A stretch of 64,000 bases of DNA, from contig CM075989.1 in NCBI GenBank assembly GCA_038087875.1, positions 5,766,001-5,830,000 of the forward strand, in the 5' to 3' direction. Positions 1 through 64,000 of this stretch are shown piece after piece. This stretch comes from Malacoraja senta (taxonomy: Eukaryota). The notes under the pieces were generated by a model that was not told the DNA's origin, did no database searches, and saw only the letters and a program-made list of their open reading frames with translations. Position numbers and translations under genes: made by a program. Position 1 is the stretch's first letter. Each line of letters begins with the position of its first letter.

Positions 1-197
1 AACAAGAAAGAACAGAGACCCTGTAGAAAAGAAATTAAAAAGAAAGGATTAAGATAGACCCTAAAGAAGAAAAAAAAGAGAGGAAAAAAGAGAAAAACAA
101 ATACTTTGTTATAAGCATCACGCAAATGGGATATACCAACTCTCCAGCTTTCATCCCCCTTTACCTGACCTCAGTTTTTTTTAAGTACTTTTGCACC

Positions 198-3100
198 CTA
201 TACTTGTAATAATTCTATAAATGCAGACCACGTCAGGTGGAAGTGATCTGGTTTACCTGCCAGGAGGAGTCTTATCTCTTCTAGGTGTAATGTTTCAAAC
301 ATATTTGAAATCCACATGTTTATAGTTGGTATTGGAGCGTTTTTCCAGAATTTAAGGATTAACTTTTTTCCAGTTATTAACCCGTAATCTATTAATTTCT
401 TTTGAAACATTTAGTTCAGGACTATCTTCCGTTGTTCTGAAGATAATCCATTCTGCTTTTGGTATCAGTTTTATTTTAAATAATTTTGTAAAGATTTCAA
501 AAATTTCAATCCAAAATTTTTGAATTTTTGTACAAAAATCAAATGAGTGCACTATAGTAGCTTCTTGAGATTGACATTTATCACAAATGGATGATACATT
601 TGGGACATTTTTATTAATTTTAGTTTTTGAATAATATAATCTATGTAAAATTTTAAATTGTATTAAAGTGTGTCTTACATTAATCGAACATTTATGCACG
701 TTTAATAAATATTCATTCCACCTTTCCTTTGAGATTTTAATAGCTAATTCTTGTTCCCAGTCTCTTCTAATACCTTCCGTAGATGGTATTTCTACATTTA
801 AGATAATATTATACAAATATGATATTAAGTTTGCTGATTCAGATTTTATCTGCATTGCTTCATCCAATACATCTGCTGGGATATTATAATGATCTTTTGT
901 ATATTTTTTCAAATAGTCACATATTTGAAAATATTTAAAATATTGATTATTTCCCAGTTTATATTTTATTTGTAATTGTTGGAATGATAGTAATTTTCCA
1001 GTTTCATACAACTCACCGAACGTTTTAATTCCTAGTCTATCCCATTGTATAAAAGATTTGTCTGTAATAGAGGGATTAAACGAAGGGTTATTAACTATTG
1101 GAGATAAAAGCGATAGATTTCTTAATTTTAAATTTTGTTTTATTTGTTTCCAAGTTCTGATTGTACTATGTATAATTGGGTTTTTGTTATAATTTATGTT
1201 ATTCAGTTTCATTGGTGAGAGGAGGATCGCTCCAATGTTACCAGAGGAGCAGTCCTCTCTCTCCATTACAATCCAGTCCACTTGCTGGGCAGAGTTGTCC
1301 ATCAGTTGGATCATATTTTTAATATTTACTGACCAATAATAATACATGAAGTTTGGGAGTGCTAAGCCCCCTAATACTTTAGCTTTGTTCAAGTGTGTTC
1401 TTTGTATTCTATGGGATTTATAGTCCCATATAAAATTAGTAATGTCTGAGTCCAATTTTTTTTTAAACTTCTTTGGTAGGTATATAGGAATCGATTGAAA
1501 TAGGTATAAAATTTGTGGTAAGAAGATCATTTTTATTGCATTTATTCGGCCTATTAAAGACATCGGAAGCGTTTTCCAAAATGTAATTAATGTATTTAAT
1601 TTATTAAGTAGAGGATCATAATTTGCTTTGAACATGCCTTGATATGTTCTGGTGATTTCAATACCCAAGTATTTAAATTTTTCTGTAGCTATTTTAAAAG
1701 GGAATTTTAAAAGATGTGTTGAGTCTTTCAGTTTTATTGACATAATTTCACTTTTATTCCAATTTATTCTGTATCCAGAAAAGGATCCAAAGTCCTCAAT
1801 TAGATTTAATATGTTTGGTATAGTAATTTGAGGTTTTGTAATGTACAATAATATATCATCCGCGTATAAAGATATTTTATTATTTGAGTATTTAGTATTA
1901 TACCCATGGATATCTGGATGTGTTCTAATTTTTTCTGTTAAAGGTTCAATTATGAGAGCAAACAACTGTGGTGATAATGAGCATCCTTGTCTGTTTCCCC
2001 TTGATAGTTGAAATTTCGAGGATAATATGTTATTAGTTAATATTCTAGCTGTAGGTTTATTATATAATAATTTAATCCATAAAATAAAATTCTCTCCCAG
2101 TTGGAATTTTTGTAATACTTTAGCCATATAATTCCATTCTACTTGGTCAAATGCTTTTTCAGCGTCCAGCGAAATAATTGATAATTCTTGTTCTTCAATT
2201 TTGTGTGAGTGCATTATATTGAGTAGACGTCTCATATTATTAGATGAATATCTCTTAGGGATAAACCCCGTCTGATCTGGGTTTATTAATTTACTAATAT
2301 ATTTACTTAATCTTCTAGCTAATGTTTTCGCTAATATTTTTTGATCTGTATTTAACAATGCTATAGCTCTATATGAACCCGGTTCTTCTATATCTTTGTC
2401 TTTTTTAAGTATTAGTGTGATCGTTGATTCAGCTAATGTATCAGGTAATATTTGTTTTTTAAAAGCATATTGATACATTTTTTGTAACCGTGGTATAATT
2501 TTGTCATAAAAGCTTTTATAAAATTCATTAGTAAATCCATCAGAGTTTTTCCATTCTTTAATGAATTTATTGTGTCTTCTAATTCCTTGATTGAAATTTG
2601 TGCACCCAATTCCTCTTGTTCTTTCAACTCTAACTTTGGAAGATTACAATTATCCAAGAATTCTGTAATTTTATTGGAGTCCGTTGTCATTTTAGATGTG
2701 TACAAGTTCTCATAAAATTGCGCAAATCTTTTATTAATATCCTTCGGTATGGTTAGTAATTCCCCTCTCTCTGATTTAATCTTTTGAATCGTATGTTCTT
2801 TTTCTCATTTTTTTAGCTGACGAGCCAAAAGTTTATGCGGTTTATCCCCAAATTCAAAGTGTTCCTGTTTTGTAATTTAGAAAAGTCTTATAGGTTTGGC
2901 TGATAATAGTTTATTTCATTTAAATTTCAAAATTATTATTTTATTATGTTTATCTATTGATGGATCTTTAGCATTATCTATATCCATTTGTCTAATAAGT
3001 TCTTCTAACTGTCTTTGTTCATTCTTATTCTTTTTATTTTGAAAAGCTTGGTATGAGATTATAACACCTCTAATAAATGCTTTAAAAGATTCCCATAGTA

Positions 3101-3971
3101 AAGTAGGCGATATATCTGGAGTGTCATTTATTTCAAAAAAGACGTCCATTTGTTCTTTTAAATATATACTCGCTTGCGGATCTTTTAGGATTTGGGAATT
3201 GAAGCTCCAAAATGATTTATTCTTAGACATTCCTTCCAGTTTTAAAAAGAAAGTTAGTGGTGAATGGTCTGAAATCGAATTTGTATGGTATGCTGGGTTC
3301 ACAGTGTGAGGGATTAATTTTGTATCCACCAGGAAATAATCTATACGTGAGTATGTTTTGTGTACCATTGAATAAAACGAGTATTCCCTGCCAGTCGGAT
3401 TAGCAATTCTCCAAACATCTGTTATATTGGTATTGTTTATATAAGTATTTAAAAGTTCACTAGTTTTAGATTTCGTATTCCCTCTCTGTTTTTGGCTTGA
3501 TTTGTCTAAATACGGATCTAAAACACAGTTAAAGTCTCCTCCTATTATAACATTTTGATAATTAAATTCTGCGATTATGTTCAGAATTTTATTGAAAAAA
3601 TTAGGATTGTCAAAGTTAGGCGCGTATATATTTACCAAGGTAATTGGAGTTTCATGAATTTCTCCGGTAACTATCAAATATCTCCCTTCATTGTCTGTTA
3701 TGGTATTCTTTGCTTTGAATGGTATACCTTTCCTAATAATGATTGACGTACCTCTAGATTTCGAAGTATATGAAGAATGATATATTTGACCTATCCATTT
3801 CGCCATTTGATCCTGGGATTTTAGATGAGTTTCTTGTAAGAAAATGATGTCAGAATTGTACAGTTTCAGCTGAGCTAATATCTTACCCCTTTTAATAGGT
3901 TCATTAATACCTCTTATATTCCAACTGCAGAATGAGACTCCTCCTAGGTTCTTTTGTTTAACATCTTGCAT
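198..3971 (-). pseudogene. L1 ORF2 (APE endonuclease + reverse transcriptase), disrupted by stop/frameshifts
   Basis: APE motifs SWNIRG, LQETH, GGDFN, YSRIDY, SDH (2916-3971); RT motifs QTGF, SLDAEKAFD, RQGCSLSP, YADD and CDKC..H..C (352-2478); split across four ORFs. Confidence 0.92.
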
Positions 3972-4872
3972 TTTGAATAATTATAATATCTTTAAATCTT
4001 GCAGTGCATCCATGTCCCAGGTCTTTGGGTATTGGGGGAACCTTTGCATTACTAAGTTTTGTTGGCATATCCCTTTTACGCTTATCACTAAACACAAAAC
4101 ACAAACATGTGACTTTATGTGGTAATAATAATAATTAAAAGAAAATTGAAAAAGTGAAAATACAGTGTCTAAAATGGTCGACACTGTAACAAGTGGCCCA
4201 CCTGTAGGTGGGAGAAAACCTTGTTTCGACTTCCATTGTTGATGTTAAACAAATAACTCCGCACCCTTGGTTAATCATAACATAATAGGACGGGGCCTCA
4301 CAATCAGATATATAATACAAATTTACCCTATATATTTAGTTATAACATATCATATATATATATCGCAATTTTAGCTACTAATTATTAAACGAATGATTTT
4401 ACTTTCAATAATAATCAACTGTTGGTTGAAGGGGTTAGTGAAACGCGCTCCTGGACCTGAGCCAGGTGCTCGTTTCTCATCCCCTCCTCCCAGTTATAGA
4501 TAAGGTTTAGATTTAGTAAAAATTTATGTTAGTTATGTTAGTTCGTTATTTTTTTATTAGCGTCCGTTACTATTCTAGTTTAATATTGATAACTTGTTAA
4601 ATTGTTAAGTTGTTAATAGGATCAATTCTTACAATTGGATTTAATATTATAATCTATTAAACAATTAATGCTTCTGGTATAGTCCATTCTCTTCGGTTCG
4701 GCTGTTTACTTCGTTTGGAACACAGAATGTCCTTGAGTTAAAATTCCACAGATAACCAGTTTCGCCATCCTAAACAAAACACTACATGAAATGGTTCTGA
4801 GCTGCTGATCCTCCATTAACTGTGGAATTCTAATAAAAAAGAAGTTTGTTCATACCATTTAGTTCTCTACTT

Positions 4873-5958
4873 TTAAACGATGCTCTGGGCGTATTTGTAC
4901 GCATCCTCCAGGTTTACAAATGATCTTTCACGTCCATTATAAGAGATGCGCATTTTAGCCGGATAAAAGACACCATATCTAACATCTTGTTTCCCTCTTA
5001 AAAGTTCTTTTGCCTTTCCGAATTGATTTCTCTTTTGCACAATTTCATACGGATAGTCCCTGAATATTTTGATGTCGTTATCAAGCCTCAGTTGCACTCC
5101 ATGTTTGATTTTGCTCATCACCTCTTCCAGTTCTGAAATGTCTCGAAATTTCTCAATAATCTGTCGTGGGTGGTCTTGTCTAGCTTGAGATCTCGGTTTA
5201 AATCTCGGTACACGGTGTGCCACTTCAATTTTCGGTTCTTTGGAGAGATTAAGCAGTTGTTTAAGTAAGCCCATGGCAAACTCACGAATGTCCCTTCCCT
5301 CAGTTCCCTCTGAGACTCCAAGAATTCTCAAATTCTGGCGTCTAGAACGAGCTTCCAGGTCCAGGCATTTATCTGAAACTTTCCCCAGTTGAGTCGTCAT
5401 CTGTACTGACGTTTGCTCATGTTCTTGCTTCATTTGATCATGTTCTCGCCTCATTTTCACCATGTCTTCAGCCACTCGAGCCATATTTTTCTCCAATTCC
5501 GTGATTGTAGCCATACTTGCAGCTACTGTTTCAAGCACAGCCGTGAACCTATCCGTAGTAACTTTTTCCATCTTATCAATTCTCCCCGATAGTCCATATT
5601 TCACATCATCAATTCGTTTATTTATAATGTCAAGTGAATCAATCACCTTCTGATTACCAGCATCAATAACCTTCTGATTACCAGCATTTGAATCCTTCAT
5701 CATCTTTTCGATTTTTTCCATCATTTTTTCCATCAGAGTTTTATTTTCATCCAGAATTTCATCTTTCATTTCTTTCACTGATTTCTTCAAATCCTCAAAT
5801 TCTTTATCCTTAGCCAGCTCTGTCTGAGATCTTGTATCCATTTCTGCAGCCACTTCAGGAACTTCAGAGGTAACTTCTCCTTCAGGATTCTTCAGGTTTT
5901 TCAGCAGCTGTTTTTTAACTGTTCTCTGAGGGCTCTGAGCTGGAGACAGTCTTTTCAT
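4873..5958 (-). CDS. L1 ORF1p (coiled coil + RRM + CTD, Transposase_22-like), 361 aa, intact
   Basis: Motifs DLEARSRRQNLRILGVSEG, IEVAHRV, IKIFRDYP and YPAKMRI are typical of L1 ORF1p. Confidence 0.9.
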   Translation of the reverse strand: MKRLSPAQSPQRTVKKQLLKNLKNPEGEVTSEVPEVAAEMDTRSQTELAKDKEFEDLKKSVKEMKDEILDENKTLMEKMMEKIEKMMKDSNAGNQKVIDAGNQKVIDSLDIINKRIDDVKYGLSGRIDKMEKVTTDRFTAVLETVAASMATITELEKNMARVAEDMVKMRREHDQMKQEHEQTSVQMTTQLGKVSDKCLDLEARSRRQNLRILGVSEGTEGRDIREFAMGLLKQLLNLSKEPKIEVAHRVPRFKPRSQARQDHPRQIIEKFRDISELEEVMSKIKHGVQLRLDNDIKIFRDYPYEIVQKRNQFGKAKELLRGKQDVRYGVFYPAKMRISYNGRERSFVNLEDAYKYAQSIV

Positions 5959-6183
5959 TTAAAAGTCCTTAAGCCACCGTTTAAAACATCGCGCTTACTG
6001 ATGACGTCATCAGCACAGCGACCAGAAGCTCCGGTAAGGTTTTTAAATCAATTCCCACTTATAGACACGTTTTAACGCGAAAAATCGCAAATTTTTTCGA
6101 GAGCGGAGCTAGGTGCACGTCTGTTAGTATAACATGGCGCCACCGGAAGTCCTGCTTACACCATTCTAATATGTAATATTCTA

Positions 6184-7060
6184 ATTTCAAAGTCTACAGA
6201 GAGATTTAGGCCATTTGGAAGAGTGGGCTGAAAGATGGCAGATGGAGTTTAATCCTGATAAACGTGAGGTGCTACATCTTGGCAGGACAAATCAAAATAG
6301 GACGTACATGGTAAATGGTAGCGAATTGAGGAATGCAGTTGAACAGAGGGATCTAGGAATAACTGTGCATAGTTCCCTGAAGGTGGAATCTCATGTAGAT
6401 AGGGTGGTAAAGAAAGCTTTTGGTGTGCTGGCCTTTATAAATCAGAGCATTGAGTATAGAAGTTGGGATGTAATGTTAAAATTGTACAAGGCATTGGTGA
6501 GGCCAATTCTGGAGTATGGAGTACAATTTTGGTCGCCTAATTATAGGAAGGATGTCAACAAAGTAGAGAGAGTACAGAGGAGATTTACGAGAATGTTGCC
6601 TGGGTTTCAGCAACTAAATTACAGAGGAAGGCTGAACAAGTTAGGTCTTTATTCTTTGGAGCGCAGAAGGTTAAGGAGGGACTTGATAGAGGTCTTTAAA
6701 ATGATGAGAGGGATAGACAGATTTGACGTGGATAAGCTTTTCCCATTGAGAGTAGGGAAGATTCAAACAAGAGGACATGACTTGAGAATTAAGGGACAGA
6801 AATTTAGGGGTAACATTAGGGGGAACTTCTTTACTCAGAGAGTGGTAGCTGTGTGGAATGAACTTCCAGTGGAAGTGGTGGAGGCAGGTTCGATTTTATC
6901 ATTTAAAAATAGATTGGATGGGTATATGGACGAGAAAGGAATGGAGGGTTATGGTCTGAGTGCAGGTAGATGGGACTAGGGGAGAAAAAGTGTTCGTCAT
7001 GGACTTGAAGGGCTGAGATGGCCTATTTCCATGCTGTAATTGTTATATGGTTATATGGTT
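6184..7060 (+). mobile_element. CR1 LINE 3' fragment with (GGTTATAT)n tail
   Basis: ORF 6215-6979 has WQMEFNPDK, LVRPILEYGVQFWSP, FFTQRVVAVWNELP; near-identical to 45535-46602. Confidence 0.92.
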
Positions 7061-7597
7061 AATAGCCTCGACCAAAATGCAGAAGTTGTTCAATGCAAGT
7101 AAGCTTACGTGCTCTCTGTTTATCTAGTGGTACATTCAAAGTAATGATAGAATTACCAGAATAAATATTTTTTGCATATTCCAAAGAACATTTCGGTAAG
7201 AAATCCACTAAAAGTATGTGCATGACAAATCTTTTGCAGGAAGTTTTAAGTCAATTTGAATCTTGCTGCAGATGCTGCCTCTGAACAGGATGCTAGTTTG
7301 CCTTTACTTCAATCACTTTTCAGAAACAAATCCAGAGCTGAGAGCTGGCTTAAAAGTGGAGATTGTTGCTACCTGATTTGCCTTGTATTTATGTGTGTTG
7401 TCAGGCATTGTTGTCAGGGAGATAGTCCCATTGCCAGTTTACAGTAAAACTTTTATTAACGCTATTTCCACTTAAGCACAAAAAAAATCCTCCCAATTAA
7501 ATTACATGTGCCTATTATCAATAATCAGGTGAGTTTTTCTTTCAACATCATACATGATGTTATACAAACAACTCATTATAAATCCCAGTATGTACTC

Positions 7598-8420
7598 ATA
7601 GAGTCATAGAGTGATACAGGCCCTTCTCTCAACTTGCCCACACCGGCCAATATGTCCCAGCTAAACTAGTCCCACCTGCCTGCGCTTGGTCCATATCCCT
7701 CCAAACCTGTCCTATCCATGTACCTGTATAACTGTTTCTTAAACGTTGGGATAGTCCCAGCCTCAACTACCTCCTCTGGCAGCTTGTTCCATACACCCAC
7801 TGCCCTTTGTGTGAAAAAATTACCCCTCAGATTCCTATTAAATCTTTTCCCCTCCTCCGTAGAGGCAATAGCGGGGGCTTCATTTGGCCTGACTTTTTTT
7901 GGGTGAACTGGGGCTGGGGACTGGACATTGTGCCTTCCCCCACAGTGGAAATCACTGGGGGGATGATTTTTGTATGTAATTGTTTGTAATTGTATTTGTT
8001 AGTCTGTGTTCAAGATGGCGGTCGGAGGGGAGAGTGGACGCTGGCGCGGTTTCGTTGCCGCTGCTCTCTCCTCAAATTTCTGATTTTCTTTTTTTGTCTT
8101 TTTGGAAGGAATTCTGTCCCTGATTTGTGTATTGGTCTTTATAACTTATTTTTTAAATTCTGATTATATGTTTCCTATAAATCTCTGTAAGGTGTCCTTG
8201 AGACCTCGGTATAAGGCGCCCGTAAATAAAATTCATTATTATTATTATTATATCCTTTGGTCCTCGATTCCTCTACTCTGGGCAAGAGATTCTGTGCATC
8301 TACCCGATCTATTCCTCTCCTGACCTTATACACCTCTATAAGATCACCCCTCATCTTCCAGCGCTCCAAAGAATAGAGTCCCAGACTACTCAACCTCTCC
8401 CTATGGCTCAGACCCTCTGC
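7598..8420 (-). mobile_element. CR1 3' fragment interrupted by a plus-strand (TTA)n-tailed element
   Basis: CR1 RT C-terminal peptide (LGLYSLERWKMRGDLIEVYK) and (ACTCTATG)-type tail, split at ~7857-8250. Confidence 0.8.
7857..8250 (+). mobile_element. 5'-truncated copy of the non-autonomous L2-tailed element at 30500
   Basis: Shares CTGGACATTGTGCCTTCCCCCACAGTGG, CAAGATGGCGGTCGGAGGGGAGAGTGGACG and the AAGGCGCC..TAAATAAAA-(TTA)n tail with 31065-31466. Confidence 0.8.
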
Positions 8421-8504
8421 TCCTGACTACAAAGATATTTTGATGATGAACTTTGACAAAAGCAGCTGGAAGTATGAGCTCATGCAAATCATTTTGATGT
8501 GTAC

Positions 8505-8586
8505 CTGTGATCTGCTTGGGTCTCACTTTCATCACCAGACTTGGAGGTGTCCATTTAATATCTTGTGGATTTGGTAGATTCATTTG
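8505..8586 (-). CDS. WDR93: WDR93 coding exon (QMNLPNPQDIKWTPPSLVMKVRPKQIT-G)
   Basis: ttttag acceptor, gtacac donor, phase 0 to 1; resembles recalled human [21 protein letters not shown]. Confidence 0.8.
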
Positions 8587-8857
8587 CTAAAATGAAATTA
8601 TATAAATCATGATTTAGTTTTGTTTTAATATACTCAAGAGTTAGCCTGTATAAAATACCAACATACAGCAAATGAACTGCATCAATAGACTATGCTATTA
8701 CATTCTGCCTGCCTTTTCTGGCCAGGAGACAACTTAAAGGGGTTGTCAAGATAAAGTGCCAACTAGATGGTAATCTATGAAAGACCTGTAGATAACAATG
8801 TGCCTAGCAGACTTCATGAAAACAGAGGGATATACATCTATGGAGGTCAACAATATT

Positions 8858-9310
8858 AATTCACCAGACAGGTTTCTGGGCTTGTGAGTCTGTCATATGA
8901 AGAAAAAGTGCATAGGCTAGATGTCTATTTTCTGGAGTTTGGTAAAAAGAGGGGTGACCTCATTGAGTCATACACAATATGAAGGACGTCTAATAGGGTC
9001 GCTACAGAGACAACGCTTCCCTGGCTTAGAGTCACAGTGTCAAAATAGGAGGTAGACCATTTAGCAATGAAATTACATGGAAGTTCATCATTCAGAGGGT
9101 GATAATTTTTTGGAGTTTACTGCACTAGAGGTTTTTGGAGAATCAGTCATTGAATGTAATTAAAATAAATTGATATATTTCTAGGTATTAGAGGAATCAG
9201 TGGATAAGGGGATTGTGAAGGAAAATAGTAGTGGCATGAATGATCAGGCAAGATCTGATTGAGTGACAGTCGGGAGTTGAATGGTCTACACCTACTACTA
9301 ATTCTCAAAT
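8858..9310 (+). mobile_element. Degenerate CR1 3' fragment
   Basis: Diverged match to CR1 RT C-terminal DNA (TTCACCAGA..TCATATGAAGA..GGGTGACCTCATTGA). Confidence 0.6.
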
Positions 9311-10759
9311 GCTTACCTAATTCTCATCATAAATGGGGAATGGATCCAGGACTGTACATGTTAACTGAATGAGTACAATATTCCAGACATTAAAAATATC
9401 ATATTATATTAATTCTCAACAGACCACTATTTGGCCTTATGCTTCTGACCCTAAGAATATGATGTTAGAAATTTAATACCTAATGAATTTTAAGCAGGTT
9501 TAACAAGCTAATGCGGCAGAACGAAGTGTAATGTGTAATATGTGCATGCTGATATCCAGTGGCGTAATTGGAAGGGTTTTGATACGATATTTTGTTTGAT
9601 AATACATTTTATTTAACAATCTGTCTAATTCCTAATTACCAAGAATAATGTTCTGCCCAGTCGTTTTGAAATCCTGTGAATAATTTCCTGGCTGTGAACT
9701 GGCTGTGAACTGATATTACAGCTGCAACAGACATTTAAGCTGTTAATCATCATTGTTTCGTATTAATTAACAGAGCGAAGATGATAAAGATAGGCAGCAT
9801 CCATTTTGACAGTCATATTGTGAGTTCTAAGACCCTTAGATCAGGGGAACAATATTAACACTCATTGTAGTCTTACATGACAATTAATTGCAAGCTTCAC
9901 AAACTCACTATAATTGCACTGATTGCCCTCCCACCACCAGATGCAGATTTACTAATGAGTTAAAGCCAACATTTGGTGCATTAAAAAATAAACTGTTGTT
10001 TTAAAGTACTTCTCAAGTTGCTCTGATGGTTTGAAGTGTAGCTATATGTTTTTATTTTCAATCTGGACACAACAAGGTTCCTTCATTAGCAAAGGGTTGC
10101 ATGACAATGCTTTGGCGGTGTCATTTGGAAGGTTAGTCCTTGCCCTTCACCAAATAACATCTGGTCATCTTTAATAACCACGGGTGGATGTAGGTTGTCT
10201 TGGGTGTTGTCGTAGATGGACGTCCTATGAGCCGACGGTTGTCGGTAGCTTGCTGCAGCTTGATGTCCGCTAGTTTAATCCCTCATCTGAAACACAGTGC
10301 GACTAACCAACCATTCTATACGACTAAACTCTTTTAACATTCCACATTATCATGGACAGGAGACAATTTGACCCAACATTCCTTTGGTATATTTCTCCAA
10401 ATATTCTCATTCTCTAGCGCCTGCAAATATTTTTCATTCAGAAAGTAAACCAATTCATATTTGATATTACTAGTGAATCGGTTTTAACTTTCAGTCACTG
10501 TGTTCCAGATTACAACTCCATGAAAATAAATTATGACCTTGTTTTTGCCAATACCTCTGTGTCCCTAGTTTACAATCCTCAGGCACTGTCAATAATTTGT
10601 CATTGTTTACTCCATAAAAAAACATTCGCTATCTAGAAACCTCAATCATATTCTTCTTTTTCCAAGGAGATTCTTCTAAAACCAAGGTCTCCAGTTGCTC
10701 CATTGGTCACTCATCCCTCGCCCCACTCTGGGACGTCTCTTTGATACCCTTTCTCCTAA

Positions 10760-11546
10760 GTCTCACTTAGGTGACTTTTTAGGCGATGACAGGCGACTAA
10801 GCTGTCGCCACATGGTCGCCTGCATGGTCTCCTCAGTCGCCCAAAGAATCGTAGCGTTTTTCTGGTCGCCGCTGGATTTTGAAATGTTCAAAACTTTTCG
10901 GCGACAGTTGCCGACCGTGGGCTTGTCGTAGCTTGACTTCTCCTGACGTAGGTGCTGTCGTAGGTTGTCACCGGGATGACGTAGGTTGTCGCCAGGATGA
11001 TGTAGGTTGTTGCCGGTGCTGACTTTGGTGAATTCCATTGGTGACTACCTACGTCAACCGGCGACAGGTGCCGCCGACTGGATTGTCTTACCTTGTCGTA
11101 GCTTGTCGCAGGTGACAATAGACAATAGACAATAGACAATAGGTGCAGGAGTAGGCCATTTGGCCCTTCGAGCCAGCACCGCCATTCAATGTGATCATGG
11201 CTGATCATCCCCAATCAGTACCCCGTTCCTGCCTTCTCCCCATATACCCTGACTCCGCTATTTTTAAGAGCCCTATCTAGCTCTCTCTTGAAAGTATCCA
11301 GAGAACCTGCCTCCACCTCCCTCTGAGGCAGAGTGGACGTAGGTGTGGTCGTAGATGGACGTCCTATGGGTCGACGGTTGTCGGTAGCTTGCTGCAGCTT
11401 GACGTCGACTAGGTGGTGGGTTGTTGTAGACATTGTTGTTGACATTGTCGTAGGGGGGGTCCAGTCGCCGTTTTTTCGGCAACCTGCTACGACTATGACA
11501 GTCGCCGGCAGTCGCCAAAAAATGTTGCCTAAGTGGGACAGGCCCA
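10760..11546. mobile_element. PIF/Harbinger-type MITE (same family as 24923-25523, opposite orientation) with nested CR1 tail
   Basis: Right TIR GCCTAAGTGGGACAGGCCCA followed by TTA; body is the reverse complement of the 24923 copy; CR1 3' end with (GACAATA)n at ~11114-11330. Confidence 0.75.
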
Positions 11547-11816
11547 TTAGGCTCCTGGAGTTGGTCTCAGACGTGTATAGTACAGAAACAAGCCGTTCAG
11601 CCCAACTCGTCTATTCCACCCAAGATGTCTAGGTTTAGGTTTATTATGGTTGCATATACTGAGGTACAGTGAACAGCTTTGTTTTGCATGCTATCCAAAC
11701 AGATCAGATGTACCATACATGGATACAATCAAGTCAAACTCAAGTACAATAAATAGAGCAAAGGAGAAGATACAAAGTACAGAATATACTGTACTTCTCA
11801 GCATTGTAGTGCATTA

Positions 11817-12653
11817 AGGGCCTGTCCCACGGGCAGGCGATTCCATGCGGCAAGCGCGACCTAACAGGAAGCGGGTGCCGTGTGTGGACCGCGCGGAGGT
11901 TGCATGGTCGGTCCCACGTAGATCGCCGGAGCCGTATGTAGTTGGTCCCGACACTGCACGGGGGCTCCGAAAAACCGACACTGTTCAAAAATTCCGCGTG
12001 GCAACGGCCTGCCGCCCTGCTGCCGCATCGAGGCTGCGCGCACCGCCTCGACGCCGCGTGCACCGTCTCCATCAACTCTGGAATTGTTGTGAAGGAAGGA
12101 ACTGCAGTTGCCCATTTACACCGAAGATGGACACACCAAAAATGCTGGAGTAATTAACTCAGTAGATCAGGCAGCTTCTGTGGACAGGTGGTGTTTCGGG
12201 TCGAGACACCTTCTTCAGACTGAAGTCTTCTGCAGTCTTCTATGGTCTGAGGAAGGGTCTTGACCCGAAACATCACCTACCCGTGTTCACCTACATAAAA
12301 ACCAAAACATCACCTAACCGTGTTCACCTACATAAAAAACGCTCGAGCTTCCAACAGACTTTGCTCGAACTGGACGTCCGCTCACCCCCCACTTCCGGTA
12401 AGGTCGAGCTCGCCGCATGGAAGCGCATGCCCGTGGGACAGGCCGTACGATGATCACTCGGCCTCCGCGCGGCACCCGTTTCCGGTTAGGTTGCGCTTGC
12501 CGCATGCATTCGCATGCTCGTGGGACAGGCCGTACGGTGATCACTCGGCCCCCGCGCAGCCATCGCGCGGCAGCCGTGCGGCAGTCGCGCGGCCCCCGCT
12601 TCCGGGGAGGTCGTGCTTGCCGCATGGAATCGCCTGCCCGTGGGATAGGCCCT
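11817..12653. mobile_element. GC-rich PIF/Harbinger-type non-autonomous element with nested Penelope repeat
   Basis: TIRs AGGGCCTGTCCCACGGGCAGGCGATTCCATGCGGCAAGC / GCTTGCCGCATGGAATCGCCTGCCCGTGGGATAGGCCCT; TTA on the left. Confidence 0.75.
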
Positions 12654-12984
12654 AAACAGGTTCCATAAACAGTGTCCAATGTTCTCATTAGGGTTGCAGT
12701 AAATTCCATTACCCTATTTTTTTGGAAGGGCCATTCAGAAGCCTGATAACAGAGGGGAAGAAGCTATTCCTGAAGAAAGACACAAAATGCTGAAGGAACT
12801 CAGCGGGACAGCATCACTGAAGAAAAGGACTGGATGGCATTTCAGGTCAAGACGCTTCTTCAGACTGAGTGCCAGGGGAGAGGGAGACTAGAGATATGGA
12901 AGGGTAAGGTGTGAAAACAACAGATCAACGCAGATGATGATCAAGGAAATGTAGAATGGTTCACTGCTAGTTGAGGGTCCGGTC

Positions 12985-13290
12985 GTGAATCTGGAGAGTG
13001 CACTTTCAAACTTCTGTAACATCGACTGGACAGGAGCAGGGAGAAGAAAGAATGACCGGGGTGGGAAAACGCATTGATTATGTTGGCTGCTTTTCCAAGG
13101 CAAGATGGTGTAGATGGTGTCAATGGTGGGAATGGTGGTCAATGGTGGTAGATGGAGTCAATGGTGGTCTGTGTGATGGACTGGGCTATATCTACAACTC
13201 TCTTCAATTTCTTGCGATCTTGGGTAGAGCTGTTCCCAAACCATGCTGTGATGCAATCTGACAGTATGGTCTCTTTAGTGCATCTGTTCA
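12985..13290 (-). mobile_element. Rex1/Babar-like LINE RT C-terminal fragment
   Basis: Peptide TKETILSDCITAWFGNSSTQDRKKLKRVVDIAQSITQT. Confidence 0.7.
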
Positions 13291-14019
13291 GTTTGCATTC
13301 TATGGAGCATGTATAACAGTATGCTTTCCATGGTGCACCTGTAGTTAGTCCCATACGGTCTAACCGGTCTAGTCCAATTTGCCTCGTTTCCTTACTTCCA
13401 CCTGCGAATGGAGGACTGGAAAATAACAATGTGTGAATTATTTTCACATGATTTAGCCGCTACAAACCAGCTACCATGTGCCTTTAACAGCATGAGGTTT
13501 TGGCACAATGGTAACGAACTTCAAAATGATGGGAGATTGTGCTCTGCTGAACAAATATCACACATAATGCACAATCTTGCCCACGCCTACTTTCTCCTTC
13601 CCTCCTCACCTCATCTAGCCAGAGCACCTCCCAGATTTGTCCTCTCCAACACCATCATCAGTCGCCCTGATTCTGCCCTCCATTAGTCTCATCCCTCGCT
13701 TGGTCCTTGATGGAACTCCACAATGTTTCACCCACCCTACTACTCTCCTAGTCCCCTCCCTCATCCATTTCCTTACTCTCTCAACTCACATATCCCAGCC
13801 CCATTCACCCTGCCCTGGCCCCCAGAAACGTTCCCATTGCTGACCTCACACTCTCCGAGAGTGAGGTCTCACTGAGGTCCACAAATTGTCTCCTTGGAAA
13901 CTACTATCTGATTGAGGCAACCTTTCCTCCTGCAACCACCAACTCTTCCCCAGCCAAACTCCCGAACCTCTCCCAAAAACTTAGGATCTTCAGCAACTTG
14001 CCTCGTAATGGCAGATATG

Positions 14020-15095
14020 GCAACTGCATGGTACGCTGTTCTGGAAGGTTAGATGGCACGAGATGCAAGGAGAGCTAGCCGACTGGATAGAAAATTAGCT
14101 TCATAGAAGGTAACAGAGGGTGGTCGTGGAAGGTTGTATTTTGGCCTGGAGGACTGCAATTAGTGGGGTGCTTCAGGATTCAGTGCTGGGCCCATTGCTA
14201 TCTGTGGTTTATATCAATAATTTGGATGAGAAAGTATAAGGCACGATTAGGAACTTTGCAGATTAAATTAATGTGGGTGGTACAGTAGATAGCGAAGATG
14301 GTTATCAAGGGTTACAGCATAATTTTGATCAGTTGAGCAAGTGGGCAGATGAATGGATTAATGGAGTTTAATGCAGATAAATGTGAGGTGCTGCATTTTG
14401 GGAAGTCTTACCTTCACAGTAAATGGCAGGGCTCGGAGTGTTTGTAGAACAAGAGGGAACAAGAAGTGCAGGTACATAGTTCCTTGCAAGTGGTGTCAAG
14501 ATAGATACATTGCTCAAGAAGTATCTTAGCACTTTGGTTTTCATCAATTAGGGTTCTGAGTATAGACGTTGGGATGTTACATTCCAGATGAGGCCACAGT
14601 TGAAATATTGTGTTCAGTTTTGGTCAGCCTGTTATAGGAAAGATGGTATTAAGCTGACAGAGAAGATATGAGGATGTTGCCAACACGAGGGACTGAGCTA
14701 CAGGGAATGGTTGGGCAGGCTAGGGCTATTTCTTGGAGCGTAGGAGAATGAGAGGTGATCTTGTCATGGTGTATAGATCATGAGGGAAATAGACAGAGGG
14801 TAATCAAGAACCAGAGGACATTAGTTTAAGGTGAGAGAGGAAAGATTTAAAAGGAATCTGAGGGACAACTTTTACACACAAAGAGTGGTGGGTATATGGA
14901 ATAAGCTGCCGGAAAAGGTAGCTGAGGTAGAACGTATAACACTGTTTAAAAGGCATTTGGACAGGTAGATGAATAGGAAAGCATTAAGCGGTTTAATGGG
15001 CCAAACACAGGCAGGTGGGACTAGTATAGATGGGGCAGCATGGCCGGCATGGACAAACTGGGCTGAAGGGCCTGTTTCCATGCTGTGTGACTATA
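14020..15095 (+). mobile_element. Degenerate CR1 RT fragment
   Basis: CAGGATTCAGTGCTGGGCCC ([12 protein letters not shown]), TTTGCAGAT (FADD), CR1 3' UTR. Confidence 0.8.
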
Positions 15096-15939
15096 TCAGC
15101 AGATGAATTTTCCAATGCTCTGTGGATAGCCTGATGAGTTAGGGTATATGATTTTGTGACTGATGTAGGCAGATTTCTCCTGCAGAAATCAGAGCATCTC
15201 ACAACTACAATCATCACTTAGCATGTACAATAATCCTTTACTTCCCCAATCCCATAGTCAGTGTAGAGATTCAGCAATTCCCACTGCCATTTGAAATCTT
15301 TACCAACATATTTTTTGCAACATCTCCAAGACCTTGTCATCATTTTGTACCCAAAACCTGAAACAGCATTTCTGTTTGTGCTCAATAGAGTTTGAATACA
15401 TCAGCAGTGGCTCAGGAGAGGCCTTTGAGAACGAAGATTATGATACGCCCCATTATAGAGATTTCGGCTGACATCAGCACACACTGAGTATTACAGCAAC
15501 AGAATTTGCTTATTTTAGATATGGCATTAAACTGAAGCCTGTAGTGGACATAAGAGATACTATAACCCTATTATGAAGAATCACAACTGTTTCTCTGTTT
15601 TACCCACTGAGTATTTTTCCCTAAGCTGATATCGCTAAAAAAATATCTGCTAATTAATCAACAGCTATGCATGAGACCTAGCTGAATACACATTGGTTGT
15701 ATTGTTTGCAACATTACAAGTCACTCAATTTATAAAGAACTTAATTAGCTATAAAGTATTTGGGGAAGTCTCAAACTATTAAATCCTGCAATAAATGCAA
15801 ACGATTTATTTCTGAATATTTTAAAGCTACCATTAAGACTTGGAAAGCTATTACATTAACTCGCATCGGCTAAAAGTTTTCACCCCTGAAATCTTTTGGC
15901 TAAGTTAAATTAGCAACAATCGTGATAATGAAGCATTTA

Positions 15940-16420
15940 TCGAGTCATAGAGTCATTAAGCCTAGAAACAGGCCCATCGGGCCAACTTGCCCACACTGAC
16001 CACATGCCCCATCTACACTAGTCCCACCTGCCTGTATTTGGCCCATATCCCTCTAAACCTATCCTAGCCATGTACCTGTATAAATGTTTCTTAAACGTTT
16101 CGATAGTACCTGCCTCAACTACCTCCTCCGGCAGCTCGTTCCATATACCCACCACCCTTTTTGTAAAAAGGTTACCCCTCAGGTTCCTATTAAATCTTTC
16201 CCCCCTTCACCTTAAACCAATGTCCTCTGGTTCTCGATTGCCCTTCTCTGGGCAAGAGACTCTGAGACTTTACCCAATCTATTCCTCTCATGATTTTGTA
16301 CACTTCTATAAGATCATCCCTCATCCTCCTGCGCTCCAAGGAATAGAGTCTACGCCTGTTCAAATGCCCTTGAGTCCTGGCAATATCCTCGTAAATCTTC
16401 CCTGCACCCTTCCAGCTTGT
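15940..16420 (-). mobile_element. CR1 3' fragment
   Basis: Reverse complement of CR1 RT C-terminus and 3' UTR. Confidence 0.75.
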
Positions 16421-16738
16421 ACATTATTTTTAAACAATGTCCAAAACCTAAGAGAGTGAGGTAACTACTTCTTTAATGTTGGATGTGGAGACAGAAAGGG
16501 AAATGTAATATTGGAGTTTACACTGAACTGGAACTCATGAAGAATTACTGCTTCAGCGGTTTAGTGGAGGTTTATCAGTTTTCATAGGGTAAATACGTAA
16601 GACAATATCTTCAGGAGAGGAGGTGAAAAGTACACAAGATCATGAGATGGCAAAGAAAATTGTACATAAAAGGTACTTCATGCATTTAGTTCACATGAGA
16701 GATTATTTCCAGGTCAATTATCAAGCATCAGTAAATTG

Positions 16739-16951
16739 AAGAAACAAGGAACTGCAGATGCTGGTTTACAAAAAAGGACATAATGTGCTGGAGTAACTCA
16801 GCGGGTCAGGCAGCATCTGTGGAGTACAGGGATGGGTGATATTTCGGGATGGGACCCTTCTTCAGACTAAGAGACCCGAAGCATCACCTATCCATGTTGT
16901 CCAGAAATACTGCCTGACCTGCTGAGTTACTCCAGCAATTTACGTCCTTCT
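16739..16951. mobile_element. Penelope-derived inverted (foldback) insertion
   Basis: TGCTGGAGTAACTCAGCGGGTCAGGCAGCATC and its inverse; flanked by CATCAGTA(A/C)ATTG direct repeats. Confidence 0.7.
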
Positions 16952-17008
16952 CATCAGTACATTGGCCCAGCCATTTCTGGGTACAAAACAAGGTAGAATA
17001 GCTGATAG

Positions 17009-17144
17009 AATAGTCTGACGAAGGGTCTCGCCCGAAATGTCACCCATTCCTTCTCTCCAGAGATGCTGCCTGTCCCGCTGAGTTACTCCAGCATTTTGTG
17101 TCTATCTTCAGTTTAAACCAGCATCTGCTGTTTTTTCCCCACAC
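17009..17144 (+). mobile_element. Penelope-derived short repeat with hammerhead-like motif
   Basis: CTGACGAAGGGTCTCGCCCGAAATGTC; 11-bp TSD ATAGCTGATAG (16998-17008 / 17145-17155). Confidence 0.75.
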
Positions 17145-18149
17145 ATAGCTGATAGTCTCCCAGTATCATAAGTACAGCTAAAGATCTCATCTCAATTCAC
17201 AGGGTACATTTCTCTAGTTATCAAGAGAAAATGGATATTAACATTGTGACCTGTGATTTGTATTTATAACACAGGAAAAGGAGTAAATTATGCAATAGAT
17301 CAACACTTGTGTACTGCCTAGGTGAGGTCTGCTCTATGATTTTACCAGGTTGTATGCAAAACAAAGCATTTCACTGTACCTAGATACATGCAAAAAAAAA
17401 GTATCATCGAATCGATATTGCTCCATTAATTCATTGCATTCTGCTTTCGTCCCCCTCTAGTTTTCTCCACTAACATATTTCGAACAGATGTCACTTGTGT
17501 TACACCAGCCCTCTACATAATTCATATATGCCTGTTGCGATTTCCACCTGTATGGCATAGGGGAAGGGGATCACAGGAGTACTGGGCGAAGGGTACATTC
17601 AGGCATACCAAAGGCATATATTCTCATGACCTGTCTGCAGTTGCTCCATTGGGAAAAGTTTGTTCAGCGTCCAGCACCCTCCTTTGGCTTCAAAGAAGGA
17701 TTGTTTCAACAATTGTAATCTCTGAAGGCATCTGCCTCCAGGAATCATGCAGGTTAAATTTTCACACAGGAATCAGAAAGGAAGGTCAACGCAAAAAGCT
17801 GGAGTAACTCAGCAGGACAGGCAGCACCTCTGGAGAGAAGGAATGGGTGACATTTTGGGTCGAGACCCTTCTTCAGAAAGGAAGTGTCCTTTTTTTTAAA
17901 ATAAGAGATTTTGCCAATTTCCTACACTTCTTTTACAGGTCATCTAATTGGTGACTAGGGTTACACACAGCACCTGTTTAACTCACGAAAAAATATAAAC
18001 TCCAGTTTGAATTCTAAATGCTTTCATGTATTTTTCTATCAAATATTAATTAGTATGCCACACAATTTTAGCATTCAAATGATGTTGGGTTTAGGCTTCC
18101 ATTGATGAGCAAATAAGCTGCAGTATGTTTTAGTCACCTTGTTACTTAC

Positions 18150-18253
18150 CTCAGATGATTCAATAAGTTCCAGTAGCTTTGTAAACTGGTCCAACTCTTG
18201 AACCCAATTATCTTTCATCAGTCGATACACCTCAAGCCAAGTCTCACCTTTAG
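18150..18253 (-). CDS. WDR93: WDR93 coding exon (A-KGETWLEVYRLMKDNWVQELDQFTKLLELIESSE)
   Basis: catttag acceptor, gtaagt donor, 104 nt, phase 1 to 0; matches recalled human [20 protein letters not shown]. Confidence 0.88.
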
Positions 18254-18837
18254 CTAAATGAGGAAAAACAAATTATAAGGAGGATGTCGAAATCCAATAA
18301 ACCAAAACCATACGCGACAGTGCAAACCAAACAATACATTGTTAGAGGTGCTGTTCACCTGATGATATGTTAAACCCAGCTCCTGACATTTTCCAATCTC
18401 ACATGAGTTAGGTCTAGCTCTTAGGGCTAACGGAATCAAGGGATATGGGAAGAAAGCAGGAACGGGGTACTGATTTTGGATGATCAGCCATGACCATAGA
18501 GCTGGCTCGAAGGGCCGAATGGCCTACTGCATCTATTTCCCATGTTTCTAGTCATATTCAGTGGGACTTTTCCTGGTTTAAGAAAATAAATATGCTATCT
18601 CAGGAAATCTTAAAATAAATTGCTTCATTTAATAGTTGCTTCACGCTATCCAGTGCAATAATGCACGCTCTTCATTGCCCCTGCTGTACTTTTGTTTTGT
18701 CTTTAAAGACAGTTATAACTGAACTGTACACGACAAAAAGATCCGGGTTAAATTCCAATTCAGTCTTCAGATATTGTGGATGTTACATTGGCCTCAGTTA
18801 TGAGAAAAAGTAGTGAGTATACATGCAGGTCCCATAG

Positions 18838-19330
18838 GGGCGACACAGTGGCACAGCAGTAGAGTTGTTGCCTTACAGTGCCATAGACTCAGGTTTGATC
18901 CTAACTGTTGTGGTGTGGCTGTCCAAATACCTTAAGCTTCACACCGTAATAAAGGTCCAAAGACTTTATTAACAACATAGCACAGGTGACTTCACGTTTT
19001 TCTAATAATGCGGGAACAAGACAGGGAGGGTTACTGTAAAGCTAATGGGCGTAACTACAAAAGCATGACTCATAACATGAGTGACACTGATCTACACTGA
19101 CTACTGGCGCTGTCTGTACGGAGTTTGTACGTTCTCCCCGTGACCGTGTGGGTTTTCCCCGGGTGCTCCGGTTTCCTCCCACACTCCAAAGACGTGCAGG
19201 TTTGTAGGTTAATTAGCTTCAGTAAAAAATTGTAAATTGTCCCTCGTGTGCAGGATAGTGCTGGTGTATGGAGGTAGGCACGGACTCGGTGGGCCAAAGG
19301 GAATTTACCTGTGCTGCATCTCTAAACTAA
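18838..19330 (+). mobile_element. tRNA-derived V-SINE (HE1-like) interrupted by a solo LTR
   Basis: A-box GTGGCACAGCAGTAGAG; V core GGAGTTTGTACGTTCTCCCCGTGACC; (CTAAA) tail. Confidence 0.8.
18906..19096. mobile_element. Probable solo LTR
   Basis: TG...CA termini; 5-bp TSD CTAAC/CTGAC; AATAAA on both strands; interrupts a SINE cleanly. Confidence 0.6.
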
Positions 19331-20299
19331 ACCATGTTAAAAAAAAAAATCAGGTTAAGGCTTCAATCGGAGACATTTTGATTCGTACGAATCGATTCTA
19401 CGTAGGTAGACAAAAAAGCTGGAGAAACTCAGCGGGTGAGGCAGCATCTATGGAGCAAAGGATGTTCATGTTGGGGGATGTTCATGTTGAATCTCTAAAT
19501 AGTGTGTCGTGTCTTTTTTATTCTACCTTTTTATTTTTTATTTATATGGTTAATTGTCTGTAAAGCGCTTTGGTTTCAGTAATCTGATTGAAAGGCGCTA
19601 TATAAATAAACTTACTTTACTTTACTATTCAGACGTAATCTACATAGATCTACGTAGATCTTGTTAAATCAAATTAATTATTAAGCATGAAGAAATAGAA
19701 ACAATGCAATAATATAGCATCCTATCATAGGCACATTTCAACTTTGGGCAAGCAGCTTCCTACAATGCTGCATGATTTTGTCATTTTAGACTCGCAAATG
19801 AAACAGCAACTATTGAACGAGAAATTACTCCCAATGGCAGGTTTTGTGGAAATAGGTTAATTGGAATTTTCTGCTCATTGTTGACATCATACAATCTTTG
19901 TACTTCAAATTGTATTGAAATCATATTATAACAGAGCTGTAATGTGAATATGTTATCTGGGACCTTATGAAAATTCTCCTACATGAATATCTCCCTCCAA
20001 CTTCAGTGCTGGTGGTTTTAGTTGAGAAAGAAATATTGACCAAAGGAGTTGAGTATTTCCTGGAAAGAGCTGACACTCATTTAAATTGGCAGATACAATC
20101 AGAGTACAACATCCCATTTCAAAATGTGTGATCATTTAGCATTCAGCACTGCATAGCATTGTCATCATAGATTATATGTTCAAATATTGGAGTAGCAATT
20201 GAATTCTCAATTTTTCCAATTGAGCTCAGCCAACATAAGACTTATTCGCTTGGTGCTTGGTTTATATTCTGGCATTTTGTACCAATAATTAACATTGCT

Positions 20300-20587
20300 A
20301 GCGTGGAAACAGACCCTTCAGCCCACCAAGTCTGCGCTGGCCAGTGATCACCCCATACACTCGCACTACCCTACACATTAGGGACAATTTACAATTTTTA
20401 CCAAAGCCAATTAACCTATAAACCTGCACACCTTTGAAGTGTGGGAGGAAACCGGGAGCACCAGGAGAAAACCCACGCGGTCACAGGGAGAACGTACAAA
20501 CTCCGTACAGACAGCGCCTGTAGTCAGGCTCAAACCCGGGTCCCTGGCGCTGTAAGGCAGCAACTCTACCATTGTGCCACTGTGCCA
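20300..20587 (-). mobile_element. V-SINE (HE1-like)
   Basis: Reverse complement of V core (GGGAGAACGTACAAACTCC) and tRNA-like head. Confidence 0.8.
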
Positions 20588-21341
20588 TCTTGTTATATTG
20601 GACCTAGGAGAGGAAAATGTGGATCATGGGTGGTAAAATATTTCCTCATTCAGTATGTGCCACTGAAGGAAATTGGTCAGTAAATCTGTCAGTGCTGTTT
20701 CTGCTGACTTCTAAACAGAGATTGAAAAGCGAGTATAATGAAGTATTGAAACGTGAAAATAATGAAGGATTGATAATGACCCACATATGTACCCTGCAAC
20801 ATGCGTGTATACAGGAAAAACAGATCATCAGGGAACATCATCACGCTTGCATTACTTTCACCTCGATCACCTTGACAATAAGAATACCTACCTATTCATT
20901 GTCCACAATATCATAATGCCATTCTGCCCGCTGAATTACTCCAGCACTTTGTGTTCTTTTCTGTAATGACCCACTGAGATACTCCAGCACTTTGTGTCTT
21001 TTGTGTAAATCAGCATCTGTAATTCATTGTTTCTACATAATACCAAAATACCTCATTCCCAAACTCCTCAGCCTTAGCCTTGGGGCCTCCATCTATAATT
21101 AACTTCTGAACTACTTGACTCAGTTGGTTGAAATTAGCCATAACATTTCCTCCATCCACCTTCAACACTAGTACCCCTCAGAGTAGTTTGTTTAACCCCT
21201 TGCTATATTCCCTGTACATCCATGACTGTGCGGTTAAGTAGAATATCAACCCAAGCTTTATGTTCACTGAAGATATCACTTTTGTTGGCCTTGATCTCCG
21301 ACGTCGATGGGACTTGAAGGTTGTCACCAAAGTAGAAGGAA

Positions 21342-21615
21342 CAGTGCACAGTGGCGCAGCAGGTAGAGCTGCTGCCTCACATAGCCAGAGATCTGGATTC
21401 CATCCTGACGTCAGCTGCTGCCTGTGTGGAGTTTGCACGATCTCTCTGTGACTGCCAGGGGTTTCTTCCGGGTGCTCCGGTTTCCTCCCACATCCCAAAG
21501 ATGTGCAAGTTTGTAGGTTAACTGGCATCTGTAAGTCTTTAGTGTGCAGGGTGTGGATGCGAAAGTGGGATACCAGAGAATAATAGATTCAAGATGGAGG
21601 CGATGATGGATGCAG
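21342..21615 (+). mobile_element. V-SINE (HE1-like); an inverted older copy lies at ~21725-21870
   Basis: GTGGCGCAGCAGGTAGAG head, GGAGTTTGCACG..CCGGGTGCTCCGGTTTCCTCCC core. Confidence 0.75.
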
Positions 21616-22006
21616 AGAAAGAATGGTGCCAGTGAGCGGGTTGGGCCCTGCCTCACCTGGCCTCGGTGGTGTTCTGGGTGTTCCATGGTTGGCTGTGGGA
21701 GGTGCCCCGAGGCACGGGGACTGAGTGGTAGCCATATTTTGGGGATGTGAGAGGAAACCCATTCGGACGTGAGGAGAATGTGCAAATATCATGCACACAG
21801 CCTCCAAGGTCAGGATCAAACCCAGATCCCTGGAACAGTAAGGCAGTAATACTAATCGATGCACCACCATGTCAACTGCTTTTGATGAAATACGTTTTCA
21901 CGAGCAGTAATTGAACCATTAATGCAGATTTTACACGAAAAGACTCCAATAACTGCTACATAACAGCAACTTGATTAAACCTTAGAAATAAACTTTTATA
22001 TTTTCA

Positions 22007-22467
22007 CTAGACCGAGTGGGACCCGTTGGGTCCCGTCCCCTCAACGCGGGGGGAGTGCCCTTCGGCATCACACACACTAACCACCCCCCACACACACACT
22101 CTGACCCCCCCCCCCCTTGATATTATATTAATATTATTCATGTCCTATCCACATACGCATAACCCCCAACTGCTCAGTCGCAGCTAGAGGGGGGGGGGAT
22201 GGAGAGAGAGGGGGGAGGGTGGAGAGGGAGGGGGAGGGGGTAGAGATGGAGATTGAGGGGTGGGAGGAGCGTGCGGCGTCACGGGGAGGGCTGGTTCCCG
22301 AACGCAATACTCCACCACTCACCCATAGGTCCCAATATTCACCACTCCCTAGAGAGGGAGAGGGGGCACAGAGGGGGGGTGGGGGGGGGGGGGTAGAGAG
22401 GGAGGGAGGGGCAGAGAGGGAGGGAGGGGCAGAGAGGGGGGGGGGCAGAATGGGAGGGGACAGAGGT
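22007..22467 (-). mobile_element. Non-autonomous Helitron-like element with G-rich low-complexity body
   Basis: Minus-strand hairpin GGGACCC-AAC-GGGTCCC just upstream of terminal CTAG followed by T; 5' end unclear. Confidence 0.55.
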
Positions 22468-22564
22468 AATTAGCAGCCAGTTTATTACATCCATCAGATG
22501 TTGACAATTAATACATCAAAGATTTTGCTATGAAAGTACAACAAAGAGCTAACACTGAACTTGG

Positions 22565-22880
22565 GCACAAAATGCTGGAGTAACTCAGCGAGTCAGGCAG
22601 CATCTCTGGAGAAAAGGTATATGTGACATTTCGGGTGGAGACCCTTCTTCAGACTGAGAGTCGGGGAAAGGGAAACTCGAGGCATGAAAAGGTGCAGAAC
22701 AAAGCAGAGATTGCTCTGATAGCCAAAGAGCCCACAATGGTCCATGTTGGCTGTGGAGTAGGTGAAAACGAAGGGATAAGAACAGTGCAACTAGCAAGAC
22801 TACTAGGGCGGGGGAGGGATGGAGAGAGTGGGAATGCAAGGGTTATATGAAATAAGAGAAATCAATATTCATACCGGTGA
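22565..22880 (-). mobile_element. Penelope 3' region with hammerhead-like motif
   Basis: ACATTTCGGGTGGAGACCCTTCTTCAG plus remnant of the GIY-YIG C-terminal codons. Confidence 0.65.
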
Positions 22881-23139
22881 GTATACAGGGTTAACACTGT
22901 CCACTCAATCTTAGAGATGATTCACTGCAGATCATCATGTGAATGTGGTCTATCTTGGTGCGATTATTGTTTTTATAGCTTGTTGTTGCTGGTGAGTAAT
23001 ATATTACATGTGTCAGCACGGTGTGGTATTCATGGTATAATCACAAAAATTTGCAAAATATATATATATTGTTTAAAGCAATACTGAGAAATGTCAATGT
23101 CCTACAAGAGCATTGGTAAAAAATTAAAAAAGGAAATGG

Positions 23140-24070
23140 AAAAGACCCATTGTTTTCTGCCTGCTCCTGCCCCACAGAACTCATCTCCAAATACCTTGAT
23201 TCTACCGTCCCTTCGTCCAGTCCCTTCCAAACCTTCCATTCTATAATGACTTTTAGTTTCCAGGCCTCCATTGCCTTATCTTTGCCATGGATGTCCAGTC
23301 CCTTTATGCCTCCATCCACCATCAGGAAGGCCTCAAGACCCTCCGTGTCAGTTTAGTTTATTGTAACGTCTACCGTGGTACAGTGAAACACTTTTGTTGC
23401 GTGCTAAAGTCCCTGTCCCATTTTCCCGAGTTACTCACGAACTCTCCCGAGCTTTCCCCTTGATTCAAACTCGGGGAATGTCGATAGTGAGCTCGTAGGA
23501 GGCCGTAGGAGTCCGTAGATGTTTCGTAGCGGCTCGTAATGCCAGCCGTAGGAACTCGGGGCATCAGGTAAGTTGGGACGTTTTTTCAACATGTTGAAAA
23601 ATGTCCACGAGTAAAAAAAATAGCCCCGAGTACCTACGAATGGCTATTACCGTAATTCTCCGAGTTCGAATCAAGGGGAAAACTCGGGAGAGTTCGTGAG
23701 TAACTCGGGAAAGTGGGACAGGGGCTTAACCAGTCAGCAGAAAGGCAATACATGATTACAATCGATCCATTTACATTGTATAGATACATGGCGGTTCTTC
23801 CATAAACAGAGACCCAATCAATTTCACACTCCTCCACGTGGTGGATCATCCTTCTCCTTTGACTCCTCTCAATTTCTCCAAGTTAAAGGAGTAGCCATGG
23901 GCACTAGAACATGTCCCAGTTATGCCTGCCTTTTTGTCAGTTACCTCGAATAATCCTTGTTCCAAACATATTCTGGCACCATCCTTCAACTCTTTCTCCA
24001 CCACATCGATGACTGCATCACTGCTGCCTCCTGCACACGTGCAGAACCCATTGATTTCATTAACTTTAAC
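23140..24070 (+). mobile_element. Penelope-like RT remnant interrupted by a MITE and a Rex-type tail
   Basis: PIVSACSCPTELISKYLD, MDVQSL and GVAMGTRTCPSYACLF..IDD motifs across frames. Confidence 0.7.
23408..23726. mobile_element. PIF/Harbinger-type MITE with ~70-bp TIRs
   Basis: AGTCCCTGTCCCA.. / ..GTGGGACAGGGGCT; TAA TSD on both sides. Confidence 0.85.
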
Positions 24071-24922
24071 ACTAACTGACCCTGTCACCCATATTTGTCT
24101 AGTTTCCAGTTTAAGTATCGTCTTCATGTCTCTTATATTATGATCTTTTATTATATCTCGTTTTCAAAGAAAGCAAGGCTATTTTCCTTATGCTCTTCTC
24201 AGATATAATGCTCTCCTCAGTAACATCTTCAAGAACATAAAGACAATTCTCCAACTGGAAACTGAACAAATATTGATGACAGGGTTGAAGGACTTGGGTT
24301 CAGAGACAAGAATTGTTAATTTATCCAAGAGGAGTAGGAAGAAGAATAATTTATTTGTGAACACGAGTGAAGTGGGAGAAAGCTCCTTGAAGCATGCAAA
24401 CTGTAATAGGTCAAGTATAGTAAATCCTAAATACATGTTTCTTTGAAGTAAATCAGGATAATAGCAGAAAATATCATATATACAAATAAGGGAACAATAA
24501 ATTTAGGTTGACATCAGAAGGAATTTTAAAAAACTATTTTGCCTTATTTCTTCACAAAACTCTCAATTACCTCTTTGAGTTCTCTGATTCTCCCTCACAT
24601 TAAAAAAAAAAGCTGAAGAGTGGAGCTCCAATATGGGTTGAGATCACAACACAATAAATAACTGCTTGGGAAGATGAATGAAGGGCACTGTGAATTTGTT
24701 ATTTCCAAACTTTTTATGTTTTTCAATCATATTCAACCAGTTTGTAAGAAAATAAATTGCTCCCTCTTTGCTCTTTAAGTAGAATTTTGCAACATATGTT
24801 ACTAGGGAGTGGAAGTAGGCTACTCAATCTCTTCAGACTCTTCTGATATAAATTCATAGTTGTCCGAGCTGGACATCAATTATATGTATTTACTTGTCAT
24901 CCTCATCTTTCAATATCTTTAA

Positions 24923-25523
24923 AGGGCCTGTCCCACTTAGGCAATTTTTTAGGCGATTGCTGGTGACTGTCACAGTCGTAACAGGTTGCCGAAAAAACGG
25001 CAACTGGACCCCCCCTACGACAATGTCTACGACAAGCTACAACAACCTACCACCTAGTCGACGTCAAGCTACGGCAAGCTACCGACAACCGGTGACCCAT
25101 TAGGACGTCCACCTATGACCACACCTACGACCACACAGGCGACAACCTACAACAACCGAAGTCAACCTACGTCTACCCACGACAAGCTACAACAAGCTAC
25201 GACCCGGTCAGCGACAACTGAAGACAATTCAGTCGCCGGTACCTGTCGCTGGTTGACGTAGTCACCAATGGAATTCACCGAAGTCAGCACCGTCGATAAC
25301 CATCGGCACCTGGCGACAACCTATGATAGCACCTACGTCAGGATAAATCAACCTACGCTCATTGGCGTCAACCTATTGTCGGCAAAATTTTTTGAACATG
25401 TTGAAAATCCAGCGGCGGCCAGAAAGACACTACGACTCTTTGGGCGACTGAGGAGACTACTCACAACCATACAGGTGACAACCATGTAGTTGCCTAAAAA
25501 ATAGCCTAAGTGGGACAGGCCCT
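24923..25523. mobile_element. PIF/Harbinger-type MITE, 601 bp
   Basis: TIR AGGGCCTGTCCCACTTAGGC / GCCTAAGTGGGACAGGCCCT; TAA TSD; internal CTACGAC-like subrepeats. Confidence 0.88.
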
Positions 25524-25862
25524 TAACTCACAAAAGTATATCAATTTTGGCCAAATATTTCAGCTGATGTGGCAGATTGAGTCAGTTGGTAAAGATTTCT
25601 ATCACCCTTGGTACAATTATGTTTCTAAATGTTTCAGAATTGCTCTAATTTGAAGATTGCGACCATACTGCCTCAACGTACAAATTAGGAAAGAAAAACA
25701 TGTTTTATAGCTGAAAATTATGCTTTTTCAGCACATCTAAACCACTTCAAATAGTGGTAGCATTGAAGGCTGCCAATAATTTTAGGTTTCCAGCCAAATG
25801 GGAAAAAAACAAGGTAGATTAGTAGCATCAAGGAACATACAGGAATTTATAGAATTCTTTAC

Positions 25863-25941
25863 CTTCAAGAGTTACACCAGCATAGTCCCCACCATCTGAT
25901 AACTCAAATTTGCTGCATGTGTTTCTTTCACTTATATTTTC
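25863..25941 (-). CDS. WDR93: WDR93 coding exon (ENISERNTCSKFELSDGGDYAGVTLE)
   Basis: 79 nt, ttttaag / gtaaag, phase 0 to 1; matches recalled human [26 protein letters not shown]. Confidence 0.9.
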
Positions 25942-26430
25942 CTTAAAAAACAATGAAAACAGAGTAATAATTTATCATGTTTTGCTTCATTCAGTCGTTA
26001 TGTATTTTAAAGCATTTAAGTTTTATAAATTAACAATGGATGTTCAACCCAAAGATTAAATTGAAAGTTAATTTTAGTTAGTGTTTTTGATCTGAAACAT
26101 ATGCAGGCACATTATATATACTTTTACTGAACTTATTATACTGTAAAAGTGACAAACATCAGCTCTGCAAAATGGGAGTTCATTGGGAATTTGTACAAGA
26201 CAAATCTTTCTTTCTAAAAAACAGGCACAAATTGATACAATATCTAGGGTGAAGAGGTGCATCTCTCCAAGGAACGATTGATGATGTGAACTGTTATTCC
26301 CCAGCTGTCTCCTCAACTTATTCGGCGAACCAAGCATAGACTGGGTTCAACCATTGAATCTTATTGATTCAAAGCTAATTGAAAATGAGCTACAATCTAT
26401 TTACAGAATTCACATGATAAAAAGACTTAC

Positions 26431-26495
26431 AAATGCATTGAAAACTTTTATTGAGGAAAACATGTCACCGTAATAGAAAAGAAGATGTGCCAAAC
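26431..26495 (-). CDS. WDR93: WDR93 coding exon (G-LAHLLFYYGDMFSSIKVFNAF)
   Basis: 65 nt, ctttag / gtaagt, phase 1 to 0; joins neighbouring exons in frame; similar to recalled human [22 protein letters not shown]. Confidence 0.85.
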
Positions 26496-26635
26496 CTAAA
26501 GTGTAAAATGAGAGAGAAAAATTTAGATTGTCACAAAATACATACGAACAAATCCTTGATGAAAAAATAATTATGTGGCGTAAGAAGTTGTACTGCATTG
26601 TAAATTTGTTATGAAGGACACACCATAATTACTTA

Positions 26636-26858
26636 AACCCCTGTCCCACTTCCACGACCTAATTCCCGACCTCATACTAGCCCTTGACTCATACTCGGAG
26701 CACGGTCATCACGAGGTCATAGGTAGGTCGTAGCAGGTCGTGATGCTAGTCGTAGGTACTCGTGGCATCAAGTAGGTCGGGGCGTTTTTTCAACATGATG
26801 AAAAATGTCCACGAGTAAAAAAGGTCGTGAATTATGTCGTGAAAATGGGACAGGCCCT
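26636..26858. mobile_element. PIF/Harbinger-type MITE (family of 60704-60920)
   Basis: CCTGTCCCAC / TGGGACAGGCCCT termini; TTA TSD; body is the reverse complement of the 60704 copy. Confidence 0.8.
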
Positions 26859-26999
26859 TTAAACTGGAGTAGGAAATTTGTAATGAAAGCAGGAAATGTT
26901 CATAATGCACAGCAGGTTAATCACTATTTGAAGGATATTGTTAATTTAAATGTTCAAACTAAACTTAATCAAAATATTATATTTATACATTGGGCAAAG

Positions 27000-27885
27000 A
27001 AATCACAGATGGATTTTAATCTGAGAAAGTGTGAACTTTTGGGAGGTTGAATGTAAAGGGAAAGTATACAGTTAATGGAAGACCCTTAATAGCATCTTTG
27101 TACAAAGGATTCTTGGGGTCCAAGTCTGTAGCTGAAAGTGTAAAGCACAAGTAGATAGTGTGGGAAAGAAGGCATATTACTTAATTGGTCAGAGCATTGA
27201 GTCAAGAAGTCACGATACAGCTTAATAGGACTTTGGTTAGGCAGTAGACTTTGGTTAGGCAGTAGACTTTGGTTAGGCAGTAGACTTTGCGTACAGACAC
27301 AAAATGCTGGAGTAACTCAGGGGACAGGCAGCATCTATGGAGAGAAGGAATGGGTGAAGTTTCGGGTCGAGACCCTTCTTCAGACTGCGTCAGGAGGGAG
27401 GGAGATACATAGATAAGGAAGTGTGAAGGTGTGAAAACAGGTCAAAGGGAATGGAGATCAAGGAAAATGTAGAATAGATCATTGTTAGCTGGGAGAAGTA
27501 ACAACAAAGCAAACAGAGATAACATGTAGTCGGAGACAGTAAGACTGGTCGGAGAACTGGGAAGGGGGAGGGATGGAGAGCGAGGGAAAGAAAGGATTAC
27601 TTGAAGTAATTGGTGAATTGTGTACAGTTCGGGTCGTCCAATTACAGGAATGATCTGGAGACTTTGGATAGGGTGTAGAAGAGGTTTACCAGAATGCTGC
27701 CTGGACAGTATTGGCTGTAAGGAGAAGTTAGACAAACTTAGATTGTTTTCTTTGGAACGTCGGTGGCTGAGGGGAGACCTGATAAAAGTATATAAAATTA
27801 TGAGAGGCATAAATAGAGTGGACAATTAGAACCTTTCTCCCAGGATGGAAATGTCAAAGACTAGAGGGCATAGCTTTAAGGCAAA
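27000..27885 (+). mobile_element. CR1 fragment interrupted by a Penelope 3' piece (~27295-27605)
   Basis: CR1 peptides WAKKSQMDFN and KLRLFSLERRWLRGDLIKVYKIMRG on either side of a minus-strand Penelope repeat. Confidence 0.7.
27229..27289. repeat. 18-bp tandem repeat x3.3 (GACTTTGGTTAGGCAGTA)
   Basis: Perfect tandem copies visible. Confidence 0.9.
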
Positions 27886-30071
27886 AAGTTTTAATGTTTT
27901 TTTAATGTTTCAGTGGATTTTTTAGTATCAGCTTGGGGACCTTTCAATGAGATCACTCCACATGCTAAGCCAATTCAATTATGCAGGGCATCCTAAGACA
28001 GCTCTGATGCAAATAACATAGACAAAGGTATGGCTTTAGGCTTAAGGGCAATAGTAATAAAATGACCAGGTCTCAATAAATTAAATGTGTAGGAAGGAAA
28101 TGCAGATGCTGGTTTAAACCGAAGATAGACACAAAAAGTTGGAGTAACTCAGCAGGACAAGCAGCATCTCTGGAGACTTTTCGGGTCAAAACCCTTCTTC
28201 AGACTAGTTAGGGATAAGGAAACCGAGCGATATAGATGATGATATAAATTAAAAATAGGTAATATCATAATGGAAGTTCCCCATGGTGCACAAGAATTAT
28301 CTGTGGTAGTAGGTGTTTTACAAGGAGTCAAACAATGGCACAGTTATAGCTGGCACAATTCTCCAAGGACCCGACATAGCTCCTGACTCCAGGTGCTGTC
28401 TGCGTGGAGTCTGGACATTCTCTCTGTTAACTTTTTGCGCCGTTAAATGCAAAGATAATCAAAGAGGAGATGATGGAGTGCGAGCAAGATCAAGTTGCAG
28501 AAATGGAACGAATGAGAGGAGGAATGAGCGTAGTGATTACTCCCCTAAGGGACTGGTGTGGACCTGAAGGGCTTAACTGTCTCCATTTGTGACATTGTAT
28601 ATGCCATAATAACACATGGAAAGCAATTGGCAGTCGCTAGAAATGTCCATTAAAAGTCAAGGGCACAAGATATATAAAGATGGAGACTCCAGATGCTAGA
28701 ACTTTGAGCAAAAAGCAAAGTGTTGGACAAACTCAGTGGGTCAGGCAGCATCTGTGGAGCGAGTGAACAGACAACATTTCAGGTCAAGATCCTTCTTCAG
28801 ATAGTTAAAGATGATCAGATTCTTAATGTAATATGAATAAGTAACCACACCTTGGAGAAACCAATTGTAGGGGACACAAGGAACTTCAAATGTTGGAATT
28901 TTGAGCAAAACACAAAGTGCTGGTGGAATTCAGAGGGTCAAGCAGCATCTGTAGAGGGAATGGATAGACGACGATTCGGCTTGGGACTTTTTCTCATACT
29001 TTGCTTTACCTCAAACCATGTTGCACCCCCACTTCATTAATAACTTTACTGAGTCTTTGATAAAGACTCAAGAAGATAAATATTGCTGCTGTTAATGTTA
29101 AGCATATTTGGAGAAAACATAATTCTACTTAAATTTAAGCTCTGAACACAAAATCTAACAAGTTGTTCTGCTTCAAAATTTGGTTAATTCTAAAACTGTA
29201 CCAAAGGTATTTTTAGAACCATCTGATTAGTTTCACACTAACCAGTGTAGATGTGGCTTGCAAACTACAAGTTGCACTTCAGTAGCAATGAAGTACTATA
29301 AAGCATTTAAATATTTTCAACATACCTCAGAGAGCATATTAACATGATTTAGCACATTCATAGTGGCCGAAGTGCAAAAATTCTGCCTTCTCTAGTGTGG
29401 AAGGAAAGGGAAAAAGAAAACCACGGAGGAACAAATTGAACCATGAAATTGGCAATATCTATCCTTATAGACTAGGACATTGAGGCATTACAGTTTTTAA
29501 AACAGGCCTACATAAGTTCATAAGTTGTAAGAGCAGAATTAAGCCATTGGGCCCATCAAGCCTATTCCACCCTTCAATCATGGCTGATCTATCTTTTCCT
29601 CTCAACGCCATTCTCCTGCTTTCTCCCCATAACCCCTGACACCAGTCTTAAACCTGCAACATTAACTTTGTTTCTCTTACCACAAATGCTGCTTGACCTT
29701 CTGAAGCAGGGTCTCGACCCAAAACATCACCTATACTTTTTCTCCAGAGATGCTGTCTGACCCGCTGAGTTACTCCAGCATTTTGTGTATGACCTGAATA
29801 TCTCCATAGATTTCTGTTTTTTATGTGAGGTATTATAGTTAGTGTCTTTGCTTGTGTCAGGAATGGAGAAATTTAGCCAAGATCTCAATAGGATCTGCAT
29901 TATATACAAGTGAAAATCAGTATGCTGTGACATTCTTTATGAGCAAAGATCTAATCAATTGCATCATCTGTTATGTTAAAAATGACAAAAAAAACATTGG
30001 CAAGGAATCAGATACTGGCACAAGGGATAGTTAAATAAGCTATTAAGCAATGAAGATGTTTCAATAAATAC

Positions 30072-30273
30072 CCATGTCATCCACAGCAGCAAGCAGATAA
30101 ATCTGGATTCCAACACTTTTTACTTGAAGTGCAACAATCTCAACATCTTCTGTCTTCCAAACAGTTTTAACGGTGTGATCCCCCATGCTCAGAACTGCCA
30201 CTCCCTCAGACAGCCCAGCAAAAATATAACTTCCATCCGCAGAACTTGCAAGGCAGTTTACGTTGCCAGCAAC
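30072..30273 (-). CDS. WDR93: WDR93 coding exon (VAGNVNCLASSADGSYIFAGLSEG...LLAAVDDM-G)
   Basis: 202 nt, gagcag / gtattt, phase 0 to 1; WD-like; matches recalled human NCMAVSQDYVFIG...IAPVDEMG. Confidence 0.9.
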
Positions 30274-30499
30274 CTGCTCAAAAAGATAAAGGAACAGAGA
30301 AACAGCAATATAGCAATGGCCAAGAAACATGACTGAATTATTAATTTTTACACAACCTTTTAACAGACTGAAAAGCTTGCCCTTAGCATGAATCACAATG
30401 CACTAAAATATCTTAAATAATTGTTTTTTTATTATTGCAATCAGCCAGGAAGACATTAAGCAGCTCAGGAAGGAATGACTGGCCTGTCATGTCTATCTC

Positions 30500-31466
30500 G
30501 TGGGAGCCGCCATCTTGGAGGAACGGCTGCTAAACAGCAGCCGTCCGTCAAATTCACCTTTTCTTTAGTTTTAGTGTTTTTTATTTCTCTGTTTGTTTGG
30601 GGAATTTTGACTTTTAATGTGGGGGGGTAAGGGGGAAACTATTCCTAGGTCCCTACCTGGTCGGTGAGGCAGCTTTTTCTCCAGGCTGCCTCGTCGACCC
30701 GTCCTCGTGGCCTACCAGCGGGCATGGAGCGCCGTTTCCTGGCGGGGACCGCCCAGCACCTTCAGCTTCGGTGGCGGCACAGCGCTGGAGCGCTATCGGG
30801 GAGCGTAGTGGGCGATGCCTTGCCTGGGTCGCCGCGCTGGATCGACGCGCTGGAGCTCCGGTGAGCTGGACCGCCGACACCAACACCTCCGGGCTGCGGG
30901 ATTGCGGGGCGACCAGCTGCGGGCGGCGGCGCCGACTCCAACATCGGGAGCCTCGTGGCTCCAAATCGGCGCGGTCCTGTTGGCTTCAGGTGCCATCGAC
31001 TCCGTCGGGAAACCGGCCGTTCCAGCCGCTCCGAGGACTCTCCCGACGGCCAGGAACATCGGGCCTCCGTAGAGTCAACTGTGGTGGCCTCGATGGGCCT
31101 GACTCTGGGGAGAACTGGACATTGTGCCTTCCCCCACAGTGGTGGTCATTGTGGGGGGATGATTTTGTGTGCTGTGCCTGTGCCTGTGCCTGTGCCTGTC
31201 AGTCCGTGTACAAGATGGCGGTCGGAGGGGAGAGTGGACGCTGGCGCGAAATGGTCGCCGCTGCTCTCTCCTCAAATTGTGTTTCTTATTTTCTTTTGGT
31301 GCTTTTGAAATTGAATTCTGTCCTTGATTTGTGTACTGTGGTGTTTTCTTATTTAATTTATTCCGATTATGTGTTTTCTGTTTTGTTGTGATTCTATGCA
31401 TTGTAAGGTGTCCTTGGGTTTTAGAAAGGCGCCAGTAAATAAAATGATTATTATTATTATTATTAT
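30500..31466 (+). mobile_element. ~970-bp GC-rich non-autonomous retroelement with L2-type tail
   Basis: 5' GCCGCCATCTT, 3' GAAAGGCGCCAGTAAATAAAATG-(ATT)n; possible TSD TATCTC; second copy at 7857. Confidence 0.75.
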
Positions 31467-32054
31467 TATCTCCCAGAGAAATTAAAGAGCCTCCCTGCAA
31501 TTACCCCAAACCATATTCACACAATTTCATGGACGTCTAAAACACTTGTGTTAAATAACTGCTTTAAGTAAGAATGGGGAATTTTAGTGCCAGTGCCATT
31601 GTTCACCTCAGTAATTAAGTTAACCTTTACCTATCCCCCACTTGACAGATAAACTTTTGGTTGAAGGACATTTAGGTCCTTCGTACACATGAAATCAGAG
31701 TCATGGACAAAATGTACCTTTAAGCAAGAAGGGCAGAACATTTGTTCATAAGTGATAGGAGCAGAATTAACCCATTCGGCCCATCAAGTCTACTCCGCCA
31801 TTCGATCATGGATGATCGATCTTTCCCTCTTCATAAGATCATAAGTGATCGTCAAGAGGTGCCCAACTGGGGTGTAAGCAGGGGAGTGGGAATCTTTAAC
31901 TTGGATGATGGTAAAAATACTCCCTAAAAAGGAGTGTTCAGTCTACTCAATGAAGTATGTTTGACAACCTAACTTTTTTTGTTAACATTTTATGAATCTA
32001 GGAAGGTAGTATTGAACATTGACGTTTGATAGATTGTGAGACACAATTACTCAC

Positions 32055-32315
32055 CTGAATCTCCTCTGATGATTCACACAAAGGTATTTTTTTCTTTAAC
32101 CTTTCAGCTTCTCTTTCTGCTTCTCGTTTTTCAATGACTTCACATGCATTCTCGATGATGCGACCAATTAATTTATCAATCATCCTGAAAGGTTGAGGTA
32201 ATTCATCAAACAGCTGTTCTGGATCCTGTAGATAATAGTCGTTTTCATCATTGCCGTTCCAATTATGCTCAGAAGGTGTTGGCACTGCCAGATAATTTAA
32301 ATAGTTGCTTGCCAT
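32055..32315 (-). CDS. WDR93: WDR93 first coding exon (exon spans 32055-32349 including 5' UTR)
   Basis: MASNYL..DPEQLFDELPQPFRMIDKL..EVIEKREAEREAE resembles recalled human DPDEELDSLPQPYRMINKL..EIIEERNALREAE; gtgagt donor; acceptor before 32349. Confidence 0.92.
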
Positions 32316-32436
32316 CTTTTACTTTCTATGGCCTTGGTTCTTCAACACTCTAAAACACAAGAAGACAAGTATATCAGAAAATAGTAGCAGGGACAGGCCA
32401 CTCAGCCCCTTAAGCCTATCACATCATTCATATTTT

Positions 32437-32748
32437 TAGTTTAGTTTAGTTCAGAGATACAGCGTGGAAACAGGCCCTTCGGCCCACCGAGTCTATGCCG
32501 ACCAGCGATCCCCGCATTTTAACACTATCCTACACACATTAGGACCAAATTACATTTATAGAAAGCCTGCAAACCTGTAAGTCTTTGAAGTGTGGGAGGA
32601 AACCGAAGATCTCGGAGAAAACCCACGGCATCAGGGGGAGAACGTACAAACTCCGCACCAACAGCACCCGTAGTCGGGATTGAATCCGGGACTCTCGCGC
32701 TGTAAGCGTTGTAAGGCAGCAACTCTACCGCTGCTCCACCGTGCCACC
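32437..32748 (-). mobile_element. V-SINE (HE1-like), full length
   Basis: tRNA-like head, V core, (TTTAG)n tail on + strand. Confidence 0.85.
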
Positions 32749-33566
32749 CTATGATCATGGTTGAACTGCCACAGACTTCAACTCTTCTGCGTCAGTTTCC
32801 CGCTGTCCACAGTTCCCGTCTCTTTCAAGGAATTGTCTATGTCCTCTTTAATATCCACAGCCTCCAAATAATCCAAAGTAAAGAATTCCAGTGGTTCATA
32901 GCTCAGTTTTAAATGACTGCACACTTTTATTTTGTTACCATGTCCACTGATTCGACATTCTTCCACGAATGGAAGCATTTGAACATCTACCCTGTTATGC
33001 CACCTCAGGATCTTACATATCTCAATGATCATCCCTTATTCTTCTAAACTCCAGAGAATACAGATCCAAATCTTCAGCTACTCAAGATAGGACAATCCTC
33101 TCATTCCAGAAAATAGACTAGTAAGTTGTTTTTGTACTGTCTTTCCCACAGCCATCAGGCTATTAAACACAACGAATAAGCTATGAGCACTGATCTGCAA
33201 AAGACTATATTATTATTTGTTATTTGCACTGTATTTGTTTATTGAACTTTTTCTTTTTTCCCCCGTTATATACAATGTTTACATATGCACATATTCTGTT
33301 GTGCTGCAGCAACTAAGAATTTCATTGTCCTGTCCGGGACATATGACAATAAAACACTCTTGACACTTGACTCCAAAGTTAGTCTATTATTTCTTAAATA
33401 AGGGGAACAAAACTGTGCAGTGTACAAAACTGTGAGAATTTTTCCCTATTTCTAAACCTCATCTCCCTTGCAATAATTTGTTTTTAATTTGAACAAAATC
33501 ACATAACTATCTCTGCATTGTATTCATTTGTAATCCCTCTCTGTTACATCAATAACATCGATAGAA

Positions 33567-33967
33567 TCTGTAGATTGATGATGCATGTGAGCCAATCACA
33601 CTTAGCCAGCATCACTAACTCCACCCCACTATAACACTATACTAACGCCTAATCCCAGCACCGTCAGTCTTAGCAGCTAGGATGAACTGACAACACCTTG
33701 TCTTCAAGAAGGGAAAGAATGAAATCCGCCTGTGCATTAATCCCACTTCTGACACCATGTAAATCAACACCTGAGACAGTATATGATTTAAACACATCTT
33801 TAATCAGCACTGTAACTTGGCAGCATCTAAAGACAAGGTGTTGTCAGTTCATCCTAGCTGCTAAGACTGACGGTGCTGGGAATAGGCGTTAGTATAGTGT
33901 TATAGTGGGGTGGAGTTAGTGATGCTGGCTAAGTGTGATTGGTTCACATGCATCATCAATCTACAGA
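33567..33967. repeat. Long inverted repeat, 138-bp arms, 125-bp spacer
   Basis: 33567-33704 is the reverse complement of 33830-33967 with 2 mismatches. Confidence 0.92.
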
Positions 33968-34404
33968 ATCTCTAGAGGATTTGTTTTTGCATCCAAAAAT
34001 CTAAATTTGTATTCACTCTCTTAAATTCAGAACTTATTCCGAACATTTTAAGCTCTCATTAAACCACAATAAATTCTGGATTCCTTATCTGCAACACTCA
34101 GCCTGTATGGATAGAATGACATCTGATGACGCGATTAAAACAAATACATTTCTATGCTCTGTCTCTTCTTAAGTTTAAAACACAGCTACAAAATAATGAG
34201 TGTGAAATGCGCCAAAATTGTTTTTATGACACTGGTTTTTGAAGCTCAAACCATGTTTTTGAGGCTGAATTGAAGAACATAGTTTGATCAAAATAAATGA
34301 AGTTTTATTCTACATTTAATTATGTTACAACTGCTAACTGCCTCAAGATAGTCGTGATAAGCAGCATTTTTGATCCATCAGGATCCTCCCATAAATTTGT
34401 GAGG

Positions 34405-34825
34405 TAGATAGACACAAAAAGCTGGAGTAACTCAGCAGGACAGGCAGCATCTCTGGAGAGAATGAATGGGTGACATTTTGGGACGAGACCCTTCTTCAGA
34501 CTCAAACCATGTTAAGTTAACATCACCCATTCCTTCTCCCCAGAGATGCTGCCTGGCCTGCTGAGTTACTCCAGCTTTTTGTGTTTATCTTCAGTTTAAA
34601 CCAGCATCTCTGGATATCTTTCATTCATTTGTTCTATATCTCTCTACATCACCGTCTATATCTCTCGTTTCCCTTTCCCCAGACTCTCAGTCTGAAGAAG
34701 GGTCTCGACCCGAAAAGTCACCAGTTCCTTTTCTCCAAAGACACTGTCTGACCCTCAGAGTTACTCCAGGTTTTTTGTGTTTATCTTCGGTTTAAAGCAG
34801 CATCTGCAGTTCCTTCCTACACAAG
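34405..34825. mobile_element. Cluster of Penelope-derived repeats in inverted and tandem arrangement
   Basis: Minus copy 34405-34502; plus copies 34520-34825 including CTGAAGAAGGGTCTCGACCCGAAA at 34692. Confidence 0.7.
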
Positions 34826-36269
34826 TTGAGGTAGAACCAGTATTGTGGATTTGGTTCCTCCAACCTTACAACAAAAGCAAAATACGTTCAATTTAAATAA
34901 GCATATTTATTCTGACAGGGATCTGTACTGTCCCCTTATGCATAAATGTGTGTTCATGGCTGTGATTGATTGGACTGGAGAGTCATGCAATGCAACAGCA
35001 TCACTGATTGTGACAGTAACATGCAGATTCAATGTGAATTGGTTTGTAAAACAAAAATAAATACATTCTTTATATATGTAAACATACACTCGCAAGCATC
35101 ATCTCCATACTATAGCTTAATGACCAAATTTGGGATTCCGAATATCAGCTTCACTATCACATTAGTTCAAGGTGAGATGCAATATTCTGGTGAGAAAAGG
35201 ATCAGGTCAATAATGTAGCTTTGTTTAATGCTGATCTTTATTGAGATTAACTATGTTGTAGACCCTATGGTATTGATCATGGTTTGTATGTCATCAGGAA
35301 GTAAATGTAAGGGGTGGAAGATTGCAACCTTCACGTGGTCTGCCCTGTTTCGACTAATGCAATCAACTCGACGTGCACAAACGGAAGATCAAACAGAACA
35401 AGTTGTCCAACAACTTTAGGCTGTGCACGCCACACGAAAGAAGAAGAAGTAAATGTAAGATGGAAACAAAATGTTGTGGTCGCTGAATTTGAGGAGAGTG
35501 TCCCAATAGTTATGCTATCCCAGTTTCGCAAACATTTCCGACACAATAGGGAAAATTTACAGGGGCTGGAGGAAACCCACAATGACAGGGAAAACGTGCA
35601 AACTCCACACAGACAGCACCCGAGGTCAGGATTGGATCAATGGCGCTGTGAGGCAGCGGCTCTACCAGCTGTGCAGCCCCTTCTTTGGTTGAATCTAGGG
35701 TTTCTTGGCTGACCTCATGTAATATGCAGTGTCCTAATGCATCAATGTAACTTGAAATTGACCAACATCAAATGCATCTCTCCAACAGAGTGATTTTCAC
35801 ATAAAAAAGAACACAAATCAAAGCTACAAATGAAAAATCCAGGCAAACATTGTATGCTCTCCTTCCCTCGTGAAACCAACATTGTATCAAGCAAGTAACT
35901 CAAATATATGAAAATGTACCTACACTGATGACACGTTCCAGCAGTCACACCTGGCTGGTCGCAGGCTTCGCCCTAACAGATGGTAAGTGCTTTTATGGGA
36001 GAATTGTTAACAGAAAAACCTGCATAAGTCAGAGTGAAAAAAAGTAGATGCTACAAATGCAGCAGGTTGCAGAAGTTGCTGAATGAGGCCTCTGGTCGTT
36101 GATGGGGGGAGAAAAGGAAAATTAGAAATAAAGCAAAAAAATGAAAGTAAACATTAAAACAAGTAAATGAGAATGCCGCAAATGTTGCAGGGTTTACAGA
36201 GAGGCAGAAGCAAAGGTATATAATCTTTGGACAGAAGCAAGTTGTGAGTGAGGCCTCTGGTCGTTGATG

Positions 36270-36445
36270 CCGCCCGTTGCTAGGATACCGGGGCCGGAAG
36301 TCCCGTCCGTCGTTGCAAGATGTCCGCCGGCGCTGCGGCCGGGCCGGGTCGGGGTCGGGGTCGGGGTCGGGGCGGGGTCGGGGCGGGGGAGAGCGGGGTC
36401 GGGGTCGGGGCGGGGGAGAGCGGGTCAGTAGAGGCGGTCAGTGAA
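36270..36445. promoter_or_regulatory. Putative bidirectional WDR93/PEX11A CpG promoter
   Basis: RFX X-box GTTGCTAGGATAC (36276-36288), ETS CCGGAAGT (36294-36301), GC boxes GGGGCGGGG; only CpG island between the divergent genes. Confidence 0.75.
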
Positions 36446-37172
36446 CCCTACACCTGTAGGAATTGCTGTAGCTCATTATATTTGTTTGTATATTTTTCAT
36501 TATAGTGACCAATTTGCAATTAAAATATGTGTATAATCTCTGGATGAGCTTTATATACTTCTCTCTAACATAAGTGGTATTAATGTAAAGGAAGCAAGGA
36601 CTGTATCTACATGTAAATAGCATAACTTTAGATGTTAGACACAAAATGTTAGAGTAACTCGGTGTATGAGGTGTGATTTGAATTTGCGCAGAGCTAAATT
36701 ATTCTAACAAAGATCTGTTTTCTGTGTCCTAATTGATATTTTCAAACAGAGTGTGTTGTGAAACAAACCATGGTGGGTTTGATCCTGATTGCTTAATGCT
36801 TTAAGTTTGTGCAGGAGGCTGTTGGAGGCCGAGGGATAAGGGTTGAGGCTGGAGTTTGCAAAGTTCTCTGGACCTGATGAAGAATTGTTTAACATCTAAA
36901 CACTTTAATCCAGCCATTTATACCACAAATGAGACAATGGCATCAGTGTTGTAGATGATTTATTTTAGCGATTGGGACAGGCACACCGTGTTTGTCTTTT
37001 TAATATCTCCTTTTTCTAACTTATCTTTGGTTGTTTTGCCTACCGTGTTGTAAATTGAGGTTGTGTCTGCCTTGGGGAAGTCATTTATTTTGTGTCTGTA
37101 CCTCTTGAGTTCATAGGTTTTCTTTCTCGTTGCACCCAAGCTCCACTGGTCTCTGCTGCCTCCCAAACCTCC

Positions 37173-37228
37173 ATGGATTCCTATGTAAAACTTGCCTCCC
37201 TCAGCCAAGGAAGGGACAAGATTTTCAG
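37173..37228 (+). CDS. PEX11A: PEX11A coding exon 1 (MDSYVKLASLSQGRDKIFR)
   Basis: 56 nt, CAG|gtatg donor; matches PEX11 N-terminus (QGRDRLFR). Confidence 0.88.
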
Positions 37229-40200
37229 GTATGTTTTATACACAGTAAAGTTGTGCATTAAATGGACTGGTTTTCATGGTAATGATGTTTGCATTTTCAT
37301 TTGCGGTTAACCACCTTTCACCAATATCCCCCATGGTTGCATTGTAATCAACACATTTTACAGTTCACAGCTCAGTGTAAACATTATTAAAGTTGTGTGA
37401 TACATAATTGTTTTAATTGTTCCCTTGCAGTATTTTGAATGGCAGAATGTACTTGGTTTCTCTGCAAATACTAATTTATGTTTACTGTTGTACAAATGTA
37501 CTTGAATTGAACATTTCTTGTTGTGACCTATCTAGAATTGTGTGTATGTTTCTGCATGAGTTCTATACTTTAACATATAAATTGTATTAATCTAAATGAA
37601 GCAAGTACTGCATATGTAAATAGTGTAACTTTAGGATGCAATTGAAATGTGCACAGAGCTAAATTATTCCAACAAAGGGACCTTTTTTCTATGTGCCCTA
37701 ATTGATACTTTTAAACAAAATGTGTTGTGGAACTCCAGATAATTCAACTGATTCTTGCATTGGCATCAAACTGGCGAGTGAAATGGAGCAGATAGATTTG
37801 CCTTGCATTGTGTTAAGCTAATGCACTGTCATGTTTGGTTAGAAGTAACTCGTAATCCTTTGGGTTGTTTGAGGGCCTCAATTACTTTGAATTTAATCGA
37901 AGGGATCCAAGGCTTACCTGACTAGATGTATCCAGGTAGGTGATGGAATAATTTACACTAGACGTGAGTGGCTATCAAACTGTAGTTACTTTATTAGCAA
38001 TAACTTGTCAGACAAGGAGAACAGTCAAGCAAGAGACTGTCTTCATGATTCCAAGCATGCAGTACTTTTATATCATTTTTGATAGCATAATAGTACAGTA
38101 CGATACAATAAAGTTTATTCATCTCTGGAGGGAAATTGGTCTGCCAACAGTCACAACACACAAGGTACACAAAAACTTGAAATTAAAAGTGAGAACAAAA
38201 CAAAAAAGATAAGCGACTGTTGGCTGGCTGCTGCATACACAGTGCCTTCACTAGAACAAATGAACAAAAAACACTTATAAGATCTCTGGCAGTAGCAGGT
38301 GGAATTAACACCAAGTTGTTTAAAATCATTATCGATGGTAGTGTTTATGCAAGTTCAGAGAGTCCCAAGCTAGCATTCCCATGAACTCTGAGGGTATTCG
38401 GAAAAGTGCCTAGTAAACCGAAAACGGGAATGTTTAGCGTCATGTCCAGCAGATACTGACATTGGTTTAGATTGACGCTGCCCACCTGGGTACCTCCTTG
38501 TGTATTGTTCTTCTGGACACACAAGTGTGCTCTCATGAGAATCTGTGTGAGTTGTTGCCTGTATGAGCTGAAAGTTATTGTCCTAAGCTGTTGTGCTTTT
38601 GATGATAATAGTTACCGACATTAGATAGAGTCCAGTCATTAGTCTGGGGCTGGTGCAGGAAGTGACATGGAAGGGGTGGGTGATATGGGCAGGATAAATG
38701 TTGTTTGCACTGAAGTCCCTTCATTGGTTCTTTAACAACTAAACCAGGAAAGTGGGATCCATTGTCACTTGACGTAACCTATGGAATGCCAAATCTCGGT
38801 ACGACTTCTTTCAGTTGCACCTTGGCTGTTGTGGCATCACAGCTGCGAGTGGGAAAGACTTCTACCCATCTGGAAAACATGTCTACAATTACCAACACAT
38901 ACTTATAACTCGTACATTCAGGCATCTGTATAAAATCCATTTGCGCATAAACAAAAGGCCCCCATGGTTGGGGTTGGGGAGCAGGCTGTACGCTGGGAGT
39001 TTATCCCATGTTATTCTTTTGGCATCTCATACACTTAGCAGTAACTCTATCAATAAAAGCAGCAAAACTAATACCATTCATTTCCCCCCCCCCCCCCCCC
39101 TCCCTTAGCATCATGTGTAAAGTGATGATACATGTGCCAACTAGGGTAGATGTTGCTTCGGGGCAACTGTGCGGCCGTCATAGGAGACCCAAAGATCACT
39201 GGGCAATTGAAAACACTTGGCATCTATCCACAATTGGCGCTCAGAAACATCGGCAGCAGCTTGTATACATTATTTCATTTATAGTGGACCCTCTGGAATC
39301 ACAATTTTGCAGACTCTGGGGGGAGGATTGCTGTTTTCATTCTGAGGGTGGGGTGGCTGCTGCTCAGAGTGGTGCATCAGCTCGGGCATTGCCTAAGGAG
39401 ATGTCATCCACTGTGTGTGCGGAGCATTTCACTACTGCAATAGCTGTGGGCAGTAGAATAGCTTTCAAAAAGCTGTGGATCATTTTCTTGTGTCTGAAAG
39501 GGGTACTGGAAGAGGTTAAAAATCTGTGGGCTTACCATAATTAGTATTAATTATGTATTAATGTTAACAGTACTGATTAGCAAAATACATGCACGTGTGA
39601 GGGCAAAACGTACCTTTTCTGCCACTAGTACCAAACAGGTACTAGTGGCAGAAAAGACTCGAGGTAAGGAAAACCCTGACCTTTTTTATATGCCGGCTGA
39701 GTCGTCTGTCACTAGAGTTCTGTTCGCAAGAATCCAAGTCAGATTACCGATCTCGGTGGAACCTCCAAATCTGTTGGAACAATTTACACTAGATGTGAGT
39801 GCCTATCAAACTGTAGCTACTTTATTAGCAATAACTTGTCAGACAGGGAGAAAAGTCAAGCAAGAAACTGTCATGATTCCAAGCATGCAGTATATTTTTT
39901 TTATCATTTTATGATAGCACAATAACAAGGTTAGTCATGTACACTTGTTTACATGGTTAACTGTTGTGATCCAGCATTCAGTAAATTTCCTTTGAGAAAC
40001 AGGCTTCTTTATCTATGTAGAAAAATTAGGGAGTCTCGGTGTAGCCTTGAGGTCACAAGCTCTTCTTAGTGTTTAGCGAGCTTGTTTTCTTAACTCTATG
40101 GGCCACCTGCACCAGGAATGTTTAGCCATTCACTGGAGTAATGTTCGATTCCCACAGAGTGAAGTGCTGCCCATGTTGAAATACAAAATGGAAGCTCAGT

Positions 40201-40249
40201 TCTTCCCACAATTCCCATATAGATAGAGATTTCTACTAATCACTTAGAT

Positions 40250-40715
40250 TATAGAGTCATGGAATGATACAGTGTGGAAACAGGCCCTTCAGTCCATCTT
40301 GCCCACACCGGCCAACAATGTCCCAGCTACACTAGACCCACTTGCCTGTGTTTGGTCCATATTCCTCCAAACCTGTCTTATCCATGTACCCGTCTAACTG
40401 TTTCTTAAATGATGGGACAGTCCCAGCCTCAACTACCTCTTATCGCAGCTAGTTCCGTACACCCACCACCTTTGTGTGGAAAAAGTTACCCCTTGGATTC
40501 CTATCAAATCTTTTCCCCTTCACCTTGAACCTGTGTCCTCTGGTCCTTGATTCCCCTACTCTGGGCAAGAGACTCTGTGCATCTACCCGATCTATTCCTC
40601 TCATGATTTTGTACACCTCTATAAGATTACCCCTCATCCTCCTGCGCTCCATGGAATAGGGTCACAGCCTGCCCAACCTCTCCCTATAGCTCACACCTTC
40701 TAGTCCTGGCTATGA
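40250..40715 (-). mobile_element. CR1 3' fragment
   Basis: Peptide ERRRMRGNLIEVYKIMRGIDRVD. Confidence 0.8.
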
Positions 40716-42321
40716 ACTCCTTGCACGCCTTCCATGTTGTACTCTTCATAACAACCACCCCATTACTTGTTGACTTGCATTATCATCATTTAAAAAATGG
40801 TCATCCATGTTTTCAAGTTCCTTTGTGGATTTGTCCTTCCCTTTTCTGTGAACTGTCCAATCTCGTATGTAATATGTTGTCCTTGAAATCTGCCGTTTGT
40901 CACCCTGAAATGTAATTATTGTATGATTTCACTATTGAGGTCCTGAGCTCTGGAGTTATCTCAATGAACCTGTCTGCTGCTTTATCTTTCTTTGTAAGAT
41001 GCCCCATATAATATCACTACTTTTAGTTGAGTTTTTTGCGTTTACCCTAATGTTTCTGTTTTAAAGTTTTATTTGGTAATGCTCCTGTGAAGTGCTCTGG
41101 TTTTTGCATCCTTAAGGGTATGAAGTCGACAGAAGTTGTTGTGAATAGAACCAGATGGGTGTGAGCTAAGTGATGTAAATTAGGAGAGCAAGAAACTGAA
41201 GTGCTGGAGGAACTCAATGGGTGGAACTGCATCTGTCCGGGAGAAGGAATTGTCCTCATTTCGGGTCGAGACCCTGCATCAGGACTGGGAGTGGAAAGGG
41301 ATGATGGCCAGTAAAAGGGAAAGTGGGAGGGGTAAGTAGGTGATAGGTGGATGTAGGAGGGGGCGAAGGATAAAGGCAGGTGGAGCCAAGGGGGGGGGGG
41401 GGATGGAGTTGGGAAATAAGAGTTGAGGATGATAAATGGAAGTAGGCAAGGGGGGGTGAAAAGAGTAAATTCAAATTGTGGCGTAAGTGACGACATTAAT
41501 GGGACGGAAGTTTTTTTGATCTTCAGAGTGCTCAAATCAAGTATCGTTTGCACTAATTTGGAATGTGTAGAACTTGATTATCTGTTTTGTAAGCTACCTT
41601 TCTAAGATGTCATGCTCAAGACGTTGAGTTCATCATCTTGCCTGTCTTTCAAATTTATATAGAGGAGCCTCTCAATTTCTAGATTTAGTTATGGTTCAGG
41701 CTATTTCTTAGTTCTATGTTTTGTTATGGAGTGAGTTTCAGTGCAATTGATTTCAAATCTTTAAAGATGTTGTCCATCATTTGTCTGGTAGGCCTGTTTT
41801 TTCTCCACAACTTCTACATAATATCCATTTCTTACCACAACTAATTCAAGACAACTACATTTGCTTAATTTCTGCAAATGGTGGCTGTCGTTACTCATCA
41901 AGACATGGTTTCTCCTTGCTCATCTACATATTCTATTTAAAACTGATTATTAAATTGATGGCTATTGAAGTACACAAATTAACTCTTTTAACTATGATTT
42001 CGATTGAATCTCCATTAATCTGTCTGCATAGATCTTGCAAAAACCGCTACAGATTCTTAATTACCGGTGGATAATATGTTTCCTGGCATATCATCTCTGG
42101 AGATAGACACAAAAAGCTGCAGTAACTTAGTGGGTCAGGCAGTATCTCTGGTGAATAGGAATAGGTGATGTTTCAGGTCGAGACCCTTGGAGTCATGGAG
42201 TGATACAGTGTGGAAACAGGCCCTTCAGCCCAACTTGCCCACACAACAATGTCCTGGCTACACTAGTCCCACCTGCCTGTGCTTGGTCCATATCCCTCCA
42301 AACCTGCCCTATCCATGTACC

Positions 42322-43191
42322 ACGTGGAGTGGGCAAGCCGTCGCCATGGCTCGCCGGAGGGGGGCACTCCGTTTCGCTGGCCCGCGGCAACCTGAAGCCG
42401 CGGTCTGCGAAGCTCCAGCTGGCGCGACGTCCGCAGCCTGGGATCCCTCGTTAGGGACCCGGGAGAAGAAGAAGCTCCCACCGCTGGCCCGCGGCCTACT
42501 TCTACAGCGGGCGCGGCGGCGACTTACCATCAGGAGCAGGGTTCCTCGCCGGGGACCCCTAGAGGGGAGCTTCGACCGCCGGCCCTGTGGTCTGCGGTGC
42601 TTCTGGCTGCGGCGCGGCGGGAACTTTAAATCTTCGACCGCCGGCCTGCAGCCTACACAGTGAGTGGTGAATCTCTGGAACTCTCTGCCACAGAAGGTAG
42701 TTGAGGCCAGTTCATTGGCTATATTTAAGAGGGAGTTAGATGTGGCCCTTGTGGCTAAAGGGATCAGGGGGTATGGAGAGAAGGCAGGTACAGGATACTG
42801 AGTTGGATGATCAGCCATGATCATATTGAATGGCGGTGCAGGCTCGAAGGGCCGAATGGCCTACTTCTGCACCTATTTTCTATGTTTCTATGTTTACACC
42901 AACTTGAAGCCGCGGTCTCCGGTGGGGGAGGCACCGTTTCAGGACTTACTTTGACTTTCACTCATCTGGATGCCCGCAGCGACGGCTGTGGAGGGTTGAG
43001 GTCCCGACCACGGGGGAAAATGGAGAAGGACTGGCCAAATTTTGTGCCTTCCACCACAGTGCTGTGGTGGATGTTTGTATTAAATTTTTATTGTGTTTTT
43101 GTGTTCTTTTTCATTGTACCGCTGCTGGCAAATTCATTTCACTTGCACTTTATGTGCAAGTGACGAATATAACTGATTGTATTGTATTGAT
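42322..43191 (+). mobile_element. GC-rich non-autonomous retroelement inside a minus-strand CR1, containing a CR1 3' end (~42655-42895)
   Basis: TSD TGTACC (42316-42321 / 43192-43197); tail GTGACGAATATAA-(GATTGTATT)n. Confidence 0.7.
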
Positions 43192-43705
43192 TGTACCTGT
43201 CTAACTTTCTTAAATGATGGGATAGTCCCAGCCTCAACTACCTTCTCTGGTAGCTTGTTCCATACACCCACCACCTTTTGTATGAAAAAGTTACCCCTCG
43301 AATTCCTATTCTTCAGACGGAGAGTCAGCAGAGAGAGAAACGAATGATATGAAAAGGTACATAGAATATATGAATGAAAGATATGCAAAAGGACAAATAA
43401 TAGCCAGCAACGATGATCAAGGAAAGGTAAACTCCACAATGGCGCATTGTTAGCTGTGGGGAAGTGATAATGAGTGATACAAACAGTAAAACTCAGCAGG
43501 ACGATAATATTTTCTCTACTGCTATTGGATGCTGCATGATAACGTTAGTAAAAAGTCTCCTTTTTTTTCCTAACTTAAAAGGCACATGATGACATTGCTT
43601 GTTTTTGTCCCAAGATATTAAGCATGCGTTTGCCGTAAGCATGAGTTGCTGTTTGTTGCATGTAGCAGGAAATAAGCTCTGTGCTTGCATTTTGTTTAAT
43701 TTCAG

Positions 43706-43821
43706 AACTACTCAGTATGCATGCATATTACTTAATTGTCTCATTCACAAGAATGGCAACAACAAGGAGCTGGCTGCCAAACTTAAACATCTGGAGTCTA
43801 ACTTGAGTTCAGGACGCAAGT
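43706..43821 (+). CDS. PEX11A: PEX11A coding exon 2 (TTQYACILLN...KLKHLESNLSSGRK)
   Basis: 116 nt, ttcag / gtaagt; matches recalled human ATQYTCMLL..KLKKLESSVSTGRK. Confidence 0.92.
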
Positions 43822-44979
43822 GTAAGTATAAAACAGTTCTGGGAGGGGGATGAAAGCAGCACACCTTATTCTGTCCTGCAGCTATTTATAGTGATATTTG
43901 CAAAAGCAGATTATTGTGTTCCTCCACAATGCTTTGGTGTTATTTCAAAGCATAGTTTAATCCAAAGTGAATGGATTAATTTGTAACAAGTGTTTCTGGG
44001 AACCACTTCTCTCTAATGACTTCCTATTTTCCAGTCTTAAAATTAGCAGATTTGGTTATGGATTTTTCTGAGTAGCATCAAGGCTGAAACACAATGGAAT
44101 TTTAGCATCAAACCCAGGATGGCTCTTGAGAGGACAACTCTTTGCATCTCTGCATTTTAAGGCAATAGGCATCCAATAAATTGTACCTGAAGCGTGATTC
44201 CTGGCATTTACATTCCTGGTGGGCAGTTAATGGCATGTGACTCCCACAAGTAAAGAAATCGTAAACCCACAATTTCACACTGCAGAACGTTTCCAATAAA
44301 AGTCTTCAAGCAGCCTAGACTCCTTCCGCCTTGTCTCTTGTAAGTCATTGTCCCTTTCTCTGTTTCCTTTTCCATCCCTTTTTCGGTCTCCGCAGCACCT
44401 TGAGAGGAGGTTTTCTATTCTAGGGCATCTGAAATATCCCTTGTTTCAGGAAATGTGGCTTCTGCCATTTGCGGGAATAGAGTCAGTCGCACAGCGTGGA
44501 AACTAGCTTCTCGGCCCAACTTGGCCACGCCAACCAACATGCCCCATCTACACTAGTCCCACCTCCCTGAATTTGGCCCATAAGCCTCTAATCCTATCCT
44601 ACCAATGTACCAGTCTAAACATTTATTAAACATTGCAATAGTCCCTGGTTCAACTACCTCCTCTAGCAACTCGTTCCATATACCCACCACCTTATATGTA
44701 ATAATAACAAATTAAAAAAACGAATCACTCGGGTTCCTATTAAATCTTTTCCCCCTCACCTTAAACCTATGTCCTCTGGTTCTCAATTCCCCTACACTGA
44801 GCAAAACACAGGGCATTTAACTGGTTTATTCCTCTCATGAATTATAAGATCACCTCTTATCTTCCTGCGCCCTAGGGCCCTACCATTCACCTTGGAAATC
44901 CTGCCTTTAACATTCCCAAAGTATTACATTTCATCAACTATTCCTCAGCCCACCTGCCCAGCCAATCAAGATCCTGCGT

Positions 44980-45480
44980 TGAAGAAAGAACTGCAGATGC
45001 TGGGAAAAATCGAAGGTAGACAAAAATGCTGGGGAAACTCAGCGGGTGAGGCAGCATCTATGGAGAGAAGCTATAGGTGACGTCTCAGGTTGGGACTCTT
45101 CTTCAGACATGGTGTCGGTGGGGAGGGCTGGAAAAAGAAAGGAAGAGGCGGAGACAGTAGGCTTGTGGGAGAGCTGGGAGGGGAAGGAGGGAGAAAAGCA
45201 AGGACTATCTGAAATTAGAGAAGTAAATGTTCATACCGCTGGGGTGTAAACTACCCAAACGAAATATGAGGTGCTGTTCCTCCAGTTTGCGCTGGGCCTC
45301 TGGCAATGGAGGAGGCCCAGGACAGAAACGTCAGATTCGGAATGGGAGGGGGAGTTGAAGTGCTGAGCCACCGGGAGATCAGGTTGGTTAGTGTGAACTG
45401 AGCGGAGGTGTTTGGCCTGCGCTTGGTCTCGCCGATGTAGAGAAGTTGACACCTGGAACAGCGGATGCAGTAGATCAAGA
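44980..45480 (-). mobile_element. Penelope-like element 3' part with GIY-YIG endonuclease remnant
   Basis: LIYCIRCSRCQLLYIGETKRR, HLRSV..DLPVAQHFNSPSHS; followed by the hammerhead-bearing repeat. Confidence 0.82.
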
Positions 45481-45534
45481 TCCTACTGTCATTTTTGACA
45501 ACCATCTTCACTATCTAGAATACCACCCACTTTA

Positions 45535-46602
45535 GTGGCTAGTGGGGTGCCTCAGGGGTCTGTGTTGGGTCCACTGTTGTTTGCCATGTACATCAATGAT
45601 CTGGATGAAGGTGTGGAAAATTGGATTAGTAAGTATGCAGATGATACTAAGATAGGTGGTGTTGTGGATAATGAAGTAGATTTTCAAAGTCTACAGAGAG
45701 ATTTAGGCCATTTGGAAGAGTGGGCTGAAAGATGGCAGATGGAGTTTAATGCTGACAAATGTGAGGTGCTACATCTCGGCAGGACAAATCAAAATAGGAC
45801 GTACACGGTAAATGGTAGCGAATTGAGGAATGCAGTTGAACAGAGGGATCTAGGAATAACTGTGCATAGTTCCCTGAAGGTGGAATCTCATGTAGATAGG
45901 GTGGTAAAGAAAGCTTTTGGTGTGCTGGCCTTTATAAATCAGAGCATTGAATATAGAAGTTGGGATGTAATGTTAAAATTGTACAAGGCATTGGTGAGGC
46001 CAATTCTGGAGTACAATTTTGGTCGCCTAATTATAGGAAGGATGTCAACAAAATAGAGAGAGTACAGAGGAGATTTACTAGAATGTTGCCTGGGTTTCAG
46101 CAACTAAGTTACAGAGAAAGGTTGAACAAGTTAGGTCTTTATTCTTTGGAGCGCAGAAGGTTAAGAGGGGACTTGATAGTGGTCTTTAAAATTATGAGCG
46201 GGTTAGACAGAGTGGACGTGGATAAGCTTTTCCCATTGAGAGTAGGGAAGATTCAAACAAGGGGACATGACTTGAGAATTAAGGGACAGAAGTTTAGGGG
46301 GAACATTAGGGGGAACTTCTTTACTCAGAGAGTGGTAGCTGTGTGGAATGAGCTTCCAGTGGAAGTGGTGGAGGCAGGTTCGATGTTATCCTTTAAAAAT
46401 AGATTGGATGGGTATATGGATGGGAAAGGAATGGAGGGTTATGGTCTGAGTGCAGGTAGATGGGACTAGGGGGAAGTATTTTATTTTTAATTAAAAAATA
46501 AAAATAAAAAAATAAATTAAAAAAAAAATTTAATGTTCGGCACGGACTTGAAGGGCCGAGATGGCCTGTTTCCGTGCTGTTATGGTTATATGGTTATATG
46601 GT
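45535..46602 (+). mobile_element. Young CR1 3' fragment inserted in an older minus-strand CR1
   Basis: [17 protein letters not shown]; (GGTTATAT)n tail; older CR1 resumes at 46603-46835. Confidence 0.92.
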
Positions 46603-46839
46603 TAATGCTATCTACAAACTTGCTAATCATGCCATGTACGTTCTCATCCAAATCATTGCTATAGATGACAACTACCAATGGGCCCACCACTGAATCCTGA
46701 TGCACACCACTGGTCACAGGCCTCCAGTCCAAAAGGCATCCTTCCACCTTCTGCTTCTTTCCATGAAGTAAATTTTCTATCCATTCAGCTATGTCTCCTT
46801 GGATCCCATGCGATCTAACCTTACAGAGCACCCAGGGAA

Positions 46840-47140
46840 CTAAACAGCCCTTCCAGATGGGACATTTCACCTGTGCTGTCTCCAACCTCATCTATTGCAT
46901 TTGATGCTCTTTGTGTGGCCTCCTCCACTGCACTCAGACTAAACGCAGGCCAGGTGACTAATTCACTGAGCACCTGAGCTCTGTTTGCTCTGGCTATCTG
47001 GATCTCCTGGTTACCAGCCACTTAAATTCCCCTTCCCATTCCCACACCAGCTTGTCTGTTCTCGGTCTCCACCACTGCCATGGTGAGGTCAGAAGTAAAT
47101 TAAATGACAGCAGCTCCTGTTCTGCCTGAGTAGTTTCCTG
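46840..47140 (+). mobile_element. Degenerate Penelope GIY-YIG fragment
   Basis: TTCACCTGTGCTGTCTCCAACCTCATCTATTGCATT (FTC..SNLIYCI). Confidence 0.6.
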
Positions 47141-47407
47141 GTCCTCTATTACATCTCTCTACCCACTTTATCCCCAGCCCCCCCCCTCCGCATCTCTCTA
47201 TTACACTGTTTCTTCACCCCTCCCCTGCCTACTGAAGTTCCCTCCCTCCCTCATTGCTCACACCTGCCCTCCCTGTTATCATCTGCCACTACTCTAGTTG
47301 AGATTGTACTTGGAATTGGTAGATTCAGAAGGACGTGGGTTGGAAGGAGCATGGACATGTGTGTGATAAGAGATTCAATGGAAAAAACATACAAACAACA
47401 AAAATCG

Positions 47408-47688
47408 ACACGGAGGCGCAGCAGTAGAGTTGTTGCCTTGCAGCGCCGGAGACCCGGGTTTGATCCTGACTACGGGTGCTGTCTATACGGAGTTTGTACG
47501 TTCTCCCCGTGACCGCGTGAGTTTTCTCCGAGATCTTCGGTTTCCTCCCACATTCCAAAAACATACAAGTATGTGGGTAAATTTGCTTGGTGTAAGTGTA
47601 ATTTGTCCCTAGTGTGTAGGGTAGTGTTAATGTGCGGACTCAGTGGGCCGAAGGGCCTGTTTCACGCTGTATCTCTAAACTAAACTAA
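47408..47688 (+). mobile_element. V-SINE (HE1-like)
   Basis: Head, V core and (CTAAA)n tail. Confidence 0.85.
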
Positions 47689-48814
47689 AATGAAAGACAG
47701 TGAATGGCAATGAATTTTGAATAGAAAAACTTGAATAGGTGAAGGGTGAATTTAGCTGTGAGAAAGAATGGGTTGCAAAAATGACTAGTCAGTGCAAACG
47801 CAGAACGATTGTAGGTAACTAAGCAAGGTAAGGTAGAATTTATGCTCATGAGGTTAGTGGACTGGTGCAGTTTGGATTTTTGAAAAAGGGATGGGAAAGA
47901 GACAAATGTCTGATCTGGTTATGAGCTGCACCATATATAAGGTGAAATAAGTAGTATCCAGTCAGTAGCTTCACTACAGACAAACTCTTGCACCCATGAG
48001 CAAAGCTGCAGGTGACACACAAGCTGGGGCAATTGTGTTACTAGCTCCGTGTTGGAAGCTAAAAAAAATTCTGAAGAGCTCTGTTTATTAAACTGCAAAG
48101 TAATAAATTGATGTGGAATGGAGCTGTGAACAGATCGAATGTAAGGTCATAGCAATAGCTCAATAGCAGTTTGTTCCACTCATCCCAAGTGCCAAGGAAC
48201 GACATCAATTGATGCTCACATTGAATTGATGTAATTGTCTATGCTGCAAAGACCAGCCTTGTAATTTACAAGGGGGGAAGAAATATGTATTTGCTGTACA
48301 TAATAACCAAATGTATGTATTATGTAACCAGTTGAGTAGAATTTGAAGTGAGTTTATTGTACTGAATGCATGTGACTACATTTGCATTCACAGTAATGTT
48401 TGACAAAAATCAAGTGAGTGATTGATTATATGGTCAGGACCCAATTCGAGGGATAATTTAGCACTGGGTTTTAAAAATGTACTAGTTTTCTGTGACGTTT
48501 GAATGGATAAGCTTTGAAAAGTGTGAGGGTTGCCAATTGACTCAATTATGCATGTATTGTACAAAAAGGAACCTGTGGCTATGTCAATGCAAAGAAAATT
48601 CTACATTCAGTTCAATCAATCATAAAATCCTTGTGATGGAAATTACTAGAGCAAGAAACAGTGGAAAAATTGTGGTCATCTGATATAAAACAATATTCAT
48701 AACTCTTTTCCATAAGCGTTGTTATCAAAGAGTGTCTTTTTAAACCAGTTCAAATAGCCTACTTTATTTTATTTGGTCTGATGTTCAAGTACGAGGATGT
48801 AATAAGAAGCAGCA

Positions 48815-49180
48815 GCAGGCTAGATGCAGGAAAACTGTTCCTGATGTTGGGGGAGTCCAGAACCAGGGCTCACAATTTAAGAATAAGAGATAGGCCATTT
48901 AGGACTGAGATGAGGACAAACTTTTTCACCCAGAGAGTTGTGAATCTGTGGCATTCTCTGCCACAGAAAGCAGTGGAGGCCAATTCACTGGATGTATTCA
49001 AGAGAGAGTTGGATATAGCTCTTAGGGCTATATCCAACTCTCAAGGGATATCAAGGGATATGGGGAGAAAGCAGGAACGGGGTACTGATTCTGAATGATC
49101 AGCCATGATCATATTGAATGGCGGTTCTGGCTCAAAAGGCTGAATGGACCACTTCTGCACCTGTTTTCTATGTTTCTATG
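48815..49180 (+). mobile_element. CR1 3' fragment
   Basis: RLDAGKLF..FFTQRVVNLWHSLP; (TTTCTATG) tail. Confidence 0.8.
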
Positions 49181-49357
49181 TCATAGCTGATGTGTGATGT
49201 TGCGTATGGAAGACACGTTGCAATAGAGAGAGACACTTGTGCTCCAACAGAAAGACTACATTTAAATTGCTTCTGTCTCAGCCAGAATAATTTAATTTCA
49301 ATACCTTAGCCATTGATAACAAGAGCCGTGTGATAAATGCTGTTTGTTTTGTTCCAG

Positions 49358-49935
49358 TATTTAGGTTGGGTAACACAGTGGATGCAGTTCAGACAGCCAG
49401 AAGGAACGTTCAGATTTCAGACCCCGTGCTTCGGTTTTGCCTCACTGCCATCTCCCTCAGTCGGGCTCTGTACTACATTTGTGATAATATTCTCTGGTCC
49501 GGAGCAGTGGGACTTGGTGATATTGATAAGGAGAAGTGGAGCAAGCGATGCAACCATTACTATTTTTTCTCACTAGTTGTCAGCCTCTGTAGAGATGTCT
49601 ATGAGGTTGTCCAGCTCATGAAAGAAGAAGTGCTTGTCCAAAAGAGGCAAGAGAGCAAATCCATAAACAACCTGGAAAACAATCGTGTGCAGAGAGAGTT
49701 TGACTGGATAGCAAGGATCAAGTCCAAAGCTTTCTTCCTGCTGCTTTTCCAAAGCCTTGGGAACAATCCTCCTGTATTGCTTGACATTGTTAAAAATCTC
49801 TGCGACCTCACCCTCCCGCTAGACAAAATGGGCATCTGCAAAACCAATTCTGGTGTCGTTGGGTTCTGTGGGCTCCTTTCCTCAATCCTCTCAATTCTAG
49901 CTTTGATGCACCCAGCACTGAAGTTGAAAGCATGA
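49358..49935 (+). CDS. PEX11A: PEX11A coding exon 3 to stop
   Basis: ttccag acceptor; FRLGN, ICDNILW, PPVLLDIVKNLCD, PLDKMGI, KLKA*; total CDS 750 nt; 3-exon structure and WDR93 adjacency favour the alpha paralogue. Confidence 0.92.
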
Positions 49936-50206
49936 ATAAACTCTGCTCCCCCAGAAGAATAAGAATGTTCTTATTTCTCTAGACGGAAACATCAACATGT
50001 GTGTGAAATGGAAATAGTGTTTTCACACCTTGTGTGATGTGATTCTTTAAATATTCCTGTTTTTGCCTAAAAGGCTTGTTTTTTTTACAGGGTTAGATCT
50101 GAAATTACGTTCATTTGCATTAAAGCATTGTATAACTTTAGCAAATGTGCCTGATGGAAAAAGCCTATTTTTACAATACCCTCATTATCAAATATGATGG
50201 GAAATA

Positions 50207-50453
50207 TGGTGGCATAGCAGTAGAGCTACTGCCTTGCAGCGCCAGAGACCTGCAATCGATCCTGACTATGGGTGCTTGTCTGTCCAGAGTCCAAAGATGA
50301 ACCGGTTTGTAGGTTAGTTGGCTTGGTATAAATGTAAAATTGTCCCTAGTGTGTGTAGAGTAGTGTTAATGTGCGGGGATTGCTGGTCGGTGCAGACTCG
50401 GTGAGCCCAAGGGCTTGTTTTCGCGCTGTATCTCTGAACTAAAACTAAACTAA
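50207..50453 (+). mobile_element. V-SINE-like, internally deleted, downstream of the PEX11A stop
   Basis: tRNA-like head and (ACTAA)n tail; V core missing. Confidence 0.7.
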
Positions 50454-53400
50454 ATAGTCATCTAAAACGGTTTGGGGTCTGTTGAGAAAATTGGTCACTT
50501 GTGTGACTGAATTATTGCAAGCTTGTCTTCCCCTCAATTTAAAAAACATGAATCCCTAATCCCATGCCATATATTTCAATCTGGGTTGTGACAGCTTGTG
50601 CAGAAGCATTTCATAGTTCTAGATCTCTTAATATTTTCCCCCTCACTTTTCTCTTTTATATTCCTTGTGGAGGTGATTATGGAAGAATTTCTGTTGCACT
50701 TTTCTGCTGAAGAGCAGGGTCTATAATTTTCATGTTCTTGTGGGGAAAGTGCCTTACTATGACTTGCCTGCAAATGATGCAACTACAGGAGCAAGAACTG
50801 TGTTTAATGCATTTGTGACAAGTGGCTGGATAATGTTTTGTAATTTTTTTTGGAGCTTTTCTCATGACTTGAATTTGCAAGCCTTTAGTGAAAATGTAGA
50901 AATATTTGGGTGTCCCACTTTTTGATATGAGGCTGTCTTATAAGAGGAAATGCATCTGAGTTTAGAATATTTATAAGCTCTTATCAGAAACCTATTTGTT
51001 TACTGAAAGCCTATGCAATTAAAAAAAATACCCGTGTGTAATATTCAATTAAAGGTTTCAACAGAATGTTAACATTTTTTAGTTCGGAACTTTACTTGAA
51101 CATGGTGTAGCTTGCGAAGGGAAAGTGTTAAAACATAAAGACTAACTATGCAACCCACATTCTGGTGTAGCAAGATGGGATATCAAGTTTTTGATACAAT
51201 AGCAATGTTAATTTCTGTATCCTAAATTAGGAAGAAACTAATTTTCATTGATTGCTGCAAACCAATGCTGCTATATTTGCTGAATCGTTCTACTGTTCTG
51301 TTTGTGCTCTAATAAATTATTTGCCACAACATTTGTTTGGCTTATTTTTATTTTAAATGCATTCACTCTTAATGCCGTTACAGATACAGTAAACACTCTT
51401 TAACTGACCTCTTTCCAACGGATTTTGATTGGAGCGACTGACTTACCGACGGCAGCTTGCACCATCTCCCCGACCGCTTACTGTGCTGTCCCCGGCTCAC
51501 AACGCTTGCCGCGCCAGCTGCCCACCTGCTCACGCCACCGCTGCGACCAGACCTTCTGCTACCACCTCTGGTCCACATAGCTTCCTCAGCCGTGCCTGCC
51601 ACCAACGACCCTTATCTGTACTCTGGCCGCCCGCAACAATTGTCAATCCGCACCTCTCCACCAGCAGGCCGAGGCTGTCAACTCGTCTGGATACACACAA
51701 AATGCTGGAGTAACTCAGTGGGACAGGTCTTCGGACTTCAAACTCATCTGGATTCCAGGCCCAGTTCCAGTCCGAGAGTGAAGAAGGCTCTCGACCTGAA
51801 AGGTCACCTATCCATGTTCTCCAGAGATGCTGCCTGACCTGCTGAGTTACTCCAGCACTCTGTGTCCTTTTGTGTATTAACAGGCAACTGTAGTTGTTTG
51901 TCTCTACTACATATATACAATGATAATGCCTCGCCCGGTTATAGCAGGAAATCGGCAATAACAAACACCATTGCCCCCCCCCCCCAATGGTCCATTATAA
52001 TGAGGGGGTTACTGTATTTCAGATCCTTTAAATTAGTTGTTGCAAAGCATATACACAACATGTCTCTATCAGGTTCTGTTCTTCAAGTCTTCAGAACCTT
52101 CCGTTTTCAAAATCACCTCAAACTCCTAGGTGACTGAAACACTTGACATTGTTTTCCTTTCATTCCTTAATGGACATTGGTGTTTATTTTTCTTTATTTG
52201 TATTATCTCCAATCCTGTGACCAGCTATAATTTCTGGTTTGCTCCTATTCTAGTCCAACATCCTTTGCATCTTTAAATTAGAGCAATAGGATCATACCAG
52301 ATGGAAGCAGGCCCTTCAGCCCACTTCGGCAATGCTGATTTTTTTCTTCCCTACTGTGTAACTGTGCGTTCTGTTCTACAACATATTTTCCAGGGGCCTA
52401 CTATTTATTGTGCACGTCGTGTCCTAGTTCAACTTGTCAAAATGCATCACCTCACACTTGTCAATATATCTGCCTTGGCCCACTTACTTGGTTGATCCAG
52501 GTCCCTTTGTAAACTTAGAGCGTTCCTCACTCTCAATGCACAGCTGATTTTGGTGTCAGCAACAAACTTAACACATTCACTGCATTGTCATCTATATTGC
52601 GCTAATACAGATAACACAATGGATCTAGTGAATATCACAATGACACCATGATCACAGGCCTCAAAACAGAAATACATCTCTCCACTTCCACCCTCGTTCT
52701 TCCAAGCCAATTTTGAATCCAGTCGGCTGGTTCATACCAAAGATAGACACACAATACTGGAGTAACTCAGTGGGACAGGCAGCCTCTTGCATCCCTTCTC
52801 TCTCCGTCCTCTCACCCGGGTTGTTGTACTAGTTTCAATGTTATCGTGTTGAGTTTCACTCTAACTCGTTGTGGTCTTCTCCACAGCCAACAATGGACCA
52901 CTGTGGGCTCTGCATTTCCTTGATCATCATTCCTTTTTACATATCTTTTACTCATTTGTTCTATTTACCTTCTATATCTCTCGTTCCCTTTCCCCTGCGG
53001 GACTTTAACATTGTGAGCTGGCGATTCCCTTTGCCAGGGATCGACAGAGCTCCAACCGCGGGGAGCTCGCGGTCTCTGGTTGGAAACCGACTTTGGGAGC
53101 TCCAAGCCGCAGGAGTTGTTCGAGTATAGTATGGGGCTGAGACGGCATTCTTGTGGGGCATCGTGGAGGATGTTTTGACATCCATTCTCACTGATTGTGG
53201 TATTGGAGTGCTTGGTTTGGTTCTGCCCAAGACCGCAATAGTTATAAATGCAGCCCAGTCGATCACAAAGCAGTCTCCCCCGACATCAACTTCAACTATA
53301 CTTCATGCTGCCTCTGGAAAGCAGCCGATATTATTAAGGACCACTCACAACCCTAGTCATTTTCCCTTCTCTCTCCTGTCAGGCAGAAGATATAAAACCT

Positions 53401-54023
53401 TAAAAGCACTTTTGACCAGATTCAATTACAGTGTCTTGCCCACTGTTATCAGACAGTTAATCAGACCTCTTCCAATCTATCTCTCTAGCCCTTGTAACAC
53501 TACATTCTGCACACTTTGTTTGTGAGCATAAACTCATGTATGATTTTCCTGGGTGGCATTCAAAACAAAGATTTTGCACTCTGTACATGTTACTTTAATA
53601 AACAAATAACTAAACAATTTTTGTGAGTCTGAAGAAGGGCCTCGACCAGAAAAGTCGCCAACATTTTGTGTCTATTTTCACTTTAAACCAGTATCTTCCC
53701 ACACAATTTTCTTATCCTGTATTCCTCAATGGATTTGCCCAATCCAAGCTGCCTATACCTGTTTAGACTTTAGAGATACAGTGCGGAAATAGGCCCTTCG
53801 GCCCAACAAGTACACGCCGACCAGCGATGACCCTATACACTAACACTATCCTACACACTAGGGACAATTTACAATTTTACTATAGCCAATCAACCTACAA
53901 AACCTGTAAGTCTTTGGAGTGTGGGAGGAAATCGGGGCACCTGGAGAAAACCCAAGCGGTCCCAAGGAGAACATACAAACTCCGTCCAGACAACACCCAT
54001 AGTCAGGATCATGGCACTGTAAG

Positions 54024-55329
54024 TGGTGAAATCATTGGACAAAGTCAGCATGGATTTACGAAAGGTAAATCATGTCTGACGAATCTTATAGAATTTTTCG
54101 AGGATGTAACTAGTAGAGTGGATAAGGGAGAACCAGTGGATGTGTTATATCTGGACTTTCAGAAGGCTTTCGACAACGTCCCACATAAGAGATTAGTATA
54201 CAAACTTAAAGCACATGGTATTGGGGGTTCAGTATTGATGTGGATAGAGAACTGGCTGGCAGACAGGAAGCAAAGAGTAGGAGTAAATGGGTCCTTTTCA
54301 GAATGGCAGGCAGTGACTAGTGAGGTACCGCAAGGCTCAGTGCTGGGACCCCAGCTATTTACAATATATATTAATGATTTGGATGAGGGAATTGAATGCA
54401 ACATCTCCAAGTTTGCGGATGACACAAAGCTAGTTAGCTGTGAGGAGGATGCTAGGAGGCTGCAAGGTGACTTGGATAGGCTGGGTGAGTGGGCAAATGC
54501 ATGGCAGGCAGTATAATGTGGATAAATGTGAGGTTATCCACTTTGGTGGCAAAAACAGGAAAGTAGACTATTATCTGAATGGTGGCTGATTAGGAAAAGG
54601 GGAGATGCAACGAGACCTGGGTGTCATGGTACACCAGTCATTGAAAGTAGGCATGCAGGTGCAGCAGGCAGTGAAGAAAGCGAATGGTATGTTAGCATTC
54701 ATAAGAAAAGGATTTGAGCATAGGAACAGGGAGGTTCTACTGCAGTTGTACAGGGTCTTGGTGAGACCACACCTGGAGTATTGCGTACAGTTTTGGTCTC
54801 CAAATCTGAGGAAAGACATTCTTGCCATAGAGGGAGTACAGAGAAGGTTCACCAGACTGATTCCTGGGATGTCAGGACTTTCATATGAAGAAAGACTGGA
54901 TAGACTCGGCTTGTACTCACTAGAATTTAGAAGATTGAGGGAGGATCTTATAGAAACTTACAAAATTCTTAAGGGGTTGGACAGGCTAGATGCAGGAAGA
55001 TTGTTCCCGATGTTGGGGAAGTCCAGAACAAGGGGTCACAGTTTAAGGATAAGGGGGAAATCTTTTAGGACCGAGATGAGAAAAACATTTTTCACACAGA
55101 GAGTGGTGAATCTCTGGAAGTCTCTGCCACAGAAGGTAGTTGAGGCCAGTTCATTGGCTATATTTAAGAGGGAGTTAGATGTGGCCCTTGTGGCTAAAGG
55201 GATCACGGGGTATGGAGAGAAGGCAGGTACAGGATACTGAGTTGGATGATCAACCATGATCATATTGAATGGCAGTGCAGGCTCGAAGGGCCGAATGGCC
55301 TACTCCTGCACCTATTTTCTATGTTTCTA
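54024..55329 (+). mobile_element. CR1 RT 3' fragment inserted in a minus-strand V-SINE (53762-55370)
   Basis: [28 protein letters not shown]; (TTTCTATG) tail; TSD TGTAAG. Confidence 0.92.
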
Positions 55330-55559
55330 TGTAAGGCAGCAGCTCTACTGCTGTGCCATTGTGCCGCCCTCTTGTATGCTTCATTTTTTTCCCTAATGAG
55401 AGCCTCTTGTCAACTAGTTCTCCATAAATCTGCAGGCTTGGCCTTTACTCTAATACTAGCATGTTTCTCTTTCAATATATTAGACCTTATATTAGCAAGA
55501 TCCAAAACGCTGAAATCGGTTCCCTCAATCTCTGCATTCCATTTTTCCTTTAAAAGAAA

Positions 55560-55790
55560 ACTCTGTTTTTCACACACAGTATTGGAATTCTCTGCCTCAG
55601 AGCGCAGTGGAGGCCGGTTCTCTGGATGCTTTCAAGAGAGAGCTAGAAAGGGATCTTGAAGATAGAGGAGTCGGGGGATATGGGGAGAAGGCAGGAACAG
55701 GGTACTGATTGTGGATGATCAGCCGTGATCACATTGAATGGCTGGCTTGAAGGGCCGAATGGTCTACTCCTGAACCTATTGTCCATTGTA
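55560..55790 (+). mobile_element. CR1 3' end
   Basis: GGAATTCTCTGCCTCAG..TTCAAGAGAGAGCTAG..GAAGGGCCGAATGG. Confidence 0.7.
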
Positions 55791-56221
55791 CCATTCTGGT
55801 TATGCTATTGGCCATTTTCTCTTTCACCTTATTTTGTGACAGTATTAAATTTGATTGGCAATACCCCAGCGAAGTACTTTGCGATGTTTGTGACCTAAGA
55901 GTGAACCATTATTTTTTTAAATGCACCAAGCCTTTCCTTTAAAAACCTACTTTAATCACATGTAATCACGTCAAAAGAATGAGGAAAGAATGTCAAAATA
56001 AAGTATCAACAAGTGAGTGAATTGATATTAGTACGTGGTGAGCTACTAAATTTAGATTTTGTGCTGAAAGGGAAGTTGAGTGATCCAAGATGGACCACAG
56101 TCTAGGTTCCTTACACTGCAGGCTATTGAGGGACAGAGTCTGGTGGAGGCACCCCTCAAACAAGGGAAGGGATATCACTGCGGGGAGGCCACAAGAATGG
56201 CAACGGTTCCTGGCTTAAGGA

Positions 56222-56630
56222 TAGAAACATTCAAAATGATCATGGCTGATCAAACAAAATCAGTATCCCATTCCTGCTTTTCCCCCATAGATCTTGATTC
56301 TGTTAGCCCTAAGAGCTAAATCTAACTCTCTTGAAAACCTCCAGTGGATTGGCCCCCACTGCCTCCTGAGGCAGAGAATTCCACAGATTCACAACTTTGG
56401 GTGAAAAAGTTTTTCCTCACCTCAGTCCTAAATGGCCTACCCCTTACTCTTAAACTGTGACCCCTAGTTCTGGACTCCCCCAACATGGGGAACATTTTTC
56501 CTGCATCTAGCTTGTCTAATCCCTTAAGAATGTTACATGTTTTTATAAGATGCCCTCTCATCCTTCTAAATTCCAGTGAAGGCCAATATGCCATTTGCTT
56601 TCTTCACTGCCTGCTGTACCTGCATGCTTA
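56222..56630 (-). mobile_element. CR1 3' fragment
   Basis: SLEFRRMRGHLIKT..FFTQ peptide. Confidence 0.75.
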
Positions 56631-59560
56631 CTTTAGTTGCGAACAAGACACTAATGAATGTATAAACGCTGAGATTGTCAGAAGAGATTTTGCACTGTTT
56701 TTATTTTACATATTTTATTCTGAACAAGGTTTATTTTTGAAAATAAAGTAAAGATATGACAACGTTTTAGAGAACACGCACAGCAAAACCGTGTTAGCAC
56801 GCAACAAAAGCTTTTCACTGTACCTCGGTACACGTGACAATAAACTAAACTGATAAACTGATTGAGAGGGAAGTTTAGGAAACGCTACTAGAAGCTATTA
56901 AAAGATGGCACGGTGGCGCAGCGGTAGATTTGCTACCTTACAGCGCATGCAGCGCCGGAGACCAGGTTTCAACCCCGACTATGGGTGCTGACTACGGAGT
57001 TTGTACGCTCGCCCCGTGATCAGGTGAATGTTTCTCAGCCTGTGTCACTAGGTTTTATTTTGCAAGTATTTCATTGTACTTAAATAATGCAGTACTTATT
57101 AAGTAAGTATTTAATCCACTATTTATTTGGATGAATAATCCCAATAACACACCTCCTAATTAGTACCTTACAATGTGATGAGGTAGTATTTTGAGACTTT
57201 GTATTTCAAGACTTGTTCTGCTGGCTGAATTGAGCATCTGTAGTGTCAATCTTGATTTTCAAGCCAATTTTGTATCCAATCGGCTGGTTCATACCAAAGA
57301 TAGACACAGAATACTGGAGTCACTCAGCGGGACAGGCAGCATCTTGCATCCCTTCTCTCTCCATCCTCTCACCCTAGTTGTTATACTAGTTTCAATGTTA
57401 TCGTGTGGAGTTGCACTCTAACTTGTTCTGATCTTCCCCACAGCCAACAATGGACCACTGTGGGCTCCGCATTTCCTTGATCATCATTCCTTTTTACATA
57501 TCTTTTACTCATTTGTTCTATTTACCTTCTATATCTCTCGTTCCCTTTCCCCTGCGGGACTTTAACATTGTGAGCTGGCGATTCCCTTTGCCAGGGATCG
57601 ACAGAGCTCCAACCGCGGGGAGCTCGCGGTCTCTGGTTGGAAACCGACTTTGGGAGCTCCAAGCCGCAGGAGTTGTTCGAGTATAGTATGGGGCTGAGAC
57701 GGCATTCTTGTGGGGCATCGTGGAGGATGTTTTGACATCCATTCTCACTGATTGTGGTATTGGAGTGCTTGGTTTGGTTCTGCCCAAGACCGCAATAGTT
57801 ATAAATGCAGCCCAGTCGATCACAAAGCAGCTTCCCCCGACATCAACTTCAACTATACTTCATGCTGCCTCTGGAAAGCAGCCAATATTATTAAGGACCA
57901 CTCACAACCCTAGTCATTTTCCCTTCTCTCTCCTGTCAGGCAGAAGATATAAAACTTTAAAAGCACTTTTGACCAGATTCAATTACAGTGTCTTGCCCAC
58001 TGTTATCAGACAGTTAATCAGACCTCTTCCAATCTATCTCTCACTAGCCCTTGTAACACTACATTCTGCACACTTTGTTTGTGAGCATATACTCATGTAT
58101 GATTTTCTCACTTAAGAATGTTACATGTTTTTATAAGATGCCCTCTCATCCTTCTAGATTCCAGTGAAGGCCAATATGCCATTTGCTTTCTTCACTGCCT
58201 GCTGTACCTGCATGCTTACTTTAGTTGCGAACAAGACACTAATGAATGTATAAAGGCTGAGATTGTCAGAAGAGATTTTGCACTGTTTTTATTTTACATA
58301 TTTTATTCTAAACAAGGTTTATTTTTGAAAATAAAGTAAAGATATGACAACGTTTTAGAGGACACGCACAGCAAAACAGTGTTAGCACGCAACAAAAGCT
58401 TTTCACTGTACCTCGGTACACGTGACAATAAACTGATCAAGAGGGAAGTTTAGGAAACACTACTAGAAGCTATTAAAAGATGGCACGGTGGCGCAGCGGT
58501 AGATTTGCTACCTTACAGCGCATGCAGCGCCGGAGACCCGGGTTCGACCCCGACTATGGGTGCTGACTACGGAGTTTGTACGCTCGCCCTGTGATCAGGT
58601 GAATGTTTCTCAACCTGTGTCATTAGGTTTTATTTTGCAAGTATTTTATTGTATTTAAATAATGCAGTACTTATTTAATCCAATACTTATTTGGATGAAT
58701 AATCCCAATAACACACCTCCTAATTAGTACCTTACAATGTGATGAGGTAGTATTTTGAGACTTTGTATTTCAAGACTTGTTCTGCTGGCTGAATTGAGCA
58801 TTTTTGGCATCAATCTTGATTTTCCAGTTTATAAATGATTTAAATGATAAATTTAAATGAGTTTCTCCAGCATTTTTGTCCACCTTTGATTATTCCCACA
58901 TCTGCAGTTCTTTCTTAAACATAAATGATAAACTAATACTTGGCCTAAAATGCACGTTGATAAAGTACATTATTTTGTTCAACGGTTACTTCCTGTGAAG
59001 TGTGAACCAGTAGTTTTAGGGGATGTTGCCTTGTTTTCCTCTATTCTCTGTGAATGGATGAGGTGGAGTCACTAACGTAATCGATGCTGTGGGGCCAAGC
59101 TATTCCCTTCTCCACTCTCGAAAGCCCTCACCATCTCAATGACAAGATCAACATGAGACAGCCCATTCAACCAACCTTCCTCCATTCAAAGGACTGATGT
59201 TCTCACCAACCCCATTGCTACATTTAATTTTTTCTTAAATAATTGCAAGGATTTTGTCACCAGTGGTTTTTTGTTAAACAAAGAATTTGTTTGTCTGCTT
59301 ATAACAGTTTATGCATATTAGAGTCTGTTGTACATCAATTTAGTTTTTAACTTTGTAGAGGTGACAGTCTGTTTGGCACAGACATTGTGGGCCGAAGGGC
59401 CTGTTCTTGTGCCTTACTCTTCTGTGTTCCAGTACTCCATAACTTCTTGTTAATCAGAGATCAATGGGTTTTTAGATATTGGGAGAATCTGGGAACATGG
59501 GATTCATGCAAGTAAGTGGCGTTGTGGTAAATGATCAACAATGATCATATTGAGTGATTC

Positions 59561-59882
59561 AGGGCGGCACGGTGGCGCAGCGGTAGATTTGCTGCCTTAG
59601 AGCGCTTGCAGCGCCGGAGACCCGGGTTCGACCCCGACTACGGGTGCTGACTTTACGGAGTTTGTATGTTCTCCCCGTGATCATGTGAGTTTTCTCCAAG
59701 ATCTTCAGTTTTCTCCCACACTCCAAAGACGTACAGGTTTGTAGGTTAATTGGCTTGAATTTGTATACTTTGTATAAGTGTAAATTGTCCCTGGTGTGTG
59801 TAGCCTTATGTTAATGTGCAGGGATCACGGGTTGGTGCGGTCTCGGTGGGCCGAAGGGCCTGTATCCACGCTGTATCTCTAA
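59561..59882 (+). mobile_element. V-SINE (HE1-like), full length
   Basis: GGGCGGCACGGTGGCGCAGCGGTAG (A box), GGTTCGACCC (B box), V core. Confidence 0.88.
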
Positions 59883-60367
59883 AAAATACATTGCTCCTCA
59901 TGTTAATTAGGGGTCATGAAGGTTAATTACGTGTGATAAAGCTTATCCCTAACCAAAAGAAAAATACATAGCCTGTATCCTTCAATCATTTTTATAGCCC
60001 TGGTGATTTTGTAATTATAACAGAGAGGGGAAAAAATGCTTTGCTTGAGCACCCAACACCATTTCTTGAAAACATCCAAAAGTATTTTCCTTCGATGTAA
60101 ACAAATCTTTTTACTACTCATTATAGAGACATTAGTTTGATTTGGTTATAACATGATCCTTTTCTTTATTGATCCTTGTTCATTACAGAGTCATCTTCAT
60201 TCAATTAGCACACACAATCAATCAAAACTGATGAAATGTGAGGATTTAGAGCAATTTTTTAATAACATTGCGATAGTGTAGTCGGAATGTTAAAATCATT
60301 ATTTTTTAATAGAAAATGACTGCAAAATTCACGCTTAATGGACAGCCTGGGATGGCTCACAGAAGAA

Positions 60368-60472
60368 TCCTCCATCAGTCTGAAGAAGGGTTTCAGCCCG
60401 AAACGTTGCCTATTTCCTTCGCTCCATAGATGCTGCTGCACCCGCTGAGTTTCTCCAGCACTTTTGTCTACC
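60368..60472 (+). mobile_element. 105-bp Penelope-derived insert with intact hammerhead core
   Basis: CTGAAGA-AGGGTTTCAGCCC-GAAACGTT; 15-bp TSD TGGCTCACAGAAGAA. Confidence 0.8.
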
Positions 60473-60703
60473 TGGCTCACAGAAGAAGCTCTGTGAGAAG
60501 ATCTAAAACAAGGAGATTAATAATGACTTAATTGACGAAGATGTAGAAACAAGGAACTGCAGATGCTGGTTTACAAGAAAAATACATGGACTGGGCAGCA
60601 TCTCTGGAGAACTTGGATACGTGACATTACCGGCTGAAACTTTCTTCAGTCTGAAATGTTGCCTGTCTACATTCTCCAGAGATGCCGCCTGCTTGCTGAG
60701 TTA

Positions 60704-60920
60704 AGGGCCTGTCCCACTTTCACAACCTAATTCACAACCTTTTTTTACTCTTGGACATTTTTCATCAGGCTAGAAAAACGCCCTGACCTACTTGATGCCA
60801 CGAGTACCTACGACTAGCATCACGACCTCCTACGACCTTGTGACGACCATGCTGCGAGTATGAGTCAAGGGCAAACTCGGCAGAGGTCGTGAATTAGGTT
60901 GTGAAAGTGGGACAGGCCCT
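60704..60920. mobile_element. PIF/Harbinger-type MITE, 217 bp, inside a Penelope repeat
   Basis: TIR AGGGCCTGTCCCACTTTCACAACCTAATTCAC; TTA TSD splits the host motif CTGAG-TTA-(C/T)TCCAGC. Confidence 0.88.
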
Positions 60921-61229
60921 TTATTCCAGCATTCTGTGTCTTTTTTGGTGAATCAGCATCTGCAGTTCCTTATTTCTACATTTGATTGACCAGGAATTGT
61001 TTTGAGAAAACAACAATGGATTATGTTCTGTGAAATAGTGTAGGCTAGACCCAAACCAGAATGTAATATATTCTCTGCTTGCTAAGGCCCCAAGATCTTG
61101 ATGATAATAGATTGTGAAGAGCTAATTGTTTCTATATAATAAGAAATAACCTGAGGTCTAAGTTCAGACTGAATGCCTAAGTGATGTGATCTGATCATCA
61201 GACCCACATAGGGAATAAATAGGGTCCAT

Positions 61230-61355
61230 GAAAGAACTGCAGATGCTGGTTTAAGTCGAAGATAGGTACAAAATGCTGGAGTAACTCAACGGGACTGGCA
61301 GCATCTCTGGGGAGAAGGAATGGGTGACGTTTCGGGTCGAGACCCTTCTTCAGTC
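61230..61355 (-). mobile_element. Penelope-derived repeat with consensus hammerhead core
   Basis: Minus strand CTGAAGAAGGGTCTCGACCCGAAACGTC (61353 to 61326). Confidence 0.78.
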
Positions 61356-61539
61356 TAATAATTCAGGGAATAAGGCCCTTGTATTAGCTGTCAGGTACCA
61401 ATCTGTTCCTGATTATTTCAATGCCAATGATGAGGAAACCAAACACTTGGTGATGTGGAAAATAGAAGGTGATGCTATGGCAACCTGTAGGAAGGATGTG
61501 TATGAATGTAGAAGATAGACACAAAAAACATTTTTAGTT

Positions 61540-61870
61540 AGTTTAGTTTATTGTCACATGTACTGAGGCAGAGTGAAAAGCTTTTGTTGCTAACCAGTTA
61601 GTGGAAAGACAATACATGTTTACAATCGAGCCACTCACTGTGTACAGATATGTGATAAAGGGAGGAACGTGAATTACGTTTAGTGCAAGATAAAGCCAGT
61701 AAAGTTCGATCAAAGATAGTCCGAGGGTCTCTAATGAGGTTGATAGTAGTTCAGGACTGCTCGCTACTTGAGGTAGGATGGTCCAATTGCCTGATAACAG
61801 CTGGTAACAAACTGTCCCTGAATCTGGAGGTGTGCGTATTCACACTTCTATACCTTTTGCCCGATGGGGG
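61540..61870 (-). mobile_element. Rex1/Babar-type LINE 3' tail
   Basis: PSGKRYRSVNTHTSRFRDSLLPAVIRQL; GTGACAATAAA-(CTAAA)n tail. Confidence 0.65.
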
Positions 61871-62917
61871 ATGGGAGGAAATGCTGAAGTAACTCAGCGG
61901 GTCAGGCAGCATCTCTGAAGAAAAGGAGTAGGTGGCGCTTCGGGTCTGACCCAAAATGTCATCTATTCCTTTTCTCCAGAGATGCTGCCTGACTCGTTGG
62001 GTTACTCCAGCATTTTATGTCTATCTGTGGCATCCAATTGTCCAGCTTCAATGCTAAAACCATAGTCAAAATAGGTTAGGACTGGACACTACATTGAAGG
62101 AGAACAGAAAGATAAGGATGGTGAAGGGTCTTGCGAGCATGATTTATGCCATTTCCAAACCCCAGAACCACTTGAAAATTTGTCACCAGCAACCTACTGG
62201 AGTGTCCATGAGTCAATGATTGCTGGTTTCCACAAGTCCATGTTCTGTCTCAACAGACAGTATATCGAGCAAACTGCAAGTGCTCGTGCTTTGATGTTGC
62301 ACTTAAGAGTCTGAATAAAACTAAATATTCCTTTCACCAGTTGACAGCAGTGTGATTCTAAAGTGAGTGAATTCAGTAGCACAGTGTGCACTAAAAATAG
62401 CAGAAAGACCCACAATATATCTTGTATGCTTTACAACCGAGTAAAAAAATACCGCACTAACACATCACGTGGAAAGTGAATGGTAATTTGCAGTTCCTCA
62501 CATAAATCTGCTTGCTCCAAAGCTATAAAACTTCCAATTAGTGATTCTTACAGTGCTCTCGTCTTTGCAAAAGCACGAAGTTGTTCTTTGCTCTTGAGGC
62601 TTGTTGGTAAAGCTGAGCATTTGCTATTAACCATTCATGTGTACACTCGGCACCCCTGGACATCAACAATACTCATCAAAACAAACATCAAACAGAAAAA
62701 TCTAATCAATGACTCAAAAGCTGGTGGTGGATTGAAAGCCATTTTGATTTGTAATTTTTGATTATAGGTACAATTTGTTCATTCCAGTGTAAACATATAG
62801 TCCCTTTTATATTAAAACAATATTTGGATAGCACCTTTTTGGAATAGGAAGAGCAACGATCCATATTAATCAACCTTCTCCGAAGGTCTAAATCTTCATT
62901 CACTTCAGTTGCTTTAC

Positions 62918-63209
62918 TTTGGAGATACAGCGTGGAAATTGGCCCTTTGGCCCACCGAATCTGTGCCAATCAGTGATCAACCCCATACACTGGCACTATC
63001 CTACACACTGGGAACAAATTACAATTCACGGAAACCAATTAACCTGCAAATCTTTGGAGTGTGGGAGTAAACCACATCACCCGGAGAAAGCCCACGCGAT
63101 CGCGGGGAGAACGTACAAACTCTGTACAGACAGCACCTGTAGTCAGGATAGAACCCTGGTCCCTGCCGCTGGAAGGCAACAACTCCACTGCTGTGCCACC
63201 GTGCCACCC
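62918..63209 (-). mobile_element. V-SINE (HE1-like)
   Basis: Reverse complement of head and V core. Confidence 0.8.
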
Positions 63210-63294
63210 CAATAAGAAGACAACTGAGTTTTTTCCTGCATATTGTCTCATCGTATTTTGATTTGAATGCTCTCGTATGCTGTCAAATTCTGGA

Positions 63295-64000
63295 TTTTTT
63301 TTTTTTTAATAATTTAAATTTGTATTAAAGGCATCTGCATATCATAGTCCAAACCAATACAAACTTTGTTTAACGATTACATGTTAAATATCCAGGGTTC
63401 CGGGGACCCAGTTACCAAAGTAGCTGGGGTCCTCCTTTATCGGTTACATATTAACGTTGCCTCTAATTATTTATTTATGTTTATAGATAGGAAAAATAAA
63501 GAAATAAAAAGAAATTAGAAATATAAGATAAACTATCAATAATACAACTTAGGAGATAGGTCCGTAGGTCAGAGAACATAACTATTCATCTAGTCCTGGG
63601 TTCAGGTTTCAGTCAGGCCTCCGAAGCCCAATCTACCCCTTCATTTCTGGATTTAAGCTACAGGTATGTGATATAAAGCAACGCTTCAGAGGAAATAATC
63701 TATTTTTACTCTTACTAGCAACAAGTAAAGTGTTCTTCCATTTAATTACATGCCCTTGATCACGACAAACATTTGTCATCATTATTAGCAAATAAAGAAA
63801 TCTTGTTTGTTGCATGGACACCTCGATGCCATTAATAGAGCTTTGACAGATATCAAAATAGTATATTGGGAGGTTTATTTGGCCCTTTAGGGGATAAATA
63901 TTGTGTTACAGCAGCAATGTGTTTCATGATTCCTACTCGACAGATCGCCTTTTTTCAAACGATAAGAAAATAAGTCAGAGAGTTCCCCCTTATATAAGAA
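63295..64000 (-). mobile_element. Possible degenerate L1/Tx1 3' end with poly(A)
   Basis: Poly-T on + strand at ~63295-63308; FLYLLIMM..VIKWK resembles the L1 ORF2 C-terminus. Confidence 0.4.

Follow-up and report, generated by a model that had tools for sequence, protein, structure and literature searches.

Minimal type I hammerhead ribozymes (min-HHR) were described by Cervera and De la Pena (2014) in the pseudo-LTRs of metazoan Penelope-like elements, where single motifs showed no cleavage and dimers displayed only low cleavage (PMC4209133). A hammerhead in the Penelope pseudo-LTR has been known since then, and the skate case presented here extends the observation to skates. The portion of the published alignment compared by us has no chondrichthyan row; it lists a 2-bp helix I for Culex, three Drosophila species and Oikopleura, and its vertebrate rows all have a helix I of at least 3 bp (PMC4209133). 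Likewise, no report of a skate or shark hammerhead ribozyme was found among the literature matches listed, in which subscription papers are thinly covered. In the Anolis Poseidon element PAc, studied by Frangieh et al. (2024), the ribozyme was assayed and its cleavage needs the element protein; the uncut RNA is the substrate for insertion, RNA-seq shows no ends at the cut site, and ribozyme mutants still insert in vitro (PMC11167929). Further, a preprint describes animal non-LTR retrozymes, which are short repeats whose type I hammerhead is akin to that of the Penelope pseudo-LTRs, and records cleavage for one of nine Xenopus dimers (bioRxiv 10.64898/2026.07.22.740005).

Against this background, we analyzed a 64-kb stretch of skate DNA (the window), in which we found 38 pieces of a ~130-nt repeat, including 21 whole-core copies of a hammerhead motif. 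We hold it to be very probable that these repeats are truncated 3' ends of Penelope-like elements bearing a minimal hammerhead motif, and that the inserted copies are inactive fossils decaying without selection. The copies are distributed in and around two host genes. WDR93, on the minus strand, was delineated using Pfam PF21030 on four exons together with reading frames and splice sites, with exon 26431-26495 being picked by eye from four candidates; the gene presumably continues to the left of 8505. The second is a PEX11 gene on the plus strand, which we take to be PEX11A from synteny. Pfam detected no third gene past 50 kb among 54 minus-strand and ~50 plus-strand ORFs, and all repeat copies from 51.7 kb on lie past the PEX11A stop. 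The features are as follows:

8505..32315, minus: WDR93 coding exons 32055-32315, 30072-30273, 26431-26495, 25863-25941, 18150-18253 and 8505-8586
37173..49935, plus: PEX11 gene, exons 37173-37228, 43706-43821 and 49358-49935; open 249-aa frame, Pfam PF05648
12088..12290, both: head-to-head inverted pair of 12218 (minus, U16.1 mutated) and 12247 (plus, core intact, palindrome broken)
12764..12975, minus: copy with 3' UTR, U16.1 mutated, C3 at 12863
16740..16977, both: head-to-head inverted pair; the minus copy 16865 has an intact core and an AUAU palindrome
17009..17144, plus: short copy with an intact core (C3 at 17015), flanked by an 11-bp target-site duplication and antisense to WDR93
17748..17890, minus: short copy (C3 at 17876) carrying G12 to A, perhaps with a duplication of 8 bp
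22524..22885, minus: long copy with last endonuclease codons, 3' UTR and core-intact motif, C3 at 22652; stem III is AUGU and stem I 2 bp long, and the copy lies in a WDR93 intron in sense orientation
27269..27640, minus: long copy (C3 at 27383) that includes the 3' UTR and an intact core; its stem III palindrome is broken, and it lies in WDR93 in sense orientation
28086..28250, minus: copy (C3 at 28202) whose stem I has lost its 3' strand to an internal deletion
28682..29011, minus: two older copies in sense orientation, separated by 197 nt; 28800 retains the core and has a weak stem II, and 28997 has three core changes
29659..29818, plus: copy (C3 at 29701) mutated at both A9 and G12, with a degenerate partial copy in front of it
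34394..34823, both: inverted and tandem cluster upstream of the first WDR93 coding exon, comprising 34499 (minus, G12 to A), 34519 (plus, coreless) and 34692 (plus, core intact, palindrome broken)
41189..41400, minus: older subfamily copy, C3 at 41282, core mutated, antisense in PEX11A intron 1; 31% from the family majority, U at position 7, 3-bp stem I
42079..42188, minus: copy in which the core's 5' half is missing, antisense in PEX11A intron 1
44978..45204, minus: the endonuclease stop is directly followed by a pyrimidine-rich 3' UTR, the motif (C3 at 45106, with A14 mutated) and a tail; antisense in PEX11A intron 2
45205..45480, minus: frameshifted C-terminal GIY-YIG endonuclease remnant ending in a stop codon (tblastn, BLASTP)
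51685..51906, both: inverted 3' fragment together with a copy on the plus strand (51778) whose C3 is mutated, beyond the PEX11A stop
53620..53696, plus: internally deleted copy (C3 at 53629) with core intact and stem II broken; probably the far half of what was a longer copy, divided by an insertion after 52990
60368..60472, plus: short copy (C3 at 60380) that keeps the core and ACGU, with GUU as its triplet, a stem I of 2 bp and a target-site duplication of 15 bp
60543..60703, both: head-to-head inverted pair, both cores broken
61225..61366, minus: copy with core, ACGU and GUC intact (61326-61353), A-A mismatch at the first stem I pair
61878..62057, both: head-to-head inverted pair joined inside stem II, without the 5' core

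The 38 pieces were recovered with an nhmmer profile of the repeat seeded on the hammerhead core, which retrieved none in each of 10 dinucleotide shuffles. A sequence-independent descriptor of the minimal hammerhead gave 10 matches, against a mean of 0.09 (maximum 1) in 100 shuffles. At all 19 positions named in the first-pass annotation (7 plus, 12 minus) a copy is present, with C3 of the core at 12247, 17015, 29701, 34692, 51778, 53629 and 60380 on the plus strand and at 12218, 12863, 16865, 17876, 22652, 27383, 28202, 28800, 34499, 41282, 45106 and 61353 on the minus strand; two more whole-core copies (28997 and 60649, both minus) add to these. The annotation had placed the repeats on both strands of two host genes. 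This is true of WDR93, whose introns hold 11 sense and 9 antisense copies (p 0.82; n = 20 gives little power), but not of PEX11A, whose introns hold three pieces, all antisense, and no sense copy. Viral, metagenome and prokaryote collections were each scanned with exact patterns for further copies, with 0 matches. In four sequencing runs the family matched 125,415-157,562 contigs per run; its copy number in skate genomes is of the order of 100,000.

In its architecture, the skate motif closely resembles the min-HHR (PMC4209133). The family majority has the full CUGANGA, GAAA and NUH core around helix II; the extra nucleotide before stem II, between positions 9 and 10.1, is A in all 23 rows; the pair 10.1-11.1 is G-C in 12 and G-U in 4 of the 18 aligned copies; and the palindromic 15.2-16.2 pair, without a loop III, is C-G in the family majority. 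Across the 18 aligned copies the last of these is C-G in 4, U-G in 7, U-A in 1 and unpaired in 6, a pattern of CpG decay. As in the published elements, the copies are mostly single motifs of truncated elements, with some close opposite-strand pairs and a very high copy number. What differs is the length of the stems: stem I (2 bp) and stem II (4 bp) lie at the short end of the range in the compared portion of the alignment, the former at the lower limit of the published 2-6 bp for helix I, with the third pair failing in 16 of the 18 aligned copies. All core bases are kept in 11 of the 21 copies, and four (five with another register) additionally retain stem II, 2 bp of stem I and a stem III able to pair; however, in none of the 21 do core, ACGU, GUC and stem I all match the family majority together. 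Helix covariation is not above that of shuffles (72 of 500 reach the score), a comparison with little power for 18 closely related copies. A covariance-model search had been suggested as a check; Rfam returned no hammerhead family at E up to 10 for the whole window and two 121-nt stretches, as expected for a motif lacking helix III.

The endonuclease remnant ties the repeat to its source. The GIY-YIG remnants noted earlier beside the repeat are real: the minus-strand, frameshifted stretch at 45205-45480 lies 100 nt before the 45106 copy, matches P0002 in three tblastn pieces (55-68% identity, E 7e-25) and P0001 by BLASTP, and reaches Pfam GIY-YIG only at E 0.07, with its relatives reaching E 9e-5. 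The motif lies 100-230 nt after the endonuclease stop, downstream of the RT-EN frame: the motif at 45106 comes after the GIY-YIG remnant, that at 22652 after the last endonuclease codons, and the 27383 copy has the same 3' UTR as the 22652 copy. Thus, to judge by its sequence, the repeat is the 3' end (pseudo-LTR) of a Penelope-like retroelement. This endonuclease link, the fit of the motif to the published consensus and the descriptor matches uphold the earlier reading of a Penelope-derived minimal hammerhead. Further, the source element was probably of the Neptune type. The C-terminal GIY-YIG with a CxxC between its motifs, seen here together with downstream histidines, is as in Neptune-type EN+ elements, as are 5' truncation, partial tandems, inverted 5' copies and an optional 30-40 bp tail (bioRxiv 10.1101/2021.04.23.441226). 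In the window there are five head-to-head inverted pairs and partial tandems, and the 3' ends fall in two groups ~30-40 nt apart, which corresponds to an optional tail. Shark relatives of the remnant have, by eye, an RT and a CX4CxxC linker, a linker shared with Nematis. A Penelope-type RT and zinc-finger-like linker occur in the relatives P0002, P0003 and P0005; the window has separate RT scraps alone (23126-24067), and no full-length Penelope-like element lies within its 64 kb. Target-site duplications scoring at least 8 flank 5 of the 21 copies, against 1 of 120 shuffled flank pairs. With PAc the skate family shares a hammerhead in the pseudo-LTR, two 3'-end groups and insertions retaining the uncut motif (PMC11167929); however, it probably belongs to another clade.

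The fate of the inserted copies can be read from their substitutions. In contigs from four genomes (four runs), G12 to A accounts for 13.8-15.5% of depth, versus 10.1-13.0% for a downstream non-catalytic CpG G; these cross-genome depths have no listed row for C3-A9 or A13-A15.1, which either fall below 2%, were cut off where the alignment ends or stand among 14 rows outside the listing. In the window, G12 is mutated in 3 of 21 copies and the comparison CpG in 3 of 17. This shows that inserted copies are unprotected at the catalytic guanine. The expectation that the core would be better kept than its flanks holds to some extent outside CpG sites (95% versus 89% in round figures), which counts against decay without selection: non-CpG core positions match the majority in 199/210 cells (94.8%), as against 695/777 (89.4%) downstream (Fisher p 0.017, per-column p 0.038); it does not extend to G12, which is not spared. 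Subfamilies, too, differ more in their flanks than in the core. An apparent equality of core and flank, reached solely by dropping nine variable columns, was set aside as the product of a circular step. The family offers a very abundant natural series of decayed hammerheads.

We advance the following mechanism. In the source elements the motif would fold only as a dimer, with the ACGU of two copies forming stem III, and the dimer would be cleaved after GUC, probably with help from the element protein. The inserted copies would be made by target-primed reverse transcription from uncut RNA; that the template was uncut is suggested by the cores that the copies retain and by the lack of any copy starting at the cleavage site. 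A lone intronic copy would not cut, because it would be without a close partner and a protein helper. It is likely, therefore, that the copies do not cut host-gene RNA, the 22652 copy being the best intronic candidate. Only a demonstration that intronic copies cleave host RNA would make the repeats much more important. Homodimer energies, in which the hammerhead-like fold lies 11-41 kcal/mol above the dimer minimum for 10 copies, were given no weight, as the calculation has no positive control and nearest-neighbor energies treat the core poorly.

The first-pass annotation had suggested that sense copies in WDR93 introns might self-cleave the pre-mRNA. This idea fares poorly, given that no copy is complete, that G12 is lost as readily as other CpG sites, that sense copies show no depletion, that same-sense partners are at least 0.8 kb distant with 2-bp stems, and that published single motifs did not cleave and dimers did so only at a low level. 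Of the substrates it proposed for assay, 61300-61370 and 60360-60480, the copies are real, but both lie outside the WDR93 and PEX11A coding spans. A weaker form, in which sense copies pair mutually or with element RNAs in trans and cut at a low rate, can point to five sense WDR93 copies with all core bases, to 13 of 72 ordered sense pairs passing a lenient heterodimer filter (four within one intron), and to a family abundant enough for trans partners to exist. We nevertheless regard it as highly improbable: the passing pairs all have only a 2-bp stem I and stand 0.8-12 kb apart, a long hairpin with the inverted neighbor is predicted to take up the whole of the 16865 copy, and PEX11A has no sense copy. 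Equally remote is a version in which dispersed intronic motifs are half-ribozymes, an intact copy pairing via its four-base palindrome with a sense copy or protein-bound element RNA to cut the pre-mRNA; if true, the family would be a distributed, element-triggered brake on host transcripts. A more serious contender, though on balance somewhat doubtful, is that the motif was already dead in the source elements, stem I having shrunk to 2 bp and the family having spread without cleavage. The failing third stem I pair, the at least 3 bp of the compared vertebrate rows and of the older 41282 copy, and the insertion of ribozyme mutants in vitro (PMC11167929) speak for it, whereas the 2-bp helix I of the insects and Oikopleura in the compared rows, the retention in the majority of 11 core bases, the extra base after A9, G10.1-C11.1 and the palindrome, and the greater variation of subfamilies in flanks than core speak for a motif that functioned. 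A descent of the copies, as monomers, from a tandem non-LTR retrozyme spreading via circular RNA is very unlikely. Retrozymes derived from pseudo-LTRs are reported in one chondrichthyan (bioRxiv 10.64898/2026.07.22.740005), and other contigs have head-to-tail joints (e.g., 61353 back to 61230; 47-68 contigs per run). Yet the joint depth is near 1e3 versus 1e6-1e7 for the repeat, the window has no tandem of two intact motifs, no copy shows a circular permutation at the cleavage site, and in several the repeat continues directly into the endonuclease gene. Those retrozymes, as described there, are tandem units each with a complete motif, whereas the skate copies are dispersed monomers and inverted pairs.

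Returning to the truncated Penelope-like 3' ends, their start sites show a pattern of their own. Fourteen of the 21 whole-core copies begin 0-13 nt before C3, none at the cleavage site; the same 14 are without the pyrimidine tract, and the other seven extend into the 3' UTR. The starts defined by duplications lie at -12, -11, -6, -5 and 0 relative to C3, and inversion junctions are likewise at or within the motif. These positions, along with the D. virilis intron that ends at the 5' end of helix I (PMC4209133), are what a SINE-like, non-autonomous derivative would predict, with an RNA starting just before the hammerhead and mobilized uncut by Penelope protein, UCAGU before C3 serving as a start site, splice acceptor or template-switch hotspot. 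We consider this derivative, which is compatible with the copies being inactive, a tentative and rather unlikely proposal: the starts are spread over 13 nt with no single base, one of the 14 (53629) resembles a long copy split by an insertion, and the profile was seeded on the core, with upstream sequence differing between subfamilies, so that weak homology may be missed. An exact start at the A three bases before C3 was dropped, as the duplication-defined starts range from -12 to 0. The pile-up of starts before the core is a small, testable clue to the RNA that Penelope elements copy.

The repeats that carry the hammerhead motif in this skate window extend the known minimal hammerheads of Penelope elements, and cleavage of host transcripts by them is unsupported. 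No other short-repeat family in the window is as large: an iterated nhmmer profile of the ~130-nt unit recovered 38 pieces from the window, versus none in each of 10 dinucleotide shuffles, with 21 of the 38 covering the whole hammerhead core. These 21 comprise all 19 positions reported by the first-pass annotation, whose repeat observation is thus confirmed, together with 28997 and 60649 (copies are named by the window position of core base C3); a row at 16853-16977 was excluded, since in its 5' half an inversion junction takes the place of core. A minimal-hammerhead descriptor requiring only CUGANGA, a helix II of at least 3 bp, GAAA and NUH matched the window 10 times, against 0.09 expected. 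The Rfam search returned no hammerhead match, as expected for a motif without helix III.

The family majority shows all 11 invariant core bases and GUC, an extra A between positions 9 and 10.1, a G10.1-C11.1 pair, a 4-bp helix II and an ACGU palindrome without a loop III. These are the features listed for the minimal hammerheads of metazoan Penelope elements in the passages of Cervera and De la Pena (PMC4209133) used for comparison. Helix I is limited to 2 bp, with no third pair formed in 16 of the 18 aligned copies, whereas the vertebrate examples in those passages have at least 3 bp; 2-bp versions like that of the skate family are given there for Culex, three Drosophila species and Oikopleura. 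In the excerpt of the published alignment (supplementary file 2, part 2 of 3) there is no chondrichthyan row.

The source of the family is indicated by copy 45106: a GIY-YIG remnant with frameshifts, matching shark Penelope-like proteins (E 7e-25), has its stop codon 100 nt before this copy. The earlier annotation was right both in its minimal-hammerhead reading and in the Penelope origin that it assigned. The shark relatives possess an RT and also, as judged by eye, the CX4CxxC linker that passages of bioRxiv 10.1101/2021.04.23.441226 describe for Neptune and Nematis elements. Copy 22652 extends to the last endonuclease codons, and its 3' UTR is common to copy 27383. A second, older GIY-YIG remnant (46797-47108, plus) has a pyrimidine-rich 3' flank with no hammerhead motif behind it. 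Penelope-type RT scraps at 23126-23355 and 23876-24067 (plus), at most 62% identical to the shark Penelope-like query P0002, stand head-to-head with a long copy ending near 22885.

The copies are truncated, inverted and tailed, and keep the core while decaying. Head-to-head inverted pairs occur at five loci, one with an extra tandem copy. The 3' ends cluster in two sets, at about columns 97-111 and 123-145. Flanking duplications scoring at least 8 accompany 5 of the 21 copies, with lengths of 11 and 15 bp for the best; of 120 shuffled flank pairs, 1 reaches that score. The passages of bioRxiv 10.1101/2021.04.23.441226 give partial tandems, 5' copies in inverted orientation and an optional tail of 30-40 bp as marks of Penelope insertions. 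In four sequencing runs from four organisms, 125,415-157,562 contigs per run match one copy at 80% likeness, and in them these inversions recur and head-to-tail joints occur rarely; thus, the family is very abundant and common to related species. Homology ends 0-13 nt before C3 in 14 of the 21 copies (one of them probably a split long copy), the pyrimidine-rich 3' UTR is retained in the other seven, and none of the 21 begins at the cleavage site. The border before the core may mark a short RNA or a hotspot of template switching, a tentative and rather doubtful proposal. We advance the following mechanism. Transcription of source elements would run through tandem pseudo-LTRs, two motifs would pair via ACGU into a helix III, and they would be cut after GUC, probably aided by the RT-endonuclease protein. 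Uncut RNA might be inserted by target-primed reverse transcription starting ~85-130 nt past C3, and most products would stop early, leaving lone drifting motifs.

Host genes and sets of repeat copies in the window
8505-32315, minus strand: WDR93, six coding exons
37173-49935, plus strand: PEX11 gene with an open 249-aa frame
12863, 22652, 27383, 34692, 41282: copies with a pyrimidine tract and CAG before C3
16865, 17015, 22652, 60380: copies passing on core, helix II, 15.2-16.2 and helix I

Named protein hits for the window come from Leucoraja, Rhinoraja and sharks, which marks it as skate-like. The PEX11 gene is presumably PEX11A, going by human synteny. All repeat pieces between 8.5 and 36.3 kb counted, 11 share the orientation of WDR93 and 9 oppose it (p 0.82). 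Among them is the cluster at 34.4-34.8 kb, which precedes the first WDR93 coding exon and would be intronic only if a putative non-coding exon starts near 36.3 kb. PEX11A introns hold three pieces, all antisense; copies from 51.7 kb onward lie beyond its stop, where a gene was sought and not found. A CpG-rich patch with GGGGTC/GGGGCG repeats (36260-36440) between the divergent genes is probably their shared promoter. In long copies the pyrimidine tract and CAG just before C3 resemble a 3' splice acceptor, and three such copies, sense in WDR93 introns, could by their sequence act as cryptic acceptors. In D. virilis an intron ends at helix I (passages of PMC4209133), and the intron lies 46 bp past the start site (passages of PMC2377424).

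Every core base is kept in 11 of the 21 copies, including 28202, whose C17 an alignment gap had hidden. Four also keep a helix II of at least 3 bp, 15.2 and 16.2 able to pair, and a 2-bp helix I; copy 28800 shows the same core and helices in another register, and in none of the 21 do core, ACGU, GUC and helix I all agree with the majority. The cleanest test comes from G12, the essential general base of the hammerhead, which sits in a CpG in the repeat. In the four runs, A stands at this position in 13.8, 14.9, 15.5 and 15.2% of depth, against 10.1-13.0% changed at a comparison CpG G 43 nt downstream and 5.5-9.6% at the CpG G of loop II, close to where the alignment ends; these rough figures, from depth-weighted contigs under the 80% likeness filter, among the rows listed and with some differences uncounted, provide no indication of protection at G12. 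Among window copies G12 is changed in 3 of 21, versus 3 of 17 at the comparison CpG. Helix covariation across copies shows no excess over shuffles. One observation runs counter to this: outside CpG sites, agreement with the majority is higher in core cells than in downstream cells (94.8% versus 89.4%, p 0.017). We read this as subfamily sources keeping the core while flanks diverged; the gap cannot tell whether selection acted on sources or on copies.

Nine sense copies have their core region in the WDR93 coding span, with four possible catalytic and seven possible substrate halves. A lenient pairing filter is passed by 13 of 72 ordered sense pairs, four within one intron, and all 13 have a 2-bp helix I and lie 0.8-12 kb apart; copy 16865 is predicted to pair fully with its inverted neighbour. 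In passages of PMC4209133 single minimal hammerheads do not cleave and dimers do so weakly, a dimer dependence also stated in parts of a review (PMC6765202), and 1 of 9 Xenopus dimers cleaved in an excerpt of bioRxiv 10.64898/2026.07.22.740005. Passages of PMC11167929 report that the Anolis motif cleaves only with the element protein, that its mutants still insert and that no RNA-seq reads end at the cut site. Cleavage of host pre-mRNA by sense copies is thus highly improbable: with no complete copy among the 21, no sign of protection at G12 and passing pairs so short in helix I and so far apart, the first-pass proposal that WDR93 pre-mRNA might be self-cleaved is left unsupported.

Other repeats share the window. 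A GC-rich, internally repeated stretch (12280-12660), related to 11800-11900, lies directly 3' of the plus copy 12247, and an inverted repeat at 33558-33976 has 147-bp arms, 97% complementary and 125 nt apart. Local duplications pair 52700-53550 with 57257-58100 (94%) and 56520-56819 with 58108-58407 (98%), and contain an inverted repeat fragment, a LINE-like insert and 3' UTR sequence of the Penelope element. Two young CR1-like LINE 3' ends (6185-6976 and 45499-46466, plus) are 95-98% identical over 600 bp and have many shorter relatives elsewhere. A nearly intact L1/Tx1-type LINE, broken only by several frameshifts, occupies 201-5958 on the minus strand, that of WDR93, and encodes an ORF1-like frame of 361 aa, an endonuclease (Pfam E 5e-18) and an RT of 763 aa (E 6e-40).
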